From IMG/VR virus record IMGVR_UViG_3300045988_180775: a DNA stretch of 64,000 nucleotides. The stretch is one strand, 5' to 3'. The stretch's first letter is position 1; each line of letters starts with the position of its first letter. Of this stretch, positions 1 to 64,000 are shown piece by piece. The notes under the pieces were generated by a model. That model ran no database searches. It worked only from the letters and a program-made list of their open reading frames with translations, and had not been told where the DNA came from. The translations under genes were made by a program, and so were the position numbers. Source of the DNA: a virus.

Positions 1-470
1 ACGGCCTGGGCATCATTAGACGGAATGAGTTCAGGGGTGCCCACCTTGTCGTGGTAGGTCTCCTGCGCCGTTTTGTACCGGCTCTCGCCACGGATGGCGG
101 CGGCGTCAGAGCCGCCGATGCCGAAGTGACGAAGGGCCTCCCACTCTTTCGTCTGCACGAAAGCGCAGTCAACGACAACCTCCGCATTCGGCCACTCGAA
201 GCGATGCTCGACAGGCTTCCCGTCGTAGCTGTTCTGCACCCACATGGCAAGTTCCACGCTGTCCATCCGCTCGAACAGGTCAAAGCTGTTGTCAAACAGG
301 ATTTTGGCCGTCTTCGCGAACGCCGCGCCGTCCATGCCGGACTTTGCGAGCGCGTCATCGAGTTTTGCCATACGGGCCTTAATGACCTTCACCGTGTCCT
401 CGAAGTAGGACCGTTTTCCCGCACAGATGTGCGGGCAGGAATCAGGCAGATTGCATTCAAAATAACTCAT
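1..470 (-). CDS. YqaJ-like viral-recombinase-domain exonuclease (N-terminal part; gene continues past window start)
   Basis: Not in ORF track (no stop in window). ATG at 470-468 with RBS AAGGAGAATGAGAA upstream. Translation MSYFECNLPDSCPHICAGK...ALRHFGIGGSDAAAIRGESRYKTAQETYHDKVG carries the IGGSD..I.G motif of YqaJ/lambda-exo family. ATGA start/stop overlap with upstream gene. Confidence 0.6.
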   Translation of the reverse strand, partial: MSYFECNLPDSCPHICAGKRSYFEDTVKVIKARMAKLDDALAKSGMDGAAFAKTAKILFDNSFDLFERMDSVELAMWVQNSYDGKPVEHRFEWPNAEVVVDCAFVQTKEWEALRHFGIGGSDAAAIRGESRYKTAQETYHDKVGTPELIPSNDAQA

Positions 471-784
471 TTCTCATTCTCCTTTTTGTACTTTTTCTTC
501 GCGCATTCCGGGCAGAGGACGTTTTCGCCGCTCTGCATCATGGTCATGTAGATTTCCTGTCCAAACGCGCTGATGAAGCACTTGGAGCAGAAAACCTTTC
601 CGCATCCTTCCGCCCCACACGACCACAGTTCCCCGTGGACGTCATCGGAGGCGTCCCACTTTGCGTTGTGGCCGCAGAAATCGCAGGTGTAGGTATCTGT
701 CTTTTCGACATACATAAGCAGTTCTCCTTTCATGGGCGGCGGTGTGGGATTGCTCCGCACACCGCCGTAATCACTTACTTCCAA
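467..784 (-). CDS. Cys-rich zinc-ribbon protein (105 aa)
   Basis: ORF with paired CxxC motifs (CDFCGH...CGAEGCGKVFCSKC...CPEC). Translationally coupled to downstream exonuclease gene. Confidence 0.5.
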   Translation of the reverse strand: MEVSDYGGVRSNPTPPPMKGELLMYVEKTDTYTCDFCGHNAKWDASDDVHGELWSCGAEGCGKVFCSKCFISAFGQEIYMTMMQSGENVLCPECAKKKYKKENEK

Positions 785-1971
785 GCAACTGTTCCACCGA
801 TGTCATAATCGGACCAGTTGAGGTTCAGCGTCTTTCCGATAAGCTCTTCCAGCTCCAGAACCTTCGCATCGCTCGCACCTGCGTGCTTGGCGTAGGTGGG
901 AATTTGTGCCATGCTCAGGTAGATGTCCAGCGCAGACATACGCGGGGAGTTGATAGCAAAGGTATCAACTTCTTCACGCGCAGGGTCAGCATACTTTCTG
1001 GGGATTTTCAGGTAGGAGCAGATGCCAACGAGGCAGTTGACGGGATTGGAAATTTCCATGCTTCCCATCTTCTGCATCATTGCTGCGCCATCCTCAAACA
1101 GCGCATACAGTCCGCCCGCTTCGTCCTCAAATTTCTCCAGGCCGTACTTCCCTGCCGCCTGCTTCTTGTGCTCGACACGGATTCCCTTTCCAATGGCAAA
1201 GGAGAAGGAACCGCCGGGGGACATCAGCTTCGGCATCAGAATCGCCGAACTGGTCGCCGTGTCGCTGGTAGACAGACGGACAACAGGAACCCAGTTGATG
1301 GCGTGATTCCGAGAGACTGCGTTCGACAGCGCCTTCTGGTACTTATCAATGAGTTCGTCTCGGACGTCGGGCAACTCCCAGACAGCGCTGGTATAGCTAT
1401 GGGAATTGAACCCTTCCTTGAACTTCGGGACGCCGAATCGGTTGTTCAGCTTCTCCTTCGTGATACGGACCAACTCGCTGATGCGCATAATGGCGTAACC
1501 GTCGGATGCGCCGCTGTGCAGCGCGGACAGTTTGCCATAACGCAGCAGGAGAAGCCCGTTTCCCTTGGCATACCGCAGAGCGATATTCAAGCACTGCGCA
1601 AGGTCGGCAAACCCTTCCGCTTTCACCATGTTCGCATTGGCGGGGCCAATCAAACCGGCGGTGGTGTAGAGTGTCGCACGACCGGTATCACGCAGGCACC
1701 AGGTTGTGCCCTGATACTGAACCATGAGGTTCGTACCGTAACCACCATGCAAATCGTTGACGGCGGTATCATGTGCCGTATCATGGTCAACGCCATACTT
1801 TGCCACAGCGTCCGCTACGAACATCGGCCCATCCAGAGGAATGACCTGAAGCTCTTTGCGAGGGATTTCGGGGAGCCACTCGCTGTTGTTTTCCATGTCC
1901 CGGATAGAGTCGATAAATTCCGACTCGTCATGGAACATTTCTTGGAAATCGTCAAAAATCTTGCTGCTCAT
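775..1971 (-). CDS. hypothetical protein (398 aa), first gene after cassette copy 1
   Basis: Long minus ORF, balanced composition, conserved RBS AAAAGGAGAAATGAAAAA immediately upstream of ATG. No recognisable motif. Confidence 0.6.
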   Translation of the reverse strand: MSSKIFDDFQEMFHDESEFIDSIRDMENNSEWLPEIPRKELQVIPLDGPMFVADAVAKYGVDHDTAHDTAVNDLHGGYGTNLMVQYQGTTWCLRDTGRATLYTTAGLIGPANANMVKAEGFADLAQCLNIALRYAKGNGLLLLRYGKLSALHSGASDGYAIMRISELVRITKEKLNNRFGVPKFKEGFNSHSYTSAVWELPDVRDELIDKYQKALSNAVSRNHAINWVPVVRLSTSDTATSSAILMPKLMSPGGSFSFAIGKGIRVEHKKQAAGKYGLEKFEDEAGGLYALFEDGAAMMQKMGSMEISNPVNCLVGICSYLKIPRKYADPAREEVDTFAINSPRMSALDIYLSMAQIPTYAKHAGASDAKVLELEELIGKTLNLNWSDYDIGGTVAWK

Positions 1972-2146
1972 TTTTTCATTTCTCCTTTTCGTGAATTATT
2001 AGGTGATATATAAAAGCCAGTATCCGCAAGGGATACTGACTGAACTTTCTTTATGTATGTGATACTTCCTTTGTATGGTCTCAGCATACCGGCGGATGAA
2101 GAAAACGCCTTATTCTCCTTTCAAGAACCCAAGAACCGAGGAACTT
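1972..2146 (-). promoter_or_regulatory. conserved intergenic cassette copy 1 (GAACC repeats, hairpin A, hairpin B, U tract, conserved TIR)
   Basis: Shares about 120 bp near-identity with six other intergenic copies. Hairpin B 2018-2038 (cagtatcc/ggatactg), hairpin A 2073-2089 (gtatg..catac), GAACC x3 at 2124-2144. Confidence 0.7.
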
Positions 2147-2334
2147 TACGGCCCAGTAAGGCAACGAAGCCTTTCCTCCCGGAAAAACAGTGCAAATATG
2201 CCCTCTCATGGTGCATTTCTGCTCTTGCATGGACCTTTGGAATCCGGACAAAAAAGCGAGCAGGCATTAAGCCTGCTCGCGGTTTGCGGTTCGCTGAATG
2301 CGGATTCAGTTTTAGCCCCGAAAGGTGGCAAAAA

Positions 2335-2634
2335 CTATTTATCGCATTGGCTCTCAAGATAATCCACATCATCCACATATCCGGATACGCGGATATGCAG
2401 AAAGTTTTCGTCAGGCTCTACACCAACGACATCGTAGCTGATTTCCGATAGGCAGCAATTCAGCCCGACGAGACGCTCGGTAAGAATATCATCGAATCCT
2501 TCCATGTCATTTTCAATGATGTCATCCAGCGAGATGCCAACGACACCGGAAATTTGGCCGTCATCATCGAGATTTTTCAGAATTTCTGCGGCGGTGTAAG
2601 GCTGTTCCATAACCGTGTAGTTTAAGAGTCCCAT
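2335..2634 (-). CDS. small acidic hypothetical protein (99 aa)
   Basis: ORF with RBS AAAGGAGAAGC before ATG at 2634. Confidence 0.5.
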   Translation of the reverse strand: MGLLNYTVMEQPYTAAEILKNLDDDGQISGVVGISLDDIIENDMEGFDDILTERLVGLNCCLSEISYDVVGVEPDENFLHIRVSGYVDDVDYLESQCDK

Positions 2635-2678
2635 TTTGCTTCTCCTTTTGTGTTTTATTTCTGTTCCGGAAAGATAAT

Positions 2679-4433
2679 TCAGGGGTTTGCGGCAAAAAGC
2701 AGGTTACTGATTTCTCCGCACACAGCGTAGATGCCGGCGGTATCTTTCTTTCCGCTGGCTCCGGAGGTAAGTACGACCACGCCGCAGCCCGTGTCAGGAT
2801 TGTAGCACATGAGGTTGTACGCACCGTATGCGCTGCCGGTGTGATAGAACAATCTGCTCTGCCCATAGGTATTGGCTCGCAGACGCAGAGGCTGGCACTG
2901 GTAGAATCCGCCGGACACAGCCTTATCGCCGTGTGACTCCAATGTGGAGACGATGGACGGAGAAAGGTATTGTGCGCCCTCGTATTTGCCATCACCGGCA
3001 AGCAACGCCACAATTTTTCCAAGGTCGTAGGCGCTGATGGTGAGTCCGCCTGCGAATCCACTGCCGTCCGTACCGGGCAGTTCGTCATCAATAGCCTTGA
3101 GCATTTCCTGGTAGGACAGGCCCGTGCTGCCATCGGCACGGTAGAGCACCGCCAGTTTTTTCGTATCGGATACACTCCCTGTTCGGAATGCCGCGTCGAT
3201 GGACAGTGGACGGTAGAGGTAATGTCCAAGCAGCTCGTCCATCGTGCAGCTGTTTGCTCGCTCGACCGCAAGCCCCAGTGCAGAGAAGGCGTAGTTGTTA
3301 TACAGCCAGTTTTCCAAGTTGCCGGAACAGACCTCGCGTGTCGCAGACGAAGACATGAGTCGCGTCTTCATCCCCTCATAGCTTCTTGATACATCCTCCG
3401 GTGCCCTGAGAGAAGATGTATGTGTGAGAACGGAACGGACTGTAATGTGGTCTCCTTCCTGTGCTTTGTGGATGGGAAAACCGAGGTAGGTGTCCAGCTC
3501 TGTATCGAGAGTCATCGTTCCTTCTTCTGCGGAAAGGCTCGCTGCCATACCAACAAGCACTTTTGAGATGGATGCAGCCCGAACTTTCGTATCTGCTGTC
3601 ATGGCTGATACTCCGCGAACCGCCTCTCCATACGCAAAGGTATCTGATACATGGCCGTCCTTAATGTACGCAATCGACAGACCGACCGCACCGTACTTTT
3701 TTGCAATCGCATTGATTCTGTTTTGCAACGCTGCGTGCTGTTCTGTGGCCTGCACCACGGCTGACGCCGGGATTGTCCGGACAACAGGTCCGTTATTCTG
3801 GAGCCAGCAGCCGAGTGCGAGAATCATATCGACAGCTTCTTTATGATTCATCGTGCCTTTCGGCTCGAATCCTTTTTCTGAAGCGGTCAGGATGCCGTTC
3901 TCCATGCACCATTTCACAGCTCTTCTCGCGTAAAGCGGGACCTGCGCGGCGTCAGCGCACGCAAGCAGCGTGCGGGATGAAAGCGGAGCGGCGTCACAGC
4001 CCATCGCCTTCGCCAGACGGGCAGCCATCACAGCGGCCTCATTCCGTGTCAGCGGTGTGTCCGGCTCCAGTACGCCGGCCGCCGTGCCATTTATGATTCC
4101 GTTTGCCTTTGCCCAGCTCACCTGAAGCGCGTAGTATGCGTTCTCCGGAACATCGGGGAACGATGTGCTCTGAACCGTATCAAGCTCCGGGTTTGCGAGG
4201 TTCACCAGCATGGTCAGGAACTGCGCCCGTGTGGTCTTACCTTCTGTCTCAAGCATTTCTTCCAGGATACCGTCCGGCACGCCGGCTTCAAGACTCTGAG
4301 TCGGCTCAGTGTTATACGTTGCGTCTCGCACCTCCGTATCGGTCTCAAATTCTAATGCTGCGGAGCTTGGCGTCGCGAAAAGCAGCAGCAAAAAAGCCGC
4401 AGCAAATGCGGTAAATTTTCTTTTCACGTTCAT
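2679..4433 (-). CDS. secreted SLH-domain serine hydrolase, beta-lactamase/PBP4 family
   Basis: N-terminal signal peptide (MNVKRKFTAFAAAFLLLLFATPSSA). SLH-like repeats (FPDVPENAYYALQVSWAKANGI...LTRNEAAVMAARL). Serine hydrolase motifs SISK (SxxK) and YNN. Confidence 0.75.
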   Translation of the reverse strand: MNVKRKFTAFAAAFLLLLFATPSSAALEFETDTEVRDATYNTEPTQSLEAGVPDGILEEMLETEGKTTRAQFLTMLVNLANPELDTVQSTSFPDVPENAYYALQVSWAKANGIINGTAAGVLEPDTPLTRNEAAVMAARLAKAMGCDAAPLSSRTLLACADAAQVPLYARRAVKWCMENGILTASEKGFEPKGTMNHKEAVDMILALGCWLQNNGPVVRTIPASAVVQATEQHAALQNRINAIAKKYGAVGLSIAYIKDGHVSDTFAYGEAVRGVSAMTADTKVRAASISKVLVGMAASLSAEEGTMTLDTELDTYLGFPIHKAQEGDHITVRSVLTHTSSLRAPEDVSRSYEGMKTRLMSSSATREVCSGNLENWLYNNYAFSALGLAVERANSCTMDELLGHYLYRPLSIDAAFRTGSVSDTKKLAVLYRADGSTGLSYQEMLKAIDDELPGTDGSGFAGGLTISAYDLGKIVALLAGDGKYEGAQYLSPSIVSTLESHGDKAVSGGFYQCQPLRLRANTYGQSRLFYHTGSAYGAYNLMCYNPDTGCGVVVLTSGASGKKDTAGIYAVCGEISNLLFAANP

Positions 4434-4450
4434 AAAAAATATTGGCCGCT

Positions 4451-4490
4451 CCTCCCCCCACGCCTTTCGGCGCGTGGGGGAGAAACGGCA
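4451..4490 (-). terminator. GC-rich hairpin between genes (possible terminator/attenuator)
   Basis: ctcccccacgc...gcgtgggggag inverted repeat. The T-run on minus strand lies about 10 nt after the stem, so terminator function is uncertain. Confidence 0.35.
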
Positions 4491-4508
4491 TTCTCCTTTC
4501 CGATAAAA

Positions 4509-5054
4509 TTATTGCCATCTCACGGCATGGTAGATTCCCGCTCCCTGTTCCGGGTCATTTTTGCTTGCTGGAAGGTCTTCATAGTGGACGCCCCGCATCT
4601 TCCGGGTAATCTTGATGGGATACGGAAGAGCTGCGTTGTCCTCGTTGTAGCAGGCAATGTCGATGCCGACGCCGCGAAGCTCGGCACTATAGGGCCGGTA
4701 TAAGCTGACGGTTTCCCTCAGATGCTTGTCGAGCGCGTCACGCAACTGCTCAAACGGGATGGACAGGTCTGCAATGACCGGATACCATCTGAAATCCTTC
4801 AGACGGTACTGCTTTACGCTCCCGTTGTAGAAGCGGTGGATATGCGGAAGCAGGAAGTCCGGATTCTCCGCGATGAATGCGCGGTTCCACCGAACGACCA
4901 GTTCGTACACATCCTGCCCGTTGAACTCGCCGTAGCCTTCATAGCATGGCTCGTGGATAAAGGTCCCGTCCGGGCAGGCAATATAGCCTGCCCGGTCAGT
5001 ACGCAGGTTCTGTGTGTTGTCAGTATCGGCAAAAAGCCAGGAAAAGCATCCCAT
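4509..5054 (-). CDS. hypothetical protein (181 aa)
   Basis: Track ORF 4509..5231 trimmed to in-frame ATG 5054 preceded by GGGAGGCGGAGAC. Upstream 59 codons look like noncoding read-through (R/S/T rich). Confidence 0.55.
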   Translation of the reverse strand: MGCFSWLFADTDNTQNLRTDRAGYIACPDGTFIHEPCYEGYGEFNGQDVYELVVRWNRAFIAENPDFLLPHIHRFYNGSVKQYRLKDFRWYPVIADLSIPFEQLRDALDKHLRETVSLYRPYSAELRGVGIDIACYNEDNAALPYPIKITRKMRGVHYEDLPASKNDPEQGAGIYHAVRWQ

Positions 5055-5145
5055 GTCTCCGCCTCCCCTCTCACGCCGCGTTGGAACGAATGTCCGTGAG
5101 GATACGCTCCAGCGCCTTGTATACGCCGGACGGCGTAAGCGCGTG

Positions 5146-5487
5146 CTATTCCTTCGACAGGTCATTCCCTCTCCCGTGGTTCCACAGGAGAAGTGTGAAG
5201 ATTTCAGGGTGCTCCGCAAACACGCGGCCATATACGGCCTTCGTATCGGCGTTCAGGATGGACACGGTAGCATTCATCCCCCGGTTCTTGAGCGCACGGC
5301 AGATGCGCCGTGCCTCCAGACGGAGCGCCTGCTTGGATTCATCCAGCAACTTCCCATCCTCGCTCATGTCGAAGTAAATGGTTAGGTTGCCATTGAACGC
5401 ACCATGCACAGCGCCGCCATCCACGATATCGAACAGCTTCACGTTCTCAATGTCATATTCAAAACGCACCAATGTTCTCATTGTCAT
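5146..5487 (-). CDS. hypothetical protein (113 aa)
   Basis: ORF, coding-like composition. Confidence 0.5.
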   Translation of the reverse strand: MTMRTLVRFEYDIENVKLFDIVDGGAVHGAFNGNLTIYFDMSEDGKLLDESKQALRLEARRICRALKNRGMNATVSILNADTKAVYGRVFAEHPEIFTLLLWNHGRGNDLSKE

Positions 5488-6266
5488 TTTTCTCCTTTAC
5501 CTTCTTCAAAAATGATTTTGGCTGCCTTGCGAAGCTCCGCGACCTTTTTCGCTTTATTTCCCGTGTCATCCAGGTCGAAAGTAAGGGCAGCATCCTTGAA
5601 CCGCGTACAGCCATTCAGAGCGTCATCCCAGAGCGCACCGCGTTCCTCCTGTGCCTTGCTGAGCAGCGCCGCCTTATCCGAAGACGCGGCGAGCTGCTTC
5701 TTCAGCGCGGGGAAATCGCGTTCGTCCATTTCGCAGGCGTTCGTATACTCGAAACGCTCATAGAGCGAATCAAGGTACTGGGTGGCTTTTTTTGTTAAGC
5801 CAAAACCCCTTACATAGACGTCTTTCCCGGCAGAATCGCTCAGGAAGCAGAGGCTCGGATTGGACTGCGCGGAGAATTCGTAGACCGCCTCGCAGACAGC
5901 CTGCAAATTTTCCATGCTTTCTTTACGATTGGGGACATCTTTCCCTTCCAGATGTTTGGTCAGGAACTCCTCCAAGCCTTTGCGCTCCTCAGACGGGAAT
6001 AACCATGTGGCTCGCCACGAATTCCGCAGTAAGACGGGGTAGACCGCGCCGCCGACGAGAATGGCGAATTCATCCGCCGCGTCATCTCCGAAGAACTCAA
6101 GAGCGCTTCTGAGCCACGGCAGCAAGGCAGAAGAAACTACATCTTCGGCGATATCCGCCGCTCGTGTTTCTTCCTGAATACCCTGTACGCAACGCGCCAT
6201 AATCGTGAGGTCGTAGATACTCTGCGGCTTTCCGATGTGCCACGCATCGAAGATTGTCATGCTCAT
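5484..6266 (-). CDS. hypothetical protein (260 aa)
   Basis: ORF. 4-nt overlap with downstream gene suggests operon. Confidence 0.6.
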   Translation of the reverse strand: MSMTIFDAWHIGKPQSIYDLTIMARCVQGIQEETRAADIAEDVVSSALLPWLRSALEFFGDDAADEFAILVGGAVYPVLLRNSWRATWLFPSEERKGLEEFLTKHLEGKDVPNRKESMENLQAVCEAVYEFSAQSNPSLCFLSDSAGKDVYVRGFGLTKKATQYLDSLYERFEYTNACEMDERDFPALKKQLAASSDKAALLSKAQEERGALWDDALNGCTRFKDAALTFDLDDTGNKAKKVAELRKAAKIIFEEGKGEK

Positions 6267-6267
6267 T

Positions 6268-7182
6268 TTACGCCTCCCTTTCCGCCTGCTGCATCAGCTG
6301 GGCAAGGATATCGTAGGCGTCTGTACCCTTTACCTTGTTGAGCAGTGCCATTGTGTCCGCATAACGTTCTCTGATGACAGGCATACCGCAGAGCGCGGAA
6401 CGAACCTGAAAATATCCCGGCGTCCGCTTGGCGGCAGCCAGCAGATGTGCTACGTTGCAGACACTCAACTCTTCTGCGCATCCGGCCCACTCGAAGGAGT
6501 CTCGGCCGATGGGTGCGCCGTTGCGGGGTGGAGTATTCCGCTCAATGGCGTCCAGGTACTCCTGCGTGTAACGCTCGGTGGAGGTGTCTTGAAGCGCCTC
6601 ATAGGCCATCTTGAACGCGGCCAGCCACAGCCAAATGCGGTGTGCGATGGTTCGTCCCATATACGGGACGGTCTCCACGCCGTCCATGTCCATCTCCAGC
6701 CATGCGGAGAAGGCAACGGGATTTGCCACGAAGCCCTTCTCAGAGTTGAAGCTGCCCAGCAGGTCCGTTTCTCTCTCGTCGAGGTCGTCCTGATACTCTG
6801 TTTCTCCGTTTGCGAGCATATCGGGATGATTGTCCCTATACTCTTCCAGCAACATGGTCTTGCGCTCACGAAGCTCACCCTTGGCCGTTTCGTAATCAAA
6901 GAAGTAGTCGTCCGTTGTGCAGACAAACTTCTCCATGAAATAGCCGGGTTTCTTCCAGTAGCCGGAAAGAGCCTTCAAAGTGGCAGTCTCCGTCAGGCAA
7001 ATGACCGCAGAGCCAAGGTCTCCGGTGATATACACATGATAGCCGTCCATCACCGCACGAATCGCGTACGCCTGCGTCCCTGGCTGTCTCCAGTTCAGAA
7101 CGCGCACGTTTTCGTCCAGAATGTCGAGACGTGCCTTGTGGTTTGCGAATCGCTTTTCAGCTTTTACCATTTCCTGATTCAT
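6268..7182 (-). CDS. hypothetical protein (304 aa)
   Basis: ORF. The antisense plus-strand ORF 6235..7242 was rejected on composition. Confidence 0.6.
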   Translation of the reverse strand: MNQEMVKAEKRFANHKARLDILDENVRVLNWRQPGTQAYAIRAVMDGYHVYITGDLGSAVICLTETATLKALSGYWKKPGYFMEKFVCTTDDYFFDYETAKGELRERKTMLLEEYRDNHPDMLANGETEYQDDLDERETDLLGSFNSEKGFVANPVAFSAWLEMDMDGVETVPYMGRTIAHRIWLWLAAFKMAYEALQDTSTERYTQEYLDAIERNTPPRNGAPIGRDSFEWAGCAEELSVCNVAHLLAAAKRTPGYFQVRSALCGMPVIRERYADTMALLNKVKGTDAYDILAQLMQQAEREA

Positions 7183-7204
7183 TTTTTACTTCTCCTTTCC
7201 GCGT

Positions 7205-7396
7205 TCAGCAGTAGCTGCGTGCAAAATCCCGGTAAGCGTTGATACTCATTTCACAGTCATCGACCAGTCGATTGATGACGGAGATTTCGTCCTCGGCAAC
7301 ACCGGAATCCTGAAGCTGCTTGAGCTTCTCGTTCACTTCCTCTACGGTCTCACAGGTAGTGAACCGGTGAGAATGGAAATCCAAAACATAAAACAT
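7205..7396 (-). CDS. small hypothetical protein (63 aa)
   Basis: ORF with RBS GAAAGGAGAAGATATC upstream. Confidence 0.4.
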   Translation of the reverse strand: MFYVLDFHSHRFTTCETVEEVNEKLKQLQDSGVAEDEISVINRLVDDCEMSINAYRDFARSYC

Positions 7397-7418
7397 AGAT
7401 ATCTTCTCCTTTCGGTTT

Positions 7419-7649
7419 TCAAATGGTTGTGTTGTAATCCTTCATCTTCACTTGGATGATAATTTGCGTACATTTGACAGTCACGAATGTCACTTTTGCT
7501 TCCAGGATACCCGGCATAGCGACTGCCGGAATCTGGTATAGGCTGCGAAAATGCCCAATCTCCTGCAAGCCGACGCGAACTACGACAGGGATTTCATCGC
7601 TGGCGGCACCGATTTGGCTGCAAAAGTCGAAAACAGTCAGTTTCTTCAT
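7419..7649 (-). CDS. small hypothetical protein (76 aa)
   Basis: Track ORF trimmed to ATG at 7649 (MKKLTVFDF) preceded by GGGGGATAACCCT. Confidence 0.4.
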   Translation of the reverse strand: MKKLTVFDFCSQIGAASDEIPVVVRVGLQEIGHFRSLYQIPAVAMPGILEAKVTFVTVKCTQIIIQVKMKDYNTTI

Positions 7650-7664
7650 AGGGTTATCCCCCAC

Positions 7665-8210
7665 TCAGTTCCAGCAGAGATTCCTGATTTCGCGGTCAGA
7701 CAGACCAATCGTTCCATCCAGCATCTCCGTCAAGAACTCATACTGCTCGTCGCCAGTCATGCGGTCGGCATACTCCAAAACATTGTGGATAATGCGACCC
7801 GCCGTGCCGTCGATGTCGAAGTTGTTCAGAAGCCACTCGTAAGTGCCTTCGAGGCCGCAGGCTTCAGTCTCCTCGTCATCTGTGTCGGCGTTGCCATTTT
7901 CAAGAGCGTCAGCAAGGTCGTTGAGCATCTCTTGGATGGCGTCAGCGTCTTCCACCAACGTCTTGATGTCTGGCACACCACTCACGCTGCCCTGCGCATC
8001 GACCAACATCTTGACGTGTTCCTCGGTATCGAAGCTGTCCGCGTAAGAACGGACTTCGGCTGCAAGACTCTCGGCGTCAGATGCGTCTTTCGTCAGAACC
8101 GTGAAGGAGAAATCTTCCCCCGCCGGACTGCACTGGTTAAATTCGATGCTATCGCTGTCCATATCGACTGCCCATCCGTAGCTTTCTGCAATTTGAATCA
8201 TTTTTTCCAT
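7665..8210 (-). CDS. acidic hypothetical protein (181 aa), first gene after cassette copy 2
   Basis: ORF with conserved cassette TIR AAAAAGGAGAATTAAAAAATG. Confidence 0.55.
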   Translation of the reverse strand: MEKMIQIAESYGWAVDMDSDSIEFNQCSPAGEDFSFTVLTKDASDAESLAAEVRSYADSFDTEEHVKMLVDAQGSVSGVPDIKTLVEDADAIQEMLNDLADALENGNADTDDEETEACGLEGTYEWLLNNFDIDGTAGRIIHNVLEYADRMTGDEQYEFLTEMLDGTIGLSDREIRNLCWN

Positions 8211-8381
8211 TTTTTAATTCTCCTTTTTTGAAATTTTTTTGATATATAAAAGCCAGCATCCGTATGGACGCTGACTGAATTTTCTTTGTGTTTGTGATAC
8301 TTCTTTTGTATGGTCTCAGCATACCGGCAGGCACGGAAAACTCCGCATTTTGCAAATTGGAACCTAAGAACCGAGGAACCT
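8211..8381 (-). promoter_or_regulatory. conserved intergenic cassette copy 2
   Basis: Hairpin B cagcatcc/ggacgctg at about 8256-8275, hairpin A 8309-8325, GGAACCTAAGAACCGAGGAACC at 8359-8380. Confidence 0.7.
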
Positions 8382-8404
8382 CAAATCTGGAGTGTGAAAA
8401 GACA

Positions 8405-8440
8405 AAAAGAAAAAGCGCCGCCCACAAAGGGGCGGCGCTC
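8405..8440 (-). terminator. rho-independent terminator (minus orientation)
   Basis: gcgccgccc-acaaag-gggcggcgc stem followed on minus strand by TTTTTCTTTTTGTCTTTT. Confidence 0.7.
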
Positions 8441-8444
8441 AGGT

Positions 8445-8657
8445 TTAAGACTTGGGAATGGCCTCCAGAAAGGGTTCGACCTTCCGGAACACCTTCTCAG
8501 AGCAGAGAACATTATTTCCGTTGCCAAGGTGCAGTTCCACGCGGTCGCCGATTCTGTTCCAGACCTTCTCCCCGTGCAGTGTATAGACGGGTAGGCTGCC
8601 GTATCTGCCGGCTTCCACGGTATGCAGCAGAGACGTCAAGTTCTTGATTTTATACAA
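8445..8657 (-). CDS. small hypothetical protein (70 aa)
   Basis: ORF directly followed by terminator. Confidence 0.45.
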   Translation of the reverse strand: MYKIKNLTSLLHTVEAGRYGSLPVYTLHGEKVWNRIGDRVELHLGNGNNVLCSEKVFRKVEPFLEAIPKS

Positions 8658-9411
8658 GGGCCGTCACCTCTGTCATTTCCCCGTCGCAACGGAGAATCTT
8701 GAAGACCGCCATATCCACATTGGGATATGCCTCGGCAATCTTCTGGGCAACCTCGGCCTTGGAGGCTGCGTATACGTCCATGACGAGCATGGGACCACCG
8801 CAGTCCGCCCAGTTGCCCTCCTGGGATTCATCCATCGGGTCAGCATCCTCGGACAGCTGTTGGGGGAAGTAGCCCTGCGCGTCGCGCACATACGAGCTAT
8901 TCAGGAACACAAGATAGCGGCATTCCGCAACCTTGTCCCTGACTCGCTCAAAGAAGGCGCTGGCATCGAAGAGCTTTACCGCTTCCTCAAAGTGACTCGC
9001 ACACTCCTCCGCAGGGACAAACAGGGCAATTTCGTCACCCTCCGGGTCGGTATCCTCGCCGAACAGAACGGTCCCCCACGGCTTGCACTGCCTGGTCAGT
9101 TCCGTTGCAATGCTGCGGAGCGCTTTCCTCGCCTTCTGTTTGGCGTCCTTGACAGCAGGGACATCCATCCAGTTACTGTTGAACATCGTCGTGAGGAGCA
9201 TCCCATCCTCGCCGCTGTAAGTGACCGTATAGAGATTTGCGTCGCAGCCGGGGCTGAACTGATAGTGTTCGTACAGTTCCTTCACCGCAGCGGGAAGCCG
9301 CTCAGAGTCACCTGTCGAAAACCCAGAACCGGGATAGTTTACCTCGCCCTCGGCGTTACACCAGTAATACATGGAATCGGTCTGATATGCTTTGTTCAAA
9401 CTTTTAATCAT
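8650..9411 (-). CDS. hypothetical protein (253 aa)
   Basis: ORF. 8-nt overlap with next gene. Confidence 0.55.
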   Translation of the reverse strand: MIKSLNKAYQTDSMYYWCNAEGEVNYPGSGFSTGDSERLPAAVKELYEHYQFSPGCDANLYTVTYSGEDGMLLTTMFNSNWMDVPAVKDAKQKARKALRSIATELTRQCKPWGTVLFGEDTDPEGDEIALFVPAEECASHFEEAVKLFDASAFFERVRDKVAECRYLVFLNSSYVRDAQGYFPQQLSEDADPMDESQEGNWADCGGPMLVMDVYAASKAEVAQKIAEAYPNVDMAVFKILRCDGEMTEVTALV

Positions 9412-9440
9412 TTTTCATTTCTCCTTTTTCCGTATTTTTC

Positions 9441-9986
9441 TTATTCATTGCCCGCCCGGATAACCGCAGCGACGGCCTCTGGCGTCGCGCCGATGGCATC
9501 CGTATAGTTGATGAACTCGTCCTCGGCATAGTCGCGTCCGCCCACGATGTAGGCAGAAACTACCATAGTCCAGAGGTGTTTGAAATCCTCAACGGACATA
9601 TCGGCTGGCCGCTTAGCCAGCAGCCTTGGATGGGTCTTGGCAACAATGTCCAGCAGGGCATCTTCGTCGATGGTCTTGCTGTACGCATAGGTCTCCTTGT
9701 CGTTCAGGAGTCGTTCGACCTGTGCGGCCAGGATTTCGACGCGCTCATAAGCGGTCAGCTCCCCGGCACCGTCGTCAGGACCGCAGCCGTTGTCCAGCTG
9801 GGCCTGGAATGCGGCCAAGTCCTCGTCCCAACAGGCGGTGTGTGCCAAGTAATAATAGGCGTTCTCGGCAGCCACATTGACGTCGAACATGGAGTCATAC
9901 TCCAGCTCGTCCAGTGCCCTGTCGATGACCTCCCGAACCCGTTTAAGGGTGAGAGAGGAGGATTCGTAGTCTTTCAGCAATTTCAT
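9441..9986 (-). CDS. hypothetical protein (181 aa)
   Basis: ORF with RBS GAAAGGAGACAGAAGC. Confidence 0.55.
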   Translation of the reverse strand: MKLLKDYESSSLTLKRVREVIDRALDELEYDSMFDVNVAAENAYYYLAHTACWDEDLAAFQAQLDNGCGPDDGAGELTAYERVEILAAQVERLLNDKETYAYSKTIDEDALLDIVAKTHPRLLAKRPADMSVEDFKHLWTMVVSAYIVGGRDYAEDEFINYTDAIGATPEAVAAVIRAGNE

Positions 9987-10014
9987 GCTTCTGTCTCCTT
10001 TCGAGTCAAGAAAA

Positions 10015-11446
10015 TCAGTTGTTGGGCTTCAGAATATCGGGTATCCAGTTTTCAGCAGATGGCCTGCGGAGACTCTCCGGCACGCAATCATAGAACGCTG
10101 AATTTTCCGCCACAGCCATGTCGATAATCCAGAAATCGTCACCATTCTGCATCACGTCGATGCTCCACTGGCCTTGCAGGTCAAGCGCCGGCAGGAATTC
10201 CCGAATGTGTTCCACCACGGAATCGACATTCTCATGGTAGCGCCGCATCAAGGTCGCTTCGTGACTTTTGAAAATCACATAATCGTGCATCTGATGCGGA
10301 CTGTTTGCGTCCGAGCATGAACCAAAGCGATTGAGCATAGTCTTCGGCTCCCAATAGGGAGAGACACCGATGACAGCATCGCTGTCACAGTCAACAAATA
10401 CGCGATATTCCGTATGAAGCGGCAAACCATGATAGATGCAGGGATTTCCCTCTTTATCCGGAATGAATTCCCGCACGACCCACTCATTTGTCGTCGAGAC
10501 CCCATAAATGCAGGGAAAGCTAAGGGGACCGGCCATCTGTAACGCTTGATGGTGGATGTAGAGCAAAATACTCGCCAAGCTCTCGAACCTCTTTTTCTCC
10601 GTGTACCCGGCAATTCCGAAAGTCGAACTTCGATGAATAGGTGCCGGTTTTCACGAAGTAATCCCGCTCGTCATTCAGACGAAATACAGCGTGCGCCCAG
10701 TTATCGACGATTTGGATGGTCGAAGGCGTTAGGCTGTGATAGTCCAGACGAGTCAGCTGTAAGAGCGTCAGGGGGACCTTGGCTATCGTCGTTGCCGGAA
10801 TCCGGAAGAATCCAGAATCCCGGTAGGCACTCACAAGCTCCGGGAACCAATGTCCGATGGAGTTGCGATTCTGCCCGATGATGCGGTAGGCCAGCGCATC
10901 AAGGTCAAGGATGTCCAGTCCCTGCCGAAAGCGGTCATACGCATCCCTACGGTCCTTCGGCGTCTTCCCGTTCTGCATCTTGTCGTAGTAGAACAGGAGC
11001 GCAGCTGAGGCAGTGATGTCAAGGTCTCTCTTCATCAGTTCCCCACTCAGCTGCGGTCGCAGCGAAGCTGGAATTCGCAGCAGGTCCTGATTGGTGACAG
11101 GAGCATTTTTCTCCGGTGCGTTGGAAAGCGATTTTTCAATTTTGTCTGTTTTTCCATCATAAGTGTAGGTCAGCGTCTGCCCGATAAGCTCCTTCACGAT
11201 GCGCTCCGTAAGAGCTTTCAGCTCTTCCGGGCTGTCGTCGCCGAGCCGCTCGTTTTTCGCCGCTGCCTGCCTGGAATTGACCTCAAAAATGCTTTCTGGC
11301 TCAGTCTGCAACGCAGCTTTGGAATATGCCTTCTCGAAGGCGTCCAGTGCATCAGGACTGACGCGCAGGATTTCCGCGATTCGGTCTCTGCTGATGTTGA
11401 ATTTCTGCGCGGATGCCTGAGCAAACAGATTGTCTAATCCAAACAT
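10015..11446 (-). pseudogene. ATP-grasp-like protein split by a frameshift near 10520-10580
   Basis: Two ORFs (10520..11446 and 10015..10578) overlap by about 58 nt in different frames. Upstream part ends ...DYFVKTGTYSSKFDFRNCRVHGEKEV and downstream part contains EYRVFVDCDSDAVIGVSPYW. Together these resemble one ATP-grasp fold. Confidence 0.45.
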
Positions 11447-11458
11447 CTTTACCCCCCC

Positions 11459-12205
11459 TTATGCAATTTGGAAATCGGCGTTTTTTACATAGTCTTCCGC
11501 TTTCTTCTGAAGCTGGTTGACCTTGCAAATCACGTTCTCCTCGTCGTCGATATCCTCGTAACTGCTGTCACAGCCGTCTACCACATTACCGTTTGCGGCA
11601 ATGTAGAGCGTATCGAAGGAAATGCTATCGTACTCCGTAGAGTAATCCGTTACCAGCTCGTCCATGTCGGTCCTGAGCACCTCCGGTGCTCTTACGCCGA
11701 TGCCGTTCTTGTTGGCACGGCCGGTATTGAGCAGCCAATTCAAATCGTCATCCTTGACCGAATGCTTTTTACCCCGGCCGAGGAAGGACAAGCCTCTCAG
11801 AATTTTCGCGTTGTCGTTGTCGCGGAACGCCTCGTGGAACATATCCACAGAGACATCGACCTCGCACATATCTGGCTCTTCCATCTTAGGATATGCCTCC
11901 AGCAGCGTCAGCGCGAGGTCGCGCATCTGCTCCTTCGACGCCGCTCCGTTGGTGGCAACGTAGAAAGAATTCGGCATCGTACCGTAACGCTCCGCAAGTT
12001 CAAAGTATCGCTTGATGGCCGGCACATTCAAAGATGGCTCGCCGCCCGTGAAAGTGACGGAACTGGGATAGATGTGCTTGGCGATTTCCGATAAGGTGGC
12101 TGTTGAAATGTCCAGATTCTGCGCATCTCCGCGCAGGCAGTGCTCGCATTTCATGTTGCAGCGCCGCGTGACCTCAATGACGAGGGACTCTACATGAATC
12201 TCCAT
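11459..12205 (-). CDS. radical SAM enzyme (CxxxCxxC; QueE/NrdG/viperin-like core)
   Basis: CNMKCEHC cluster motif at residues 16-23 and TFTGGEPSL glycine-rich SAM motif. First gene after cassette copy 3. Confidence 0.8.
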   Translation of the reverse strand: MEIHVESLVIEVTRRCNMKCEHCLRGDAQNLDISTATLSEIAKHIYPSSVTFTGGEPSLNVPAIKRYFELAERYGTMPNSFYVATNGAASKEQMRDLALTLLEAYPKMEEPDMCEVDVSVDMFHEAFRDNDNAKILRGLSFLGRGKKHSVKDDDLNWLLNTGRANKNGIGVRAPEVLRTDMDELVTDYSTEYDSISFDTLYIAANGNVVDGCDSSYEDIDDEENVICKVNQLQKKAEDYVKNADFQIA

Positions 12206-12385
12206 TTTTCATTTCTCCTTTTTTGTGATGGTTATGTGATATATAAAAGCCAGCACCCACGCGGACGCTGACTGAACTTTCTTTATGTTTGTGATACTTC
12301 CTTTGTATGGTCTGAGCATACCGGCGGAAGTGGAAAATGCCACATTCACCTTCCAAGAACCTGAGAACCGAGGAACTGGAGAACT
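12206..12385 (-). promoter_or_regulatory. conserved intergenic cassette copy 3
   Basis: Hairpin B cagcacccacgcggacgctg, hairpin A gtatggtctgagcatac, GAACCTGAGAACCGAGGAACTGGAGAAC at 12358-12385. Confidence 0.7.
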
Positions 12386-12396
12386 GCAAAGAAAAA

Positions 12397-12425
12397 GCGC
12401 CGTCCATTACGGGCGGCGCTTTTTC
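12397..12425 (-). terminator. rho-independent terminator (bidirectional shape)
   Basis: aaaaagcgccgtccattacgggcggcgcttttt, with A-run and T-run flanks. Confidence 0.75.
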
Positions 12426-12426
12426 A

Positions 12427-13344
12427 TCAAATTTTGTGGGTGCAGTACGGGCAGCGCTCGTCTGTCGCGTAGCAGATGCACTCGGTATCATCCTGCCAGG
12501 GGTGGCAGGTATTGATGCGAAACCGTGCGGAAAGTGCGGTTTCCAGATAGTCTGTCACAGGACCAATGGCGGCCATATCCCAGCGAAGTGGAAGCCCGTC
12601 GTCGGCATTCTCCTGCAAGGAGTGTTCGCCGGCGGCTTCCTTCGCCTCGTCCGTGGCGTCAGACAGGAGGCCTTCCGGAAGCACGTTGACGTGTTCCACG
12701 GAAAGCTCATTTACAGCTGCGAGAAGAGCCTCTTTCGGCTCCTCCCCGTTTATGCTGTGGCCTGTAACAACCGCACAGATGAAATCGAACACTGCGTTGT
12801 CAATGCGGTCGCCGGCCTCGGTGAGGAGGTCATCGTCCTTCACAGGCTCCCTGCGGATGGTGCCATGCGTCCACGGCCCCGTGTAGGTGCCGATACTTGG
12901 CAGGCGCTCCAGAAGAGCCGCCTTCATACCGTCGAGATATGCCTTGTAGTGCTTCTTCTGGAAACCCTCCGAACAGGGGTTATCCTTCTGAAGCAGTTCC
13001 ACGGCATAGGCCCAGTCGCTGTCCACGACGCCAATGTAAAACAGGCTGCTTTCGAGGATGACGCGCACATCGCGGCCAAGCCACTTAACCTGATTGACAC
13101 GAGCAAAGCTGGGATACCTGTGCGTGAAGTTCTCCACAAAGCACTCCAGCACATCCTCCAGCTCGTTCGCACTGCCTTCGTCATCGAAGAGCCAGTCGCT
13201 GCCGGACAAATCCTTGGCGCTGAGGTCTTTCCGGAGGATGGTATCCTCACAGTCATCCTCGCGGCGAAGCACTGTGGTATAGTCGTTGTCGATATAGAAC
13301 AGGCCCTCATACGGACCGCTCACACAAACATTACCTTTTCCCAT
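12427..13344 (-). CDS. hypothetical protein with C-terminal Cys cluster (305 aa)
   Basis: ORF. C-terminus CHPWQDDTECICYATDERCPYC. Confidence 0.55.
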   Translation of the reverse strand: MGKGNVCVSGPYEGLFYIDNDYTTVLRREDDCEDTILRKDLSAKDLSGSDWLFDDEGSANELEDVLECFVENFTHRYPSFARVNQVKWLGRDVRVILESSLFYIGVVDSDWAYAVELLQKDNPCSEGFQKKHYKAYLDGMKAALLERLPSIGTYTGPWTHGTIRREPVKDDDLLTEAGDRIDNAVFDFICAVVTGHSINGEEPKEALLAAVNELSVEHVNVLPEGLLSDATDEAKEAAGEHSLQENADDGLPLRWDMAAIGPVTDYLETALSARFRINTCHPWQDDTECICYATDERCPYCTHKI

Positions 13345-13382
13345 TTTTTCATTTCTCCTTATTGTTAAAAAATCGTAGATTC

Positions 13383-13586
13383 TCAGATGTCGTCATCACC
13401 GACATCGAACCCCAAATGACAGAATCCAAACTCGTCGGACAGCCAGTTGGAAATCGTGTCGAGCCATTCTTCCCTACTTGCAAAATGGGACTGGTCGAAT
13501 CTACTCGGCAGCTCGACTTCCTTCGGCAGGGAGGCAAGAGCCTCCCTGCCGCCATCGGTATCCCAAAGGATATTGCGGATTTTCAT
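13383..13586 (-). CDS. small hypothetical protein (67 aa)
   Basis: Trimmed to ATG 13586 with RBS AAAGGAGAAATAATG. Confidence 0.4.
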   Translation of the reverse strand: MKIRNILWDTDGGREALASLPKEVELPSRFDQSHFASREEWLDTISNWLSDEFGFCHLGFDVGDDDI

Positions 13587-13597
13587 TATTTCTCCTT

Positions 13598-14002
13598 TCA
13601 GTCGGCGGACACATACCACCAGCCGGTGTATCTGTCTTCTTCGTGATTTCTTTCGTCCTCCTTGCGGTCGTAGTAGCCGGTGTGGAGGTCAAAGGCCTCC
13701 CCCCGTTCGTTGTAAAGCTGCCACAGGAGGTCGCACAGCGCGTTCGCGGCAGATTCTGTCTTGCACAGAATCTGGTCCCCATCGCTCCAGACTTCGCCAT
13801 CGGAATAGTCGCGAACCCGCGCACAGATGAACGAAAAGAAATCCTTTTCTGCATAGCTGTCGCAGTTCACGGAGATATCGAGCGTTTTGCTGACATTCTC
13901 AATCTCGTCGTAGTGTCTTTTGACGAGATAGTTGTTCACGATGAACTGCATCCGCTTGGAGCACACGCCCACATGAGTGCAGTTGAGACAAGTCTTCTGC
14001 AT
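13598..14002 (-). CDS. hypothetical protein (134 aa)
   Basis: ORF with RBS GAAGGAGGATTGCTGAT. Confidence 0.5.
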   Translation of the reverse strand: MQKTCLNCTHVGVCSKRMQFIVNNYLVKRHYDEIENVSKTLDISVNCDSYAEKDFFSFICARVRDYSDGEVWSDGDQILCKTESAANALCDLLWQLYNERGEAFDLHTGYYDRKEDERNHEEDRYTGWWYVSAD

Positions 14003-14003
14003 A

Positions 14004-14678
14004 TCAGCAATCCTCCTTCATCATGAAATCCTTCATAGCGTAGTCCTGGCAGCCGTCATCGCCCAGTCTCGGAGCCTTTCCGGTGACGAAGGGCAGCTTG
14101 CAGATGCCATGCGGATTGAAGACGCAGAACTCCGCGTCGCATTCCGTACACAGCTTCTCCAGTTCGGCGTAGTTATCCCGCTCCTGGTCGGAACTGCACT
14201 CAATCTTCGTCAGATATTTCAGGCTGGCATTCATGGTATTTCCGGTTTTGAGCAGGTAGTTGAACATACCGTTTCCGGTATCGTCCTTCTCAACGCTCAA
14301 GAACATCACAGCGGCACCGTTGGAATCCGGAAGCATTTTGACGATTTTGACCGTGGCACGGGAAGCGTTCTCCGTCCCAAAGCCATAGGCACAAACATCG
14401 CCGACCTTCAGCTCCTGTGCAGGCTGATTATGACGGCAGGTATCGGTCTCGGAGTTGTAATCGCAGTTCTCCACGCACTTGCCCTCCGGATGCTGGCAGG
14501 CGTCGCAGAGCATCAGCCGATTGCCGCAATGAGGGCAGAACGCCTTGTAGCCGTCTGCGGCCACATTCCATCGCATCTCGACCTCTGCTTCGCAATGCGG
14601 GCAGACCTCTGTCACGATATACTCGCGGTCTTTGCAGGAACCGGTGGTTTTCTCACTAATATTAGTCATAATTCTCAT
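14004..14678 (-). CDS. Cys-rich putative zinc-binding protein (224 aa)
   Basis: Multiple CxxC pairs (CPHCEAE...CPHCGNRLMLCDAC...CVENC). The ATG 9 nt further in (14669) has better SD spacing. Confidence 0.55.
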   Translation of the reverse strand: MRIMTNISEKTTGSCKDREYIVTEVCPHCEAEVEMRWNVAADGYKAFCPHCGNRLMLCDACQHPEGKCVENCDYNSETDTCRHNQPAQELKVGDVCAYGFGTENASRATVKIVKMLPDSNGAAVMFLSVEKDDTGNGMFNYLLKTGNTMNASLKYLTKIECSSDQERDNYAELEKLCTECDAEFCVFNPHGICKLPFVTGKAPRLGDDGCQDYAMKDFMMKEDC

Positions 14679-14693
14679 TCTCCTTCTTTTTTG

Positions 14694-15392
14694 TCAGTCA
14701 CGCCAGTATGCGCCGTCTTTCGCTTCGCCCTTCGGGAAAACGGTATACTCTGTTCCGTGCAGCACGATGTACTCATGGTCCAGAACATTGGCAGAATCTC
14801 CAACGTCAATGGTCTGAATGTTGAATACCTGCTTTGTGTCCAGACAGACATCTGCCTTTGTCGCCGCAATGCAATTTCCGCCGTCCCAAACGGAGACATA
14901 AGGGATGTTGCGAACGATGGAAGGCTCTTCCTCAGTGCTCTGCTCAGCTTTCTCCAGAGCTGCCCGTACCTCGCCAATCTGCCAAGAAGGCATCAACGGG
15001 AATCCGGCTCTCGTATAGAGACCGCCGCCCGCCTCCGCCTTCTCCAAGGCGGCCTTTGCGGCGTCCTCGGATGCGAAGATGGTGTACTGGCTGACCTCGA
15101 TACCGGGCAAGTAGGAAAACGTCTTCGTTTTACCATCAGAGCATTCGACTTCGGTCATTCCCGAATAGGCAACGCCCGTCCAGCCAAACCAACCGGGTTC
15201 CACAAATTCGGAGAAGGTCACAGTAGACACCGTTACTTTTACGACCGCCAACTCTCTCGTGGACGGACGATACAGCCGACCGTATTTGTTGACTTTCTGC
15301 TTAAAGGTGATTGCGTACACCTCGGAGCCAATGCCGATGGGAACGCCGTCAGCAGTCTTGCACGCTGGTAAGAGATATGCCTTGTTCTTCAT
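14694..15392 (-). CDS. hypothetical protein (232 aa), first gene after cassette copy 4
   Basis: ORF with conserved TIR AAAAAGGAGAAACGAAAAAAATG. Confidence 0.55.
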   Translation of the reverse strand: MKNKAYLLPACKTADGVPIGIGSEVYAITFKQKVNKYGRLYRPSTRELAVVKVTVSTVTFSEFVEPGWFGWTGVAYSGMTEVECSDGKTKTFSYLPGIEVSQYTIFASEDAAKAALEKAEAGGGLYTRAGFPLMPSWQIGEVRAALEKAEQSTEEEPSIVRNIPYVSVWDGGNCIAATKADVCLDTKQVFNIQTIDVGDSANVLDHEYIVLHGTEYTVFPKGEAKDGAYWRD

Positions 15393-15570
15393 TTTTTTCG
15401 TTTCTCCTTTTTGTTTATGAAATTTTTATATATAAAAGCCAGCATCCGCAACGGACGCTGACTGAACTTTCTTTGTGTTTGAGATACTTCTTTTGTATGA
15501 TTTCAGCATACCGGCAGAAGAGAAAAAATCACCTATTTCCTGATGGAGAACCTAAGAATATGAGAACTCG
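15393..15570 (-). promoter_or_regulatory. conserved intergenic cassette copy 4
   Basis: Hairpin B cagcatccgcaacggacgctg, hairpin A gtatgatttcagcatac (variant), GAGAACCTAAGAATATGAGAAC at 15545-15568. Confidence 0.65.
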
Positions 15571-15630
15571 ATTGTGGCAAAACATGGAAAAAGCGCCGGC
15601 GGATATTTTCATCCACCGACGCTTCAGTTG

Positions 15631-16626
15631 TTAAGTCGCGTGGAGCTTCCACTCGCTCTTCTCGCGGTCCACCGTATAGATGAATGGCAGCGTGCCAGCC
15701 ATCTCCCAGTTGATATACTTGCTGGGTTCCTGCGTTGTGACGACGCGATTGATGACGATGTGGCCTTCCCTGTCGGACTCGACATACTTGCCGTCACCGT
15801 CCTCGATAAAGGAGTTGACGCTGAAATCCTGACCGGAACGGTACTGCTTCAGCTCAATCGCCATCCAGATGACCTCATGGAAGCCAGCCTTAGCGGCCTC
15901 AATGGTATCGGCAGCGAATTTGTACCCGTAGCAGCCATCGCCGTCTTCCAGCATGATGCTGTTCACATATTTCTGCTCTTCCGCATCCCACTCCTTCAGG
16001 AGCTTCTTGTAGTCCATCTTCTCGTAGGTAGGACGGATGATGCGAAGCACTGCTTCCTGCTCGTCCTTTGATAAGGGGCGCACTGCCTCTACACAGACAT
16101 CACCGAGCCACAGAGATACCGTGAGGTATGGCTTTGCGAGCTTGGTGCAGTATTCGTCTACATCCGCATAGATGTTACAGTAGGAATCGTTCTGCTCCGT
16201 TTCAAAAAAGGTTCCGAATAGTCGGTCCACATCGGAAATGCCTTCCAGCATGACGTTCCACGTCTGCGTTTCATCGTCAAATAGGAAAGCATCGTTATTA
16301 TAACGGTCAACGCAGAAATCAGAGTCGGTGATTTCTGCTCCCATGAGCTTCAGGGAGTCGATTTTTGCCAGTGACTTTCCCTTCTCTTCCTCTGAGCTTT
16401 CAACGAGACGAAGAGATGACGTAAGGAAATTTGACCGCTTCTCGTCCTGAAACAGCACCTCTACCATCTGGAGGTAAGGCTTGGTCTTCAGAAGGGCCAT
16501 GATTCTGCCCGTCTGGTTATGGCGCTTGTTGCCGGAGGTGATGACCTGTACGGCGTCGAACAGGTGAAGGTTGATGCCATTGACATCCTTTACTTCGCTC
16601 CACTTCGGCATGATTCTATTATTCAT
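15631..16626 (-). CDS. hypothetical protein (331 aa)
   Basis: ORF with RBS AAAAGGAGAAATGAAAC. Confidence 0.6.
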   Translation of the reverse strand: MNNRIMPKWSEVKDVNGINLHLFDAVQVITSGNKRHNQTGRIMALLKTKPYLQMVEVLFQDEKRSNFLTSSLRLVESSEEEKGKSLAKIDSLKLMGAEITDSDFCVDRYNNDAFLFDDETQTWNVMLEGISDVDRLFGTFFETEQNDSYCNIYADVDEYCTKLAKPYLTVSLWLGDVCVEAVRPLSKDEQEAVLRIIRPTYEKMDYKKLLKEWDAEEQKYVNSIMLEDGDGCYGYKFAADTIEAAKAGFHEVIWMAIELKQYRSGQDFSVNSFIEDGDGKYVESDREGHIVINRVVTTQEPSKYINWEMAGTLPFIYTVDREKSEWKLHAT

Positions 16627-16643
16627 GTTTCATTTCTCCTTTT

Positions 16644-17057
16644 TTAAGTCCACATCAAATTTATGCCGCCAACCTGCTCCACACGCTCTGTGATTTTCTG
16701 CGCGTCCTTCATACCGGGAATCGCGAATCTTGCGTTCCAAGCACGAATCAAATCCGACAAGGTTTTATCCTTGACGGGCACGGCAAAATCACAGCAGAAG
16801 TTGTATAGGGGCTGGTCCAGCATTTCCTCGTACACATCTTCGGTTCCTTCCACAATACGAATCCGCTTGGCTGTATCGTGGATGTTGATGCGTCCGAGGT
16901 AGAGATGTCCGTGCAGTTCCTTCAGAGCCTTCAGCTTTTCTCGGTTCAGGTCGTTCAGAACACTGTCGGCCTCCGGCAGATTCAAAATGCCGCCGACGGA
17001 ACGGATATGCTCCATCTCGGCTTGCATAAGCTGGTCGATTTTTTCCTGTGCGTTCAT
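16644..17057 (-). CDS. hypothetical protein (138 aa)
   Basis: Trimmed to ATG 17057 with RBS AAAGGAGAAAAC, 13 nt after previous stop. Confidence 0.5.
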   Translation of the reverse strand: MNAQEKIDQLMQAEMEHIRSVGGILNLPEADSVLNDLNREKLKALKELHGHLYLGRINIHDTAKRIRIVEGTEDVYEEMLDQPLYNFCCDFAVPVKDKTLSDLIRAWNARFAIPGMKDAQKITERVEQVGGINLMWT

Positions 17058-17070
17058 GTTTTCTCCTTTC

Positions 17071-17442
17071 TCAAGCTGCCATCTGGTACAGCCATGCTTC
17101 AAAGTCTTCATAGTCCATCAGCCGTCCATCCACCTCGACGAATCCAGGCTGCGTTGTGCCGCGAACAACGGAAAAGGAATCTCCGCCGCCACAGAAAACG
17201 CGAATGTTCGTTCTGGAGATGCTCTCGCAGCGCAAGAAATACGAGCCGAGGCGTTCCCAAATTCGGGACATCTCCTCGTCGGTCGCTTCCCAACTGCGGT
17301 TTTGGCTGGTACGGACCTTTGTTGCGGATACGGACAACTCAACCTGCTCCGTATCTTCCGGCAGCCCAAGCTCCGCGCAGACCTCTTTCCACTTTGTTTC
17401 GTCACCGAAACCCCTCTTAAACATCATTGCTTTCATGTTCAT
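17071..17442 (-). CDS. hypothetical protein (123 aa), first gene after cassette copy 5
   Basis: ORF with conserved TIR AAAAAGGAGAAATGAACATG. Confidence 0.5.
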   Translation of the reverse strand: MNMKAMMFKRGFGDETKWKEVCAELGLPEDTEQVELSVSATKVRTSQNRSWEATDEEMSRIWERLGSYFLRCESISRTNIRVFCGGGDSFSVVRGTTQPGFVEVDGRLMDYEDFEAWLYQMAA

Positions 17443-17606
17443 TTCTCCTTTTTGTTTATGAATTTTTTATATATAAAAGCCAGCATCCGCAACGGACGCT
17501 GACTGAACTTTCTTTGTGTTTGAGATACTTCCTTTGTATGCTCTGAGCATACCGGCAAATATGGAAACACGCCTATTTTAATGTTGGGAACCTGAGAACC
17601 GAAGAA
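17443..17606 (-). promoter_or_regulatory. conserved intergenic cassette copy 5
   Basis: Near-identical to copy 4. GGGAACCTGAGAACCGAAGAATAC at 17586-17609. Confidence 0.7.
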
Positions 17607-17680
17607 TACATATCGTCACGCGCAATGTCCGCTTCACGCTGGCGGAACTGCTCGATTGGATTTAAGAAACGGAGAATAGC

Positions 17681-17713
17681 AAAAAAACGCCGCCCATCTG
17701 GGCGGCGTTTCTT
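17681..17713 (-). terminator. rho-independent terminator after sigma gene
   Basis: aaaaaaacgccgcccatctgggcggcgtttctt. On minus strand the stem is followed by TTTTTTT. Confidence 0.75.
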
Positions 17714-18680
17714 ATTCAAGAAAGTCCTGAAGCATCTTCCCTGCCTTTCCGTTGCGTAGCTTATCGAGTGTTTTATCTGTAACCTGACGGACACGCTCTC
17801 GCGTTAAGTCCATTTCGTCCCCGATTTCTTTGAGGGTATAAGCACAACCATCCTCCAATCCGAATCGTAAGCGAAGCACACAGGCGTCTCGTGCGGGCAT
17901 ATCGTGCAGGATTTTGTCCATCGTTTCCCATAGTGCCTTCCCTGACGTTGAAATTTCCGGGTTATCCCACTCGTTATGGCTTGGGATGAATTCCGAAAGC
18001 GGTGTGTTGGAATCGCTTGCGGCGTCCGAATTGACGGGCGCATCCAACGAGTCCGGCTTCCGGTACTGGAGCGAGTGTTGGATGATGCGCAGTTTTTTCT
18101 GCTGCTCCCTTTTTGAAAGGGAATCCCACGCATCCCCCTCCATGTATTTTGCGATTTCTAAAGGGTCATCACAAGGTAAGCCTTTTTGCTGCATTTGTTC
18201 TTTTGCATTATTGACGCTCCGCCTGCCCTCCGCAACATAGATGGGCTTGCGAATGGCTGGGTCCGTCGTGGCAAGTGCTCTTGTGATGTTTTGCCTTATC
18301 CAGAAGGTTGCGTAGGTGGAGAACTTCACATTCCTCGAAATGTCAAAAGAGTCGATGGAACGCATGAGGCCGATGTTGCCCTCCTGAATGAGGTCCATGA
18401 ACACCATAGAATCGGCTGAGTTTATATATTTCTTTGCGATGGACACAACAAGCCGAAGATTGCCCTCAACAACCTTATCTTTCGCCCGTCTTCCTGCTTC
18501 TATGGCCTTCATCAGGTCTTTCTCGATTTCGGGGTCAACTGCATTCCCACTCTCCTCGGCAATCACCCGCAGCGTTTCGAGCTGTTCGGCAGCGGCATTC
18601 CCCTTCTGCGCTTTTTCAATACAGCGATTCGCTTCTACCTGCGGCATAATGGGGATGCTGCCAATTTGGCTGAGATACAT
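17712..18680 (-). CDS. RNA polymerase sigma-70 family factor (regions 1.2, 2, 3, 4), element-encoded
   Basis: DLIQEGNIGLMRSIDSFDISRNVKFSTYATFWIRQNITRALA (region 2.1-2.4). YTLKEIGDEMDLTRERVRQVTDKTLDKLR (region 4.2 HTH). VAMYLSQIGSIPIMPQ (region 1.2). Track start 18884 is a TTG inside the promoter -35, so I trimmed to ATG 18680 (GTG 18686 also possible). Confidence 0.85.
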   Translation of the reverse strand: MYLSQIGSIPIMPQVEANRCIEKAQKGNAAAEQLETLRVIAEESGNAVDPEIEKDLMKAIEAGRRAKDKVVEGNLRLVVSIAKKYINSADSMVFMDLIQEGNIGLMRSIDSFDISRNVKFSTYATFWIRQNITRALATTDPAIRKPIYVAEGRRSVNNAKEQMQQKGLPCDDPLEIAKYMEGDAWDSLSKREQQKKLRIIQHSLQYRKPDSLDAPVNSDAASDSNTPLSEFIPSHNEWDNPEISTSGKALWETMDKILHDMPARDACVLRLRFGLEDGCAYTLKEIGDEMDLTRERVRQVTDKTLDKLRNGKAGKMLQDFLE

Positions 18681-18855
18681 CGCCACATGGTCGCCGATAT
18701 TTCCCGGCTGCTTCGCTTCGGTCTCCTGTTCATTCGAAGCTGCGATTTCTTCTGTTTCAGGCTGCTTTTCAATGGCTTCATAGGCAAGCGCACGGTCAGC
18801 GGCTAAATTACTGGTATTCGTGATGTCAACCACCCCCCCTTCATTGAATGCAGCA

Positions 18856-18884
18856 ATTATACCACACAATAGCTTACTTGTCAA
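18856..18884 (-). promoter_or_regulatory. sigma-A-type promoter (TTGACA-17-TGGTATAAT) upstream of sigma gene
   Basis: Minus strand TTGACAagtaagctattgtgTGgTATAAT. Member of a 7-copy promoter family. Confidence 0.65.
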
Positions 18885-18932
18885 TCAAAAGGCCGCCAGC
18901 GATGTGCTGACGGCCTTCCAGGATGGGAGAGA

Positions 18933-19436
18933 CTATTTTTGCTGTTGTGCTCGGAGTTGCTCCACCTCCGCCCTCCAGCGCGGTGTGGCCGTACTGATTG
19001 CCTCAACGGTACTTGGCGTGGTGGAGAGAGCCAGAATATCGGCTTTCGTCTTCACTCCTTTCAGACGGCGACACATCTCCTCGTAGGTCGTGCTGTTGTC
19101 TGCCGTAATCCAACAACCGCAGATGTCGTTTGAGCCGTCCTCGTTGTGCCGGCTGGCGGTAGTGGGAATCTCAATGCACCAGAGGGCGAACTCGGAATAT
19201 TCGGTGCTGCGGAATACATCCTGCACAAAGGGGTTTGTTTTCTTGAGCTGCTCCACAAGAGGACGCACGCAGTTTTTTTCCTGTTCATCCCTCCTTTGCG
19301 CAAGCCATATATTTTGCAATTCGAGAAAATGCGTTTCCTCGCCGCTTAATCTTTTCCCGTCAGCCGCCTTCTGAATGAGTTGCTTTCTCCGCTCCAAAAG
19401 CTCTTCAGCCGTTGGGAACTTACCGTTTTCAAACAT
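18933..19436 (-). CDS. hypothetical protein (167 aa)
   Basis: ORF. Confidence 0.5.
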   Translation of the reverse strand: MFENGKFPTAEELLERRKQLIQKAADGKRLSGEETHFLELQNIWLAQRRDEQEKNCVRPLVEQLKKTNPFVQDVFRSTEYSEFALWCIEIPTTASRHNEDGSNDICGCWITADNSTTYEEMCRRLKGVKTKADILALSTTPSTVEAISTATPRWRAEVEQLRAQQQK

Positions 19437-19440
19437 GATA

Positions 19441-19956
19441 TTATACCTCCAAAATTTCGATTCCGTACTTTTCCAACATAAGTTTGCGCTTCATGAGGTA
19501 CTTTTCGGTTCGTTTTCCCTTCGCGTCTTCCACGATACGCTCACCGTTGCGGAGATAGACGAAATCTGCCTTGTAGACCATTGGTCGAACCCGCTTGCCA
19601 TTTGGCCGTGTATAGCCCTCGACCAGCGTGAAGTCCTGCTGGAGCCGCAGGTCCTGGATTGCACCAACCTTGTACTGCAAATACAGTTCATCGAAGCGCC
19701 GTGCCTCCCGCTTGCTGGGGAATTTCACGGTTTCTCCATCCACCACGCGAATGACCTTTTTATTGCGATATTTGGATGGCTCAGCAGCGTCCGCTTCTTT
19801 CGGCTGTTTTTGCCTTTTCTGTGCTTCCGGCTGTTTTTTTGCTCGCTGCTGTTTCTGCTCGTCGAGCTTTGCACGCACCTGAATCTGTGCGGAAAGCGGC
19901 AGGCTATTGATGTCAATACCCACCTTCAGTTCCTCCGCCTGTTTGTGGCGCAGCAT
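19441..19956 (-). CDS. DUF1064-family phage protein (putative nuclease/resolvase-like)
   Basis: C-terminal YRNKKVIRVVDGETVKFPSKREARRFDELYL...DFTLVEGY...YKADFVYL...VEDAKG matches the DUF1064 pattern as I recall it. The K/Q-rich N-terminus may be over-called. Confidence 0.55.
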   Translation of the reverse strand: MLRHKQAEELKVGIDINSLPLSAQIQVRAKLDEQKQQRAKKQPEAQKRQKQPKEADAAEPSKYRNKKVIRVVDGETVKFPSKREARRFDELYLQYKVGAIQDLRLQQDFTLVEGYTRPNGKRVRPMVYKADFVYLRNGERIVEDAKGKRTEKYLMKRKLMLEKYGIEILEV

Positions 19957-20311
19957 TTTGGTTGCTTCCTTCTCGCAGCAGAATCAAATTCATGACCCTC
20001 CATACCGTCCAGATACACAGATGGCGAACTATGCTTCTGCTGGTGCCGTGCAGGTCGGCGATTTGCGAAAACGTCATTCTGTCACGAAAATACTTTTGGA
20101 CGATATCGCGGTTTCGCTCAGGAAGTGTGTCCAGCGCTTCATCGAACATCTCGTTAAAGCCCGGTGTAAATGAAATTTGATTCTTACCCCAGGCTGAAAT
20201 TTGATTTTTACACCAGGCAAAGGATGTATCGTACATAATGGCCGCCTTCCGCCACTCCTCCGGGGCGAACTCAGGCTTGTTAATCTTGTCTGTCGTTTGT
20301 TTCTTTGTCAT
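19913..20311 (-). CDS. small sigma-70 region-4-like HTH protein (132 aa)
   Basis: LPERNRDIVQKYFRDRMTFSQIADLHGTSRSIVRHL resembles sigma region 4/ECF HTH. Trimmed to ATG 20311 with RBS GGAAGGAGAAACAAAA. Contains a 24-bp tandem duplication (20171-20218). Confidence 0.45.
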   Translation of the reverse strand: MTKKQTTDKINKPEFAPEEWRKAAIMYDTSFAWCKNQISAWGKNQISFTPGFNEMFDEALDTLPERNRDIVQKYFRDRMTFSQIADLHGTSRSIVRHLCIWTVWRVMNLILLREGSNQNAAPQTGGGTEGGY

Positions 20312-21404
20312 TTTTGTTTCTCCTTCCAACAATCTCTCTTCGTGAGCTGCGCCACAGCATGAGCAGCATCTCGCTGACCGGTCTGGTTCGGTCCTTCCTC
20401 ACGGCTTTCCTCACGCATCGCAGATGCCCGCCGTCCGGGCAAAGCACACCGACGCCGTATGGCACAGTATCCTTCACCGCTTCGAAGACGTCTGCGGGCA
20501 TAACGTAGTAGTTGTAGTCCGCGATGAAGTTGTGCCCGTTAGGAGATTTGAAATCCTCCACAGAGGACTTGACCTCGTAGGCGTAGAAGTCCCCCTTCTC
20601 AATGCCGGAGGTCGAATTGTTGAGCGGCTGAAAGCGCATATAGTCCACGCGGATTTTGTGGTTCGTAGAGTAGTCGAATGTGACCTCTCTCGCCCAGTAG
20701 ATGCGTGGGTCGTTGCGCGGGTCGATGTATCGCTCCAGCATGGCAGAGAGCTGGCGAGTGTGTTCCTTCCGGGTGAAGGCATCACTCGTTTCCGGACAGA
20801 ATTGAGCTGGCTTTCCAAGGATGAAATGGAACGGCAGAGCCTTTTCCAGTACGTCGATAATATTCTGAAGGGTCCCCTGCCCGCATTGGCGCAGATTCTT
20901 CAGTTTGCCGCTCTCTATCAGTCGAACAACATCGCCGATACTTTGGGCACCACTGAACATAAGGCAGTTCTTGGTGCGAGTCGAGAAATTGAGGCACTGA
21001 AACGGAACAGAATCGCACAACTCCTCGATTTTTTTCCGGTTGCCATTCTCAATGGCTTCCTTCAAAGCAGAGGCGAGAGGGCTGCCTGCAAACCGGCGCA
21101 TTTCTTTCAGGATACCCCCCGCATATTTGGGGTGACGCAGCCTCCTTATGGCGAGGTCGAAGCAAGAGTGGAACTTGCCGATGTCAATTTCCAGTGCGTT
21201 TGCGCATTGTGTTGGTGTAAGACCGTCGCGGTAGCGTTTTAAGATAGCTTCCCGCTCCAACTCAGGGAATGTGGCGATGGCAGCGTCTACAGCTGCGTCG
21301 AAAGAGTCGGAGAACTCAGCACACGGCATACACAAGCAATCCTGCATCAAATTCTTTCGCCATTCTACTGACGAGCGAAGCAGGAAACGCTCCTCAGTGT
21401 TCAT
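20280..21404 (-). CDS. three-part protein: sigma region-4-like HTH, then RNAP alpha-CTD-like helix-hairpin-helix, then C-terminal PD-(D/E)xK-like domain
   Basis: EREAILKRYRDGLTPTQCANALEIDIGKFH (region-4-like). LNFSTRTKNCLMFSGAQSIGDVVRL...LKNLRQCGQGTLQNIIDVL (alpha-CTD-like). GDFYAYEVKSSVEDFK (D..E.K nuclease-like). Confidence 0.55.
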   Translation of the reverse strand: MNTEERFLLRSSVEWRKNLMQDCLCMPCAEFSDSFDAAVDAAIATFPELEREAILKRYRDGLTPTQCANALEIDIGKFHSCFDLAIRRLRHPKYAGGILKEMRRFAGSPLASALKEAIENGNRKKIEELCDSVPFQCLNFSTRTKNCLMFSGAQSIGDVVRLIESGKLKNLRQCGQGTLQNIIDVLEKALPFHFILGKPAQFCPETSDAFTRKEHTRQLSAMLERYIDPRNDPRIYWAREVTFDYSTNHKIRVDYMRFQPLNNSTSGIEKGDFYAYEVKSSVEDFKSPNGHNFIADYNYYVMPADVFEAVKDTVPYGVGVLCPDGGHLRCVRKAVRKDRTRPVSEMLLMLWRSSRREIVGRRNKNDKETNDRQD

Positions 21405-21616
21405 TCCGCTCCAACCTCCTCGTCATACTCTTCCGGGGTGATGATTTCTATGTCTTCCGCACTGTAGCCCAGTGCGTCAAGACACAGAAGTTCCGCGACC
21501 TTCTCTTTGTTGATGGATGCAGCAATTTCCTCGTATGAGATATCCCTCTCTGCCGCCTCAAAGCTCAGCTGTACCACAAATGTGGGCAGCCGAAAACAAA
21601 CTCTGTAATTTGCCAT
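21401..21616 (-). CDS. small acidic hypothetical protein (71 aa)
   Basis: ORF. 4-nt overlap with upstream gene. Confidence 0.4.
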   Translation of the reverse strand: MANYRVCFRLPTFVVQLSFEAAERDISYEEIAASINKEKVAELLCLDALGYSAEDIEIITPEEYDEEVGAE

Positions 21617-21631
21617 TTTTTGAATCCCTCC

Positions 21632-22129
21632 TTAAAAATCGTGGACGTACTGCCAACTCTGCGGTGCTCTCGCAAGTGCGAAGCAGTCGAGGCTCTTGGG
21701 CCGGTCATAGGCCTGCACATCAGAGATGTGCCATCCGTATCCCACGCGGCCACAGAGGTAGTCCTCTGCTTGCTTCACGGTGAGGCAGGCGTCCTCATAC
21801 AGTTTCCCCGCTGGGGTGTAGTTTCCAGGTTGTGCGTTGACACAGTATTGAAGCGGCGCGTTGCTGCCCATATAGCCCACGCGCACCACACGGTCAATTT
21901 CGGTACAGGTAAACTCCCCTACCACAAGACCGTTTGCTTTGTAAATTTTGCCGCCGCTGTGGATTTCAAGAATTTCACCTGGGTTCTTTGTGCCCTTACA
22001 GGAGCAGTAGAGAAATACCATGAAGGGCGGCGTAAGGTTCGGTCTGGACAGGCGCAGCTCCACGGTCTTCTGGCCCGACAGGATTTTCTGGAGCCACTCA
22101 GGTCGGATGCTGAGCATGATGTTTTTCAT
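21632..22129 (-). CDS. ASCH (PUA-like) domain protein
   Basis: MKNIMLSIRPEWLQKILSGQKTVELR matches the ASCH N-terminal pattern. Trimmed to ATG 22129 with RBS GGAAAGGAGTTTTCCT. Confidence 0.6.
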   Translation of the reverse strand: MKNIMLSIRPEWLQKILSGQKTVELRLSRPNLTPPFMVFLYCSCKGTKNPGEILEIHSGGKIYKANGLVVGEFTCTEIDRVVRVGYMGSNAPLQYCVNAQPGNYTPAGKLYEDACLTVKQAEDYLCGRVGYGWHISDVQAYDRPKSLDCFALARAPQSWQYVHDF

Positions 22130-22170
22130 AGGAAAACTCCTTTCCGACGGCAAAAGCCGCCTTGTCTTGC

Positions 22171-22198
22171 TTGACAAAGCGGCTTGCTGGTGTATAAT
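22171..22198 (+). promoter_or_regulatory. plus-strand sigma-A consensus promoter (TTGACA-16-TGTATAAT)
   Basis: TTGACAaagcggcttgctggtgTATAAT. The only strong plus-strand promoter seen. Drives a short transcript ending at the terminator about 90 nt downstream. Confidence 0.6.
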
Positions 22199-22204
22199 AA
22201 AAGC

Positions 22205-22296
22205 AGAAAGGCGATACCGATAAGCGGTCAGCCTAAGAGAATAGAGTCAAACGAAATGACCGTCTTCCTTTGGCGAGGGGCGGTCATTTTCGTTTG
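22205..22296 (+). ncRNA. candidate antisense small RNA (type I antitoxin-like), about 90 nt
   Basis: Starts about 7 nt after the -10 box. Ends at hairpin gaccgtcttcc-tttg-gcgaggggcggtc (G-U wobbles favour plus-strand folding) followed by ATTTTCGTTT. Its 3' end overlaps the 3' end of the convergent 28-aa peptide gene. Confidence 0.5.
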
Positions 22297-22370
22297 CAAA
22301 TCTGAACTATCAGACCCACAAGGCCGATGATAACAAGAGAATACGCAAAAAGCGATTCGTAAGTAACCAT
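22284..22370 (-). CDS. 28-aa hydrophobic peptide, Fst/Ldr-like candidate type I toxin
   Basis: Unannotated ORF ATG...TGA encoding MVTYESLFAYSLVIIGLVGLIVQICKRK (polar N-terminus, TM helix, KRK tail). SD GGAGGGAGGTGAT sits 4 nt before ATG and is buried in stem cacttccct/agggaggtg. Own promoter lies upstream. Confidence 0.5.
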   Translation of the reverse strand: MVTYESLFAYSLVIIGLVGLIVQICKRK

Positions 22371-22452
22371 TGGCATCACCTCCCTCCACAGGGAAGTGCC
22401 GACCGCCTACCGTATATGGTAACGCCTTTCTGGCTCCTTTTGGAGCATTGTA

Positions 22453-22481
22453 ATCTTACCAAAAAGGCCCCGCTTTGTCAA
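22453..22481 (-). promoter_or_regulatory. promoter for the 28-aa peptide mRNA (TTGACA-17-TAAGAT)
   Basis: Minus strand TTGACAaagcggggcctttttggTAAGATtacaat. About 76-nt structured leader. Confidence 0.45.
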
Positions 22482-22644
22482 TTTCCGCCGCCCACGGTTT
22501 ATCCGCAGGTGGTTATTTTTTTGCCTCGGCTGCTGCATGGGGAAGCCGCACCCAGCCGCCCTTGTGACGAACAAGCTGGATTTTCTTCATAGGAGGCTGG
22601 GCCGGAGTTTCCGGCGCACCCGCCCGCCATTCGGCGGGGTAAAG

Positions 22645-22983
22645 CTAAAGAGCAGCGTCCTGATTGACAGGACATTCGAGACTCATGTTTTTTCTCTTCT
22701 CACAGGACTCTGCCTGCGACCACAAGCTGTTTGGTAGATTGAGCACCGTTACGAGGACATCCCCTGCAAACAGATAGACGTGCCGGTGATATACTCGAAT
22801 ATTGTTGATGGTTTTGTTTTTGAAGCGGATGGATGCAAGGTATCCATTCAGGTGGCCTCTGGTCTCCGAGTGCTTCACGCCAAAGTCAAAGGCTTTCTGT
22901 GCATTGCGCACGGCTGCTCTTTTGCCGAGACCAGCACGCTGTTTTGTACGCTTCCTCGCGTGTTTACTTACCTGCGCTGACAT
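22645..22983 (-). CDS. basic hypothetical protein (112 aa), doubtful
   Basis: Track ORF trimmed to ATG 22983 (MSAQVSKHARKRTK...). 20-nt out-of-frame overlap with upstream gene. Confidence 0.3.
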   Translation of the reverse strand: MSAQVSKHARKRTKQRAGLGKRAAVRNAQKAFDFGVKHSETRGHLNGYLASIRFKNKTINNIRVYHRHVYLFAGDVLVTVLNLPNSLWSQAESCEKRKNMSLECPVNQDAAL

Positions 22984-23566
22984 GGTTCGTATCATTCTGA
23001 TGGACAGACACCGCGTTGCGATTGGCCTGCCGAATGAGCGACAGGATATCGTCCAGCCTGTTTCCACCAAAGTACACAAGTAATGGCTGATACAGCGCCA
23101 ATACCGCCACAACAAAGCAGACGGCATCAGCAGTACCCGCAGGGAAATCCGCCCGTGCCATAACTACAGAATACAGGCTTGCCAGCAGTACAATCGCCGC
23201 TGTGAGGGAAAGAACGGTATGGAAGAATAAAGCGAGCGCCTTACTCACAGCACCGCAGTTGGCGAACTTCTTCTCCACGAAATACTTCGCAGCCGGCAAG
23301 CCCACCAGGACTGCCAGCAGCACAAGCTGGATACCAAGAGAGACTTTGGGAATCTGGAACTCCCGGCTCTGGAAGAACAGCGTCACGCGGCTGCCGACGT
23401 TCAGTGTTTCAATGAGTAGGAATAGCCACAGAACCGCAAGCACCAGCGGTCTCGGCGCATTGAGCTTGCCCACGGCGAAATCGCACAACACCCATAGCAC
23501 AATGAGTACCGCAAGCTGCGGCATCATGAGCCGCCCTAATTCCAGAGCAAAACTAACAAAAGTCAT
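22964..23566 (-). CDS. multi-pass membrane protein (200 aa)
   Basis: Five to six hydrophobic helices (LAVLIVLWVLCDFAV, LVLAVLWLFLLI, LVLLAVLVGLPAA, LTAAIVLLASLYSVV, VCFVVAVLALYQPLLVYF). Confidence 0.55.
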   Translation of the reverse strand: MTFVSFALELGRLMMPQLAVLIVLWVLCDFAVGKLNAPRPLVLAVLWLFLLIETLNVGSRVTLFFQSREFQIPKVSLGIQLVLLAVLVGLPAAKYFVEKKFANCGAVSKALALFFHTVLSLTAAIVLLASLYSVVMARADFPAGTADAVCFVVAVLALYQPLLVYFGGNRLDDILSLIRQANRNAVSVHQNDTNHVSAGK

Positions 23567-23624
23567 TGTTCATTCCTCCTGAAAAATTTACTGATTCCTG
23601 TCATTTATTCGGCGGGAGTGCCGA

Positions 23625-23996
23625 CTAATTGTTGTAGGAATTGAAGGGGCAAAGCATACACTTTTGCAGGTCCTCGCCGCAGAACTGGCAGAAATCCACC
23701 TCGCTTTCCCGCATCTTCTCAAAGATGGCGGCGAAGTTCGGCCAGTGGAAGCCCAGCGCCTTTCCGAGATTGTCGAGAAGCACGTCCTGTGACATGGCAG
23801 ACACCAGCTCTGCGTCGCACAGCGGCTCGTCCGTTTCCGGGTCTATGGGACAGGTGATGATAGAGCCGCCGGTGATGTCTTCCCGCCATTGCGGCGGTGT
23901 TTCCCGGATGGTGTTGCCCTCCGTGTCCACAGTTTTTCTGGCCACCGTGTAGACGCCGCGCTGCACTACGACCGTGCTGCTCTTTGCATCCGGCAT
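23625..23996 (-). CDS. hypothetical protein (123 aa)
   Basis: ORF immediately downstream of helicase (2-nt gap). Confidence 0.5.
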   Translation of the reverse strand: MPDAKSSTVVVQRGVYTVARKTVDTEGNTIRETPPQWREDITGGSIITCPIDPETDEPLCDAELVSAMSQDVLLDNLGKALGFHWPNFAAIFEKMRESEVDFCQFCGEDLQKCMLCPFNSYNN

Positions 23997-23998
23997 TT

Positions 23999-25867
23999 TC
24001 AGTCTCCTTTCCCCGCCGCCAGCAGACGCGGCACAAATTCAGATACTTCCAGTTTTTCTTCGTACATCTTTCGGCAGGTGATGATTTCCAGTTCGTGCCG
24101 CGCCCGCGTCGCTCCGACGTAGAATGCTCGTGCATCCTCTTCGTCATCCTCCGCGTCGCGGTCGTCGCTGTCACCGGGAATGATGCCAGATACCATGTCG
24201 ATTAAGATGACCTTATCGAACTCCAGACCTTTACTGGAATGGATGGTGGTAACGGTCACATTGGAATCCTCGCAGCCCTTATATTCCGTGATGTTTTTGA
24301 GTGCGGCAAGAAAGTCCGGAATGGTCGAATATTTCTCCGCTACCATCTTCAAAATGCTGATACGCAGGCGGATAAACTGCTCGGAAGCACCGGCGTCAAT
24401 TTTCTTTGTCAGCCAGTTGTTCCAATAGTCGAGCACGAACAGAATGTAGTCGATAGCCTCGACGGGCTTCTTCTTCGCAATGTCTGAAAAGTCCCTCGGC
24501 AGGCATCCTATTTTCCATGTGTCTCCCTTGCCGCCCGCGAATTTCATCGCGGCGCTGAATACGTTCCGGCACTCCCCTTCTTCAACCGCCTCGATAATGC
24601 GCTTGGCGGTGACGCCCTTCATGTAAAGGCCCATTTTGTAGTACAGATGCCCAAAAGCGGTGGTGTCAGCAGGGTTCAGGGCCAGAAGCATAAAGTCGAG
24701 CAGGTCCCGAATGACGTAGTTCGTCATGAAGGTCCCCGTCGCATCTCTGGTTTGAACCTGAATGCCGTTCATCTGGAGCAGATTGATAAGAGGGATGGCA
24801 GAGTCGTTATTCCGATACAGAATTGCCAGGGATTCATCCGGCTTCTGATTCCGGATGCGCTCCAGCAGAAGCTCCGCCTGCTGTTCCATGCGGTCGATGC
24901 AGGTCACGACGATGGCTCCGTCCTTTTGGGACTGGGCACGCATATTCTTGTCGAGTCGTCTCGTATTCAGTTTGATGAACTGATTGGCCGCTGAGACGAT
25001 GTTCCTGTCGCTGCGGTAATTGGTCTCCATACGCAGGATACAGGGTTCGTTATAGTTGCTCTGGAAGTCCAGCAGTGCGGCAGGATACGCGCCTCGGAAG
25101 CCGTAGATGCTCTGGTCTTCGTCTCCGACCATGAAGATATTGCCATTCCGCCCAACCAGCTTCTGGACGATAAGGTGCTGGACATACGAGGTGTCCTGCG
25201 CCTCGTCCACACTCACATAGCGGAACTTCTCATGCGCCCGCTGTAAGATGTCCGGGTATTCATCCAGCAAATCATTTGCCATGAGAAGCTGGTCATCAAA
25301 ATCCATCAAATCATGCTCGCTCATGTAGAGCTTGTACGCCTGGTAAAAAGCAGAAAAATCAAGGCTGTTTTCTTCGATGGTCTCAATTTCCTGAAAGGTC
25401 ATGAGCTTGTTTTTTACTTTGCACACCTTCTGCGCGAGAGACCGCACCTGTGAATCACTGGGATACTCCGGAAGCATCTTAGCCGCAATAGCACGGACGA
25501 TGCTCTCGTTGTTCGGCACCAGCTTTGGTACATGAATGTACTTCTCTTTCGCACAGGTATTGATGACGGACAGGCAGAAGCTGTTGATAGTGGAGAATGC
25601 CGGTATCCGTTCCGGGGCAAACTTCTTTATGAAACGCTCCTTCATTTCCTTTGCCGCAGCGCGGGTATAAGTGATGGTCAGGATATTCTCCGGCTTTACG
25701 CCTGCGACATACATGAGATAGCCGGTTCTCGCTACGATGACCGTAGTTTTTCCGCTTCCCGGCACAGCAAGGAGCAGCGTTGCTCCATTCACGCGCCGGA
25801 CAGCGGCTTCCTGCTGTTCGTTGAGTCCGCAAATATTGAATTTTTGGCAAAAAGTGTGGTAATCCAA
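23999..25867 (-). CDS. UvrD/PcrA-family superfamily-1 DNA helicase
   Basis: Motif I AVPGSGKTTVIVAR, Ia TITYTRAAAKEMKER, II VSVDEAQDTS, III GDEDQSIYGFRGA. The track start lies upstream of the mapped promoter. Likely start is TTG 25867 (RBS GGGGGTG) or a later codon. Confidence 0.85.
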   Translation of the reverse strand: MDYHTFCQKFNICGLNEQQEAAVRRVNGATLLLAVPGSGKTTVIVARTGYLMYVAGVKPENILTITYTRAAAKEMKERFIKKFAPERIPAFSTINSFCLSVINTCAKEKYIHVPKLVPNNESIVRAIAAKMLPEYPSDSQVRSLAQKVCKVKNKLMTFQEIETIEENSLDFSAFYQAYKLYMSEHDLMDFDDQLLMANDLLDEYPDILQRAHEKFRYVSVDEAQDTSYVQHLIVQKLVGRNGNIFMVGDEDQSIYGFRGAYPAALLDFQSNYNEPCILRMETNYRSDRNIVSAANQFIKLNTRRLDKNMRAQSQKDGAIVVTCIDRMEQQAELLLERIRNQKPDESLAILYRNNDSAIPLINLLQMNGIQVQTRDATGTFMTNYVIRDLLDFMLLALNPADTTAFGHLYYKMGLYMKGVTAKRIIEAVEEGECRNVFSAAMKFAGGKGDTWKIGCLPRDFSDIAKKKPVEAIDYILFVLDYWNNWLTKKIDAGASEQFIRLRISILKMVAEKYSTIPDFLAALKNITEYKGCEDSNVTVTTIHSSKGLEFDKVILIDMVSGIIPGDSDDRDAEDDEEDARAFYVGATRARHELEIITCRKMYEEKLEVSEFVPRLLAAGKGD

Positions 25868-25897
25868 TGCAGCGCACCCCCGAACTTTTATATTTAC

Positions 25898-25926
25898 ATT
25901 ATACCACACATTAGCTTGATTGTCAA
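25898..25926 (-). promoter_or_regulatory. sigma-A-type promoter (TTGACA-17-TGGTATAAT) for helicase
   Basis: Minus strand TTGACAatcaagctaatgtgTGgTATAAT. Confidence 0.65.
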
Positions 25927-26102
25927 TTCGTTTCAGAAAAGCTAAGCGCCCCAAGACAAGGAGCGCTTGGCTTGCTGGCTGACGTCTACTGCTTCTCAAT
26001 ATAGCCGCTGACAGGCTCTGCGTACATATTGTCGTCTGTGACAGGCTGGTAGCTTTGGGTTTTCAAACACAGTATATCACATAGAATTTTGTGTGCAAAT
26101 AG

Positions 26103-26300
26103 TTACCGCTGCGAATGATGATGCCGCTTGCGTCGTGCAATTTGGTATTCGTCGAATGCTTTAAGCGGTTTCTGAGCCTCGTCAATCATATTCTTTTCCG
26201 CCGTCAGCGCCTTCTGAAACTCCGCCCATGCAGAACAAGCCTCCGGCTTATGGCATCCGGGAGTGCGGTCTGGGCAGTCGAGACAAGGAGAATTAACCAT
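26103..26300 (-). CDS. small Cys-rich protein (65 aa)
   Basis: Trimmed to ATG 26300 with RBS AAAGGAGGCGCAGGCCC. Sequence MVNSPCLDCPDRTPGCHKPEACSAW. 8-nt overlap with upstream large gene. Confidence 0.45.
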   Translation of the reverse strand: MVNSPCLDCPDRTPGCHKPEACSAWAEFQKALTAEKNMIDEAQKPLKAFDEYQIARRKRHHHSQR

Positions 26301-28524
26301 GGGCCTGCGCCTCCTTTCCAAGCGCCGTCGCGAAGCGTTTGGCCTGGTATTCCGTAATGGTTCGGACACCGGCGCGTAACTTCCACTCGGACAGCTTTAC
26401 CGGCCATTCCGCGTCCTGGCAGATACTGGTGTCCACGGCGTCCAGAAGCATTTTTTCCTTCGCTTCCCTTTTTCGGATGAAATCCAATGCTGTCTTGAGA
26501 TAGCGGATGGCGTAGGCATAGTCCACGGCAATGCCGCCGATGCGCCAGTCGCCGAGAGACTTGTTTGTGACCACATATTCCAGCCAGACCGAATTGAGGT
26601 AAGTCAGGTTGATATACTCGCCATCGTATAGCTCGAAGTTCGCACGGGCATTTGCGGCGCTTGTACGGTTCCAATTCCATTCGCCGCTCTTTTCAGCGGA
26701 CACAAACATATGGCGCTCAGGCTCTGTCTGATAGTGCCGGAGAATGACGTCCCCTTCTTTTTCGTCGAAATACTTCGCTTTCGCCTTGAAGGGACCATCC
26801 ATCCAGCCCTGGCAGGAACGGCGCTGGAATTCCACCATCTCAATCGGCGGGTCATATTCGACCAGATTCGCTTTATATAGCGTACAATCATCCACAGAGC
26901 AGTCATGCGTGCGATTGCGCTCGCCGCGTCCACGCACATTCTCCCATGCCCGTGGATAGAAAGCGGGTCTGTCCGTTTCAGGGACAAGATGCTGGGTCGT
27001 GAGCAGTACGTCGCCCTGCTGAACCTTCTGATTGCAGCGTGCGATGATATCCGTAAAGGAGCCGTACTTATTGTCTGAAATCCACTTATCCGCAACGGAG
27101 AAGATGACATACTCCGACTGTTTGGCAAGCGTAACGCCCTTCGGCAGCGGGAGCAGCGCGGAGTGGTCCACGACGCCTTGCAGGATGTTGTAGACGAAGG
27201 TGCGGGATACAAGGCCGTCCAGAATTCGCTTGCGCTGTTCTCTCTGCTCTTTCACATACCGTTTACGCTCTGACTCAAAGATGAATTCCTTCGGCTCCTC
27301 CGGCACGGTCTCTGTAACGACCTGCGCTCTGGTGAGAATCAGGTCGTCACTGATATGGACGCGGTTTTCATCCGTCCAGCCAAGGTAGAGATTTTCACCG
27401 TTTCGGATGATAATGCCAACGGTCTTGCCGTGGTAGTAGTCGTAGCGGTCGAGCATATTGTGGTACGGTCTGCCCTCATTGTCCATTGCGCGTCCGATGG
27501 ATTTTCCGGTGCGGCTGAGGCGCACGAGCATGATGCAGCGTTCGTTCGGTGCGAAGGTGTCCAGCGCGTATGGAGAGTGCTTGAGGAAGCTCTCAAACAT
27601 ATCCAGCTCATTCCACTGAATTTCATACAGGGACGCGAGCCTCCCTAAATCCTCGTCGAGGAAGCGAAGTTTCTGATGCACGACGATAGGCTCCGTGTCC
27701 GGCGCGTTCTTGCCGGAGCGGATGCGGGTGAAATTGACGACTTCTCCGGCATAACAGCGGATGGCATAGATTTGGGAGTCCAGCAGGTAGATTTGTCCCT
27801 CCAGCTGTTCCTTTTTCTCTTCCATCTCCTCCATTTTGCGGTTCAGTTCCGCCATGAGCTTATCTTTCTTCTGCCAAAGCTCCTGCTTGAGGGCCTCAAT
27901 TTGCGCTGTCAGTTCTGCAAGTTCGCCGGTCTTTGCGCCTTCGACATCCTTCATCTCACTTTTCAGCTTCTCAATTTCGGTCTGGTGAGTGCTAAGCTGT
28001 TCCTTGACCGTTTTCTGAGACAGCGCGGTTCCCGCACCCACCGGAATGATGCTCATATCGCAGACGGCCGCCGAGCCAAGCTCCGCCATCGCCTGTGCAG
28101 GCGTCAGGTCGGAGTAGTCTCTGTCCGGCGTATATGTCATGTACTTCTCAGGCTCCATGACAATGATGCCCTTCTGCGGATTGCCGATGTATAAAAACGC
28201 TGCTTCCTTCGACCAGAGAGCTGCGCGGATAGGCTGTTCAAACTCCTCCGCGAAGTGGAAGAACTGAAGCATTTTTTCGGAAACCGATGCTCTCTGCTTC
28301 TCCCAATTCTCTTCCGTCTGATGGCCGAAAAAGCTGAAGGTGTTGCGGCCAATATCGTAGAGGTCAACGCCCGCGTTCTTTGCCGCCTCTTTCGTCAGTC
28401 TTGAACAGACGTCGGAAATCTCTTTTGCGTCAGCCATGGAGAGGGTGCGATACCACGCCAAATAGGCGCTCACGCCCTCCTTCGCCACCTTTACGGTGCC
28501 GTTGTTGTAAATAGGTTCCTGCAT
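26293..28524 (-). CDS. large hypothetical protein with central coiled coil (743 aa)
   Basis: Long ORF. Heptad-like segment EIEKLKSEMKDVEGAKTGELAELTAQIEALKQELWQKKDKLMAELNRKMEEMEEKKEQLEGQ. No catalytic motif recognised. Confidence 0.6.
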   Translation of the reverse strand: MQEPIYNNGTVKVAKEGVSAYLAWYRTLSMADAKEISDVCSRLTKEAAKNAGVDLYDIGRNTFSFFGHQTEENWEKQRASVSEKMLQFFHFAEEFEQPIRAALWSKEAAFLYIGNPQKGIIVMEPEKYMTYTPDRDYSDLTPAQAMAELGSAAVCDMSIIPVGAGTALSQKTVKEQLSTHQTEIEKLKSEMKDVEGAKTGELAELTAQIEALKQELWQKKDKLMAELNRKMEEMEEKKEQLEGQIYLLDSQIYAIRCYAGEVVNFTRIRSGKNAPDTEPIVVHQKLRFLDEDLGRLASLYEIQWNELDMFESFLKHSPYALDTFAPNERCIMLVRLSRTGKSIGRAMDNEGRPYHNMLDRYDYYHGKTVGIIIRNGENLYLGWTDENRVHISDDLILTRAQVVTETVPEEPKEFIFESERKRYVKEQREQRKRILDGLVSRTFVYNILQGVVDHSALLPLPKGVTLAKQSEYVIFSVADKWISDNKYGSFTDIIARCNQKVQQGDVLLTTQHLVPETDRPAFYPRAWENVRGRGERNRTHDCSVDDCTLYKANLVEYDPPIEMVEFQRRSCQGWMDGPFKAKAKYFDEKEGDVILRHYQTEPERHMFVSAEKSGEWNWNRTSAANARANFELYDGEYINLTYLNSVWLEYVVTNKSLGDWRIGGIAVDYAYAIRYLKTALDFIRKREAKEKMLLDAVDTSICQDAEWPVKLSEWKLRAGVRTITEYQAKRFATALGKEAQAHG

Positions 28525-28544
28525 GGTCGGTCCCTCCCTGTGCT

Positions 28545-28757
28545 TCAGAAAATCAGACTACCCAAGGCGTCGTAGTCTGTGCTGCTTTTGAGTTTGGCGT
28601 AGCCGCCGTCCTCGCTAACGCTCCAGAGCGTGAAGGTTGGTGTATGGCCATCGTCACGTCTCTGTGTGATGGCATAGTGTGCTCCGTCCCGTGCGGTGAT
28701 GGACACACCAGGGTATCGTGTCTCCTCCGGAGGAAGACTATTCTGCGCTTTTGCCAT
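28545..28757 (-). CDS. small hypothetical protein (70 aa), in same frame as 29182..29738
   Basis: ATG 28757 (MAKAQNSLPPEE...) overlaps stop of 28738..29181 by 20 nt. Composition coding-like. Confidence 0.35.
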   Translation of the reverse strand: MAKAQNSLPPEETRYPGVSITARDGAHYAITQRRDDGHTPTFTLWSVSEDGGYAKLKSSTDYDALGSLIF

Positions 28758-29181
28758 CAGGCTTTCCCTCCTCCGTACTGGTTTTGATAGCACCGCACTC
28801 AACCAGAATGCGGTATATCTCATGGACAGCCGCATCCGAGACAGTGTATGTTCGCCAGCAACTGAATGGGTCGTATCCGTAAAAATCAGCATCAACGATT
28901 TTCTTGATGGCAGAGCGCTCGTCTGCGGTGCGAACCGCTTCCTCATAGGCTGCCATATCCGGATAGAGCACATAGCCGCCATTGCATTCATTCCGGTCGA
29001 TGTATTCACCAGTCTTGCGGCTGAAGGCGTCGTTGCCGATGTAGAAATACTTCTTGCCGACTTTTGTAACGGTTCTTGTGATTGGCGTTCTGCCGCCAGC
29101 GGTCCTTGCAAAATTGCCATACGGCATGAGCACGAGTTCGCGCCCGACACTAATGGTAGAGAGCCAGAGTTTGTCCTGCAT
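28738..29181 (-). CDS. hypothetical protein (147 aa)
   Basis: RBS GAGGAGGACGATACT before ATG 29181. Balanced composition, whereas the alternative frame over this stretch is S/R/A/T-rich. Confidence 0.5.
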   Translation of the reverse strand: MQDKLWLSTISVGRELVLMPYGNFARTAGGRTPITRTVTKVGKKYFYIGNDAFSRKTGEYIDRNECNGGYVLYPDMAAYEEAVRTADERSAIKKIVDADFYGYDPFSCWRTYTVSDAAVHEIYRILVECGAIKTSTEEGKPDGKSAE

Positions 29182-29738
29182 AGTATCGTCCTCCTCTTCA
29201 AGGAAAGATAATCAGCCACTTTGCTTATGACAATTTCTCCGTCTGAGCACTCAATGACGGAATAGGCTCCCTCACTCGAAATAATAATTGGCGCTCCTGC
29301 CTGAAACGTGAGAGTGTCTGGTTCCGTTTTGTTTGATTCTTTGCTGTTAGAAGCTGTAATGCAAACGAGTGCAGCTATAGCCGAAAGCAGAAATAAAGCC
29401 CTCTGCACAATTACCTTCCTCTCAGGGGTTTGCACTCGGTAGAGATGCACGAGTTCACAAACCGCGCAAACGCCGAAGCCAATGCTTCCAATAACGGAAA
29501 CAAAGAGAAAGATAATATACGCCGCAAGAAGTGCCATAGAATCATTCAGAAAAAAGTAAAAGTCTGAAAGTAAATCCCACGCGCAGGCCGATGCAACGCA
29601 CAAAATCGCGGCCGCGACAATACAGCAAAGCGCAAATGCAGCTGATTCGAGTGCGCTGGCGTTTGTCATGTCCGTATCTGTATCGTCATCAAGCCCCTGC
29701 CGCATAAGCCAAAGGGACATGATAATCGGAAAGTTCAA
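29182..29738 (-). CDS. membrane protein N-terminal portion (4 TM plus extracytoplasmic domain); frame runs on without stop to 28545
   Basis: MNFPIIMSLWLM...AAILCVASACAW...LLAAYIIFLFVSVIGSIGFGVCAVC...LFLLSAIAALVCITA. The downstream continuation of this frame looks noncoding, so a frameshift or gene disruption is possible. Confidence 0.4.
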
Positions 29739-29758
29739 AATGATATCCTCCTGTCCGG

Positions 29759-30439
29759 CTATGGAAGCTCCCAGTGAATTGGTGTGCTTCCCATCTGTTC
29801 CAACAATCTGTTAGTTTGAGAAAAAGGTCTGCTGCCGATGAATGCTTTTACTACATCGTTTCCTTTTCGCGCCCCAAGGGGACTTGGGTGACTTGAAAAT
29901 ACCACACCCTTATCAGGCAGTTGTGAAATTGGAATTCCGGCAAGAAAGGCTCTTGCCTGTCCGCCCCATGTGATGAACACAATCGGCTGCGGCAGCTTCG
30001 CACACGCCGCGAATACCGCCTGCGTGAAATTCTGCCACCCCCAGTTTCTATGGCTGTTTGCGGTCCCATCCTGTACTGTAAGTACGGTATTGAGCATGAG
30101 CACGCCTTGTTCCGCCCAGTGAGTCAGGTCTCCACTTTTCGGATACGGACAACCAATGTCACTGACCAGTTCCTTGAAGACGTTTTTGAGCGACGGTGGA
30201 AAAAGCACACCACGGTTTACTGAAAAGCACAGCCCATTCGCCTGCCCCGCCTCGTGATATGGGTCTTGCCCGACAAGGCATACCTTCACCTTCTCCGGCG
30301 TGGTAAGCTCCAACGCACGGAATATCTGCTCCTGCGGCGGGTATATTGTGCGACCCGCTTCGCGCTCACAGGCAGCCCGCTTGGCAAGCTCAGCTCCAAG
30401 CGCCTGTACATCCTGTGGGATTACATCGCTCCACATCAC
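29759..30439 (-). CDS. ung: uracil-DNA glycosylase, family 1
   Basis: GQDPYH water-activating motif, HPSPLGA leucine-loop-type motif and overall UNG length. Start GTG 30439 or ATG 30436. Confidence 0.9.
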   Translation of the reverse strand: MMWSDVIPQDVQALGAELAKRAACEREAGRTIYPPQEQIFRALELTTPEKVKVCLVGQDPYHEAGQANGLCFSVNRGVLFPPSLKNVFKELVSDIGCPYPKSGDLTHWAEQGVLMLNTVLTVQDGTANSHRNWGWQNFTQAVFAACAKLPQPIVFITWGGQARAFLAGIPISQLPDKGVVFSSHPSPLGARKGNDVVKAFIGSRPFSQTNRLLEQMGSTPIHWELP

Positions 30440-30474
30440 TGGAAAATCACATCCTCCGTTTACTTTATGCTTAT

Positions 30475-30503
30475 ATTATACCACACATTAGCTTAAAAGT
30501 CAA
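30475..30503 (-). promoter_or_regulatory. sigma-A-type promoter (TTGACT-17-TGGTATAAT) for ung
   Basis: Minus strand TTGACTtttaagctaatgtgTGgTATAAT. Confidence 0.65.
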
Positions 30504-30536
30504 TTTAATGCGTAGGGAAAACGGCCTTCGCGTGAT

Positions 30537-31076
30537 TCACGCGAAGTACCACTCCCCATTGCTGAATTCAACGAACTCTTCCTCGGCGGCGAAATGCACC
30601 TCCAAAAAAAGCTCTCCTTCGCCATTATCTACGACCACCACATCGTAGTCGTCGTCTCCATAGTAGGAGATGATATCGTGATGCTTATTCGCTTTCTCGT
30701 CGATGATGCACATATCGCGCGGCACCTTGTAGAGCAACGCTCCATCCTTCCGCCGCGTACAGCACGCGGCATCGTAGAAAAGGAAAGTCTCTCTGTTGTC
30801 TTCGTCGGCGTTTTTGAATTCCCTAATACCGTTCTTTTCTTTCTCCGCAAGTTCGTTAAGCAAAGCTACGACCTTCAGCGTTTTTACATTCAACATAGAG
30901 TTCCTCCTCAGTAATTCGTACAGCATCCCATAGAGATACTCCGGCGGGCTGCATTTCTCCTGCTCCCAGTTTCGGACTGTTCCCAGAGGAATTCCGGTGG
31001 TAAGGGCAAATTCACGCTGGGACAGCTTAAAATCCTGACGCTGCTTTCGGATGCGGTTCTGCTCGTGTTCAATCAT
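30537..31076 (-). CDS. XRE-family (Cro/CI-type HTH) transcriptional regulator
   Basis: LSQREFALTTGIPLGTVRNWEQEK helix-turn-helix. Trimmed to ATG 31076. Confidence 0.7.
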   Translation of the reverse strand: MIEHEQNRIRKQRQDFKLSQREFALTTGIPLGTVRNWEQEKCSPPEYLYGMLYELLRRNSMLNVKTLKVVALLNELAEKEKNGIREFKNADEDNRETFLFYDAACCTRRKDGALLYKVPRDMCIIDEKANKHHDIISYYGDDDYDVVVVDNGEGELFLEVHFAAEEEFVEFSNGEWYFA

Positions 31077-31128
31077 ACTTATTTCAACCACCCTTAATAA
31101 TTTGTAGTGCGCAATCTAAGTATTTTTC

Positions 31129-31158
31129 AATATAGCACCGGCATTCTGGCTTGTCAAG
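31129..31158 (-). promoter_or_regulatory. promoter for XRE regulator gene (TTGACA-18-TATATT)
   Basis: Minus strand TTGACAagccagaatgccggtgcTATATT. Confidence 0.5.
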
Positions 31159-31183
31159 CGCAATATCCAAAATGTGTAAAAAA

Positions 31184-31210
31184 TCACTCCCCCGTTGTCG
31201 AGGGAGTGAT
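31184..31210 (-). terminator. rho-independent terminator after flotillin gene
   Basis: atcactccc-ccgttgtcg-agggagtgat followed on minus strand by TTTTTACACATTTT. Confidence 0.75.
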
Positions 31211-31249
31211 GTGTTCTGTTTGGAAGGGTCTGCCGCAGTCAGCTATGTA

Positions 31250-32743
31250 TTATTCAGCCTTGCCGTCCGCGTCATTCTTGGCAGGCGGTTCCTGCGGCTG
31301 TGTGGGAGCTGCCGTATTGTCCGGCTTGTCCATGACGATGACAGGAGAGGTCTGCTGGGCCGTGAGCTTGCCGCCGATGGCTCCGGCAATAAGAGACTTA
31401 ATATCCAACCCCATTCCGGAAGAAAGGCCCTCTGTGACCTGTGTGGTGCCGTTGATGATGTCACCCAGCAGCTTCGCGCTGTTGCCTTCGCCGTACATCG
31501 TGATTTTATCCACCTTGCTGAGAGGTTCAGCGACATTCTTGGCGATTTCCGGCAAAGCGTTCATAATCATCTCAACGATGGCCGCGTCGCCGTATTTCTT
31601 CATAGCTTCTGCCTTCTTGTCGATACCTTCTGCTTCAGCAACGGCCTTGGCACGAATGACATTGGCTTCCGCCTCACCGACGGCGGCAATACCAGCAGCT
31701 TCCTGCTCGCGGGCGTACTTTACGGCGTCGGCTTCCGCTCTCTTTGCATCCGCCTCACGTTGGCGCTCGAAAAGCTGCGCCTCCGCGTCCTTCTGACGTC
31801 GGTAGAGGTCGGCATCCGCCTGTGCGCGGACCTCCGCATCCAGAGACTGCTTCTTAACTTCGACCTCTTTGTTTTTCAGCTCCGCTTCGCGTTCCGCCTT
31901 GGCGATTTGCGCATTGACGGTAGCCGTCTCAATGGAGCGCTGCTGTTCCTGCTGCTGGATGGTATACGCGGCATCGGCCTCGGCCTTCTTCGTATCCTCC
32001 TGAACCTTGAGTTCAGCTTTGCGGATGGAGAGGTCATTCAGCTTCTGAGCGATTTGCATTTCGGACTCGACTTTGGCATCGTTAGACGCCTTGGCCGCCT
32101 GCGCCTGAGCGATAGCCACGTCACGCTCCGCCTCAGCTTTGGCGATGGCAGCATCCTTCTGGATTTTGCTCATATTGTCCTGACCGAGGGAGTTGATTAA
32201 GCTGTTTTCGTCCGTGACACGCTGGATATTGCAGGAGATGATTTCGATACCGAGCGCACTCATATCTGTCTGTGCTTTTGACTGTACCTCGTCACCGAAT
32301 TTCTTTCGGTCATTGCAGATTTCCTTGAGAGAGATGGTGCCGATGATTTCGCGCATATTGCCCTGGAGAGAATCCGCGATGGCGCAGCTGAAATCCGCTT
32401 CTCGCATATTCAGAAAGTTCTTCATGGCGAGCTGGATGCCTTCCGGGTCCGTCTTGACTCTGACCTTGGCAACCGCGTCCACATCGACGCCGATGAAGTC
32501 GTTGGTCGGGATATAGCCTTCCGACTTGATGTCGATGGAGATTTGCCGGACAATGAGCTTATCTACACGCTCCAGAAATGGAATTCGGATACCTGCTCGC
32601 CCAATCAGAACGCGGGGCTTTTTTCGTATACCGGAAATGATGTAGGCCACATCGGGCGGAGCCTTTACATAGCCCAGAAGAAAGATGATTACCACAAGGG
32701 CCACGACTGCAATTACAGGCAGCAGCTTCACGAGATTTTCCAT
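31250..32743 (-). CDS. flotillin-like SPFH/band-7 protein (YqiK/FloT-like)
   Basis: N-terminal TM, SPFH core (YIISGIRKKPRVLIGRAGIRIPFLERVDKL...) and long EA-rich coiled coil (AKAEAERDVAIAQAQAAKASNDAKV...). Confidence 0.85.
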   Translation of the reverse strand: MENLVKLLPVIAVVALVVIIFLLGYVKAPPDVAYIISGIRKKPRVLIGRAGIRIPFLERVDKLIVRQISIDIKSEGYIPTNDFIGVDVDAVAKVRVKTDPEGIQLAMKNFLNMREADFSCAIADSLQGNMREIIGTISLKEICNDRKKFGDEVQSKAQTDMSALGIEIISCNIQRVTDENSLINSLGQDNMSKIQKDAAIAKAEAERDVAIAQAQAAKASNDAKVESEMQIAQKLNDLSIRKAELKVQEDTKKAEADAAYTIQQQEQQRSIETATVNAQIAKAEREAELKNKEVEVKKQSLDAEVRAQADADLYRRQKDAEAQLFERQREADAKRAEADAVKYAREQEAAGIAAVGEAEANVIRAKAVAEAEGIDKKAEAMKKYGDAAIVEMIMNALPEIAKNVAEPLSKVDKITMYGEGNSAKLLGDIINGTTQVTEGLSSGMGLDIKSLIAGAIGGKLTAQQTSPVIVMDKPDNTAAPTQPQEPPAKNDADGKAE

Positions 32744-32776
32744 TATGTATTACCTCCAGTTTTATTTTGTAAATAT

Positions 32777-32805
32777 ATTATACCACATAACACCTTGCAA
32801 GTCAA
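32777..32805 (-). promoter_or_regulatory. sigma-A-type promoter (TTGACT-17-TGGTATAAT) for flotillin gene
   Basis: Minus strand TTGACTtgcaaggtgttatgTGgTATAAT. Confidence 0.65.
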
Positions 32806-32897
32806 TTTTGCATAGAAGAAGACAGGTGAGACGCTGAACACGTCCCACCTGTCTGCCCAAACGATATAACTTCAATCGTGTGCAGCCTTTGCACGTC

Positions 32898-33302
32898 TCA
32901 CTCAATAGAGTCTTCCGGTTCCAAGGCCGCTCCGCAATGCACGCAACGGTTCGACGTTGCGGCGCAGCATCCGCAGAGGACATCGGCCGGAGTATCAGCG
33001 CAGGTGATATGTCTGCCGCAGACCTGACAAAAGCCGTCTGAGAAAGCGTGGAGAACGATGCGGTTTCTACACTTGCGGCATTCCTGCGGACCGGCAAGGC
33101 GCTGGACCCGTCCAACTTGTCCATCCTCCAGCATGACCTTAATGCCGCGTGGATGTGTTGGACTGTTGGTGAGAATCCGCTTCACGACGCCGCGTGTGAG
33201 TTTACCTGTCGGCTGGTCTGCTTTGAGTACGATATCTACTGGCATACCTGGGTGAATGGATGCCCGTTTGGTACAGGTTGGCTCAGGGAATTTATTTGTC
33301 AT
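32898..33302 (-). CDS. YwbE (DUF2196)-domain protein fused to C-terminal zinc ribbon
   Basis: IHPGMPVDIVLKADQPTGKLTRGVVKRILTNSPTHPRGIKVMLEDGQVGRVQR matches YwbE family as I recall it. C-terminus CRKCRN...CQVCGRHITC...CGCC...CVHCG. Confidence 0.55.
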   Translation of the reverse strand: MTNKFPEPTCTKRASIHPGMPVDIVLKADQPTGKLTRGVVKRILTNSPTHPRGIKVMLEDGQVGRVQRLAGPQECRKCRNRIVLHAFSDGFCQVCGRHITCADTPADVLCGCCAATSNRCVHCGAALEPEDSIE

Positions 33303-35031
33303 TCTGAGGGACCCCTCTCACTTTTGCCTTTTCGATTTTTCCAATCACTTCTGTTACCTTCTGTGCAGTTAGAGGACTGGCAGTGGATTTATCCAGTGCG
33401 TCAAGCAGTTCCGGCAGCTCGCCAAGTTTTACGACCGGGATTTCGCTGTTGTCCGCATCCTGCAATTTTACATTTGGGTTGGCAAGGCAGATGATGCCGC
33501 ATACCGGAACATCCTCACCAACGATTTTCGACAGTAAGGCAGCGTGACGCTTAACTTGGAAGGCGGGGCTTTCCGTTGTGGTGAAATGCCCCGCATTTCG
33601 CATATCCCTGTCCCAATAGTTCGTGTCATCGACGCGGATGGTTCCAACGTAGTTTTTTGTCTCAATATGAATGACGCCGGCAGGCCCTACGAGAAGGTGG
33701 TCGATTTCCTGTGGCTCTTTCATATAGTCCCACGCGGCGATACGGATACATCCTCCGCTGTACTTGCTCACGCAGTCTGCCGCGATGCTGCGGTATGCGC
33801 TGTGCTCTGCAAGCCACCACTTGAGTTTGTAATTCACTTCCCTCTCACCGGCTTCGCCCAGTTCTCGTGCTTTGCGCTCCCGCTCCTCCTGCTCTTGCTC
33901 CACACGAGCGGCTTCCGCCGCCGCGCTGGCGATTTGATTGCGGTAGTTCGAGCACACGCTTTCCGCGAGACCAGTCACGCCTTCCAGTATCAGATTAAGC
34001 TGACTGTTGAGTTGAAAATGTTTGGCTTCTATTTCGCTGCGCAAGTGCAAGATGTTTTTCGATTTTTCGAGAAGCACACACTCACCGAGCGTGAGGTCGG
34101 AGTAAGCGTCGCAGAAGGCATCTGGGATATTGAGCCTGCACTTCTCCGTTATCCAGCTTTTTACTTCCGCTCTCTTCTGTGCTCTGACACAGCAATACTC
34201 CGGATGCGTCCGCTCCAGCGTGTCGATGTACTGTCGCGCATGGGCGATGATGCCGCTTCGCTCCGCAGCAATCGCTGCTTCCTCGGCCTGCTTCGCCTCC
34301 GCTTCCCGGCGTCTGGCCTCTTCCTGCCTGCGTTGCCGCTCCTCACGGATATGCTGCGCGGCCTTCCCGCTTACGCCAGGTTTGAACTCGTACATCTTGC
34401 CGGTCGCAAACAGGGCTTTCAACAGGACGGAGACATAATAGGCGCTATACGGAATGAGCAGGACAATGCCAAGGTAGCAGAACACATAGGAGACGACGCC
34501 GAGAGCCTTCCACAACGAGACAACCAGGACGAAAGCCGCAACGTAGGCGGCCAGATAGATAAGGCATTTTGTCCTCTGATTTTTGTCGCGAGTCATGGTC
34601 AAGAATTTGCTCTGCTCCACATAATCCGCATACTGTTCGTCCGATACGACTTTCTGCCACTCGTCCGCCATGCTGCGGTTTGCAAAGAAGAAGGTTCGGA
34701 GCATTAACAACAAGCCGATAACCGCCGGCAGAATGAAGGCCACAATGCAGACACAGAGGAGTACGAGCACAGCGCTAATCACCTTGAGGATACCGTGACC
34801 GAGCAGTTCGGCGAGCCATCCGCACAGCTGGGTCGCCAGAATTCCGCCCATGCCGATGCAGAAGGTCTTAGTGAGCAGCGCGGTTTCCTTTTTCAGAATT
34901 GCCTTGACTGTACTGTAGTATGTTTCCGCAGACCTTATCCCCTCGTCGTTCTCCACAATTTCCCGTGCGGCATCCATGTACTTATGAAGCCGGTCAACAA
35001 ACCAATCTTTGATGGAATCCAACATAAGCAA
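33292..35031 (-). CDS. NERD-domain membrane protein (4 TM, coiled coil, C-terminal NERD)
   Basis: TM helices near the N-terminus. C-terminal GEREVNYKLKWWLAE...EIDHLLVGPAGVIHIETKNYVGTI resembles nuclease-related NERD domain. Confidence 0.55.
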   Translation of the reverse strand: MLMLDSIKDWFVDRLHKYMDAAREIVENDEGIRSAETYYSTVKAILKKETALLTKTFCIGMGGILATQLCGWLAELLGHGILKVISAVLVLLCVCIVAFILPAVIGLLLMLRTFFFANRSMADEWQKVVSDEQYADYVEQSKFLTMTRDKNQRTKCLIYLAAYVAAFVLVVSLWKALGVVSYVFCYLGIVLLIPYSAYYVSVLLKALFATGKMYEFKPGVSGKAAQHIREERQRRQEEARRREAEAKQAEEAAIAAERSGIIAHARQYIDTLERTHPEYCCVRAQKRAEVKSWITEKCRLNIPDAFCDAYSDLTLGECVLLEKSKNILHLRSEIEAKHFQLNSQLNLILEGVTGLAESVCSNYRNQIASAAAEAARVEQEQEERERKARELGEAGEREVNYKLKWWLAEHSAYRSIAADCVSKYSGGCIRIAAWDYMKEPQEIDHLLVGPAGVIHIETKNYVGTIRVDDTNYWDRDMRNAGHFTTTESPAFQVKRHAALLSKIVGEDVPVCGIICLANPNVKLQDADNSEIPVVKLGELPELLDALDKSTASPLTAQKVTEVIGKIEKAKVRGVPQNDK

Positions 35032-35117
35032 TCACCCCCCAAAAACTATGTCTTCATTCTACCGTATATCTCGGTTTCTGACAAGCTGACTTTTTGGCTT
35101 CGCAGCTTCGCATTCGC

Positions 35118-35603
35118 TCAGCAGAATTCGGGAACGAGGACACGGACATCTTCCAGATTTTTATTGAACATTTTTGCAACCATTTCGCCTTGGCCGCTGA
35201 ATAGTACCTTGGAAATTGCGTACTTTGCGTATTTGCCACCCCATGCGTGGGAGAACGGATAGGTATAGCAGATTTCCGATTTTCCTTCGTCTTCCTCAAA
35301 ACCGTCCCACACCACATTCGTTTCCAGCATAACAACGGGCAGGTTCGTTTCGACTTCCTTGATGACCTCCGGGATACTACCCCACAGAACAATCCACTTA
35401 TAGAGCATATTGGAGTTCATGGGGCTGTCATCGTTCTCATAGATGTGTGCATCCATTACTTCCCCATGTCCACTGTTCGGGTTTGCCTTCAGGTAGCGGA
35501 GTGATTTCAGTCTTACGCTCGTACACACTCCGTTCTCACCGGTCACATCGAACTCGGCTTCCCTGACATCGCTTTTGATTCGTACTAAATATTTCTGTTC
35601 CAT
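35118..35603 (-). CDS. hypothetical protein (161 aa)
   Basis: ORF with RBS GAGGAGGATACAGT. Confidence 0.55.
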   Translation of the reverse strand: MEQKYLVRIKSDVREAEFDVTGENGVCTSVRLKSLRYLKANPNSGHGEVMDAHIYENDDSPMNSNMLYKWIVLWGSIPEVIKEVETNLPVVMLETNVVWDGFEEDEGKSEICYTYPFSHAWGGKYAKYAISKVLFSGQGEMVAKMFNKNLEDVRVLVPEFC

Positions 35604-35623
35604 ACTGTATCCTCCTCATGCAG

Positions 35624-37012
35624 TTAAGAGACTGTCATGTATTTGACATCCTGCTCCATTGCTTCATAGTACGGTATCTGCCATTCTTCGCACAGAATTC
35701 CATAATCTACCTGCGTCTTTTCCGAGACTGCTTTCAATGTATCGACTCGCCGGATATCCATAAGGGTTCCCACGGATATCAACAAGCCGTCTTTGGTCTT
35801 GAGCGGAAACAGCTTCGCACTCACATCGGTGTTCTTCGTATAGATGCCGCTCTCGACCGCCGCCTCTATAATGTCCCGCTCCTCCGCATCGACGTCGGTC
35901 TCTGCCAGCGTCCGCATCTGTGCAACGCCCTTTCTATCCAGCGTCAGCACATAAAGGTGGTCTAAGCCCTTTCCGAGATGCTCTTTCCGCTTCCGCCTTT
36001 TCAACTTATCGCTGTAAATGTCGGCCAGGTCTTTTGCGTTCTTTACAATGAGTATTCCGTTGTTTTGCTGAGAGATGGTTCCGGCTCTGTTCGCGTTTCT
36101 GGAAAATCCGTTTTTCAGTGTGATTTCCTTGGATACAATGTGCTCGTGCCAATCCATGCCGTTCGCGTTTGCGAGATAGACAATGTAGCTATGAAAACAG
36201 CCGATTAAAAGACCACTGAGCCTGCACATCATAAGCCCGCGTGCTGCCTGCTTCTTCCGCTCCTCGGACAGCGTTGACAGCTCGACCCGTTTAACTTCAT
36301 CGGACGAATAGAATATGGGGCTATCTTTCTTTTCCCCTCTGTTCCGAATCGTTATATTTCCGTTAGTTGCTTCCATTATCATCTTCATCAATGGCGTCCC
36401 GTCATCTGCTGCGCAGGTCTCAACTTCGTACTCGGCTTCGCAATCTTCCTCCTCGTAATCGTCCTCGTCATTGTCCGCACCATCTTCCCCAAGAATACTC
36501 TCGATGTCGTCGAGCCACCAGCGGTCGAATTGCTCGTCGGTGTTCATCTTCTGTTTGGAGGCTAAAACACTCTTCTCCGTTTCCTCCTCGCTCCTGACTA
36601 TAAACATCATCTTTCCGCTGATGCCAGCTTCCACCGCCATCTGCATTGATACTGTTGACCGAAGAAACCGTTCCGCGTAATTCGTTGAAAAGCGCGTGCC
36701 TTTGATTTGTACTCTTTCGGAGTCCTCGACGCTGAGATTGGAAAGCCATTGGATTTTATGTGAGCATTTCTGCTTGAGGTATTCGATGCCGATTGGTGTT
36801 ATAGTGAGATACGTCAGTTGATGTTTGCGAGATACGCCTTTGATGTTGTATGTCATTCGCCCATCACTGATGGTTCGTTCTTCCAACCCGCGTTCAATCG
36901 CACGATAGATGGCATCTTTTGAAAAGTTGAGCAAGAGAAGGGATTTCTTGGTCGCATAATTGAACACAAGCAGTTGGTATAAGATGCTTTCATAGCAGGT
37001 CAATCGCTCCAT
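35624..37012 (-). CDS. large hypothetical protein with acidic central tract (462 aa); possible replication/transfer initiator
   Basis: ORF with RBS AGAGAGGAGGTCTCAAAG. Poly-acidic segment EDGADNDEDDYEEEDCEAEYEVE. Sits directly downstream of an A-tract/palindrome region. Function not established. Confidence 0.5.
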   Translation of the reverse strand: MERLTCYESILYQLLVFNYATKKSLLLLNFSKDAIYRAIERGLEERTISDGRMTYNIKGVSRKHQLTYLTITPIGIEYLKQKCSHKIQWLSNLSVEDSERVQIKGTRFSTNYAERFLRSTVSMQMAVEAGISGKMMFIVRSEEETEKSVLASKQKMNTDEQFDRWWLDDIESILGEDGADNDEDDYEEEDCEAEYEVETCAADDGTPLMKMIMEATNGNITIRNRGEKKDSPIFYSSDEVKRVELSTLSEERKKQAARGLMMCRLSGLLIGCFHSYIVYLANANGMDWHEHIVSKEITLKNGFSRNANRAGTISQQNNGILIVKNAKDLADIYSDKLKRRKRKEHLGKGLDHLYVLTLDRKGVAQMRTLAETDVDAEERDIIEAAVESGIYTKNTDVSAKLFPLKTKDGLLISVGTLMDIRRVDTLKAVSEKTQVDYGILCEEWQIPYYEAMEQDVKYMTVS

Positions 37013-37303
37013 CTTTGAGACCTCCTCTCTTTCATTCTTTTACAAGCTCTTTTACCGAGCCGTTCGGCGGCTGTTATCGACCTCTGCCTATGCGGAAATA
37101 AGCGCCTGATTTCCCTGGCAGTTACCAAGATGGCGGCAGACGGCTCAAAAGTCCAAAAAATGATTGCTTTCTCCGCTGACTCCTGAGCATGACGGAAAAT
37201 TCCGCTGACCGTGCTTCGGAGCCTTTGCAAAATCACGGTTTTTACAGCTTTTTTGTATACAAATAAACCGTTTTTGCGAATGTCGGTTTTTTTGTATGTT
37301 TTT
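37013..37303 (-). other. A-tract/palindrome-rich noncoding region (candidate origin: oriT or ori)
   Basis: 290 bp without ORF. Repeated AAAAACGG/AAAAACCG units, perfect palindrome TTTGTATACAAA and multiple phased A/T tracts. Confidence 0.4.
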
Positions 37304-38122
37304 TCAGCCGTTTTTTGCCGGTGAATCAGCAAAATTCTGACGGAAAATTTGAATGATTTCGTGCGGATTTGCGGCCGAAAATTTGTCCGGACAGACGCAA
37401 ATGTAGGTTCCTCGTGGGACATCATCGGAGCGAAAACCCGTCATGTGAAAGCTGGTTTTTTCTGCGGAATCATCGCAAAAAGTATGCAGGCAAATGGTGT
37501 CTGTGATTGCTTTTGTGTCGAAGTTGTCGCAATCAACAACGATATTTTCCGAGCAAGGAAACACAAAAATATAGTTGATGCTTTGACTTGGGAACGGGGG
37601 AATTTCGTTGTCAAGAAGCATCAGGCTCTCGTGCAAAGACTGCGTAAAAAAGGAGAAGAACCGCTTCAAAGCAGAGGCCTTTTCGATATGTGTAAGTGCG
37701 TAGCTTCGGCTCCAAATGACAGGCAACATCGGCAACTTTATTAGCAGCTTTCCCTCCGAGAGGAAAGTGCGGATTCCCTCGATTTCAGCGCCAAATGCAA
37801 GATAGTTTTCCCTCTGAACAGCTGCTTGCGAAAGGAGTCCGCCTGCGGTATTCGGCGCGATGATTGCCTGATACAGCGAGTGCGTGTGGACGAGTCCTGA
37901 AACGTAGAAGGACTTCACAATTTTCTGCGCGTCAATTTGATTTGCTTCACGTTCAAGAAAGCCATGGTCGTGCTCCACTTTTTCGGACAGTTTCAACACA
38001 CTTCCTGCAAGGTTATTCAGCGCATTTGCTTCCTCTGCAACTTCCTCTGCCACGGACTTTGCCTCGTCGATTTGCATGAGCGTCAACACGAATTCTTCAT
38101 CCGGCAAAGTTGAATTCACCAT
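37304..38122 (-). CDS. hypothetical protein (272 aa)
   Basis: ORF. 7-nt overlap with upstream gene. Confidence 0.55.
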   Translation of the reverse strand: MVNSTLPDEEFVLTLMQIDEAKSVAEEVAEEANALNNLAGSVLKLSEKVEHDHGFLEREANQIDAQKIVKSFYVSGLVHTHSLYQAIIAPNTAGGLLSQAAVQRENYLAFGAEIEGIRTFLSEGKLLIKLPMLPVIWSRSYALTHIEKASALKRFFSFFTQSLHESLMLLDNEIPPFPSQSINYIFVFPCSENIVVDCDNFDTKAITDTICLHTFCDDSAEKTSFHMTGFRSDDVPRGTYICVCPDKFSAANPHEIIQIFRQNFADSPAKNG

Positions 38123-38736
38123 GAGACATACCTCGGAATATTGTTATTATCCAGCGTACAGAAACAGTCAAATCCACGGTAAAGGCGGCTATTTTCGTCC
38201 AGGCATTCTTTCATAATTGCCTCGCCGGTTTCCTTATTATTCACCAGTGCGATGTGCGTAGCCTCCTCCTCAATGGCGCTCCGTTCGCATTTGCTTCGCT
38301 TGTAAACAACAGTCTTTGCGATGTCAACGGTGTTGCAGACGGCAATATCATACGGAATATACCGCTCCTCACCGTTCTCGTCCAACGTGCTTGCGATGAA
38401 GGAGAACTGCATCGGATGGTCCAGCGAGGTTACATCCAGAATAGCGTCGCATCCGACACGGGCAATCACCCAAAACGCACGGATTTTCGCCTTCACATAT
38501 TCCGGTCTCAGCCTCGAAGTTTTCAGGCCCATCCGGTGAAACCAAATCAGTTCGTAGTCCTGTTCGTCGATGTCAAGGACTCGTTGGCTTGCCAGCGCAT
38601 TGATAAGAAAATCAACCTGCGCTTGCGTAAGCTGCGAAGAGAAAAAGCGATACAACCCGCTTCGACTCAGCACAGTACATGACCTCATGAGACATTTCAA
38701 ATTGTCAACAGGAGCTTCATATAACATAGTCAGCAC
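38116..38736 (-). CDS. hypothetical protein (206 aa)
   Basis: ORF. Confidence 0.55.
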   Translation of the reverse strand: MLTMLYEAPVDNLKCLMRSCTVLSRSGLYRFFSSQLTQAQVDFLINALASQRVLDIDEQDYELIWFHRMGLKTSRLRPEYVKAKIRAFWVIARVGCDAILDVTSLDHPMQFSFIASTLDENGEERYIPYDIAVCNTVDIAKTVVYKRSKCERSAIEEEATHIALVNNKETGEAIMKECLDENSRLYRGFDCFCTLDNNNIPRYVSW

Positions 38737-38766
38737 CTCTCTTGTAAATAGTTTTTTCCCCTGAAA

Positions 38767-41259
38767 TCAGCGCCTGAAGGCAGCGCAAGTACGCTTCTGC
38801 TCAATTCGGCGCTTCGCAGCGGCTCTTGCTTTGGGGTCAGTCGTTATCAGGTATTCTTCCGTATCCGTCGCCTTAACATTGATGAAAATGTGGTTCTCAT
38901 TTGCGGTCAGGAGACAGGTTCCACGGTCCATGGTTTTTACACGCTTGAGTTCTTCGTCGGTCAGACCAATCGCATCCGCAATCGCGTTTGCTTCCTCTTT
39001 TTCGCTGCGCAAAATCATTTTGATTTTGGCGTTTCCAATGATGGCGGTGCCAATTCCCGCAGAGAAGAAGTCTGCGATATTCTGCGTGGCAGCGACGGCG
39101 CTTCCGCCGAAGCCTCGGATAGTACGGAAGATTTCGACCACGAAATTGGCGGCTTCGATAGGTGCATCGGAGCAGACCAAGCGCCAAGTCTCGTCAATGA
39201 AAACACACTTGTTGACGTTCCGATTTTCTTTGCATTTATCCCAAACATAATCCAATGCAAGGAACATAGCCACAGGAAGAAAGTCTTTCTGCGCATCGGA
39301 AACATCCAGCACTACGAACTTGTTGTTAAGGTTCACATTGGTTTGCGCGTTGAACGAAGATGCAGAACCTGTGGTGTATCGCGTCAGCAAACGGCACAAA
39401 CGATTTGCTGGTGCGCCCATCTTTTCCAGCTCGGAATATACGTCCGAAAGGATAGGCATTTTGCGGTATTTCTTCTTGTCGTTGGGGTCCAACAGGCTCT
39501 TGTTCTTATGGGTAATTCCGAAATTGCCGTAAGTTTTCAGCAGCGCGTCATCCACATACTGCACCTCTTCTGGCGTCATGTCCGGGATAATCAGCTTAAA
39601 GAAAATGAGAAGCTGCTGGATTTTCTGTGCCAAAATCGAGCCGGAAGTGACCAACGCACCATCGTCATCGTAGACGTTGCCCTCTTCCTTCTTGCGTATC
39701 TCCATGATATTGATATTCTGTCCGGAACCGGGTTTGATTTCAATGAAACTGCCCCCAACCTTCTCACAAAGCGGCAGGAACTCCTTGCCTTTCAGCGGCG
39801 CGATAATGAAGGTTTGAACCCCCTTCTCCCGCATTCTCAATGCCAGAACCTGCGTGGTGAAGGTCTTACCGGAGCCAGAGGAGCCGACAATATTGATGTT
39901 GGCATTGATATATTGCTGGCGGTCGAAGAAGTTGACCAGAACCGGTGATTTGAACACATCATCCACGCCCAGCATCACGCCGTCCTTATCGCACAGCTCG
40001 GAAGATGTGAACATATAGGTGGACGCAAAATCGGAACACAGAATATTTCTGCGGCTCTTACGGAATAGGTTTTTGTCATACTCACATACGGGAATGGTGG
40101 AGCGAAACGCTTCTGCTTGCTGGAAAGTACAAGGTTTAAGAGTCAATTCTCTCTCAATGAAAATGCGCCGGATTTCCTTGAATTTGTAGTCAATTTCTCG
40201 CTCGCTTTCACCTGTAATAGTGAGCATTGTAGACATATAGGCAAATTCGTCGCCGGCCGCGAGAGAGCTTTTCAGATAGTATCCTGCGTCCACCGCAGCC
40301 TTCACATCATCGTAGTCGCTACTGGTGGTTTCTGTGTTGCGGAAGCGCATTGCATTGAACCGCAGGCCATGATGCAGTGCAGTTTGAATCTTCTCCGGTG
40401 AAATCTTCTGAAGCCAAACATCCACATCAATCCCCTCCCCCAGTCCTGCCAGCAGCTGCATCCAGCCGCCAAGAACGCGCACAGGATAGGCATTGCTCGG
40501 AAGATAGCAGCACATATAGTAGATGCCATCCACGATGATATATCGGGGACTTGACTCCGTATCAATGCAGTACGGAGCAAGCACATCATTGACAGGAAGA
40601 TGCGCCGCGCTATCTCGCGTGAAGTCGATGTTTGCCGCCGTATATCGGGCAACAACATCCGCCATTCTCTCGTCAAACGGGTGGTTCGCGCTCTGTGCTC
40701 TGGACATGATATCGTAAAGCGTGGAAAGCACATAGACGTCATCGTGAGGCCTTGAAATCATAATGTTGCCGCAGGCCCGAAGGTTGCTTCTGATGGCGTC
40801 CTCCTGTCTCGTAATGGTGCTTCTGATTTCATTCCATGATGGTGAACGATGTGCGAATCCCTCTTCTTCCTCGTACTGGAATGCGAGAAAGAAGCGACGG
40901 GATACGCCTTGCGATGTGCCAAATTCTGACATCATGTCGATTTGCTCCCGCATCAGTTCACGGGTTCCTTCATTCTTTTCATGGCGCACACTTTCCACCA
41001 TGCCGGAAATATAGTGTTCGACATTTGCGCGATTGGACAGAACTTTGATTTGGACAACGCTTGGAAACGAGCGGATTGCGGCCGCATATTGTGCCGTAAT
41101 CATGTTCTTATCCTCGTTCGACCGTAAGCCGTAGTTAATGGGAGAGAACTCCATCAACTTCACAAATTTCCCGTCTTTCGTGACGATGATGCCGTCACGA
41201 ACATCGCTTATGGGCGAGAAAGATTGGCAGCTTATCACCTGTTTCAGTTTTCTGGACAT
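38767..41259 (-). CDS. T4SS VirB4/TrsE/TcpF-family conjugative ATPase
   Basis: Walker A IVGSSGSGKTFTTQ, Walker B CVFIDETW, about 830 aa. Typical size and position in Gram-positive conjugation loci. Confidence 0.9.
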   Translation of the reverse strand: MSRKLKQVISCQSFSPISDVRDGIIVTKDGKFVKLMEFSPINYGLRSNEDKNMITAQYAAAIRSFPSVVQIKVLSNRANVEHYISGMVESVRHEKNEGTRELMREQIDMMSEFGTSQGVSRRFFLAFQYEEEEGFAHRSPSWNEIRSTITRQEDAIRSNLRACGNIMISRPHDDVYVLSTLYDIMSRAQSANHPFDERMADVVARYTAANIDFTRDSAAHLPVNDVLAPYCIDTESSPRYIIVDGIYYMCCYLPSNAYPVRVLGGWMQLLAGLGEGIDVDVWLQKISPEKIQTALHHGLRFNAMRFRNTETTSSDYDDVKAAVDAGYYLKSSLAAGDEFAYMSTMLTITGESEREIDYKFKEIRRIFIERELTLKPCTFQQAEAFRSTIPVCEYDKNLFRKSRRNILCSDFASTYMFTSSELCDKDGVMLGVDDVFKSPVLVNFFDRQQYINANINIVGSSGSGKTFTTQVLALRMREKGVQTFIIAPLKGKEFLPLCEKVGGSFIEIKPGSGQNINIMEIRKKEEGNVYDDDGALVTSGSILAQKIQQLLIFFKLIIPDMTPEEVQYVDDALLKTYGNFGITHKNKSLLDPNDKKKYRKMPILSDVYSELEKMGAPANRLCRLLTRYTTGSASSFNAQTNVNLNNKFVVLDVSDAQKDFLPVAMFLALDYVWDKCKENRNVNKCVFIDETWRLVCSDAPIEAANFVVEIFRTIRGFGGSAVAATQNIADFFSAGIGTAIIGNAKIKMILRSEKEEANAIADAIGLTDEELKRVKTMDRGTCLLTANENHIFINVKATDTEEYLITTDPKARAAAKRRIEQKRTCAAFRR

Positions 41260-42131
41260 TAAAACAAATCCTCCTCGTCAAGTTCTTCATCTTCCCCATC
41301 CGCGTCGCCTTCGGCGTCAGAATTATCCTCTGCCGCAGACTCCAGCTGCGTTTCACACGCAGGGGGATTATCGTCAGGTTCCTCGGCGTCAGGCATCTCG
41401 TTAGTGTCATCGTTACTCAATTCCACATCGTCGGCCCCGCCCAAATCCGGCAACGGCAGGCCAGATTCCTCAACGGTGCTGCTGTCGATATCCTCCGTAA
41501 ATCCGTCCAGTTCCAACGAGGTATCGTCATCCTCTTCCAGGACTTCCACTTCAACGAAGGATTGGTTGCGCTCTGTTTTATGGAGATTGCCGGCGCTGCC
41601 GCTCGGCGTTTCATCGCCATCGTCATCTTCATCAATGTAGTTGCCCTCAAGTGAACTGTCAGGTGCAAACTCGAACGTTTTGCCTTCGACCATCTCCTGA
41701 CTCGCCCGTTCAGCGGCCTTCTTTTCCTTTCTGGCATCCAGAAAATCCCTGAGTTTGTCGCCCATGCCATCTTCCGACATCATGAGCTTAATGGGGGCTT
41801 CCTTCAACGCTCGTGCTTCGTTGTTGAACAACATCAGCCCCCGTTTTCTTCGCCATGAAAAGAAAATCTTGATAAAGGTGGACAGCGGGTCGCCGTTCAC
41901 GCCAAACAGGCCAAGCAGACCAAGTGGTGCGGAAAAAAATATGACCAGGGATATTTTTGTGGTGATAGGAACTGAAATGACATTCCAAAAGAAAATTGCC
42001 AATACCCCCGAAATCAATCCTCCTTCCACTACATTGCGTGTCTTTAACTGCCCTTGAAATAGTCTGGATTCTCCCATAAAATTTTCTGGAATAATGAACT
42101 GTTTCAAGTCCTCGTTACGCTTATCGCTCAC
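41259..42131 (-). CDS. conjugation membrane protein (VirB3/TcpE/Orf17-like N-terminal TM hairpin, acidic C-terminus)
   Basis: Two TM helices (GLISGVLAIFFWNVISV, LVIFFSAPLGLLGLFGV). Directly upstream of and overlapping the VirB4 gene start. Confidence 0.5.
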   Translation of the reverse strand: MSDKRNEDLKQFIIPENFMGESRLFQGQLKTRNVVEGGLISGVLAIFFWNVISVPITTKISLVIFFSAPLGLLGLFGVNGDPLSTFIKIFFSWRRKRGLMLFNNEARALKEAPIKLMMSEDGMGDKLRDFLDARKEKKAAERASQEMVEGKTFEFAPDSSLEGNYIDEDDDGDETPSGSAGNLHKTERNQSFVEVEVLEEDDDTSLELDGFTEDIDSSTVEESGLPLPDLGGADDVELSNDDTNEMPDAEEPDDNPPACETQLESAAEDNSDAEGDADGEDEELDEEDLF

Positions 42132-42218
42132 GAGAATGCAAGCCTCCTTTCAAAAAAACGTTTCAAAGAAAAGCGCGGCTCCGACTCCGAGTGGAGGGGA
42201 GCCGCACCGAAACGGTCA

Positions 42219-43472
42219 TCAGGCGTTGGGGAAATTCATGGGGCCTTGGGTGCCGATGCACCGGCACAGAATCATCCCGTTGTCCAAATAATTAAGAACC
42301 TTCAGCCGGACGGTCGAACCACGCGGAGGCTCGCTCCCAAGGAATTTCGCAGGCATATTGTTCACGAGTACGGGTAAATCGTACATCTTGATATACGCCA
42401 ACACATTGATATTCCCAGGCTGTTTCTTACTCGCAGCCACGGAAGATACGATGCCAAACACGATGGAGCCGATTGGAAGAGCGCTGCGCATTTGCTTCGC
42501 ACGCTCCAACTCAGGCTGCTTACAGTTCACCTCGACGATGTGGTGGCCGTCTTTCTCTTTGATGATTTGCTCTACCTGAACCATAATTTCCTGCCCCACC
42601 TTGTATTTGGTTCTCGCGTCAACAAGGTACTCGAAAGTCAGGGCGTGGAGCGGCACCCGCGTATCGACTCCGCCAACCACAACGGCAATGCTGTCGCGTG
42701 CCACAGAGGTAATCTGAGCACGAACAAAATCGCCTTCCTGAATGCGCGGGCCATCACCGTCAGGTCGGTCTCCGTAATTTGTCTCCTCAATAATGTCGAG
42801 CGCAGCCTTACGGGACGCGACAATGACATAAGCCGGAACTCCGGCTTCAGCATCGGTGCTTTCATCGACCTGGATAGTCGTAATCACCATCGGCACATTC
42901 AGGGAATACAGCTTTGCCGCCATCGTAGCGCAGCGGTTGACGTACTCTTCACGACCGGCCTTAGTTTCCATATTTACCGTCGCCATATCAATGGGATTCT
43001 TCTGGTAGAACTCGTCAAAGGGAATGGAAACCTTGTAGCGGCCCTCTACGAGCGCGATAATCATGACACAGGGAACTTCCGAATCCACATCGTTTCGCTG
43101 CTCGATATGAGAGACGAGACCATTTACGATGCTGTGGTTTTTAGCTGCGACTGTCAATGAAGAAAGTCCGATAAGAAACTCCTGATAGGCACGGACAGAC
43201 TCACTTCTTTCCGCTCTCCGCCGTCTTGCCTCCCTCAGTACATCAGCACGGGTAGGCTTCCCTTTGGGAGCGGTTTCCTCCGCGCCGGACTGCTCAGGTT
43301 CGTTTCCATCAAGCCCCTCAAAGAGCGCCTGCATCTCTGCGTCCTCTTCATTGGGGGCCTGCGTTTCAACGCTCTCTGCGGTGGAGGATTGGACGTTGCT
43401 CTGTTCCTCAGTGGGAGCCTGCACTTCAGCGTTTTCCTCGATTGAAGCAGTTGCTCCATCTTTTTTGACCAT
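42219..43472 (-). CDS. S1-domain RNA-binding protein (two S1-like repeats) with acidic N-terminus
   Basis: GDFVRAQITSVARDSIAVVVGGVDTRVPLHALTFEY...VGQEIMVQVEQI (S1-like) and a second GSIVFGIVSSV...GSTVRLKVLNYL repeat. Confidence 0.55.
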   Translation of the reverse strand: MVKKDGATASIEENAEVQAPTEEQSNVQSSTAESVETQAPNEEDAEMQALFEGLDGNEPEQSGAEETAPKGKPTRADVLREARRRRAERSESVRAYQEFLIGLSSLTVAAKNHSIVNGLVSHIEQRNDVDSEVPCVMIIALVEGRYKVSIPFDEFYQKNPIDMATVNMETKAGREEYVNRCATMAAKLYSLNVPMVITTIQVDESTDAEAGVPAYVIVASRKAALDIIEETNYGDRPDGDGPRIQEGDFVRAQITSVARDSIAVVVGGVDTRVPLHALTFEYLVDARTKYKVGQEIMVQVEQIIKEKDGHHIVEVNCKQPELERAKQMRSALPIGSIVFGIVSSVAASKKQPGNINVLAYIKMYDLPVLVNNMPAKFLGSEPPRGSTVRLKVLNYLDNGMILCRCIGTQGPMNFPNA

Positions 43473-43524
43473 TGCTATTGCCTCCTTTGCGTAATTTGGG
43501 GCATCTTAATGCCCTACACTTTTA

Positions 43525-43552
43525 TTATTACAACCTTTCGTTCAAAAGTCAA
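43525..43552 (-). promoter_or_regulatory. sigma-A-type promoter (TTGACT-16/17-TAATAAT) for S1-domain gene
   Basis: Minus strand TTGACTtttgaacgaaaggttgTAATAAT. Confidence 0.45.
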
Positions 43553-43629
43553 TTTTTTCGCAGATTTTCAAAAGCAAAAGGCCTATGAACGGAATCCCGC
43601 TCATAGGCCTTCTACTTGCTTTTCAATGA

Positions 43630-44151
43630 TTACCCGATGATAGTGAGTACATAGGACGATTCGATGTCCGTTCTCGGAATCAATCCGACAATGGAACTGC
43701 GGCTGTCAAGGCTGTTGTTTCGATTATCCCCCAGCACAAAGTAATAGCCATCCTCCACGGTGAGAGGAAACGATATACCATCGTCATATTCGATGTTGGT
43801 CGGGGTATTCGTGTACGGTTCACTCAGCGCGATTCCGTTGCGATAGACCACCCCCTGTTCGAAATCAATGTCGATGGTATCACCGGGGCAACCAATAATG
43901 CGCTTAACGATATTTTCATCCAGACCGCTCGAATTGCAAACAACAATGCTCTCAAACTCCAGATTCGGCTTAATGTGATTTGTCAGAATCACACTATTGT
44001 CCGCAAGCGTCGGCACCATAGAAGGGCCGGACACCACAACAACATTGAACAGGATTCGGAACAAAAGAAGAGCGATAATAAGCCCCTCCAGGGAACCCTT
44101 GAGCACTTCACGGCTCCATACAGTGCGGTTGGTGAGATTTTGTTCTTTCAT
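43630..44151 (-). CDS. type I signal peptidase (S26 family)
   Basis: Catalytic-Ser box GPSMVPTL and GDNRNNSLDSR box. Trimmed to ATG 44151 with RBS AGAGGTGATTCCA, because track GTG 44160 lies too close to the TSS. Confidence 0.85.
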   Translation of the reverse strand: MKEQNLTNRTVWSREVLKGSLEGLIIALLLFRILFNVVVVSGPSMVPTLADNSVILTNHIKPNLEFESIVVCNSSGLDENIVKRIIGCPGDTIDIDFEQGVVYRNGIALSEPYTNTPTNIEYDDGISFPLTVEDGYYFVLGDNRNNSLDSRSSIVGLIPRTDIESSYVLTIIG

Positions 44152-44176
44152 TGGAATCACCTCTTCTTTACGCTTA

Positions 44177-44205
44177 TATTATACCACACTTTATCTTATT
44201 TGTAA
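44177..44205 (-). promoter_or_regulatory. sigma-A-type promoter (TTTACA-17-TGGTATAAT) for signal peptidase
   Basis: Minus strand TTTACAaataagataaagtgTGgTATAAT. Confidence 0.6.
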
Positions 44206-44293
44206 AGTATCGAATGAAGTGACCTTACATACAACGGCGCAAGCAAAAAGGCACGTCAACGAAATGTTGGCGTGCCTGTGGCCTGTGCTGATA

Positions 44294-46570
44294 TTACCGC
44301 ATCCCCGGCAGCTTCCCCGACATTCTCGGTTTCCCTGTAGTCGGCGTAGAACTGAAGCTGCGCTTCGGCGGTGCTGGGCGCTTCCCACCCTGCGCTACAT
44401 CTTTTGCTTCGGCAGGCGTGGGGGCTTCCTTCGGTTTGCTTATGTCTTCCTGCTGCGGTTCTGTTTCGTCCCCTGCGCTTTCCAAGTCGATATCTGCGTT
44501 CGGCTTTGCGTCAACGGACAGTACCGGCTCCTGCTGTGCAGGTGGTGCTGAAGGTTCGACCGCCTGCTCCTCGTCTGTCTCGTCTACCTCGATGTATTCA
44601 TCACCGCAGTCCTCGACCTCTATCACATCGTCATCGGAGCCTTTCTTATTTATCTCCTTGACGTATGCAATAACGGCATCCTTGCTCTCTTCCCAAATGC
44701 TTTGTACTGGTATCGAGTTGCACATCCCCGTGTACGAACGGTCTACCTCGTTGATGTGCGGATGCGTGATATTGAAAGCGTCCAGAATATTTTGCTGACG
44801 CTGATAAAACAGCTCTCGCCCCTCTTTGTCGGTAATGGGTGGGATTTCACGGAAGTCAAAATTGCTGAGTTTCTTGGCGTCCGTATGAAGCGTGTGGGGG
44901 TATTTTTTCGCAAGTATAGGGTTATGCCCCTGAAAGATAATGATGCTGTCGTTCTTCCCCATCTTAAATGCTTCATCCAGCCCCACCAGCGCACGCTTAC
45001 CTTCGCCAGATGACCAGTTGTGAAGGAACTCGTTGTTTTTCAGCAGCGTTTCCATCGCCTTATGCTGGTTGGTCCGGACGTTTACGGTCGTATCACCGAT
45101 ACGAGAGGACACCATTTTCGCGGTAAATTCGTCGTTGATACCAAGGCTCACTAATGTCGAGCAGTTACTCAGGAGGGTTGCCCAGGTTGTCTGGTAGTTG
45201 TTCTGAAGCTGGGTGATGTCCTGAAATATCATACAGACATTCATGGCACGCTTTCGAATCGTCGCCATTTTTCGGTCAAAATCCGGAATCGTGCCGATTG
45301 ACGGAAACTCGTCCAGCAGGAAATCAACAGGGACATCGAGCTTACGGTCCTTGCCGTTATTATCCGCGTCGTTGATAAGGGTAATGAACAGCATGGAGAA
45401 GAACAGGGACACGATGAATTTGTAGGTGTCATGGCTGTCAGGGAAAATGCAGAAATAAGCGCAAGGCTGCTTTCCTGGAAGAGACATATCAATGCAGGGG
45501 GTGGAGAGCAGCGTCCGCACTTTTGCGTCATCCATAACCCCGATATCTGCCGCAAGGTTCACAATGAGGTTGCCGCGAAGATTCGGTGAGGACTGCTTGA
45601 AGGTCATGTACGGTCCGACGCAGGGCTGTTCCTCCGGCGTAAGACTGTCCGGGTCAAACATCATATCCAGATATGCCTCTCCCCCTGGGTTCTTGAGCAT
45701 CTGATGGACAGAGTTGATATTCTTCTTCTCAGGCGGGTAGTCATGTCCAAGCGCAACGCGCAGAAGGAGCGCCTTCAAAAGAGATTTCGGTCCGCTCTCG
45801 TAAATACCAGCACTCCCTCCGGCGTTGGAAATAATAACATTCGCAAAAATCTCTGCATTTTCGCCAATACGTTCTGGGTCTGCCAAAAGCGAGTCCATGC
45901 AATTCCAGCCGTCACTCTTGCTGATATTGTGCAGGTCGAAGCGTCGCACGACATATCCGTTGTCCATGAAGTACCTTGCCATATCTGCGTAAAGGCCGCC
46001 GTCCGGGTCTGTGAATATCAGGGACTCCCGGCGCTTTACCGCCTGGAAAGCGTAGTTCTTTGTAAAGGTATAGGTCTTGCCGCAGCCTGACGCGCCGATG
46101 ACGGCAATGTGCCGGTTCGCACGGTTCATCTTATCCTCTCGGAATACAATGGGGTAGCGGCCTGTCTCGTCCAGCTGTCCGAGGATAGTGCCAACTGCCT
46201 GCGGCTCATGCTGGATGATGGCGACATCCTCGTATTCTTTCGGGTCCTCAAAGTGCGCTTCTCCGTATGTCTTGCGGCCAATCGCCATGGAAAACAAGCG
46301 ACCCATCTTATCGACACCCGCTTCCTCGGAAGCGGAGTATGCCATCAGGATGGAAATGGCAATACCGATGAAAAGAAAACAGCCAAGGAACATCTTCCAC
46401 GGAAAGCCGTACTCACCGAAGAGGCGAATCAAACGGAACGGGTTGAGCGTGGACTTCACTACGGAAATGCTGAGAACAATCCCCGTCATGTAAATAGACA
46501 ATATGAGGACTACCAGCAATGCGATTTTCAGTCTGCGAATCAGATTCTGCTGTTGTTGAGTCATGGTCAC
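44294..46570 (-). CDS. type IV coupling protein (VirD4/TraG/TcpA family)
   Basis: N-terminal TM helices, Walker A VIGASGCGKTYTF, Walker B region FLLDEFPSIGTIPDF, about 758 aa. Confidence 0.9.
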   Translation of the reverse strand: MTMTQQQQNLIRRLKIALLVVLILSIYMTGIVLSISVVKSTLNPFRLIRLFGEYGFPWKMFLGCFLFIGIAISILMAYSASEEAGVDKMGRLFSMAIGRKTYGEAHFEDPKEYEDVAIIQHEPQAVGTILGQLDETGRYPIVFREDKMNRANRHIAVIGASGCGKTYTFTKNYAFQAVKRRESLIFTDPDGGLYADMARYFMDNGYVVRRFDLHNISKSDGWNCMDSLLADPERIGENAEIFANVIISNAGGSAGIYESGPKSLLKALLLRVALGHDYPPEKKNINSVHQMLKNPGGEAYLDMMFDPDSLTPEEQPCVGPYMTFKQSSPNLRGNLIVNLAADIGVMDDAKVRTLLSTPCIDMSLPGKQPCAYFCIFPDSHDTYKFIVSLFFSMLFITLINDADNNGKDRKLDVPVDFLLDEFPSIGTIPDFDRKMATIRKRAMNVCMIFQDITQLQNNYQTTWATLLSNCSTLVSLGINDEFTAKMVSSRIGDTTVNVRTNQHKAMETLLKNNEFLHNWSSGEGKRALVGLDEAFKMGKNDSIIIFQGHNPILAKKYPHTLHTDAKKLSNFDFREIPPITDKEGRELFYQRQQNILDAFNITHPHINEVDRSYTGMCNSIPVQSIWEESKDAVIAYVKEINKKGSDDDVIEVEDCGDEYIEVDETDEEQAVEPSAPPAQQEPVLSVDAKPNADIDLESAGDETEPQQEDISKPKEAPTPAEAKDVAQGGKRPAPPKRSFSSTPTTGKPRMSGKLPGMR

Positions 46571-46578
46571 TTACCTCC

Positions 46579-47904
46579 TCACCGTCCGCCGTAAGCGGGC
46601 CAGTATGTATTTTGCGCGAGATTGCCTCGCTCCACAGAATCTCCGACGCCATCACGCGGACGCTCAAATTTCAGGCACCACAGGAGTCCGGCCTCATACG
46701 CGCCATCTGATGTATTAGGCAGGTCCTTGATGGCGTTCCACGCTGTACGCTCCGAAGATTCGATTTCGGTCTTGAAAAACCAGAGCTGTCCTTCTATAGA
46801 GTCTTCAGCAAAACCATTTTCCTGCAAAAAACTCAGTAGTGCTGTCTTTCTGCTATAGGACCACTGGCATAAACCATAACCTTCGCCCAGTCCATCTCCG
46901 TATGCGTTTTTATCCTCATGTCTTGCCGGGTTAAAACCAGATTCATTTTGGATATTTGCCATAACCCCGCAGGCGGCAGCATTGTTCAGGCCAAGCTCCT
47001 CTGTCAGGAAAGAGAACACCTTCTCCTTGTTGGTGCCGCCCTGGATTTCCCAAAATGCTGTTTCAGGATATTCTACATGAACGATATAGCCGTTTTTCGC
47101 GGCTTTGTATGTGGTCGATGCTGTATAGTGGTTTTTTGCAACACCGCCGCCTGGGATTTGACCGCCGCCAGTTGTGTTGCCCTCGACCGTGTACCATCCA
47201 GTTTCATCCACCTCAACAATGATACCGATGTGATTAAAAGGCTTAGCCAGCCTTAGATTACCAGTCTCTGAAAAAAACATAAGGTCGCCCGGAACTGGTG
47301 TATAAGAACCACCGAACGGGGTTGTGCTTCGAACGGGATAGTATGCGTAGCCGTATCTTCCCGTGAGTTTCTTGAACATACTTGAGCAACTGGCATCCTT
47401 TGGAATTGTATTTTCCAAAAGGTCACATTCATTTGCGCACCAAGAGACAAACGCCGCGCACCACTGTCCGGAACGGTGGCTGCCATAGTACCAGTCGTTG
47501 TATTTGACATAATTCGAGTTCGGCGGGATTTCAATGGAATCATCCAAGCCGAGTTGGCTGAGCGCGACTTCAACGATATTGCTGCCATTTCCGCCTTCTC
47601 CAGTCGAAACACCAAGGTATTGCTTTGTGGTCAGAATGTTATTCCGATACCACTCTTCCTGATACCCTGCTTGCCGCTCATATTCGTTTCCGGTGTCGTC
47701 ATCCGTCCAGTCCTTCTCAAGATACTTATTATAGTCCCAGCCGAAGGAGGTTTCATACGATTCCTGGACTTCATCCCAATGCTCACCAAATGCGCCGCTT
47801 ACGCTCTTGCCGTCAATGGCAAATACGGTAGCTGTCATGCAGGATACCGAGAGAATACCGCACAGCAGTGAGGAAAGCATCTTTTTCCAGATATGGGTAG
47901 TCAT
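46579..47904 (-). CDS. secreted bifunctional cell-wall hydrolase (CHAP domain plus lysozyme-like domain)
   Basis: Signal/TM N-terminus. CHAP Cys motif GQWCAAFVSWCANE with downstream His. C-terminal GYGLCQWSYSRKTALL lysozyme-like pattern. Confidence 0.75.
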   Translation of the reverse strand: MTTHIWKKMLSSLLCGILSVSCMTATVFAIDGKSVSGAFGEHWDEVQESYETSFGWDYNKYLEKDWTDDDTGNEYERQAGYQEEWYRNNILTTKQYLGVSTGEGGNGSNIVEVALSQLGLDDSIEIPPNSNYVKYNDWYYGSHRSGQWCAAFVSWCANECDLLENTIPKDASCSSMFKKLTGRYGYAYYPVRSTTPFGGSYTPVPGDLMFFSETGNLRLAKPFNHIGIIVEVDETGWYTVEGNTTGGGQIPGGGVAKNHYTASTTYKAAKNGYIVHVEYPETAFWEIQGGTNKEKVFSFLTEELGLNNAAACGVMANIQNESGFNPARHEDKNAYGDGLGEGYGLCQWSYSRKTALLSFLQENGFAEDSIEGQLWFFKTEIESSERTAWNAIKDLPNTSDGAYEAGLLWCLKFERPRDGVGDSVERGNLAQNTYWPAYGGR

Positions 47905-47925
47905 GCAGAGCCTCCTTTCCTCGCG

Positions 47926-49251
47926 TTATGCTGCGGGTTCTTCTTCAAGTTCATCTTCGGGTTCTTGAGCAGTATCGTCTTCCGACTGCGAAACTCCAAT
48001 GCCACTCAAATCTCCACTCCAGAAGCCCATGATATCTGTTGCCAATTCATCTATGGAACGCATGGAGATAGATACTGAAAAATAAGCAGAATAATGTGTA
48101 ATACCATCATCATCAACATACGATGTTAAATTGATGGCGGAAGAGTCAGAAAAATCAGGGGACGTTACAACAAACAGCAGGTCTGCTGCCGGAGCCATGT
48201 GGTTCTCATATTCCTCACGAATATCTCTTGCATAGTCTTCATTGCTGCTCAGAGTCCCCGCCTGTGCAAGCTCCAGGCTCTTTGCCGTAATATCCTGTTT
48301 CATCTGTTCCTCCAGATACTGCGGCATAAAAGTGCCGCACCACGTCTTTGCGTAGCCATTGACGCCGCTTGCGCCTCCAATATTGAAGGAAACGCCGTTT
48401 CCGGCAAAGGTCTTATAGTAGCCAAGCCATTTCATGAAATCTGACAACTTCTGATTATCCAGAGAGCCGGCTTTCATGACGGTGTAGGCGGAGAGCAGCT
48501 TAATGGCATCGCTCTTGGTGGTCGGCGATTTCACTACGCAGACAGTTGCCCCGTCCCAAACACCGCTTCCGGCATACATCTGAGCGAGCTTTGTGTTGAT
48601 GCTTAGCTCTGCATTGTGTATCGCCGTCTCAATTTGGTCGGCCCGTTTGTCCAGCTTTTTCTGCGCAGCAGAAACCTTTTCATCAAGAGTTGTTTTTTCG
48701 TTTGCTTCGTTCATTGTGACGTACAATTCATATCCATCTTCAGTCAGAATGTCTGATTCATCGTCAACGGCATCATCTTTTGTGAACCAAGATTGTAAGC
48801 CATTCCAGATACTGCGGAACCAACCGGAAACAGCGTCCCCAATACGGGACAGCCCTTCTCCAGACAATCTTACGCCTGCCTTCAGCGTTGCCTCGACTCC
48901 GGCCACAAAGGTGCTTTTGTCAGAGCCGTAGACGTCAGATTCCCACTGCTCTTCGATATCCGCAAAATAAGTCGATACACCCTCGTAAATGGAGATAGGC
49001 AACGCATACAGGAACATGGTCGTAATCAGCACGAAAGATATGACAGGTATCAACAAGATAAGGAGAATTTTTTTGAGCGTTTCCGGGTCCTTTACTACTT
49101 CTGCTGCCGCTCCTGCCACATCGCCAGCCGCAGCGTGTGCAGCGGCTTTACCTAATGTTTTGGCGGTTCTCGCGGCATCCGCACCCATTTTTACCGCTCC
49201 TTGTATATCCCGTTCTACGGAATCGGAGACTTTTTCGTTTCTGTCATCCAT
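47926..49251 (-). CDS. conjugation-associated membrane-anchored protein (441 aa)
   Basis: Single N-terminal TM (ILLILLIPVISFVLITTMFLYAL) and acidic C-terminus. Sits within the T4SS gene block. Confidence 0.55.
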   Translation of the reverse strand: MDDRNEKVSDSVERDIQGAVKMGADAARTAKTLGKAAAHAAAGDVAGAAAEVVKDPETLKKILLILLIPVISFVLITTMFLYALPISIYEGVSTYFADIEEQWESDVYGSDKSTFVAGVEATLKAGVRLSGEGLSRIGDAVSGWFRSIWNGLQSWFTKDDAVDDESDILTEDGYELYVTMNEANEKTTLDEKVSAAQKKLDKRADQIETAIHNAELSINTKLAQMYAGSGVWDGATVCVVKSPTTKSDAIKLLSAYTVMKAGSLDNQKLSDFMKWLGYYKTFAGNGVSFNIGGASGVNGYAKTWCGTFMPQYLEEQMKQDITAKSLELAQAGTLSSNEDYARDIREEYENHMAPAADLLFVVTSPDFSDSSAINLTSYVDDDGITHYSAYFSVSISMRSIDELATDIMGFWSGDLSGIGVSQSEDDTAQEPEDELEEEPAA

Positions 49252-49352
49252 AAAATCACTCCTTTCCGTGTTGTAATGAGCCTAATGATTGTGTCCTATA
49301 CCGCCACCCGCCGCCCCGGTGAAAATGCTGGACGGCGGGTGGGTTTGTGGTG

Positions 49353-51998
49353 TTACTTTCGCTTATCGCGCAAGGGACCTACGCGAGGAGGCTTCTTGCC
49401 CTTGCCCTGTTCCTCCGGCTTGGGGCCTCCTCCGCCATTGCGGGAGCCGTCATCCCGCTGCCTGCCTTCGCTGCGCGGGGCAGATTCCGGAGAAGAAGGT
49501 GTCTGCGGCGTACCGGAAGCCGGCGTACCGGACGACTGGTCGTTGATGACTTCGATACGCTGTGTAGGCGTATAGCTGGGAGGCTGATTGATGATGGTGT
49601 TTTGTGTGACGGTCCGAGGTTCACCGTCGCTTCCGCCCGAAGCAGCACCCGCATCTCTGGCGGGAGGTTCGTAAGAGTGGGCTTCTCCACCGCCGGAGGG
49701 AGTCTCGTAAGTACGACGCTCACCGCCTGCGGCACCACCTGCGTCTTCGGAACGACGCTCATAAGTGTGCGTCTCTCCACCGCCGGAAGGAGTCTCGTGA
49801 GTACGGGAACTTTCTGTTCCTCTGCCGGTATTCGGCAGAGAATCGTCCGTATGAGGCTCATACCGCGTACTTGCAGCAATATTCTGTGCGACAGGTCTGC
49901 CCTGCTCAAATCTGGGGTTCTCGATATCCTGAAGTCCGCCGCCTTCCTGAACAGCGCGAGACCAATCTTCGACGCTGCCCTGAGTCTGGTCCACATCCAT
50001 TGCTCTCGCATAGAAAATCTCACCGTTCTTCGAGGGAATCTGCTGCATCTGAGCCTGCTGGATAGAGGACATCTGCTTATAGGCAGTCTCGTCCATGATT
50101 TCCAGACGCTTGAACTTCGGGACTTCCGTTCCGTCCTCATAGGTGCGGCCGGAACTGCCGGGAACGGCGCAGAGACCGCTGACCACTCGGCCGCCGCCCC
50201 ACTGATTCCCTGCTTCATCAGTGTATAGGGGCTGTGTCTCTGCACGGATATTGCTGAGGCGACTGGCCGCCGCCGTGCCGGACTGGTCGCCTACGCGGAG
50301 ATTTTCTCCGAAAGTATTGGAGAGTGCTGCCTGCGCAAGCGTATCGTTGCCAGAAATATTCTTTCTGTCGTTGAAAAGGACTTCCTGCGCGACAACAGGC
50401 GAGCCATGCGCGAGCGTATTCGCAAGCGTGCTCTGATACGCATTGGTCGAGTCTTCCTGCTGCGCCTTCATATTCTCCAGATTTTCCGGAGATAGGTTGG
50501 CGGGATTGACGTCATGGAACTCCGTGTCCGGAGCAAAATCAGTCAATTCGGTCTTATCAAAGTTATCCTGAATATGCGCGGCCACAGCGCTGTCCGGGCC
50601 AACCAGCATTCCGTCCTTGTCATCCCCAAACGGAAACGAGGTCATCAGGCCAGCATTTTTGGCTTCCGGAGACAGTTCGAAATTGGCTTTGTTGTCGCCG
50701 TCGGGTCCAATCAAGGCACAACCTGCACCGTTTGTCTCCAAATTCATGCGGGCAAACTGCTGTGCAGACATACCCATCTTCTTGGCATTGTCCTGGAAAT
50801 CCTGTTGACCTGTACGGCCTCCACCGTTCTCTCCGACGGGTCCGCTCTGCCGCTGGACCTTCTCCTGCCATGCGGCGGCACTTTCCTGAGAGCGTTTTGC
50901 CGTTGCCACAGCGTTTGCATTGCGGGGGGTGAACTGGTTCATGCCCCAGTCTCCAGCAGGAGTTTTCGCGTAATCCCTGGCCGCCTTTCTCGCGGCACGG
51001 CTGTCCGCCGGACTATTCCCCTGAGCGAATGCGTCATTGTACGCTCGCTTCCCACGAAAGAGATTGCCGAACGTGCTGTTGTTGCCGGAAAGAGCGTCTC
51101 CTTTGGATGCCTTCTGAGCTGCACCGCCAAATGCGTGCTTGAGTGCATAGCCGACTGCCATAGCGTTTCCAAGAATGCCTTCTCCGGTCGTCGGAACACC
51201 GATGCCGAGTTGCTGCATATAGGAATCCACCCGCTGTGCGATTTTGCACATGGTCAGGCACATAATCAGCTTTGCAATAACGGAGTTTCCTCCGCTCGTT
51301 GAACTGAGTGCGGAAATAGACAGTTTGGTAAAGAGTACGGAGAGCGACATCAGGGCGCATTCACCGCAGAACATTCCTACCCATCGTTGAAATACAGTAG
51401 CCGTCGCGGCAGAGGACAGGAACGGGTAAATGAGAGGCGATGTATAAACAAGAACGCCGACCATCAGGTATCGCTCAACACACTCCAGCAACAGCTTGAT
51501 AAGGTTCCATGCAATCGCAATGATTAGAACGAGTGAGACAAGCAGCCCAGCAGCTCCGACACCTACGGCAACGGACAAGTCTGTTAAGAGACTGTCGGGT
51601 ATGCCAAAATGATGGGTGATAGCGTCAGACCCAACAAAGATGTCGTATGGGACTTTCGCGATTCCCACAACTGCGGAAAGAAGATAGCCGCCGAGATAAA
51701 TGAGAACCGTGGCGAGTGCGGCTCGAACAAGGATTTGCGTAGGAGTATCCTGCGCTTTGGACAGGCTGCCAAGGAATACTTTGAACAAATTGACAGCCGC
51801 AATGGCAAGAACCAATCCCAGCCCGCAGGCTTGTAGAATTGCATAGGCTGTACCGAAATATGGAAAATTCTGATAAAGGTCTCCCAGGGTAAAGTTCAGG
51901 AGACCCCCATCGTTTCCATTGCCGAAGAAGAAATTGACAAACAACTGCAATCCTTCTCCGACCGCACTGAGCAGCCAGGAAAATATAGTTTCGAGCAT
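49353..51998 (-). CDS. VirB6/TcpH-like polytopic conjugation channel protein with Gly/Pro-rich repetitive C-terminus
   Basis: At least 8 predicted TM helices in the first about 360 aa. C-terminal low-complexity repeats (TPSGGGETHTYERR / TPSGGGEAHSYEPP). Confidence 0.6.
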   Translation of the reverse strand: MLETIFSWLLSAVGEGLQLFVNFFFGNGNDGGLLNFTLGDLYQNFPYFGTAYAILQACGLGLVLAIAAVNLFKVFLGSLSKAQDTPTQILVRAALATVLIYLGGYLLSAVVGIAKVPYDIFVGSDAITHHFGIPDSLLTDLSVAVGVGAAGLLVSLVLIIAIAWNLIKLLLECVERYLMVGVLVYTSPLIYPFLSSAATATVFQRWVGMFCGECALMSLSVLFTKLSISALSSTSGGNSVIAKLIMCLTMCKIAQRVDSYMQQLGIGVPTTGEGILGNAMAVGYALKHAFGGAAQKASKGDALSGNNSTFGNLFRGKRAYNDAFAQGNSPADSRAARKAARDYAKTPAGDWGMNQFTPRNANAVATAKRSQESAAAWQEKVQRQSGPVGENGGGRTGQQDFQDNAKKMGMSAQQFARMNLETNGAGCALIGPDGDNKANFELSPEAKNAGLMTSFPFGDDKDGMLVGPDSAVAAHIQDNFDKTELTDFAPDTEFHDVNPANLSPENLENMKAQQEDSTNAYQSTLANTLAHGSPVVAQEVLFNDRKNISGNDTLAQAALSNTFGENLRVGDQSGTAAASRLSNIRAETQPLYTDEAGNQWGGGRVVSGLCAVPGSSGRTYEDGTEVPKFKRLEIMDETAYKQMSSIQQAQMQQIPSKNGEIFYARAMDVDQTQGSVEDWSRAVQEGGGLQDIENPRFEQGRPVAQNIAASTRYEPHTDDSLPNTGRGTESSRTHETPSGGGETHTYERRSEDAGGAAGGERRTYETPSGGGEAHSYEPPARDAGAASGGSDGEPRTVTQNTIINQPPSYTPTQRIEVINDQSSGTPASGTPQTPSSPESAPRSEGRQRDDGSRNGGGGPKPEEQGKGKKPPRVGPLRDKRK

Positions 51999-52027
51999 GA
52001 GCTATTTCACCTCCACTTCCGCTGCCG

Positions 52028-52438
52028 TCACCAAGTAAAATCTGGATGTGCGGGGTCCCATTTGACCCCGTTCAACGAGTTGTATGCTGCTGAAATGACC
52101 AGCGGCAATAAGTACAACGCCATGAGCGCAATCAGGGACATCTTTATCATGGAGAAGCCCCTTTCCGCATCTTTCTCAGACCCAAAAAAAGCAATAAGGC
52201 CCCCGACAGTAATCGTGACAAGTGCGAATGGGGCTGCCATGCTGAGAATAAATTTGTAGGTTGCGCTGATGCGGTCCCGATACTCCCGCATAGACGAATC
52301 AGATACATTCGTACCAAACTCTACATCCGGGGACCACGGGTCTGCCGCAAACACAGGCGCAGAAAGCGTCAGGCTGACCGACACGATGCAGAGAGCTACT
52401 AAAATGGGAATCAAAAATCTATGAATTCGTTCATCCAT
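52028..52438 (-). CDS. small polytopic membrane protein (136 aa) of T4SS block
   Basis: Three to four hydrophobic helices. Confidence 0.5.
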   Translation of the reverse strand: MDERIHRFLIPILVALCIVSVSLTLSAPVFAADPWSPDVEFGTNVSDSSMREYRDRISATYKFILSMAAPFALVTITVGGLIAFFGSEKDAERGFSMIKMSLIALMALYLLPLVISAAYNSLNGVKWDPAHPDFTW

Positions 52439-52624
52439 AAAAAATAGGGCAAGGATACCCCCGCCCTACAAAGCCGGCGGAAGAACTGCCCGTCCTCCTT
52501 TCCGAAAATAGAAAACAAAAGAGGGCTTGCGGAATCCGGTGTGGGCCGGACTCCTGACAAGCTCTCTCTATATTGACAACCACAAAGCAAACGCAGTGGA
52601 TGACCTGCTCAACAGCCTGAGCTA

Positions 52625-53038
52625 TCAACCAAAGATTTGGTTCGTGGAGTTGTCAGCAATATTGCCAATCGCGCCGGTAACGGTCGTAACGAACAGCGGA
52701 GCAAGGAAGATGACGCCAACAACAAACAGAATCTTGATGATGTTGTCCTTGCACTTTTCCATGCCCTTTTCCGTACCGAGCAGAGCCTTCACAACATTGA
52801 AGCCAATGCCGACCAGAGCCAGAGGCGCGGTAATCGCTTGCAGCATATCCCAGATGCCCTTCAGAATGGTCTTGCCGGCCGACGTGATTTGCTGGAAGCC
52901 CTGCGCGGTTTCCGTATTCGCCGCAAAAGCGGTGACGGTAAACATAGCAGCCGTCAGGCACACGACCGTTGCTAAAGAAACGATGCGGGCGCGGACGCGC
53001 TGTCTCTCTTGAATTTGTTCGAGATTGCTATTCATCAT
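52625..53038 (-). CDS. small membrane protein with VirB2/TrbC-pilin-like topology (137 aa)
   Basis: Trimmed to ATGATG 53038 with RBS AGGAGCG (the track start is a TTG in the leader). Charged N-terminus, two hydrophobic segments, Gly-rich core. Confidence 0.45.
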   Translation of the reverse strand: MMNSNLEQIQERQRVRARIVSLATVVCLTAAMFTVTAFAANTETAQGFQQITSAGKTILKGIWDMLQAITAPLALVGIGFNVVKALLGTEKGMEKCKDNIIKILFVVGVIFLAPLFVTTVTGAIGNIADNSTNQIFG

Positions 53039-53199
53039 AGAAAAATCGCTCCTGTCTCGCGCCCAGAATATTTTTCGCTCAAAGTCAAATCCCTCACCCA
53101 CATGGGGAATCCAGCTCCGGGCCAGAGGTGCTTGACGCGGCGCTCCTCTTAGTCTAACTTTCCCACCCTTTCTCAAAAAGTCAAAATTCAGGCCTCCTT

Positions 53200-53227
53200 C
53201 TTATACCACACATGGGCAACACTTTAA
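53200..53227 (-). promoter_or_regulatory. extended -10 promoter (TGGTATAAG) with weak -35
   Basis: Minus strand TTAAAGtgttgcccatgtgTGgTATAAG. Shares the conserved TGTGTGGTATAA core of the promoter family. About 150-nt leader. Confidence 0.4.
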
Positions 53228-53260
53228 GAAGGTCGTGAGCGCAAAAAAAGAGCCTCTGCG

Positions 53261-54745
53261 TTAAGCAGAGGCCCCTTCACCGCCTGTGGCGGTTCTGATA
53301 GACAACAGATAGTCGTCAATTCCCTTGGTCTTATCAGACCAGTAGTGTTTCTCTTCCAGCCCATCTGCGTTTTTGACGCGGCTGTGCCGGATATTTCGCT
53401 TTGCAAGCTCCTGAGAAACATTTGCGAGGTCTGTGAACACGTTGAAGGTGGTCGGAACGAAAATGCCATGCTCACAACAGATGGCATTCAGTTCGCTGAG
53501 TTTCTGTTGTGCATATTCCGCATCCCAGCATTTCTCTGCAAGTTTGATGCCGTATCCTGCGGCAATGGCTCGAACACGCTTTCCCGCCTTTGCGACATTG
53601 ACATTTGTGACCTTATCCATGTCAAATACATTGAATACCGTTTCAACACCTTTGCCTTTCAGCCATGCGAAAATTGCTGGCAAGGTTTTGGTATTGGACG
53701 TTCCGTGCAGCGCAATGAAAAACATCTTTCGATTGCCCTTCAATTCAACTGCCGCATCCGCCTTGAGAGGGCCTTCCGTAATGCAGACAGCGGTTTCCGG
53801 GTCATCCAGGCTATCGTTCCCAAGTGGGAGATGCGCCTGACTGATATCCGTGGTAACGCCGTCTGGCAGGCCCTTCGCGGAGATGGTCATGTACCGAAGA
53901 AACTCCTTGTTCTGACCGGTACGCTTGCAGTAATCGTTCCAGTCGGACGGTTTATCCCGCCGTACTTGCAGGGCAACGATTTGACCTACCGCATTTCGTG
54001 TTGGAATCAGCATCCCAGGTTCAAGGTTGAAGCACCACACACCGTCTATCCGGAAAAAACCGGGTACGCCTCGCAGCTCGCATCCACATTTGGCAAGGAT
54101 GGAGGCCGCAATGAGACCTGCGATAAGCCGTTCTGGGGTACGGCGCTTGAGGATATTGTCCTTGCGAATAGACGGAATCAGCTTCTGATACTGCTCCTTC
54201 GCTTTCCGGTAACGGTTGACCCACGGAAAATCGGCCGAAATGCTTCGATACCCGTTTCGCTCAATCGCTTCATCGGAAAAGCCGCGCCTGTGCAGGTTCT
54301 CACGGTGCAGGTCGGAAAGCTGAAAGAACTTGATGTCCAAGAGCTTCCGATACGCCTTATCCACCACCTCGTCGCTGGCGCGGTGGATTTCCACGACCTC
54401 CGGGAGTTGTGCTTTCTGTACGCGGCTGCGAACTGGGGCTTCGATGTGCAGGTCGTCGCAGAGCTTTCGGTACATTTCCCTGCTGTTCTGTCCCTTGACA
54501 CAGCGAACGCCATGTGCAACGCGGGCATACAAGTCCAACGCACCTTGCCCCTTCTCACCCCCGGAGCATTTCACACACGAATACGCATTCTTCACGGTAT
54601 TGATATTCATGTGATATTTGGTGTCATTGCAAAACGGACAACGAACGTTGAAAGACGTCCCATTAAAATCCGATTGCGGAGACACCTTTAAGCCAAGCAG
54701 TTTGACAACCTCTCGGATGTCAATGCTGAATTTATCGTAGCCCAT
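53261..54745 (-). CDS. DNA primase (CHC2 zinc finger plus Toprim; conjugative TraC/DUF3991-like)
   Basis: CPFCNDTKYHMNINT...CVKCSGGEKG zinc finger. Toprim-like region with FDMD acidic motif. RBS GAAAGGAGCCTGCTCGG. Confidence 0.7.
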   Translation of the reverse strand: MGYDKFSIDIREVVKLLGLKVSPQSDFNGTSFNVRCPFCNDTKYHMNINTVKNAYSCVKCSGGEKGQGALDLYARVAHGVRCVKGQNSREMYRKLCDDLHIEAPVRSRVQKAQLPEVVEIHRASDEVVDKAYRKLLDIKFFQLSDLHRENLHRRGFSDEAIERNGYRSISADFPWVNRYRKAKEQYQKLIPSIRKDNILKRRTPERLIAGLIAASILAKCGCELRGVPGFFRIDGVWCFNLEPGMLIPTRNAVGQIVALQVRRDKPSDWNDYCKRTGQNKEFLRYMTISAKGLPDGVTTDISQAHLPLGNDSLDDPETAVCITEGPLKADAAVELKGNRKMFFIALHGTSNTKTLPAIFAWLKGKGVETVFNVFDMDKVTNVNVAKAGKRVRAIAAGYGIKLAEKCWDAEYAQQKLSELNAICCEHGIFVPTTFNVFTDLANVSQELAKRNIRHSRVKNADGLEEKHYWSDKTKGIDDYLLSIRTATGGEGASA

Positions 54746-54772
54746 CCGAGCAGGCTCCTTTCTTCATTTTTG

Positions 54773-54800
54773 CGCGGCGGGGGTAGAAACCCCCGCCGTT
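54773..54800 (-). promoter_or_regulatory. GC-rich intergenic hairpin between ERF and primase genes
   Basis: gcggcggggg-tagaaa-cccccgccg. No U-run on the minus strand, so possible RNA stability or attenuator element. Confidence 0.3.
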
Positions 54801-54815
54801 GTGTGTTTGATACGC

Positions 54816-55610
54816 TCAACCGGCTTTGCTCTGCGTAATGACCTGTGCAGCCTCATGCAGCTGCGGGTAAGTATCCCTGCGGGAGAAGCGGTCACTTGCG
54901 TAGAACTCCACCAGACTGCGGTCAATCGTCATCAGCTCACCAAGCGTCTTCTTGGCGTAGTTGCCGAACGGAACGATGACCTGTCTCGCCGCGTCAAGAG
55001 ACATCTGCGTATTCGCAGCCGCCTTTGCCGGGGCCTGTGTGGGCTGGGTGACGGGGGTGCTGGCCGCCGGACTGGTCGCCGGAATCATGGGGTTATTCTT
55101 GGAGGACGGAATCAGGGGATTCGTCTCCACGAAAGCAACGCCTTCATCGGGAGACGGAATGGAATCCGGGTCATTGGCTATGCCGGTGCTGATTTTGTAC
55201 GTCTTCATCAAAGCGTACTTATCGGCGTAGGTCATAGCCTTACCGGGAGCCTTATCTCCGGAATCCATACCCGTGCCGAAGCTAACGGTCTCCAGACAGT
55301 CTGTCGGCTCGTCAACGTTGACGAAACGGTAGACCTCAGTTACCGTCGCCATAACCAAGCGGACCAAACGCTGCTCACCGTTCCACATATACGGCTTCTC
55401 GACGATTTTCTGGTCGAGGGTGCGGCTGACCGCGTAAGAAAAGACGCCGTGCTTCTCTTCCAGCGGCTTGACTGCCGCAAGAATCGTAGCCTCGGAGGTT
55501 GCGCTGTACGCCTTATCCCCCTCACCAACGGTCAGGTCCTTGGCAATAGCGCCCAGTTCTGCGGTGATTGCCGCCACGCGCTGAAAAATGTTCTTATTGC
55601 TCATATTCAA
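54816..55610 (-). CDS. ERF-family single-strand annealing protein
   Basis: N-terminal IFQRVAAITAELGAIAKDL...KAYSATSEATILAAVKPLEEKHGV and GKAMTYADKYAL match ERF (PF04404) patterns as I recall them. Confidence 0.65.
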   Translation of the reverse strand: MNMSNKNIFQRVAAITAELGAIAKDLTVGEGDKAYSATSEATILAAVKPLEEKHGVFSYAVSRTLDQKIVEKPYMWNGEQRLVRLVMATVTEVYRFVNVDEPTDCLETVSFGTGMDSGDKAPGKAMTYADKYALMKTYKISTGIANDPDSIPSPDEGVAFVETNPLIPSSKNNPMIPATSPAASTPVTQPTQAPAKAAANTQMSLDAARQVIVPFGNYAKKTLGELMTIDRSLVEFYASDRFSRRDTYPQLHEAAQVITQSKAG

Positions 55611-56558
55611 TTAAACTCCTTCCTTCTGCCGCGCCAGATACTCCTGACGTTCGGCCTCCTTTTTGTTCTCTCCTTCGATGATGACGGGGATGCACATGGC
55701 ATTCTCCCACGTTTCGATGAAGCGTGTTACGCGATACATCATGCGGTACATATCGCGGTCAGAAACCTGGATAAATACCTCCACCTTGTTTCGCATGGAT
55801 TTTCCGTCGAATGTCGTGGCCCCGGTCGCCTGTTCAATCACCTTGGCCTCGCCGTTGGTGATTTTCAGGACCCAAGGATACATTGCAAGGTCTCCGTCCT
55901 GACGAACGCTGTCATGCGTGACTGTCAGCATAGACACCGGCGCAAATCCGTCCGTGCCTTTCTTGTAGGTATTGACCTTGGACATGGCATACTGGTAGTC
56001 CATTCGGTTCGGAAATTTGAGCGCAGTCCCAACGTCCGCATCCGCGATAGCAGTACGGGCTTCTTTCAGAACTGTGCCGGCTGCCATGAGGATATCCTTC
56101 TTTTCTGCTCCCTTAACGGCCTTGGCCACAATGCTTACGCTCTTGCTCAGAAGACTGCCATAAGCCTTTGCAACGCTGGCAGTGCGATGAATCGACTTCA
56201 TCAGACCATTGACAGCATTGGGGGCCAAAACAGTCTCCCAGGGCTTCTGCGCATCCTTCGCGACACGTCCAATCAGCGGAACAGCCATCGTACCGACATT
56301 GCAGCGGCAAACGGTGAGCCATTCGTCGAACATGGTCGGGTCAATATTCACAGAACAGGTGACACTTTTATCGCCCGTTCCCTTCGTGAAATCACAGATG
56401 ACCATTTCGATGACAGAGGGAAAGGTCTTTCCTCCATTTTTCTTGCCGCCAGACTGGTGCATCATCGCATACTCGTCAGGCAGCGACCGGCTCAGCTTGT
56501 CGCGAAAGTCAACGACTTTATCCTTGCCGTTACACTTGGTAATCACATTTGTTACCAT
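55611..56558 (-). CDS. hypothetical protein (315 aa), first gene after cassette copy 6
   Basis: ORF with cassette TIR GTAAGGAGAATCAGAAAAAATG. Confidence 0.55.
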   Translation of the reverse strand: MVTNVITKCNGKDKVVDFRDKLSRSLPDEYAMMHQSGGKKNGGKTFPSVIEMVICDFTKGTGDKSVTCSVNIDPTMFDEWLTVCRCNVGTMAVPLIGRVAKDAQKPWETVLAPNAVNGLMKSIHRTASVAKAYGSLLSKSVSIVAKAVKGAEKKDILMAAGTVLKEARTAIADADVGTALKFPNRMDYQYAMSKVNTYKKGTDGFAPVSMLTVTHDSVRQDGDLAMYPWVLKITNGEAKVIEQATGATTFDGKSMRNKVEVFIQVSDRDMYRMMYRVTRFIETWENAMCIPVIIEGENKKEAERQEYLARQKEGV

Positions 56559-56750
56559 TTTTTCTGATTCTCCTTACTTGTTATTTTTTGATTTATATAA
56601 AAGCCTGCGCCCGTTGGGTGCAGACTGAACTTTCATTATGTTTGTGATACTTCCTTTGTATGGTCTCAGCATACCGACCTTTTTCTCGCTTACAGAATTG
56701 CGCTGTGCAGGAATACAGGTTCTTAGGAATAGAAGTACCTAAGAACCAAA
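56559..56750 (-). promoter_or_regulatory. conserved intergenic cassette copy 6 (contains perfect 10-bp palindrome)
   Basis: Hairpin B ctgcgccc/gggtgcag (entirely different arm sequence, pairing preserved). Hairpin A gtatggtctcagcatac. GGTTCTTAGG-N10-CCTAAGAACC at 56718-56747. Confidence 0.7.
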
Positions 56751-56763
56751 GAAGGGCAAAAAG

Positions 56764-56788
56764 AAATCCGGGCCAGAAGGCCCGGATT
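56764..56788 (-). terminator. rho-independent terminator after VWA gene
   Basis: aaatccgggcc-agaa-ggcccggattt. On minus strand the stem is followed by CTTTTTGCCC. Confidence 0.65.
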
Positions 56789-56791
56789 ATC

Positions 56792-58933
56792 TCAAATATT
56801 GCGCAGAATCCTCTTCTTCACCATCCCTGTGAGCATCTTCGGAAATTTGCTCAGGTCGGTGATGTCGAGAAAGCCGTCACCGTAAATTGCCTGGATGTGC
56901 TCCTTGTCGTTGCCAATAGCTGCCGCAAAAACCTCGATACCGTTCCGTCGTGCGGATTTCACGATATTCTGGATATCTGCTCTGGCACTACTGCCGGAAT
57001 AGTTTCCGTCATTAGGCTGTCCATCGCTGATGACAAACATCAGCTTGACCTCCTCCGGTCTCTTTGCAAGAAGGCCAACGGAGGCTGCGATGGCAGCGCC
57101 ATCACGGTTACAGCCCCCTGTGCTCAGTTTGGCAAGCCGGAAGGCATCCTGCTTCCCGATGGCATCAAAGCGGGAGAACACATAGTATTCGGCACATCCC
57201 CTTGTCTGGGTATTGTGGCCGGCAACCATGACTGGAATGCCCAGTCCCGTCGCAAAGTCATAGAGCAGCATGGCCGCCCGCATTGCGGAGTTCATCCGTG
57301 CGCCCTGCATGGAGCCGGACATATCAACCAAAACGCTGACCGCCATAGACGGATAGTCCTGCGGCAGCTTCTTGCTGGCATAGAACTTCTGGTCCGGACG
57401 ATAGGCATTCTTGATTTCAAGACGGTTGCCAATGATGCGGTGATGAAGGATAGAACCCTGCTGGATATCAGCCAGAGCTTCCCGAATGAGTTTCTGAAGC
57501 CTGCGGGAATATCCCTTCAGGTCAGCCATCTGCCGCTCATACAGCTTTTTGTCCTGCTCTGTAACGCCTAAGATGCGATGGGGCCTGATATGGCCTCGAT
57601 GCGTGGGGCCAAGCTCCAACTGGGGGATTTCTGCCATCAGGTCGGACGTAATGTCCGCCTCCAGCTTTTCCTCCGCCTTCTGGTCGCTGATGCCCCGTGC
57701 AATAGCTTCCAAGGCCTCTTTGATTTGCTTGTCCGTCCCACTCGTATTCGCCGAAGCCTTCGTTTGGGGGGAAGTTTTCTGTCCGCCTTGCGCCTGCTGA
57801 CCCTTTTGGGCCTGCTTGCGATTTGCGGAAGCAACTTTGGACGTGGACTGGTTCTGCGGGGCGGCGTTCGCACCGGTATTCGATGCGGTCTGAGCAAGGC
57901 CGTTTACAACAGCCTGAATAGCAGCGGCAGAATGATTCATCGACTGAGTGTTGCCGGAGCTGTTCGGATTCCCGCTTCCAGGATTTCCGTTCGAGCCGGT
58001 CTGCCCGTCGCTGGAATCGCCGTTGCTGTTGCTCTGGGGATTTCCCGCTCCCGTCTGATTCTGTTGCTGTTCCGCTTCATCCAGGGCCTCTTTGATGATG
58101 GGCCACATGATAAGAAAGATTTCGTTGATTTGCGTAAAACGATATGCAACGTCATCTGTCCATCTGGCCTGACTCAAGGGCTTTGCCATGTCAATGACCA
58201 TCTTCATGATGTCGTTGTCACGCACGCACTGTTCAAGGTCTCTTGCGAAGACATCCTCGAATCGGGCAAACTCAAGCATCAGGGCATAGAGCTTTTGCAG
58301 CTTGGTTGCCTTATCATTTGCGAGGATGTTTTCCGCATAATCGAAACTGCGGAACAGGGCCTCACGCGATGTTGCGATTCCCTTTTCCACTATGCCGCCG
58401 AACTCGTCGATGATTTTGCCTTCATCGTGCGGGTCATCAATGGTGTTGGTCACATCGTTGAAAATCTGCTGAAACAGTGGCCGGTACGCACTGTTCTGAA
58501 GCGCGTCCTTCATTTCAGTCAATGCGTCAACCTCTGCCTGAGTCTTTGGCACCGGCAGTTCTCCGTAGAACTCTCCGGCCTTGATTTTATCAATGGCCTT
58601 CTGCTCCTCTGCAAAATCGCAATAAATGATATGTGCAATTTCGTGGAAATGGATACCCAGCAGAGCCGTAAACTTGGCATAGATGTCATTGTACGCCTCC
58701 GTGATGGTATTTTCAGGTACGAGATACTCCTTCTTTCCGTCCGTCCAGCCTGGTGCAATGCCTGTCGGCAGAATTGTCAGGGACAGTCGCTTAGTGATGC
58801 CGCAATGCCGCAACAGCGTCTCCCCCATCTTTTGCAGATAGCTGGAAAACTCAGCGGAGTGGAAGATTTCTTCGGAACTCAAGTTCTTGCGCTCTTCAGA
58901 ACTCAGCTTCCTGAGCTGGTGTTCGTATTTCAT
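56792..58933 (-). CDS. VWA-domain protein (MIDAS DxSxS) with N-terminal HExxH motif; CobT-like partner of AAA+ ATPase
   Basis: VLVDMSGSMQGARMNSAMRAAMLL (VWA MIDAS). FHEIAHIIYCDF (HExxH). Gln/Gly/Asn-rich linker. Confidence 0.7.
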   Translation of the reverse strand: MKYEHQLRKLSSEERKNLSSEEIFHSAEFSSYLQKMGETLLRHCGITKRLSLTILPTGIAPGWTDGKKEYLVPENTITEAYNDIYAKFTALLGIHFHEIAHIIYCDFAEEQKAIDKIKAGEFYGELPVPKTQAEVDALTEMKDALQNSAYRPLFQQIFNDVTNTIDDPHDEGKIIDEFGGIVEKGIATSREALFRSFDYAENILANDKATKLQKLYALMLEFARFEDVFARDLEQCVRDNDIMKMVIDMAKPLSQARWTDDVAYRFTQINEIFLIMWPIIKEALDEAEQQQNQTGAGNPQSNSNGDSSDGQTGSNGNPGSGNPNSSGNTQSMNHSAAAIQAVVNGLAQTASNTGANAAPQNQSTSKVASANRKQAQKGQQAQGGQKTSPQTKASANTSGTDKQIKEALEAIARGISDQKAEEKLEADITSDLMAEIPQLELGPTHRGHIRPHRILGVTEQDKKLYERQMADLKGYSRRLQKLIREALADIQQGSILHHRIIGNRLEIKNAYRPDQKFYASKKLPQDYPSMAVSVLVDMSGSMQGARMNSAMRAAMLLYDFATGLGIPVMVAGHNTQTRGCAEYYVFSRFDAIGKQDAFRLAKLSTGGCNRDGAAIAASVGLLAKRPEEVKLMFVISDGQPNDGNYSGSSARADIQNIVKSARRNGIEVFAAAIGNDKEHIQAIYGDGFLDITDLSKFPKMLTGMVKKRILRNI

Positions 58934-58999
58934 ATTCTTTCTCCTTTTTCAGAGAATGGGGACCATGCGGCCCCCATTCTCAGCGTATTGTGTGGAAAA

Positions 59000-60751
59000 T
59001 CAGAGATACAGGTCCACAACGGAACCCATAATCTCCTCTTGCTCCTCTACGACAGAAGTTGCCTTCGACACGACGCAGCAGCGGCAGTTCTCACGGACAT
59101 TACTCATGCCATCGACCTGTACCGACTGTGCCCACATCTCAAGCTCCGTCGCAGAGATAGAGCCTTCCGTAATATCATTCTCCTTGCAGTGCTTGGAAAT
59201 TGCCAGCCAGACCGTATACATCTTCTCCAGCAAATCCTTGTCAGGGAAACCGGTGTTATACCGAACACGGGCCAACAGCGTCTCCTTCGTCAGCTCATAA
59301 GAGTCAATGACGAAAGCACAGCGACGGATTACGGACGGGTCAACCGGACGACAGGAAGCATAGCCGACGTTATCGGTATAAACAACCATCGCATCCGGAT
59401 GACGGCGCACGAAGCGCCCATCAACCAGCGGAATCATCGCCCCTGCGCGGTCGTATTCGTTCAGACCGACGAGCACGCCAGCGTCGCGGATACGGGAAAT
59501 CTCCTGTACCTCAACGATGTAGCCGTGTTCCAGCGCCTTGACATAGTTCGACTCAACGAACTTGTAGCGCGCCACAGAGCCGTTACTCGCCGCCGCCTTG
59601 CCATACGCCTCAAGGGCCATCTGGCAGGTCGCGTCTTCGTCCTCCACGCCGGTGAGCTTGAAGTAAGCACTGGCGGGGTCCGCCGCGATTTCCGCGAAGT
59701 CAGGCAGTTCCGCTGTGTGCGCCCCATCCGTATCGGGAATGATATCGGAGAGGAAGTTCTGCGTCTCCATCGTGGAATTGCACGTCATACGCAGCAGCGG
59801 GATATTCAGGAACCCAGCCATCAGTTCAACACCCGTGGACTTACCATAGGAGGTAATGCCGCGCCACATGAAGTTATTCATGGGACGCTTATCCTTTCTG
59901 GTATTCACGAACTTTTTGGCAATGTCGATTGCCTCCGGCGCGACGGGATAATCGTCTGGGAACTGAGGAATGAGCGCCCGCTCCGCCGCTGACCAGCTGT
60001 GACTGGCTGCGAACGCGGAAAACAGCTTCTTTGCGCTTGCGAATGTGTGCGCCTTTGTTGCTGTTACGCGGATACTGCCGCACAGGACACACGCCTTGCC
60101 GCACAGCTCCGTGCCGGACAGAGAACCGCTTTTGACGCTGGTTCCCGTGAGGATATCAATATTCCCACCGGGAACCTTGACCTCGACCTCGTTGTTGTTC
60201 AGCATCACCACCAGCGTGTCGCAGATGCGGCGGAAACAGCCCTCGTCAAAAGGCGTTCCCGCGTTATACTGCTGCGTGATAGCGTTGAGGTCAGTACCAA
60301 CACCGTTCCAAATGGAAGTGGCGATAGGCAACAGGCACAGATAGATAGGTGCGAGGTTGACCTCGCAGCTTCGGTCAATCGTGGGGAGCGACGTAAAGGT
60401 ATAGTCCGCAGTTCCCACAACCGGCTTCGCAATGGCCGCACGAAGGCGGACCGTCTTGCCGTTCGGGTCCGGACGGTTCACCGTCGCAATCAGGACCGTA
60501 CCATCCGCCTGCGGAAGCTCCGCTGCGTAGGTAGAGCCGCCGACATCGACCAGCGCCATATCAGCGTGTTCGCCCTTCATCCATGCCACAACCGCCTGTG
60601 CGGCGTATGCGTTCAACGCGACATTGCCGCCACCGTTTCGGAGTGCCGAGAACATAGCTGGCTCCTTTACTGTCGGAGCATAGTTCTGAACCTCTTTCGG
60701 GAATCTGGCAACTGACCAACTGGCAGACGGCGTATTCAAAGTGTGATTCAT
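59000..60751 (-). CDS. AAA+ ATPase, MoxR/CobS-like (AAA_5-type)
   Basis: Walker A RGITSYGKSTG with downstream acidic Walker B region. Size and pairing with the VWA gene are typical of MoxR-VWA / CobS-CobT pairs. Confidence 0.6.
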   Translation of the reverse strand: MNHTLNTPSASWSVARFPKEVQNYAPTVKEPAMFSALRNGGGNVALNAYAAQAVVAWMKGEHADMALVDVGGSTYAAELPQADGTVLIATVNRPDPNGKTVRLRAAIAKPVVGTADYTFTSLPTIDRSCEVNLAPIYLCLLPIATSIWNGVGTDLNAITQQYNAGTPFDEGCFRRICDTLVVMLNNNEVEVKVPGGNIDILTGTSVKSGSLSGTELCGKACVLCGSIRVTATKAHTFASAKKLFSAFAASHSWSAAERALIPQFPDDYPVAPEAIDIAKKFVNTRKDKRPMNNFMWRGITSYGKSTGVELMAGFLNIPLLRMTCNSTMETQNFLSDIIPDTDGAHTAELPDFAEIAADPASAYFKLTGVEDEDATCQMALEAYGKAAASNGSVARYKFVESNYVKALEHGYIVEVQEISRIRDAGVLVGLNEYDRAGAMIPLVDGRFVRRHPDAMVVYTDNVGYASCRPVDPSVIRRCAFVIDSYELTKETLLARVRYNTGFPDKDLLEKMYTVWLAISKHCKENDITEGSISATELEMWAQSVQVDGMSNVRENCRCCVVSKATSVVEEQEEIMGSVVDLYL

Positions 60752-60773
60752 AGTTTCTTTCTCCTTTCACTCA

Positions 60774-60959
60774 TTAACGGGCGTTTGCAGCAGACAGATT
60801 CCGCCACACGCGAAACAGATGCGCGAGATAACTCTCCGCTTCCTGTCTCTCCATGAAACCGGAACCCGTCAGGTACTTCATTGCACTTTCCTTGCTGCCA
60901 CGGGATTCGCCGTCGATGACATAACCCATTGCTTTCGTAAAGTAGTCGTTTGTAAACAT
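60774..60959 (-). CDS. small hypothetical protein (61 aa), first gene after cassette copy 7
   Basis: ATG 60959 preceded by conserved TIR AAAAAGGAGAAATGAAAAAATG. The track ORF extension to 61277 runs through the cassette and was rejected. Confidence 0.4.
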   Translation of the reverse strand: MFTNDYFTKAMGYVIDGESRGSKESAMKYLTGSGFMERQEAESYLAHLFRVWRNLSAANAR

Positions 60960-61150
60960 TTTTTCATTTCTCCTTTTTGTTTTGTGTGATTTGGGATATA
61001 TAAAAAGCCAGTATCCGTAAAGGATGCTGACTGAACTTTCTTTATGTTTGCGATACTTCTTTTGTATGGTCACAGCATACCGGCCTTTTTGCCATTTGCA
61101 GAATTGTGATAAACAGGAATACAGGTTCCTGAGTTCCGAGGTGCCTGAGT
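60960..61150 (-). promoter_or_regulatory. conserved intergenic cassette copy 7 (GGTTCC motif in inverted orientation)
   Basis: Hairpin B cagtatcc/ggatgctg, hairpin A gtatggtcacagcatac. CAGGAATACAGGTTCCTGAGTTCCGAGG at 61114-61141, shared with copy 6. Confidence 0.7.
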
Positions 61151-61158
61151 GTTTCGGC

Positions 61159-61205
61159 AAAAAAACAGCAGCACCCATCCGGTATGGATAGATGCCGCTG
61201 GAAGA
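61159..61205 (-). terminator. imperfect hairpin plus T7 run after membrane protein gene
   Basis: cagcagcacccatcc-ggtat-ggatagatgccgctgg (12 of 15 positions pair, 3 mismatches) followed on minus strand by TTTTTTT. Confidence 0.45.
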
Positions 61206-61210
61206 TGTAC

Positions 61211-61774
61211 TCACATCTGCAAATAGGCATATAACAGATGCGGTGTTTTTTCGTTGATGTAGACGAGATATGGGCAATTCGGATAAAACGTCACCTTGCG
61301 GGGAAGTGTAAAGGTGAAATAAGACGGAACATCATCGTCTGTCCGGAAACACACTTTCGTGGAGCCTTTCAATCCGTTGGAAATTGCATTTGTCTGTACG
61401 CTGTAGCAAATCATCGGCAGTTCCCTAATAGTGCCGTCCTTAAAATCCAACCGCAGAGAAACCGCACAGTATAGAAGATAGACGGGGAAAAGAAGAAACA
61501 TGAGCAGCCGCACGGATAGAAGCGTGATGGACAACACGATGACTGTCAGCGTCATCAGTACCGCGACCGTACAGAGCATGACTTCCTTGGACTGCAAGGC
61601 GGTCGGCAGCTCGATGTCCCGCAGCTCCTGCCAGATAGATTTCTTCTCCCCCTCCGGTTCCGGTGCCGAGTCCGAAGCCTGTTTCCCTGCGGCATTTTCG
61701 GCCCGATTGGCGTCATCCTGCTCCAGCAGGGCACGGAGATGCGGGAATTCAATAATTTTTGACTTCTTCGGCAT
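61211..61774 (-). CDS. membrane protein (187 aa)
   Basis: Trimmed to ATG 61774 with RBS GGGAGGTAGTC. Two TM helices (LCTVAVLMTLTVIVLSITLL, LLMFLLFPVYLLYCAV). Confidence 0.5.
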   Translation of the reverse strand: MPKKSKIIEFPHLRALLEQDDANRAENAAGKQASDSAPEPEGEKKSIWQELRDIELPTALQSKEVMLCTVAVLMTLTVIVLSITLLSVRLLMFLLFPVYLLYCAVSLRLDFKDGTIRELPMICYSVQTNAISNGLKGSTKVCFRTDDDVPSYFTFTLPRKVTFYPNCPYLVYINEKTPHLLYAYLQM

Positions 61775-62855
61775 GACTACCTCCCAAAAGCGGTTCACCG
61801 TTTATCGTGAGTGAGTGGAAATATTCGTATGTTTTGGGCGTGCTTTTTTTCAGAAGCTGCATGGACTTGCTGCCATCCGAATGTGTCAGCAGATAAGCGA
61901 AATAATCTGCAAAATATTCGTTGCTGCTTGTTTTGGCATAGCTGCGGAAGGGTGCATCTTTTGCTTCTGCGTTGAAGAGTTCCTGACTTCTGGCAGGAAA
62001 GCTGAGCAGTTCCCCTTCTATAAAATGCCCGAACTCATGCAGGACTGCCCCCGCTTCCGAAACATAAATGGTTCGCTCCTGATAGCTGGTGACGCCGGTG
62101 CAGGACACATTATACAGCTTGCCCATTTTCGCCGTATACGCATGGTCGATAACGAGCTTCCATCCGTGCTCATTGAACGCATTGAGGACGGTATCCGGAA
62201 GATAGCGCAGTTCCATAAGATAATCGTTGAGATTCGCGTCAGAGCGATTTTCGCACACGACCGGAGATTTAGGCGCTTCGACCACAAATTGATGTGTCAA
62301 TGTCTCATATAGATAGACAGCCGCCTCTCCCCTCGTTACTCTTTCACCTACGGTCGAGGACGCAGAACATAAGCCCAGCTCTTGTCCAACACGCAGGACA
62401 TTTTCCTCACGGATAAGTGCCTTCCCTCCATAGAGTACATTGTCGTAGACCGGTATCTGTGCGGCATCGAACGCACTTTCCAGAACCGCACTCCGGCAGA
62501 GTTGTGTTTCTGGTGAGACGACAGCAGTCTCACTCAGCCAACCGTTGCCGTAAGCAGCATCCACGCCGCTCTGACTCTGCTCCATCCATCCATTGCCTTT
62601 CATTTGGACACCATAGGCTCGGCAGAGCATGACCGCCCATTGCCGAACGGTAATGGGGGCGTCCGGGGAGAACTGGCCGACGCCAGTCCCTGTGACGATT
62701 TGCCGTTCTGAGTGATAGACAACGCTATCATGATACGGTGCCGTTTCTGGCACATCGGAAAAGCCGGCGTCAGTGGCAGACGCTGTAACGGGAAAAGTCA
62801 GTATCAGCGCCAGAGTAAGAATTGCCAGCGCTGTCCTTCGCAGACCTCGAAACAT
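61749..62855 (-). CDS. secreted SLH-domain zinc metalloprotease (HExxH)
   Basis: Signal peptide MFRGLRRTALAILTLALILTFPVTASA. SLH-like segment (GQFSPDAPITVRQWAVMLCRAYG). VLHEFGHFIEGE zinc-binding motif. Confidence 0.65.
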   Translation of the reverse strand: MFRGLRRTALAILTLALILTFPVTASATDAGFSDVPETAPYHDSVVYHSERQIVTGTGVGQFSPDAPITVRQWAVMLCRAYGVQMKGNGWMEQSQSGVDAAYGNGWLSETAVVSPETQLCRSAVLESAFDAAQIPVYDNVLYGGKALIREENVLRVGQELGLCSASSTVGERVTRGEAAVYLYETLTHQFVVEAPKSPVVCENRSDANLNDYLMELRYLPDTVLNAFNEHGWKLVIDHAYTAKMGKLYNVSCTGVTSYQERTIYVSEAGAVLHEFGHFIEGELLSFPARSQELFNAEAKDAPFRSYAKTSSNEYFADYFAYLLTHSDGSKSMQLLKKSTPKTYEYFHSLTINGEPLLGGSHAEEVKNY

Positions 62856-64000
62856 CAGTCACCGCCTCCTTCCGCAGCCGTCTCAGCGTTTGCGTGGATG
62901 GCATCCCGAATCGTCTCCGCCAGCGCCCTTGCCTGCGCTGCGTATTCGCGCTTTGCGTCGGTCGTCGTGTCAATGTCGGAATCGTCGTGGAGCTTATATT
63001 TGATGGAAATGGACTTATCGGACAAGTCGCCGATTGCGTCCGATTGGTCGATGCCGATTTTGATACGAATATAGGCGGGCGTCAAGGTATCTGCCAGCGT
63101 TTCATCTTCCAAAAGCGCCGCACGGAGGTAATTGAGCTGTTCACCAGCAGGAATCTCCATCAGCTTGGTATATTCGTCGTAGATGCTGACCTGCTCCGCG
63201 TTCAGGATATCGCACACAATGACATTCTGCATTTCGTAGGTGTCAATGGAAACACTTTGATAGATGGTCGTCTGATGCGTCATTCCGGGAATGTCCGGAG
63301 AATCATCCGGGGCTTCCGTCTGCCGGACAGTCTCCTTTTTAATCGTCATATCAACTTTCGCGCCAAAATTGAGGAGAACGCTGGTCGCGGTTTCATCGTC
63401 CAGAGGGGCAGTCACATAGACCTTCCCCTGTTGCTCATTCACCCACGGATTCTTCGGCGGCGTGTATGCACTCGCTACATTGTTGTATGCGAGATACTGG
63501 CCGGTCGGGATATATGCGGTAGCATACTTGCCGATAAGGCTGGAAGCACGGTTATACTGGTAGATATTCGTTCCGCCCAGAGTAATTTGATTGTAGCTCT
63601 CTGCGCTGATGGTGGCGCTCTGAATGACGTCTTCCGTGATAACATCTCCCGGAATCAGGTCCTGCTTGACCTGAATGACCTGTATCGTGTTCAAGGACGG
63701 GTCTGGTTCATCCACGGGTTCCTGATTTTCAATCGGCGTAGGGTTAGACGGTGTATCATTGCCGCCGAAAAGCACACTGCTCGCAATGGAGCCGATGATG
63801 AACAACACCATCATCCCGCCGATGATGACAAGCAGCTTCTTCCTGGTCAGCGGAATTTTCTCAAATAGCGGCTGCTCCAAAGATTCCTTCAAGGCGTCCA
63901 ACCTGCTCCTACCGTCCTCAGATTCATCCTCAACATCGGATTTGGCCTTCCTGCGCAGCCACCTCCTTTTCCCACTTTCCTCTTCCTCACCGTTCTCTTC
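62855..64000 (-). CDS. membrane-anchored CpaB/RcpC-like (SAF-domain) protein, possibly 5'-truncated by window end
   Basis: N-terminal TM (LLVIIGGMMVLFIIGSIASSVLF) then IQVIQVKQDLIPGDVITEDVI, reminiscent of CpaB SAF domain. The open frame continues upstream to position 64000. Confidence 0.4.
   Translation of the reverse strand, partial: EENGEEEESGKRRWLRRKAKSDVEDESEDGRSRLDALKESLEQPLFEKIPLTRKKLLVIIGGMMVLFIIGSIASSVLFGGNDTPSNPTPIENQEPVDEPDPSLNTIQVIQVKQDLIPGDVITEDVIQSATISAESYNQITLGGTNIYQYNRASSLIGKYATAYIPTGQYLAYNNVASAYTPPKNPWVNEQQGKVYVTAPLDDETATSVLLNFGAKVDMTIKKETVRQTEAPDDSPDIPGMTHQTTIYQSVSIDTYEMQNVIVCDILNAEQVSIYDEYTKLMEIPAGEQLNYLRAALLEDETLADTLTPAYIRIKIGIDQSDAIGDLSDKSISIKYKLHDDSDIDTTTDAKREYAAQARALAETIRDAIHANAETAAEGGGD

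Follow-up and report, generated by a model that had tools for sequence, protein, structure and literature searches.

Similar predicted sigma-A-type extended −10 promoters at the gene junctions of an integrated conjugative element from gut Oscillospiraceae

Lytic phages carry families of early promoters, such as those of T4 and T5 and of the host-takeover module of SPO1. In the IncP-1 kor regulon, operators for KorA and KorB overlap many promoters, and these palindromes are conserved across plasmids. Mosaic phage genomes have conserved boundary sequences at their module junctions. For Bacillus subtilis, sigma-A promoters with a TRTGn extended −10 have been compiled (Helmann 1995; Voskuil and Chambliss, cited in PMC6570832).

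The window described here (the whole 64-kb stretch of DNA that was analysed) belongs to an integrated conjugative element from gut Oscillospiraceae, which has an RpoD-like sigma factor gene of its own. Its promoters are like B. subtilis −16-region promoters in having a −35 TTGACA, a 17-bp spacer, TRTG at −17 to −14 and TATAAT; they are unlike them in carrying G at −13 and at −18 (A at 32777), for which baselines show no preference, and in that several members share spacer and start-region sequence. As in lytic-phage early families and in the IMG/VR contigs L344 and L493, many near-consensus host-type promoters lie in one orientation on one mobile genome, their within-genome similarity takes in spacer and initially transcribed sequence, and each heads a short unit. 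Unlike a lytic phage, the carrier here is integrated and conjugative, and it has a type IV secretion system (T4SS) and an RpoD-like sigma factor of its own; the resemblance is described at the level of sequence. The IncP-1 kor regulon, which is the model behind an operator idea put forward in a preliminary description of this DNA, likewise belongs to a conjugative element with several promoters alike beyond their hexamers, but here we saw no symmetry by eye, no extra conservation in relatives, and none between lineages. Short conserved non-coding sequences at gene-module edges, with coincident break-points in relatives, also recall mosaic phage genomes, although the conserved unit here is a functional-looking promoter that might additionally take part in recombination.

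Five minus-strand sites, at 18856, 25898, 30475, 32777 and 44178, combine a 17-bp spacer with an exact copy of the 11-mer TGTGGTATAAT, which occurs five times on the minus strand of the window and not at all on the plus strand. TGnTATAAT likewise occurs at these five promoter sites and nowhere else in the window. The preliminary description had counted seven near-identical promoters; we instead recognize five clear members and two degenerate ones, because 43524 is family-like around the −35 and nowhere else, and 53200 has poor hexamers. Its statement that five minus-strand sites read TTGACA/T-17 applies to four of them, as the −35 at 44178 is TTTACA. The predicted promoters, the hairpins upstream of them and the genes that they would serve are as follows.

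18856–18884, minus strand: promoter P_sig, TTGACA-agtaagctattgtg-TGGTATAAT, 12/12 hexamer positions plus TG, predicted start about 18849
18887–18919, minus strand: hairpin and U-run, a predicted intrinsic terminator, directly upstream of P_sig (−24.9 kcal/mol, z = −4.2)
17712–18830, minus strand: RpoD/SigA-like sigma factor, first gene after P_sig (Pfam Sigma70_r2, r4)
25898–25926, minus strand: promoter P_hel, TTGACA-atcaagctaatgtg-TGGTATAAT, predicted start about 25891
25944–25968, minus strand: terminator-like hairpin and U-run upstream of P_hel (z = −2.0, the weakest of seven)
23999–25867, minus strand: UvrD/PcrA-type helicase with a TTG start, downstream of P_hel (Pfam UvrD-helicase, E = 2e-60)
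30475–30503, minus strand: promoter P_udg, TTGACT-tttaagctaatgtg-TGGTATAAT, predicted start about 30468
30513–30558, minus strand: hairpin and U-run upstream of P_udg (−28.2 kcal/mol, z = −4.7)
29759–30439, minus strand: uracil-DNA glycosylase (UDG) superfamily gene, downstream of P_udg (Pfam UDG, E = 1.6e-14)
32777–32805, minus strand: promoter P_flo, TTGACT-tgcaaggtgttatg-TGGTATAAT, predicted start about 32770
32820–32854, minus strand: predicted intrinsic terminator upstream of P_flo (15-bp stem, z = −6.7)
31250–32743, minus strand: SPFH/flotillin gene, downstream of P_flo (Pfam Band_7 and Flot)
44178–44206, minus strand: promoter P_spa, TTTACA-aataagataaagtg-TGGTATAAT, predicted start about 44171
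44249–44277, minus strand: hairpin and U-run upstream of P_spa (z = −3.3)
43630–44160, minus strand: signal peptidase I (Pfam Peptidase_S26, E = 1e-28), likely start ATG at 44151
43524–43552, minus strand: degenerate promoter P_S1, TTGACT-17-AATAAT followed by a leader hairpin, 8.7 bits
43572–43617, minus strand: predicted intrinsic terminator upstream of P_S1 (−35.2 kcal/mol, z = −6.8)
42219–43472, minus strand: S1-domain protein gene, downstream of P_S1 (Pfam S1, E = 1e-7)
53200–53228, minus strand: degenerate promoter P_pil, TTAAAG-17-TATAAG, with ATGTGTGGTATAA in common with the family
53246–53278, minus strand: predicted intrinsic terminator upstream of P_pil (z = −3.4)
52625–53176, minus strand: TrbC/VirB2-like pilin (weak Pfam matches), first gene of a T4SS sub-operon after P_pil

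All seven sites thus have a hairpin and U-run upstream, with z from −2.0 (P_hel) to −6.8 among the predicted terminators, and a ribosome-binding site and start codon within about 20 to 45 nt downstream. Pfam agrees with the earlier naming of the sigma, helicase, ung, flotillin, signal peptidase and S1 genes, whereas the gene assigned to a T4SS sub-operon matches TrbC and T4SS_pilin weakly, in both cases below curated cut-offs. A public assembly collection has the exact flotillin protein in 457 of its indexed blocks; the element is common in gut bacteria, and the finding, though real, is a fairly ordinary one. The TGTGGTATAAT string also appears in Enterococcus and Streptococcus gene-regulation papers, where it may not be a mapped promoter.

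The five clear sites match the hexamers at 11 to 12 of 12 positions with a 17-bp spacer, compared with 10/12 at 43524 and a poor match at 53200 (−35 TTAAAG, 3/6; −10 TATAAG). In hexamers, spacing and TRTG they have the makeup of sigma-A/sigma-70 extended −10 promoters, and each lies between genes and points toward a ribosome-binding site and gene downstream, so that their earlier description as near-consensus promoters of this type ahead of the named genes holds at the level of prediction. Searches of the window gave the same picture. The 20-mer ATTATACCACACATTAGCTT with up to three mismatches finds 18856, 25898, 30475 and 44178, where shuffles expect 0, and TTGACW-N14-TGNTATAAT with up to two mismatches finds eight matches against 0.53 expected, all eight on the minus strand. 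The five sites score 65 to 77 bits on a position weight matrix for which they were the training set; in the rest of the window the best score is 8.7 bits, at 43524, and no other site exceeds 0.7.

Scoring of spacer conservation, as the preliminary description had suggested, gave a mean pairwise identity at −29 to −19 of 0.63 for the five sites. Random sets of five TTGAC-N12-GTGTGGTATAAT promoters that are unrelated average 0.35 ± 0.08, and 18 of 5000 such sets reach the value of the five sites. Over the 12 nt that follow the −10, identity is 0.53 versus 0.30 (6 of 5000 sets reach 0.53), and in the same comparison the five show no similarity in the 10 nt preceding the −35. Pairwise local alignments over ±300 nt confine the excess over unrelated promoters to about −36 to +5, and flanks and coding sequence beyond these limits show no similarity between sites. 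The closest pair, P_udg and P_spa, is 91% identical over 33 nt, whereas 32777 departs further from the others in its spacer (AAGGTGTTA) and at −18, where A replaces G. Shared sequence outside the hexamers is therefore present at several sites, but the long string AAGCTAATGTGTGGTATAATATA that had been given for it is exact at 30475 only. Not all of it lies outside RNA polymerase contacts, as had been claimed: the TGTG at −17 to −14 is the Gram-positive −16 TRTG element, which RNA polymerase contacts (PMC6570832, citing Voskuil and Chambliss). TGTG-G-TATAAT is present in 5/5 sites, whereas TRTG is found in 37% of baseline unrelated promoters. AAGNT at −26 to −22 occurs in 0/118 and 2/138 unrelated consensus promoters and is therefore a lineage mark rather than an RNA polymerase feature.

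A second lineage (L104, L108, L552 and L555) is syntenic with this element at 28 to 62% amino-acid identity. At the orthologous junctions for sigma, the UDG operon, signal peptidase, S1 and pilin it carries TTGACy-17-TGGTAnAAT with AT-only spacers that are similar to one another (AATwTAwTATTAtr) and unrelated to those of this element, and its downstream motif is ATTGT. P_sig is kept in close relatives and has a lineage-2 ortholog ahead of the sigma homolog (L104 20233); the lineage-2 ortholog of P_spa is at L555 12467. At the two junctions where our members are degenerate, this distant relative has good promoters, TTGACC-17-TGGTACAAT before the S1 gene (L555 13297) and TTGACT-17-TGGTAAAAT before the pilin gene (L555 3761); P_pil itself is kept in the close relatives L553 and L554.

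Among close relatives, nine orthologous promoter groups comprising about 125 copies were compared. Variable positions number 15/99 in the spacer (−29 to −19) and 31/288 in the flanks (p = 0.28), versus 1/135 in the −35 and TGnTATAAT (p = 1e-5 versus spacer). Four of the nine groups are variable at −26 (the A of AAG), and the positions of AAG, C-23, T-22 and T-19 are all variable, although in this small sample none of the 15 variable spacer sites falls at −25, −24, −21 or −20. P_hel has seven haplotypes among 42 copies, with every change outside the hexamers and TG, and in P_flo CGG replaces TGG in one rare haplotype. Mosaic junctions lie at or adjoin these promoters in relatives, as in the L102 helicase allele and the L187 UDG leader.

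We lean, with some confidence, toward the view that these are strong promoter cassettes of the sigma-A-type, Gram-positive extended −10 class, related by descent and homogenized within each lineage, for which a dedicated operator is unnecessary. Each junction would run from intrinsic terminator to promoter, to a leader of about 20 to 30 nt, to a strong ribosome-binding site, and the cassettes would divide a one-directional gene array into independently started transcription units headed by genes for the RpoD-like sigma factor, UvrD-type helicase, UDG, flotillin, signal peptidase, S1-domain protein and pilins. The sites, judged by their sequence, would fire and be read by the host sigma-A. Their similarity may have three layers: TGTG at −17 to −14 as an RNA polymerase contact, an AT-rich spacer and A-rich start region of the kind usual for strong promoters, and AAGCTAAT in the spacer with ATAAGCnTAAAG downstream as marks of descent from a common core cassette about 40 bp long. 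This cassette would have been duplicated or converted among junctions within a lineage and would now be drifting, and the spacers are most likely alike through such copying or conversion rather than selection. The duplicated promoter module that had been offered as an alternative to an operator thus fits better than the operator, with the copied unit limited to the core promoter (about −36 to +5). Nevertheless, if the spacer is neutral, the greater likeness of paralogs in one lineage than of orthologs between lineages still calls for an explanation, and near-consensus promoters before transfer genes would be costly if never repressed.

On another view, a repressor encoded by the element, with the HTH protein at 30537–31091 as one candidate, would use the spacer and start-region sequence that the sites share as its operator and silence all units jointly while the element sits in the chromosome. 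Under such a scheme the lineage-2 spacers would represent a different immunity specificity, and co-evolution of operator and repressor would be expected to give similarity that, as here, is found only in the polymerase-covered region and is lineage-specific in both lineages. Repression is plausibly needed where consensus promoters sit on an integrated element, and a putative HTH_3 protein (a weak match, below the Pfam cut-off) is encoded between two of the promoters. We nonetheless regard a shared operator as improbable. Close relatives vary in the spacer as often as in the flanks, including all the AAG, C-23, T-22 and T-19 positions, while their HTH and sigma proteins are 98 to 99% identical, and L102 has a different spacer (AAGGTTAAG) at its helicase promoter yet the same regulators. 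No dyad or direct-repeat symmetry was seen by eye in the aligned sites, where a 4-bp AGCT core is the sole palindrome; the HTH gene's own promoter (31129–31157) is without the motif; and the low-complexity, AT-only lineage-2 spacers, unrelated to those here, are unlike a specific operator. Recent segmental duplication including flanking coding sequence, which had been named as a competing account, and chance likeness of ordinary promoters have the resemblance itself in their favor and nothing more, and we give them almost no weight. The former is ruled out by alignments that end at about −36 and +5 within ±300 nt, and the downstream genes come from unrelated families; the latter is ruled out by the rarity of the spacer identity among random sets and by motif counts far above shuffles.

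The cassette reading leaves one feature aside. G at −13 is found in 5/5 promoters here and in 10/11 in lineage 2 (15/16 in all), versus 19% (26/138) and 20% (33/168) of unrelated TGnTATAAT baselines, which may differ from the preference of host SigA. The sigma-A consensus gives no account of this G, which leaves room for recognition by the element's own sigma factor. The promoters could be the cognate set of that RpoD-like protein, either exclusively or beside host SigA, with G at −13 and GTG at −18 to −16 as the bases it would read; its gene lies behind one such promoter, which would create positive feedback and a phage-like early program. The encoded factor is group-1-like, with conserved −10 and −35 recognition segments (FSTYATFWIRQNITRA; LTRERVRQV), best solved relatives that are SigA chains, and matches to NCBIfam RpoD models (E = 1e-59 to 1e-67) that are below equivalog cut-offs. 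Its region 3.0, which reads the extended −10, is diverged (IRKPIYVAEGRRS versus IRIPVHMVETINK). GTGTG is rare among baseline promoters (1/138), and the window's second repeat family has GGTAT (CGGTATGCT) at the equivalent place. Still, we hold a dedicated role for this sigma factor to be unlikely. With their perfect host-type consensus, the promoters should be readable by host SigA in any case. In lineage 2, TGG is retained at the promoters even though region 3.0 of the sigma factor is canonical there (VRIPVHMVDT), and therefore the base is not tied to the diverged segment. A sigma gene dependent on its own product could not be started in a new host.

Sets of several near-consensus, co-oriented host-type promoters that are alike beyond their hexamers are found here, in lineage 2 and in unrelated viral contigs, among them L344 and L493, each with its own family of near-identical consensus promoters.

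Scans for shared motifs returned a compact promoter family in the window, referred to here as class A. The preliminary description had listed seven near-identical promoters; five stand as clear members according to motif scans and a weight matrix, whereas the remaining two, at 43524 and 53200, are degenerate.

Class A promoter sites in the window
18856, minus strand, P_sig, clear member
25898, minus strand, P_hel, clear member
30475, minus strand, P_udg, clear member
32777, minus strand, P_flo, clear member
44178, minus strand, P_spa, clear member, −35 hexamer TTTACA
43524, P_S1, degenerate, TTGACT-17-AATAAT
53200, P_pil, degenerate, ATGTGTGGTATAA in common with the family but −10 TATAAG and −35 TTAAAG

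The 11-mer TGTGGTATAAT occurs at the five clear sites on the minus strand and nowhere on the plus strand, and TGnTATAAT is found within the window at those five sites only. With up to three mismatches, the 20-mer ATTATACCACACATTAGCTT recovers four sites in the window and none in shuffled sequence, and TTGACW-N14-TGNTATAAT with up to two mismatches yields eight matches, all on the minus strand, against 0.53 expected. With a weight matrix trained on these same five sites, they score 65 to 77 bits, followed by 43524 at 8.7 bits and all remaining sites at 0.7 or less. P_spa had been read as carrying TTGACA or TTGACT, which its TTTACA contradicts. The interpretation of the sites as sigma-A extended −10 promoters agrees with every sequence-level feature considered, and they are predicted to fire. 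The five sites are a new example of an already known kind of feature.

Pairwise local alignments reaching 300 nt to either side confined the similarity among the sites to approximately −36 to +5, which excludes a segmental duplication that carried coding sequence along. The proposed duplication of a promoter module is thus supported for a core some 40 bp long, but not beyond it, where flanks and coding sequence lack similarity. For comparison, we drew unrelated TTGAC-N12-GTGTGGTATAAT promoters from IMG/VR at random in 5000 sets of five. Mean pairwise identity across the spacer (−29 to −19) is 0.63 in class A versus 0.35 ± 0.08 in the random sets, a value reached by only 18 of the 5000, and chance resemblance was therefore rejected. 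Identity over the 12 nt past the −10 is likewise elevated (0.53 versus 0.30; 6 of 5000 sets), and the same comparison gave no similarity among the five sites in the 10 nt ahead of the −35. The conservation beyond the hexamers noted initially is therefore real.

Part of this conservation reflects contact with RNA polymerase. The TGTG at −17 to −14 is the Gram-positive −16 TRTG element, as presented in PMC6570832, which cites Helmann 1995 and Voskuil and Chambliss 2002; our literature search supported TRTG and returned nothing on the element that holds the window or on the class A family. Among 138 distinct perfect TTGACA-N14-TGnTATAAT promoters from IMG/VR, whose other positions were not selected on, TRTG is present in 37% and G at −13 in 19%, GTGTG occurs once, and AAGNT at −26 to −22 occurs twice. 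A second baseline comprised 1.29 Mb of chromosomal UvrD/PcrA loci from other Clostridia (genome-scan matches beyond the top two), in which TGG was found in 33 of 168 TGnTATAAT sites and GTGTGGTATAAT was absent. G at −13, G at −18, the spacer AAGnT, and the downstream ATAAGCnTAAAG are, by these sequence counts, specific to the family and not part of the general sigma-A consensus. A search of IMG/VR for AAGNT-N3-GTGTGGTATAAT gave 90 stretches, most of them in contigs unrelated to the element, and the largest unrelated group appears by eye to be coding sequence (KVWYN).

All seven sites have a stable hairpin followed by a U-run closely upstream (z-scores of −2.0 to −6.8, the feeblest being that of P_hel), and a Shine-Dalgarno sequence and start codon follow no more than roughly 20 to 45 nt past the −10. 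The junctions are therefore organized as cassettes in which a terminator is followed by the promoter, a short leader, and a ribosome-binding site, the layout expected if every promoter opens its own predicted transcription unit. The leader of the S1-domain gene (43473–43523) contains a short hairpin, gggcattaagatgccc, right behind the promoter; a distant relative (L555, ~13330–13370) also has a leader hairpin directly after the promoter of its S1 gene, ccgggatatatagcccgg, which is unrelated to that of the window. The helicase begins with TTG in the window and in most copies, and with ATG in the copy from a cultured isolate (L107, ~9990–10003).

It had been suggested that the conserved spacer contains a shared operator. 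We gathered orthologous copies in close relatives by alignment rather than by motif, obtaining about 125 copies in nine promoter groups; a metagenome scan from the helicase gene start gave only about 15 relevant copies, and a search for helicase homologues gave clusters of 97 to 99% identity with no relatives of intermediate divergence.

Variable sites among orthologous class A promoter copies
Spacer, −29 to −19: 15 of 99
Flanks: 31 of 288
−35 hexamer and TGnTATAAT: 1 of 135

The spacer is indistinguishable from the flanks (p = 0.28) and sharply different from the combined hexamers and TG (p = 1e-5). Within AAG, the A at −26 varies in four of the nine groups, and variation also occurs at −29, −28, −27, −23, −22, −19, and −16. 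Moreover, one close relative (L102) has a different helicase promoter allele (AAGGTTAAGTGTGGTATAAT) despite sharing 99% identity with the window in its HTH and sigma proteins. This allele and the flank-level variation indicate no extra constraint on the spacer that could be detected, and the proposal of a shared operator was not supported. Nor does the class A set qualify as a kor-like operator regulon such as that of IncP plasmids. Among repressor candidates, the most obvious is the HTH_3 protein encoded at 30537–31091 (a weak match, below the Pfam cut-off). Its gene has its own upstream terminator and its own promoter outside the family (31129–31157, TTGACA-17-TGCTATATT), without the family spacer motif.

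A distant syntenic lineage, lineage 2, is represented by IMG/VR contig 3300045988_183320 (L104, L552, and L555) and by Pseudoflavonifractor sp. Marseille-P3106 (L108). Synteny extends over the transfer region, with proteins at 28 to 62% amino-acid identity (helicase, 55%). Promoters of the form TTGACy-17-TGGTAnAAT occupy the orthologous junctions ahead of the sigma, UDG operon, signal peptidase, S1, and pilin genes, which supports reading 43524 and 53200 as real promoter positions, though weakened ones. Spacers of lineage 2 bear no relation to those of the window (for instance, AATTTATTAT against AAGCTAAT in P_udg) and resemble one another strikingly (examples are AATTTATTATTATA, AATTTAATATTATA, and AATATAATATTATG); this lineage also has its own downstream motif, ATTGT. 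Between L104 and L108, spacer positions differ and the hexamers are identical.

Paralogs of one lineage thus resemble each other more closely than orthologs of the two lineages do, a pattern of concerted evolution in the core cassette. Spacer divergence increases from about 15% variable sites within the population to about 37% difference among paralogs and, by our estimate, roughly 70% between lineages, a gradient that fits copying or conversion of the core with drift afterwards. Less probably, the spacers may have co-evolved with a lineage-specific DNA-binding factor. Break-points of mosaic relatives lie at or adjoining class A promoters, resembling in this respect the boundary sequences of mosaic phages. 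Promoter cores evolve in concert within each mobile-element lineage, with only polymerase-contact bases constant between lineages, a finding of modest conceptual value.

Genes of the element were identified with Pfam and NCBIfam, and nearly all in the window lie on the minus strand.

Gene content of the element
Type IV secretion system: VirB4-like ATPase, coupling protein, CHAP/lysozyme protein
Type IV secretion system, weaker matches below cut-off: PrgI, pilins
Primase-type zinc-finger and DUF3854 protein (weak matches)
UvrD helicase, UDG, flotillin, signal peptidase I, S1-domain protein
17712–18830, full-length RpoD/SigA-like sigma factor, diverged region 3.0
19913–20332, sigma region 4-only protein, 139 aa
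20280–21404, 374-aa protein, sigma-4-like HTH (weak, below cut-off) and RNA polymerase alpha-CTD-like domain

The last three, which resemble transcription machinery, are consecutive. The window showed neither capsid nor tail genes. Megablast of a 25-kb portion against plasmid and phage collections gave no matches. The isolate Oscillospiraceae bacterium CM18GR_63 has the same element inside a contig of 570 kb (helicase 98% identical), and many assemblies from the human gut have it too, on contigs of up to 447 kb, which identifies it as an integrated conjugative element. It is plentiful in human gut metagenomes: 457 blocks of a public assembly collection contain one of its proteins, and a single helicase cluster counts 1973 members. 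IMG/VR files several copies as viral contigs (e.g., 3300029584_000162, 136 kb, and 3300045988_183320, 147 kb), and copies classed there as viral genomes carry a full conjugation apparatus.

The sigma factor of the element is nearest to group-1 SigA/RpoD and retains the −10 and −35 recognition segments (FSTYATFWIRQNITRA; LTRERVRQV). Divergence is seen in its region 3.0 (IRKPIYVAEGRRS), which recognizes the extended −10; in lineage 2, the sigma factor (37% identical) has a canonical region 3.0. G at −13 is present in 15 of 16 promoters over both lineages despite fully diverged spacers, and so this position is probably under selection. Measured against IMG/VR and other Clostridia, baselines that may not match the host's own SigA, the sigma-A consensus leaves this G unaccounted for. 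Together with the element-encoded RpoD-like sigma factor, it is the only feature with the potential to yield something new.

A second repeat family, class B, sits ahead of many small genes on the minus strand. Its modules of about 130 nt share CGGTATGCT without a −35 hexamer, a conserved AAGGAAGTATCAC leader, and a hairpin.

Class B cores in the window, all on the minus strand
2061–2092
8296–8327
12293–12324
15483–15514
17524–17555
56646–56677
61052–61083

In order, each module comprises GGTTCTTAGGTTC-like repeats, CCGGTATGCT, the conserved leader ACAAAGGAAGTATCACAAACATAAAG, the hairpin, UUUUAUAUA, and a ribosome-binding site. The hairpin stem shows compensatory changes between copies; Rfam at gathering thresholds gave no matches in the window, class B included. 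Class B is probably a separate promoter-plus-leader class, possibly reliant on element-encoded factors. In lineage 2, a class B-like leader (AAGGAAGTATC) follows ordinary TTGACy-17-TGGTAnAAT promoters (L104, 8260 and 13841; L108, 21618; L555, 354), and the spacers of two of the four are clearly GC-rich. Classes A and B therefore seem to be related, with spacer and leader as possible distinguishing marks. We regard as improbable a two-tier, phage-like programme in which class A is followed by a later class B dependent on element factors. Under such a programme, host SigA would recognize class A, the element's sigma factor would do so preferentially through G at −13, and class B would rely on the sigma factor, the region 4-only protein, and the alpha-CTD-like-domain protein; the lineage-specific spacers would then tell the classes apart functionally and would not be neutral.

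By analogy, the class A set resembles phage early-promoter families. Unrelated IMG/VR contigs (L344, L340, L363, L493, and L487) have their own sets of two to five near-identical consensus promoters, such as the five TTGACAAAATCTTCAAAGTGTGGTATAAT-like sites of L344, with spacers and initial transcribed sequences common within each set. For Oscillospiraceae, for which few genetic tools are available, the five class A cassettes are candidate parts that would combine a strong promoter, a leader, and a ribosome-binding site in compact form, and they map the likely transcription units of an element made up mostly of unknown genes.

Many relatives of the element carry variable intergenic insertions of 430- to 490-aa ORFs with RRXRR or RRXRR plus HNH domains (IscB-like). 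One lies between the homologs of 22645–23127 and 21632–22177 in five of them (L001, L101, L103, L107, and L187) and is missing there from the window and L102; others are at 8084–9376 and 13841–15322 of L003. Finally, 22171–22481 of the window is a possible type I toxin-antitoxin locus, in which a 28-aa hydrophobic ORF (MVTYESLFAYSLVIIGLVGLIVQICKRK; 22284–22370, minus strand) preceded by a promoter at 22453–22481 is opposed by a perfect plus-strand TTGACA-16-TATAAT at 22171–22198, with an apparent shared hairpin, judged by eye, between them.

Follow-up and report, generated by a model that had tools for sequence, protein, structure and literature searches.

In the RNA polymerase (RNAP) holoenzyme, sigma region 4 and the C-terminal domain of the alpha subunit (alphaCTD) sit side by side on the -35 hexamer and the proximal UP element. 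Both are also protein-interaction domains, with the beta flap and activators among their partners. Some proteins of mobile elements derive from sigma region 4 or target it, such as late activators of the ArpU/RinA type and T4 AsiA/MotA, and we know of none of these with an alphaCTD or a nuclease. Helix-turn-helix (HTH) domains also guide PD-(D/E)xK enzymes, for example type II/IIS restriction enzymes whose recognition domain is separate, such as SdaI and PaqCI. MmcB of Caulobacter has been described as another PD-(D/E)xK endonuclease, with a role in crosslink repair (PMC9578287).

The 374-aa protein described here is encoded within 64,000 nt of DNA (IMG/VR record IMGVR_UViG_3300045988_180775), the whole of which is referred to below as the window. 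The host element is an integrative/conjugative element of gut Oscillospiraceae, and genes for VirD4 and VirB4 of its type IV secretion system lie within the window. Each domain of the protein is a textbook one, but their combination is undescribed to our knowledge, and literature searches yielded no paper on it. In comparison with the holoenzyme, proteins of this kind share the folds and the order of the DNA-reading elements, but carry sigma region 4 and alphaCTD on one chain and lack sigma regions 1-3 and the alpha N-terminal domain, so they are neither sigma factors nor RNAP subunits. Most stand-alone members keep sigma R586, R588 and Q589, the 'ALRKLRHP' motif and alpha R265, N268, C269, G296 and K298, and often the inter-domain contacts as well (sigma R603 in 23/37, acidic residues at alpha 259/261). 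The 374-aa protein, in contrast, has the -35-reading residues, K298, R603 and E261 replaced, and adds a nuclease. Compared with MmcB of Caulobacter crescentus, PF06319 and the solved structure 3dnx (SPO1766), this nuclease is a sub-threshold relative from a subfamily of phages, prophages and plasmids that often carries a Zn ribbon; it is not part of SOS-regulated chromosomal repair as far as visible, and it is fused to a DNA-reading head. Unlike the guiding domains of the HTH-guided enzymes, this head comes from RNAP parts, an origin of which we know no description, and neither a methyltransferase partner nor a defence-system signature was found for the 374-aa protein. The likeness to ArpU/RinA and AsiA/MotA lies in the tie to mobile elements and to sigma region 4, and stand-alone sigma4-alphaCTD members hold similar genomic positions.

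We tentatively favour, at somewhat less than an even chance, a reading in which an HTH/HhH reading head holds the protein, a DNA endonuclease, on DNA. In this lineage the nuclease would have acquired, at its N-terminus, a two-part DNA-reading head derived from the half of RNAP that recognises promoters, in which the sigma region-4 HTH would enter the major groove and, beyond a helical linker of ~50 residues, the alphaCTD (HhH)2 domain would contact the minor groove and the backbone. The head would anchor the protein at particular DNA sites, and the nuclease, on a flexible tether of ~25 residues, would cut or nick DNA nearby. A DNA-targeting nuclease guided by an HTH was one of several possibilities raised by a sequence-only reading of this DNA, and it is now preferred because the catalytic residues are intact, the alphaCTD keeps residues that contact DNA, and the nuclease has been fused independently to XRE HTH domains. 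The other possibility raised there, a protein that recruits or mimics RNAP or acts as an anti-sigma factor, gained no comparable support. As the operon carries a helicase of the UvrD type and a resolvase-like DUF1064 protein, the tethered endonuclease probably serves the element in DNA processing, repair or recombination.

The gene and its proposed DNA-reading head

The open reading frame is present exactly as first described (374 aa plus stop). Its ATG overlaps the stop codon of an upstream 71-aa acidic ORF (ATGA), and a GAGGAGG Shine-Dalgarno sequence lies ~11 nt 5' of the start. The upstream ORF is kept 5' of both fused and nuclease-only variants of the gene, and profile searches against Pfam and PHROGs gave no family match for it. 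Close homologues of the 374-aa protein (P0001-P0007) share 78-99% identity with it. Compared with the orthologue in L015, the whole gene has a dN/dS of 0.23, with values of 0.33 for the HTH, 0.26 for the alphaCTD and 0.07 for the nuclease; the protein is therefore under purifying selection and its domains are not a product of chance. The sequence-only reading had proposed three parts, and all three assignments proved correct; searches of Pfam, PHROGs and NCBIfam gave no match to a terminase small subunit, an anti-sigma factor or another unrelated family. PADLOC, applied to the protein, the flanking operon genes, the UvrD helicase and a NERD protein, reported no match for the 374-aa protein.

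Features of the locus, with positions in the window
Feature	Position	Strand	Evidence or remark
Whole 374-aa gene	20280..21404	(-)	Order: N-terminal extension, sigma region-4 HTH, helical linker, alphaCTD, junction, MmcB-like nuclease
Upstream 71-aa acidic ORF	21401..21616	(-)	Translationally coupled via ATGA overlap
N-terminal helix, residues 1-35, with 'EWRK' motif before HTH	21300..21404	(-)	Alignments; helix 12-24 in model
Sigma-70 region-4-like HTH (4.1 + 4.2), residues 36-95, ending 'AIRRLRHP'	21120..21299	(-)	Pfam sub-threshold, Foldseek, residue mapping
Helical linker between HTH and alphaCTD, residues 96-132	21009..21119	(-)	AF2 model; spacing measure
RNAP alphaCTD-like (HhH)2 domain, residues 133-190	20835..21008	(-)	Pfam RNA_pol_A_CTD, residue mapping
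Junction 'LPFHFILGKPAQFCPE...', residues 191-215	20760..20834	(-)	pLDDT <50 for residues 191-207
MmcB-like PD-(D/E)xK nuclease domain, residues 216-368	20301..20759	(-)	Catalytic core E240, D254, E277, K279 at 20568-20687
Downstream 132-aa sigma region-4 HTH protein	19913..20311	(-)	Pfam Sigma70_r4 33.4 bits, over cut-off 24.1
True RpoD-like sigma gene of the element	17712-18884		Contrast to the 374-aa protein, which lacks region 2
Consensus extended -10 promoter TTGACA-17-TGgTATAAT	25898..25926	(-)	One of several near-identical element promoters

The N-terminal HTH had been likened to sigma-70 region 4, an assignment now borne out by homology and by structure. Pfam Sigma70_r4_2 aligns to residues 38-76 at 17.6 bits, under its cut-off of 25.7. 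A 79%-identical Oscillospiraceae orthologue scores 38.2 bits for sigma region 4 and members of the sigma4-alphaCTD family score 49-73 bits, and therefore the HTH is a divergent sigma region-4 homologue. The AF2 model of residues 1-205 (pLDDT 85 overall, >95 across HTH residues 40-90) was compared with known structures using Foldseek and matched region 4 of SigR, SigE, SigD and SigF with TM 0.74-0.89 and probability 1.00; SigmaA-r4/beta-flap chimera structures were also among the matches. Profile searches (Pfam, NCBIfam) show that Sigma70_r2, the region of core binding and -10 recognition, is absent from the protein. The 'EWRK' motif that precedes the HTH is common to the 374-aa protein, the downstream 132-aa paralogue and the related proteins P0126 and P0127, as seen in alignments.

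The residues with which a primary sigma contacts the -35 hexamer, which we take to be R584, E585, R586, R588 and Q589 (E. coli numbering), are I75, G76, K77, H79 and S80 in the 374-aa protein by residue mapping. The corresponding residues are retained in 15, 16, 32, 26 and 28, respectively, of 37 stand-alone relatives. Judged by its sequence, the recognition helix has moved away from the sigma-A type, so its target is probably not TTGACA. Positive selection on the HTH was considered and ruled out, as its dN/dS stands at 0.33 with high dS; these values therefore indicate an old, recombined allele and not fast adaptive change.

The middle of the protein had been compared to the RNAP alphaCTD, and it does have the (HhH)2 fold of that domain. 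Pfam RNA_pol_A_CTD (PF03118) matches residues 133-188 at 29 bits, over the cut-off of 23.8 (E 8.9e-7). The dimerisation and assembly domains of the RpoA N-terminus (PF01000, PF01193) are absent, and the NCBIfam rpoA models match the CTD portion only, far under their cut-offs. R143, N146, C147 and G175 correspond to R265, N268, C269 and G296 of E. coli alpha, so that four positions of the '265 determinant' are kept, and two are changed (K298 to G177, S299 to T178). Spacing between the equivalents of sigma P601 and alpha R265 is 50 residues in the 374-aa protein and 33-72 residues across the sigma4-alphaCTD family. Because the -35-contact equivalents are I/G/K/H/S and the equivalent of K298 is Gly, DNA binding by the head is not assured.

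The retained 'RRLRHP' patch of the HTH would also fit protein interaction. The nuclease might thus be tethered to RNAP, with the HTH docked on the beta-flap tip or the alphaCTD meeting an RNAP partner, which would bring an MmcB-type nuclease to transcribing or stalled RNAP as a transcription-coupled device for DNA processing that works with the UvrD-type helicase of the operon. We regard this as rather unlikely. It is consistent with the fact that divergent alleles share the 4.1 helix 'EREAILKRYRDGLTP' and the 'RRLRHP' patch but not the DNA-reading face, with the presence of a UvrD-family helicase in the same operon, with the link between MmcB and crosslink repair (PMC9578287) and with the beta-flap chimeras among the Foldseek matches. 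None of the results points directly to RNAP binding, however. The strongest family-wide conservation falls on the alphaCTD DNA-contact residues; the recognition helix is highly divergent although purifying selection acts on it (dN/dS 0.33), which resembles altered DNA specificity; and a nuclease-only variant sits in the same operon.

The MmcB-like nuclease domain

The C-terminal region had been read as a PD-(D/E)xK nuclease with the catalytic Asp at D272 in 'GDFYAYEVK'. The domain and its 'EVK' hold; for the catalytic Asp, D254 (RVDYM, second strand) is the most likely candidate. Among 61 homologues, E240 is conserved in at least 90%, and D254, E277 and K279 are invariant; the catalytic residues lie on modelled strands 236-243, 251-259 and 272-278. 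Since all of them are kept, the nuclease is predicted to be catalytically competent, and it is the most constrained portion of the protein. The domain has the fold of 3dnx, the solved representative of the MmcB-like family, and a restriction-endonuclease core. A PDB sequence search with the nuclease profile gave no match, and 3dnx surfaced by fold comparison only.

The MmcB-like profile (PF06319) reaches 13.1 bits against the nuclease domain, under its cut-off of 22, and 24 of 47 members of the nuclease subfamily likewise give sub-threshold matches. One protein, WP_014426021.1, which is annotated by PGAP as 'MmcB family DNA repair protein', scores 23.6 bits and passes this cut-off; hhalign matches it to the profile of the subfamily with a probability of 99.8% (E 5e-29). 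This places the domain in the Pfam MmcB-like lineage, by a transitive assignment through WP_014426021.1. The subfamily is tight (55-65% identity) and restricted to Firmicutes phages, prophages and plasmids, where the nuclease usually stands alone as a protein of 210-240 aa. A C-terminal Zn ribbon is found in 9/47 members, and an XRE HTH has been fused independently to the same nuclease in P0021, P0028, P0072 and P0092.

Gain and loss of the fusion

The triple fusion of sigma region 4, alphaCTD and nuclease is confined to one lineage of Oscillospiraceae conjugative elements. Adjoining the orthologue in L015 is a paralogue (7091-9370 of L015) composed of three [Sigma70_r4 + RNA_pol_A_CTD] units and a nuclease-like domain, again with an 'FCPE' junction; its nuclease-like domain is degenerate and has lost the catalytic Lys ('YEIYNS'). 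The junction motif of the 374-aa protein recurs in P0126, P0127 and the L015 paralogue, where it follows each of the modules. The nuclease domains of the two paralogues are only ~32% identical, yet both follow the '...P..FCPE' junction, and the fusion is therefore old and maintained. The repetition of the module-nuclease architecture in the L015 paralogue, as well as the fusion of the same nuclease to XRE HTH and Zn ribbons elsewhere, favours the tethered endonuclease.

The gene downstream had also been described as a small region-4-like HTH protein, in agreement with its Pfam match. Its product is 41-44% identical to both units of P0127; it is a paralogue of the HTH of the 374-aa protein and represents what a deletion has left of a [sigma4-alphaCTD]x3 + nuclease-like gene of the type seen in L015. 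A 214-aa 'Sigma70_r4' call in L001 was rejected as a full module, being an over-extended call of the 132-aa HTH gene.

In a sister lineage that is common in gut metagenomes, the locus has identical flanks but encodes the nuclease alone, with no head. This lineage has probably undergone a precise loss of the sigma4-alphaCTD module, and the head is therefore dispensable, a point that goes beyond the sequence-only reading.

The fusion could also have arisen when a deletion joined neighbouring regulator and nuclease cargo genes that retained separate jobs, in which case it would be neutral and have no targeting link. Both modules are common in the same region type of phages and mobile elements, and the locus is plastic, as the head and the Zn ribbon have each been lost and the downstream gene has suffered a deletion. 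We nevertheless consider a neutral fusion distinctly unlikely: the junction has been kept in two such divergent paralogues, the nuclease has been joined repeatedly to DNA-binding domains, and no adjacent separate module and nuclease genes were seen, the stand-alone sigma4-alphaCTD genes in L010 and L011 having no separate nuclease gene after them (hhalign probability 0.1%).

The sigma4-alphaCTD module in phages and mobile elements

Word-indexed searching with the N-terminal 202 residues gave near-identical proteins only, and exhaustive phmmer was needed to recover the module. Using residues 1-205 as query, we obtained at least 215 cluster representatives of the sigma4+alphaCTD pair (E<=1e-3), many of which align residues 12-190 as one stretch, and both domains were confirmed by Pfam in family members. 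The combination of domains had been taken as undescribed. This holds for the triple fusion in its single lineage, but the sigma4+alphaCTD pair forms a large, apparently unstudied family that recurs across phages and mobile elements. Literature searches on RNA_pol_A_CTD/PF03118, alpha-CTD-like domains and Sigma70_r4 + alphaCTD in phages yielded nothing relevant, as did the polyvalent-protein paper. No full-length sigma4-alphaCTD protein was present in the annotated phage collection, where matches were rpoA/rpoD pieces or unannotated fragments.

A profile of 37 stand-alone homologues matches true RpoA at ~1e-20 and true RpoD at ~1e-17. The best-conserved positions of the family are those of the alpha DNA-binding determinant (R265 in 35/37, N268 in 35/37, C269 in 32/37, G296 in 36/37). 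Many members keep a primary-sigma-like region-4 motif together with the alpha-contact Arg, and most retain the residues by which sigma-70 and alpha contact -35 and UP-element DNA. In phage-like contigs the module stands by itself, is repeated in tandem or follows an XRE HTH; stand-alone and XRE-linked genes are found among the early/middle genes of such contigs, and one of them is placed between replication and terminase genes.

The stand-alone and XRE-linked proteins resemble regulators, and the 374-aa protein might itself be a transcription regulator, decoy or appropriator. Its head would then rival or redirect host RNAP at promoters, either by sitting on -35/UP-like DNA or by sequestering partners of sigma or alpha, and the nuclease fold would serve only in oligomerisation or as a DNA clamp. 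The element encodes an RpoD-like sigma of its own, and its consensus promoters form a near-identical family; the one at 25898..25926 probably drives the operon to which the 374-aa gene presumably belongs. The L015 nuclease-like domain without its catalytic Lys indicates that non-catalytic use exists. We find this regulatory reading unlikely for the 374-aa protein, since it keeps every catalytic residue in its most constrained domain and its HTH is without the -35-reading residues. A search for UP-like A/T tracts 5' of the consensus promoters of the element, and one for repeated candidate binding sites near the 374-aa gene, gave nothing convincing.

For the family as a whole, it is conceivable, if improbable, that the module is a portable promoter-recognition half of RNAP with which phages and conjugative elements silence, mark or redirect host transcription, by occupying either -35/UP-element DNA or the partners of the two domains, and which in the 374-aa protein and the three-module paralogue brings a nuclease onto promoter-like DNA or onto RNAP itself. 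If true, such proteins would be mimics of the transcription machinery that carry an effector, and would form a new class. If the module binds -35/UP-element DNA as a unit, it would be a simple natural tool to read or block strong promoters, and would represent a new route for interference of mobile elements with host transcription. The assignment of the nuclease gives a structural and catalytic identity to phrog_2776, which is common in Firmicutes phages and listed as 'unknown function', and the locus shows that the coupling of a sigma4-alphaCTD head to a nuclease effector has been gained and lost within one element lineage of the human gut.

Three domains in one chain

The minus-strand gene for a 374-residue protein exists as the sequence-only reading had described it. 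Its ATG overlaps the stop codon of an upstream 71-codon ORF (ATGA), GAGGAGG lies about 11 nt upstream of the start, and we place the gene inside an operon because its 3' end overlaps the next gene. Homologues P0001-P0007 are 78-99% identical to it and come from many human-gut metagenome assemblies. In comparison with the 79% identical orthologue of an Oscillospiraceae genome (contig L015, JAWQDX010000001.1 of Oscillospiraceae bacterium CM18GR_63), dN/dS is 0.33 for the HTH part, 0.26 for the alphaCTD part and 0.07 for the nuclease part; this is a real gene under constraint in all of its parts. Over residues 1-105 the window allele is only 53-57% identical to the allele of L015 and P0004, with high dS, and beyond them 82-94% identical, so that the gene is a mosaic carrying an old, different HTH allele.

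The alphaCTD (residues 133-188) matches Pfam RNA_pol_A_CTD at 29 bits (cut-off 23.8) and the NCBIfam rpoA models, and in Foldseek comparisons it superposes on isolated alphaCTDs with TM 0.73-0.79. Sigma region 4 scores below the Pfam threshold (17.6 against a cut-off of 25.7), with 38.2 bits for the 79% identical orthologue. An AF2 model of residues 1-205, built from 37 distant homologues, has a pLDDT of 85 overall and above 95 over the HTH, and superposes on region 4 of SigR, SigE, SigD and SigF with TM 0.74-0.89. Lacking region 2, the protein is no sigma factor, and lacking the NTD it is not RpoA.

The nuclease (residues 210-368, model pLDDT >90) belongs, as a divergent member, to the MmcB-like lineage. 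It remains below the Pfam MmcB-like threshold (13.1 against 22). A protein from a Selenomonas plasmid, 'MmcB family DNA repair protein' in the naming of PGAP, clears this threshold with 23.6 bits and matches the profile of the subfamily studied here with an hhalign probability of 99.8% (E 5e-29). The nuclease shares about 35% identity with Bacillus Herelleviridae phage proteins named 'MmcB-like DNA repair protein' or 'endonuclease'. Across 61 homologues E240 is conserved in at least 90%, and D254, E277 and K279 are invariant. These four residues sit on strands 1-3 of the model. The EVK motif of the sequence-only reading therefore holds, and the catalytic Asp is most likely D254 rather than the D272 proposed there.

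In the reading with most support, which we find plausible, if short of probable, the protein would be a DNA endonuclease, and a two-part DNA-reading head would guide or anchor it. The HTH would lie in the major groove and the alphaCTD in the adjacent minor groove, with the nuclease tethered to them flexibly through about 25 residues. Such a protein would work like an enzyme combining a recognition domain with PD-(D/E)xK, binding a target site and cleaving DNA, and may serve the element in DNA processing or repair.

A plastic fusion and its paralogue

The C-terminal domain has more than 100 homologues, which are 55-65% identical proteins of 210-240 aa, frequently with a C-terminal Zn ribbon (9/47 of the stand-alone family), and one of them ends the early region of a Lacrimispora prophage, directly ahead of terminase. 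Some are joined to other N-termini, notably XRE HTH domains; the nuclease has been fused to DNA-binding domains repeatedly. Among the 376 proteins fetched, the sigma4-alphaCTD pair (the head) and the nuclease share one chain only in close relatives of our protein. The fusion is lineage-specific and plastic, and the nuclease normally stands alone. A sister lineage, with contigs as long as 147 kb and occurrences in 164 collection blocks, has at the syntenic site a 90% identical nuclease-only protein, P0013; the upstream gene is 100% identical there, and a clean indel of about 620 nt takes out exactly the head. The head is accessory, because this head-less variant exists.

The upstream 71-aa protein is strongly acidic, is translationally coupled to the fusion gene and matched no family; its gene is kept ahead of fused and head-less variants alike, and the protein could act with the nuclease as a partner or inhibit it. 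Close to the C-terminus of the nuclease, the relatives P0003, P0007 and P0013 have a Cys-rich Zn-ribbon segment of 46 residues (420-aa form), which the 374-aa form lacks by an in-frame deletion. A copy of the nuclease part with 80% identity lies on a 4.9-kb contig of an 'uncultured Prevotellaceae' MAG (L016, CATXZX010000185.1); rather than cross-phylum spread, this is probably the same Firmicutes element placed there as a binning artefact.

In L015, the gene following the orthologue (7091-9370) has a product of about 760 aa in which three [Sigma70_r4 + RNA_pol_A_CTD] units stand in tandem; the first two correspond to P0127 (402 aa). The 132-aa HTH gene downstream of our gene is an internal-deletion remnant of this gene; it contains a perfect-register 24-nt tandem duplication (92% identical) that encodes a repeated 'KNQIS' peptide and is kept in the relatives L001 and L006. 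The paralogue also has a divergent, degenerate MmcB-like domain (hhalign probability 98.6%) with ExK changed to 'EIY' ('YEIYNS'). In the 374-residue protein itself the active site is intact, and we consider it quite unlikely that this protein is a regulator or decoy in which the nuclease fold is structural only. A neutral fusion seems quite unlikely too: both paralogous module-nuclease fusions have the same '...P..FCPE' junction, which argues for an old and maintained association.

The element and its promoters

The window carries T4SS genes and no tRNAs, phage matches are few apart from a T4SS-type lysin, and a relative is part of a 570-kb contig; on these grounds it would most likely be an Oscillospiraceae integrative conjugative element. 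The minus-strand order is UvrD-type helicase, 123-aa protein, 200-aa membrane protein, ASCH protein, 71-aa acidic protein, fusion protein, HTH remnant, DUF1064 (resolvase-like), 167-aa protein and, last, the gene for an RpoD-like sigma, which has a promoter to itself. Extended -10 promoters of consensus type, nearly identical to each other and of which none are expected by chance, stand ahead of the helicase operon, the sigma gene and two or more further operons. The copies share even their spacer (TTGACAAnnnAGCTAnTGTGTGGTATAAT), and each lies just after a terminator-like hairpin. They may form an element-specific promoter/operator class, possibly read by the RpoD-like sigma. Outside RpoD, this sigma is most similar to MzaA in NCBIfam and PADLOC. 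Taken from its listed start, the sigma ORF would include its own promoter, which places the true start further downstream (relatives have 373-390 aa).

In relatives L001-L008 an RRXRR-domain gene of 464 aa (3498-4892) stands between the genes of the 200-aa membrane protein and the ASCH protein, and L003 has, downstream of the sigma gene, an extra 430-aa gene with RRXRR plus HNH. The window is without the 464-aa gene, which resembles a mobile endonuclease gene that some of these otherwise near-identical elements have and others lack. NERD and SPFH/flotillin-like genes lie between the T4SS and replication-type genes.

Coordinates of features in the window
Feature	Position	Strand	Remark
RpoD-like sigma	17712-18884	-	regions 2 and 4
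Extended -10 promoter	18856-18884	-	
HTH remnant	19913-20311		132 aa
24-nt duplication	20171-20218		in HTH remnant
Fusion protein	20280-21404	-	374 aa
Site of Zn-ribbon segment	20283-20330		
Acidic protein	21401-21616	-	71 aa
Site without RRXRR gene	22178-22963		
Extended -10 promoter	25898-25926	-	
Extended -10 promoter	30475-30503	-	
SPFH/flotillin-like	31250-32743	-	497 aa
Extended -10 promoter	32777-32805		
NERD-domain protein	33292-35031	-	579 aa
VirB4-like ATPase	38767-41259		T4SS
Extended -10 promoter	44178-44206	-	
VirD4	44294-46570		T4SS

A family of sigma4-alphaCTD modules

An exhaustive phmmer search with residues 1-205 gave 215 cluster representatives (E<=1e-3), and many matches span residues ~12-190 as one stretch. 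Members occur as stand-alone proteins (190-225 aa), as tandem duplicates (P0126, P0127, P0137), in a frequent 330-350 aa form with an N-terminal XRE HTH (P0147, P0176, P0166, P0283), in Zn-ribbon-led forms and as many-alphaCTD-repeat proteins. The large proteins among the matches (P0131, 1313 aa; P0266, 736 aa; P0132; P0260) have 4-7 tandem alphaCTD-like repeats and are multivalent HhH arrays. Both Sigma70_r4 and RNA_pol_A_CTD exceed the Pfam threshold in tested members, a profile of 37 stand-alone members matches true RpoA at ~1e-20 and true RpoD at ~1e-17, and the family consensus is almost that of the C-terminus of a primary sigma.

These 37 members were mapped onto known functional residues, using the E. 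coli sigma-70 C-terminal sequence and residue numbering. Alpha R265 and N268 are each conserved in 35/37, C269 in 32, G296 in 36 and K298 in 24 (R in 5 more); on the sigma side the counts are 32 for R586, 26 for R588, 28 for Q589 and 23 for the alpha-contact Arg, R603. The DNA-contact surface is therefore the best-conserved feature of the family. Our protein is a divergent member: it keeps the equivalents of alpha R265, N268, C269 and G296 and the 'RRLRHP' end of the HTH, with alpha K298 replaced by Gly and sigma R603 by Tyr. That it is a repair nuclease tethered to RNAP is unlikely. Caulobacter MmcB is described as a PD-(D/E)xK endonuclease that protects against mitomycin C (PMC9578287). The main weakness of the guided-endonuclease reading is that this HTH is without the sigma-A DNA-reading residues (its five -35-reading positions are I/G/K/H/S) and that no binding site for the head was found near the gene or at the consensus promoters of the element.

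Six contigs with module members were examined, and all are phage-like or unclassified. On L010 a primase/D5 replication block lies to one side of the module gene, and terminase and portal genes lie to the other. Module proteins carry almost no names in the source databases, and a literature search on sigma4-alphaCTD proteins found no paper. The architecture of the 374-residue protein is new as a combination of known parts, and the sigma4-alphaCTD family is a more interesting by-product than the fusion, as its members resemble a portable version of the half of RNAP that recognises promoters.

Follow-up and report, generated by a model that had tools for sequence, protein, structure and literature searches.

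Toxin-antitoxin systems of type I are hard to find and have been thought to be narrowly distributed. In txpA/RatA and bsrG/SR4 of Bacillus subtilis, a convergent antisense RNA overlaps the toxin mRNA at its 3′ end, the Shine-Dalgarno (SD) sequence of the toxin is held in a stem, and the toxin is a short single-helix peptide that starts with M-x-x-Y-E-S-L and ends in lysines (MTVYESLMIM...QKKK in the case of BsrG; PMC4342826). These modules are located in mobile or prophage-like DNA, and the txpA/RatA duplex is cleaved by RNase III (PMC6563280). SprG1 of Staphylococcus aureus was found through homology to txpA/RatA (PMC8309996), and the sprG/SprF pairs also combine a 3′-overlapping convergent antitoxin with a membrane peptide (∼31–44 aa) and a location on a mobile island. 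The par locus on plasmid pAD1 from Enterococcus faecalis (Fst, RNA I and RNA II) is carried by a mobile element as well, and its two RNAs are transcribed convergently to one shared bidirectional terminator, with the toxin SD sequestered by a 5′ stem-loop. The direct repeats of par, DRa and DRb, give these two RNAs complementary 5′ regions. Finally, in hok/Sok of plasmid R1 and aapA1/IsoA1 of Helicobacter pylori pairing of the antitoxin takes place in the 5′ region of the mRNA, and a helix between the 5′ and 3′ ends of the primary transcript keeps it inert until its 3′ end is processed.

We have analysed a locus within a stretch of 64,000 nucleotides of DNA (the window), for which an initial annotation had proposed a type I toxin-antitoxin pair. 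This core proposal is supported in silico by a conserved family of coding sequences, by an antisense promoter that is kept at a constant distance, by the occlusion of the SD and by covariation in the predicted small RNA (sRNA), and we consider the locus, which lies on a conjugative element, to be probably a type I toxin-antitoxin-like module. Its features are the following:

22149–22481 (∼335 bp), both strands: type I toxin-antitoxin-like module, on a conjugative element
22453–22481, minus strand: toxin promoter TTGACA-17-TAAGAT with a TG extension (promoter scan, 10/12)
22371–22446, minus strand: toxin 5′ UTR, ∼76 nt from the predicted transcription start (folds)
22446–22433, minus strand: toxin 5′ hairpin (fold)
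22432–22398, minus strand: leader domain CAGAAAGGCGUUACC..GGUAGGCGGUCGGC (fold)
22398–22377, minus strand: SD-occluding stem (fold)
22284–22370, minus strand: toxin ORF, 28 aa, MVTYESLFAYSLVIIGLVGLIVQICKRK, with a TGA stop (ORF list, family conservation, codon entropy)
22248–22296, both strands: shared bidirectional terminator T1 (inverted repeats I7 and I8)
22205–22300, plus strand: predicted antitoxin sRNA, ∼96 nt (5′ stem-loop domain, linker, T1 and U-tract)
22204–22232, plus strand: 5′ stem-loop domain of the sRNA, a same-sense copy of the leader (inverted repeats I1 and I4 with 22398–22432)
22171–22198, plus strand: antitoxin sRNA promoter TTGACA-16-TATAAT (promoter scan, 12/12)
22149–22185, minus strand: second toxin-sense hairpin T2, 13-bp arms followed by UUUUG (repeat I2, −23.7 kcal/mol)
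22590–22513: remnant (last 25 codons) of an IscB-like gene, upper edge of the ORF-free gap

Among the genes of the host element are those for a VirB4-like ATPase and a VirD4-type coupling protein, and it is therefore a conjugative element; a phage, as the listing of its relatives among the viral contigs of IMG/VR would have it, was rejected because of these same genes. Almost all genes of the window are encoded on the minus strand, like the toxin, and the next gene 3′ of the module starts at 22129. The module had been described as lying inside a 380-bp ORF-free gap, and all of its features were found where they had been placed, although the upper edge of the gap is not an intact gene but the IscB-like remnant, whose intact counterpart in related contigs is a 464-aa RRXRR gene with a HEARO RNA ahead of it. 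In close relatives (L001–L028) the locus is near-identical throughout and hence of no use for covariation, and the 551-bp locus gave no match in nucleotide searches of collections of plasmids and phages. The inverted repeats listed above were also considered as the terminal inverted repeats of an element, which was rejected as the similarity is limited to the transcribed parts in other lineages, and as an invertible switch, which was rejected as none of the fetched loci presents the inverted configuration.

The 28-aa hydrophobic peptide proposed from the mini-ORF at 22370–22284 is present in the sequence and, judged by its conservation and codon usage, is a member of a real, unannotated family with a clear coding signature. 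The ORF list also gives an upstream GTG start at 22379; the start at MVTY is supported by the 8-nt gap between GGAGG and the ATG and by the conservation of the family, which begins exactly at MVTY and extends to the basic tail; most of the database entries are over-extended at their N-termini. Exhaustive searching with HMMER gave 22 representative clusters (E < 0.001), and a profile search, whose alignment was led by an over-extended 71-aa gene call of the family, found 240 proteins at E ≤ 0.01; none of these 240 has a precomputed Pfam domain, and the sole name given to them is 'hypothetical protein'. With one genome taken for each species, a degenerate-pattern scan detected at least 120 loci, among them at least 102 non-redundant complete modules with at least 80 distinct peptides, which are 24–35 aa long. 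Entropy by codon position in the toxin ORF was 0.92/0.61/1.55, and the invariant residues are each encoded by several synonymous codons (V13 uses all four valine codons). Among the matches listed, the main hosts are Oscillospiraceae, Butyricicoccus, Anaerotignum, Lachnospiraceae, Peptococcaceae and Anaerovoracaceae, together with several Eggerthellaceae; one of the latter, an isolate genome of Adlercreutzia muris (65% GC), contains a complete module with an antisense promoter of 11/12. The modules are found in conjugative elements, in a prophage and in a chromosome that has tandem copies 355 bp apart, and such mobile-element, prophage and tandem chromosomal contexts are typical of toxin-antitoxin modules. 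The peptide sequences gave no match in the literature text of the searchable library, and a sequence search of the PDB revealed no relative of the peptide.

As for known toxin families, the window peptide matched Pfam Hol_Tox (PF16935) with 17.3 bits (E = 0.0045), below the gathering score of 23.3, and 25 of 65 family members match the same profile, with a best E of 3e-8, so that the peptide family grades into Hol_Tox. Matches to NCBIfam PepG1 (NF041589) were weaker: 14.1–14.4 bits for the window peptide, far below the equivalog cutoff of 70, and five family members (best E = 8.9e-5) that all remain far below 70 bits. The peptide had been called Fst/Ldr-like for its architecture; neither Fst nor Ldr appeared among the Pfam and NCBIfam matches of the peptide and its 65 relatives, so that this label has to be replaced by an affinity to Hol_Tox and PepG1, that is, to the TxpA/BsrG/SprG group. 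An hhalign comparison of the family profile with the single BsrG sequence aligned one column. At the RNA level, no Rfam family matched: in a scan of 21800–22900 the best candidate was BsrG, whose 13.6 bits (E = 1.4) lie below its gathering score of 55. On these sequence comparisons, the module is best placed as a divergent short-peptide branch beside the TxpA/BsrG/SprG group, the antitoxins of which overlap the 3′ end of the mRNA.

The minus-strand promoter at 22481–22453 was recovered with 10 of 12 matches and the TG extension. The mRNA it is predicted to produce contains the SD GGAGGGAGGUGAU as the 3′ arm of a 9-bp stem formed by CACUUCCCU (22398–22390) and AGGGAGGUG (22385–22377) around a GUGG loop, and this stem, which the initial annotation had described as burying a nearly perfect SD, was found in both the minimum free energy and the centroid folds. 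The occlusion is a property of the family: the pairing probability of the SD exceeds 0.8 in 84% of the 102 listed modules, versus 13% when the upstream leader is shuffled. Moreover, the stem changes in a compensatory way between lineages (CACUUCCCU/AGGGAGGUG in the window versus CACUUCCU/AGGAGGUG in L033), and RGGCGGUU is near-invariant in the alignment of the leaders. The GGCGGUU of the leader was also tried as a specific partner of the 5′ arm of T1, UAACCGCC; their complementarity is conserved, and the candidate was rejected as cognate pairs (−13.7 kcal/mol) had no advantage over non-cognate pairs (−12.6 kcal/mol; p = 0.08).

On the opposite strand, the promoter at 22171–22198 is, as proposed, the only strong one, since no other plus-strand site of the 64-kb window scores 11/12 or more; in shuffled sequence, 12/12 matches have an expectation of 0.01 per strand. 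There is a TG ahead of its −10, which was not scored as an extended −10 by the promoter scan. This promoter is also a constant of the family. In the 102 listed modules the best antisense promoter 3′ of the ORF has a mean score of 10.8 out of 12, compared to 8.3 in the sense-strand control and 7.6 in shuffles, and to 9.4 for the toxin promoters of the same modules; it reaches at least 10/12 in 78% of them, and the end of its −10 lies at a median of 85 nt from the toxin stop codon (IQR 83–89). The 96-nt sRNA predicted from it in the window folds with −36.5 kcal/mol (z = −4.2), and the sRNAs predicted in the family are ∼91 nt long and align well with each other. When the terminator and the 5′ stem-loop of the sRNA are taken together, 90% of cells are paired, versus 31–52% with slid partners, and 13 pairs show changes on both sides, versus 6.6 in shuffles, with none of 500 shuffles reaching 13.

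The hairpin with a U-tract that had been seen to overlap the 3′ end of the ORF was confirmed as T1, with 17–21 bp between 22248 and 22296. In the toxin sense its 5′ arm holds the stop codon together with the last Lys/Arg codons, and the T1 of other family members usually contains the toxin stop codon too. In an alignment of 34 sequences, 8 of 11 stem pairs showed compensatory changes and 96% of cells were paired; some of this covariation consists of synonymous AAA/AAG lysine codons that change together with the opposite arm. The sequence UUURG occurs in the apical part of T1 in 18 of 52 cases in the sRNA sense, compared to 3 of 52 for its reverse complement and 6% in shuffles, and this enrichment would fit with pairing that starts by a loop-loop contact. 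Because both predicted RNAs would end at this same palindromic terminator, the 3′-terminal ∼55 nt of the sRNA would have perfect complementarity to the toxin mRNA at its 3′ end (last five codons, stop codon and T1). T2 lies further downstream in the toxin sense, where it overlaps the −35 of the sRNA promoter and is located ∼20 nt ahead of the start codon of the next gene.

In comparison with the described systems, the closest analogue is best seen in txpA/RatA or bsrG/SR4. The present locus shares with both of them the peptide type and its M-x-x-Y-E-S-L start and lysine end, the mobile location, the SD held in a stem and, in silico, the convergent antisense RNA with its 3′ part over the 3′ end of the toxin mRNA. 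Unlike TxpA and BsrG, which have 38–59 aa, the peptides of this family have 24–35 aa; the locus has no RNA homology to the BsrG model of Rfam; the overlap would be ∼55 nt if T1 is used, versus ∼120 nt in bsrG/SR4; the sRNA has a 5′ domain that copies the toxin leader; and, instead of Bacilli, Clostridia of the gut and Eggerthellaceae serve as hosts. The module resembles sprG/SprF in its antitoxin geometry, its membrane peptide and its mobile context, but the family scores far below the PepG1 cutoff. The initial annotation had compared the arrangement to par/Fst as well as to txpA/ratA; the second comparison is apt, whereas the first one holds for the shared terminator, and also for the sequestered SD and the carriage by a mobile element, but not for the 5′ repeats: owing to their inverted orientation in the DNA, the 5′ sequences of toxin mRNA and sRNA would be the same, and not complementary, and no Fst-family match was found. 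The locus would be like hok/Sok and aapA1/IsoA1 only under read-through (see below); the peptides are unrelated, the sole complementarity of the sRNA is at the 3′ end of the mRNA and not in its 5′ region, and it is the antitoxin gene's own antisense strand that would provide any lock here, according to the folding models.

By analogy with txpA/RatA, sprG/SprF and bsrG/SR4 (for the mechanism of the latter, see PMC8309996), we propose that a moderately strong promoter would produce the toxin mRNA, which would encode a membrane peptide of 28 aa with a single helix and a basic tail, and that the SD of this mRNA, intrinsically locked in a 9-bp hairpin, would limit the translation of any mRNA that escapes. 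The consensus promoter on the opposite strand would produce an sRNA of ∼91–96 nt ending at T1, and this abundant sRNA would pair with the 3′ end of the mRNA, probably first at the complementary T1 loops. The duplex would then be cut, most likely by RNase III, so that toxin mRNA would be kept low; loss of the element or a halt of sRNA synthesis would allow the peptide to be made and to damage the membrane, and this could either stabilise the element or abort a phage infection. We also modelled whether sRNA binding or read-through would alter the accessibility of the SD, and no change was predicted. As the SD is predicted to be occluded with or without the sRNA, there is no sign of translational control by the sRNA, and control of the toxin by mRNA decay is favoured over direct translational control in these models and by the analogy. 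This lasting occlusion counts against the proposed module, as do the scores of the window peptide below the Hol_Tox and PepG1 cutoffs, the lack of an Rfam match and the endolysin that precedes one family member (see below).

A trait that sets the module apart from txpA/RatA and bsrG/SR4 is the 5′ domain of the sRNA, which co-evolves with the toxin leader as a lineage-specific copy of it, as judged from the alignments across the family. The same-sense alignment score between this domain and its cognate leader is 23.6, compared to 14.8 for non-cognate leaders and 12.3 for shuffled ones (p ∼1e-14), while family-wide the complementarity between both is at background level (12.7; shuffles 12.3). 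Because the 5′ domain resembles the leader, a toxin-sense transcript that passes T1 carries the complement of its own leader. This raises the possibility, which we consider doubtful, of a lock between the 5′ and 3′ ends like those of hok or aapA1: transcripts that pass a weak T1 and extend to T2, or that start at operon promoters upstream, would have a 3′ extension that pairs with the leader in a modelled helix of ∼28 bp, and this helix would enclose and silence the toxin cistron. The antitoxin gene could thus tentatively be seen as used on both strands, the sense strand as antitoxin and the antisense strand as a cis-acting lock or RNase III site, which would explain why the 5′ domain of the sRNA co-evolves as a copy of the leader.

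Several observations agree with such a lock in addition to the family-wide and lineage-specific likeness itself. The duplex between a leader and its own 3′ extension is predicted at −46 kcal/mol, versus −32 kcal/mol in non-cognate combinations (p ∼2e-10), and in the window the read-through RNA to T2 folds with −136.7 kcal/mol (z = −10.2), the helix being stacked on the SD hairpin. The U-tract of T1 is weaker in the toxin sense than in the sRNA sense (4.8 vs 7.2 of 10), a T2-like hairpin exists in about half of the family modules (49%, versus 16% of shuffles), and we found no sigma-70-like promoter of at least 10/12 between the module and 18884, so that the downstream genes probably rely on read-through. 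Furthermore, mismatches in the helix favour those that are compatible with G.U pairs in the toxin sense (55 vs 21, or 40 vs 20 without one conserved site, p = 0.013). However, transversion mismatches in the helix are numerous when the whole family is considered (49 lie outside the conserved site), T2 is missing from about half of the modules, the counts are phylogenetically non-independent, and the predicted accessibility of the SD is equally low with and without the extension, so that there is no measurable gain in silico. The same similarity could also result if gene conversion took place between the two inverted arms.

This last point leads to another explanation of the copy, possible and likewise doubtful, in which the sRNA gene arose when the promoter and leader of the toxin were duplicated in inverted orientation, and there is no RNA-RNA pairing between the arms, which would be kept alike by gene conversion, by a common protein partner or by a common need for a stabilising 5′ stem-loop. 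In agreement with this, both promoters of the window open with an identical 12-mer (TTGACAAAGCGG, repeat I3), the leader domain and the 5′ domain of the sRNA fold as similar stem-loops, and partial duplications of the module (P0031, P0034) and tandem arrays exist elsewhere in the family. Nevertheless, in other lineages the promoters share the hexamers only and yet the transcribed domains stay alike, and the directional G.U bias is not expected of conversion alone.

Regarding the assignment of the whole module, it is unlikely that there is no toxin-antitoxin pair and that the peptide serves the mobile element in a non-lethal way as a small membrane protein, such as a ComI-like competence inhibitor, an entry-exclusion factor or an accessory to lysis timing, whose expression is tuned by the antisense RNA. 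A precedent exists in YhzE-2, a candidate with an antisense RNA that was non-toxic (Fozo et al., PMC2887945). Four family members have weak matches to NCBIfam ComI (best E = 9e-4), the PHROGs search, otherwise without meaningful matches, gave one weak holin match for one member (E = 0.07), and in one lineage, that of the prophage, the module lies directly 3′ of an Amidase_2 endolysin, a position where an accessory role in lysis would fit as well. These signals are weaker and rarer than the matches to Hol_Tox and PepG1, however, and the module is also found in contexts unrelated to phages or lysis and as tandem copies in a chromosome. Besides, the double repression predicted here, with an occluded SD and an antisense promoter stronger than the sense one, is a hallmark of toxic products, and the frameshifted or extended variants found in the family (P0005, P0105 and P0023) are expected of toxins under counter-selection. 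As to a chance mini-ORF amid chance promoter-like sites, hydrophobic mini-ORFs and 10/12 promoters are indeed common (3.4 such promoter matches are expected per window strand), but a fortuitous origin is extremely improbable given the rarity of 12/12 promoters noted above and the conservation of peptide, promoter, terminator and spacing, with a coding signature, in at least 102 diverged modules.

The module represents a known type of system in a variant that is new, widespread and unannotated. According to a review on Clostridia, homology searches have found the known type I toxin families in almost no clostridial species (PMC6563280), and here gut Clostridia present a compact module at no fewer than 100 loci, in conjugative elements, prophages and chromosomes and often in tandem, where it is essentially unannotated, its entries being called 'hypothetical protein' or consisting of spuriously over-extended ORFs. 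The leader-mimic domain of the sRNA provides a concrete and directly testable regulatory hypothesis, and if the lock were true, it would represent a new way to build a hok-like fold-back inhibition element into a TxpA-type, 3′-overlapping type I toxin-antitoxin system. A toxin and antisense pair of such small size could also be turned into counter-selection tools where the organism is difficult to engineer. Recognition of the family should improve the annotation of gut mobile elements and may give hints on how these elements are stabilised. Finally, the abstract of PMC12390103 places type I systems so far only in Proteobacteria, Firmicutes and Tenericutes. As the module is also present in Eggerthellaceae, including the complete copy of the A. 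muris isolate, it would be, if our reading is true, the first type I toxin-antitoxin family common to Bacillota and Actinomycetota.

The element that carries the module encodes a VirB4-like ATPase and a VirD4-type coupling protein (window 38767-41259 and 44294-46570, both on the minus strand) and is therefore conjugative. Eight near-identical contigs of 27-136 kb (L021-L028) are catalogued in IMG/VR as viral genomes; either this listing is a misclassification or the element is phage-plasmid-like.

Upstream of the module we have found what is left of an IscB-like gene, which is complete in related contigs:
22513-22590, minus strand: IscB-like gene remnant, last 25 codons only, MKKIQLVRHKGGWVRLPHAAAEAKK followed by the stop codon
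L011:1705-3617: HEARO RNA and full-length IscB-like gene in a related contig

At the corresponding place, L011-L020 contain an intact 464-aa RRXRR gene (PF14239, E = 7e-41) preceded by a HEARO RNA (Rfam RF02033; L011:1705-1868, 91.8 bits against a gathering score of 83), whereas the window keeps only the 3' end and thus carries an internal deletion of ∼1.9 kb at this locus. The loss is not a precise excision, and the -35 box of the toxin promoter lies ∼30 nt past the IscB stop codon. In L011, a ∼40-nt unit (GTTGACGTNCCCNCCAAATGACAGGTAGCTATACCC) was seen by eye to recur in four imperfect copies, with a spacing of ∼66 nt, in the stretch that separates the HEARO RNA from the start codon of the IscB-like gene (L011:1960-2200); Tandem Repeats Finder gave no call.

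In a single low-coverage contig (L008:640-740), the toxin leader follows immediately after the 3' end of the UvrD-like helicase gene (...GAAGTA/TACGGTAGGCGG...; slash at the junction). The joined positions correspond to window ∼22414 and ∼24040; ∼1.6 kb is absent relative to the window, and with it three genes as well as the remnant of the IscB-like gene and the promoter of the toxin. In its altered form the helicase ORF terminates in TGATG and overlaps an ATG that lies two codons 5' of the MVTY start of the predicted toxin. The contig could be chimeric, or it could represent a genuine deletion variant.

In independent assemblies, at least 24 contigs (including L001-L007, L009, and L010) begin 0-2 nt 5' of ATGCCAATGG (window 22376-22378), precisely at the 3' base of the hairpin that occludes the toxin SD. 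No partial products beginning 1-7 codons further upstream were present in the 15-billion-protein collection, so these contig ends are non-random. Many other assemblies continue straight across this point, and the inverted repeat may have caused an artefact of assembly or sequencing here.

The promoter scan of the window gave two further consensus promoters, both on the minus strand:
18856-18884, minus strand: 12/12 consensus promoter with TG extension
25898-25926, minus strand: 12/12 consensus promoter with TG extension

From the toxin promoter to 18884 the scan found no minus-strand promoter of at least 10/12, and therefore expression of the six genes that follow the module (22129 to ∼18933) may rely on read-through of its two hairpins, T1 (the terminator common to both strands) and T2, or on sigma factors encoded by the element.

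Tandem arrays of the module are frequent (L030-L032:2146-2593; L061, L090, L112, and L140, the latter with three copies). Two copies, 355 bp apart, are flanked by GAPDH and SLH-protein genes, and in the database ORFs P0031 and P0034 a truncated first copy is read through into a full second one. In one prophage lineage (L033-L035; e.g. L033:1780-2740), the module lies directly 3' of an Amidase_2 endolysin gene and 5' of a Bro-N gene; here the sRNA promoter is still convergent and the terminator still shared. In some copies (P0005, P0023, and P0105), owing to 1-nt indels close to the C-terminus or loss of the stop codon, the ORF runs on into the terminator (e.g. ...ICKRNDRPSPKEDGHFV), and the predicted toxin may be inactive or attenuated.

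Finally, the abstract of one paper describes type I toxin-antitoxin systems as found so far only in Proteobacteria, Firmicutes, and Tenericutes (PMC12390103). Members of the peptide family are present in contigs of Eggerthellaceae (Actinomycetota) of 61-65% GC (L063, L070, L078, L079, L086, and L113), and the genome of the isolate Adlercreutzia muris DSM 29508 contains a complete module, with antisense and toxin promoters scoring 11/12 and 10.5, respectively.
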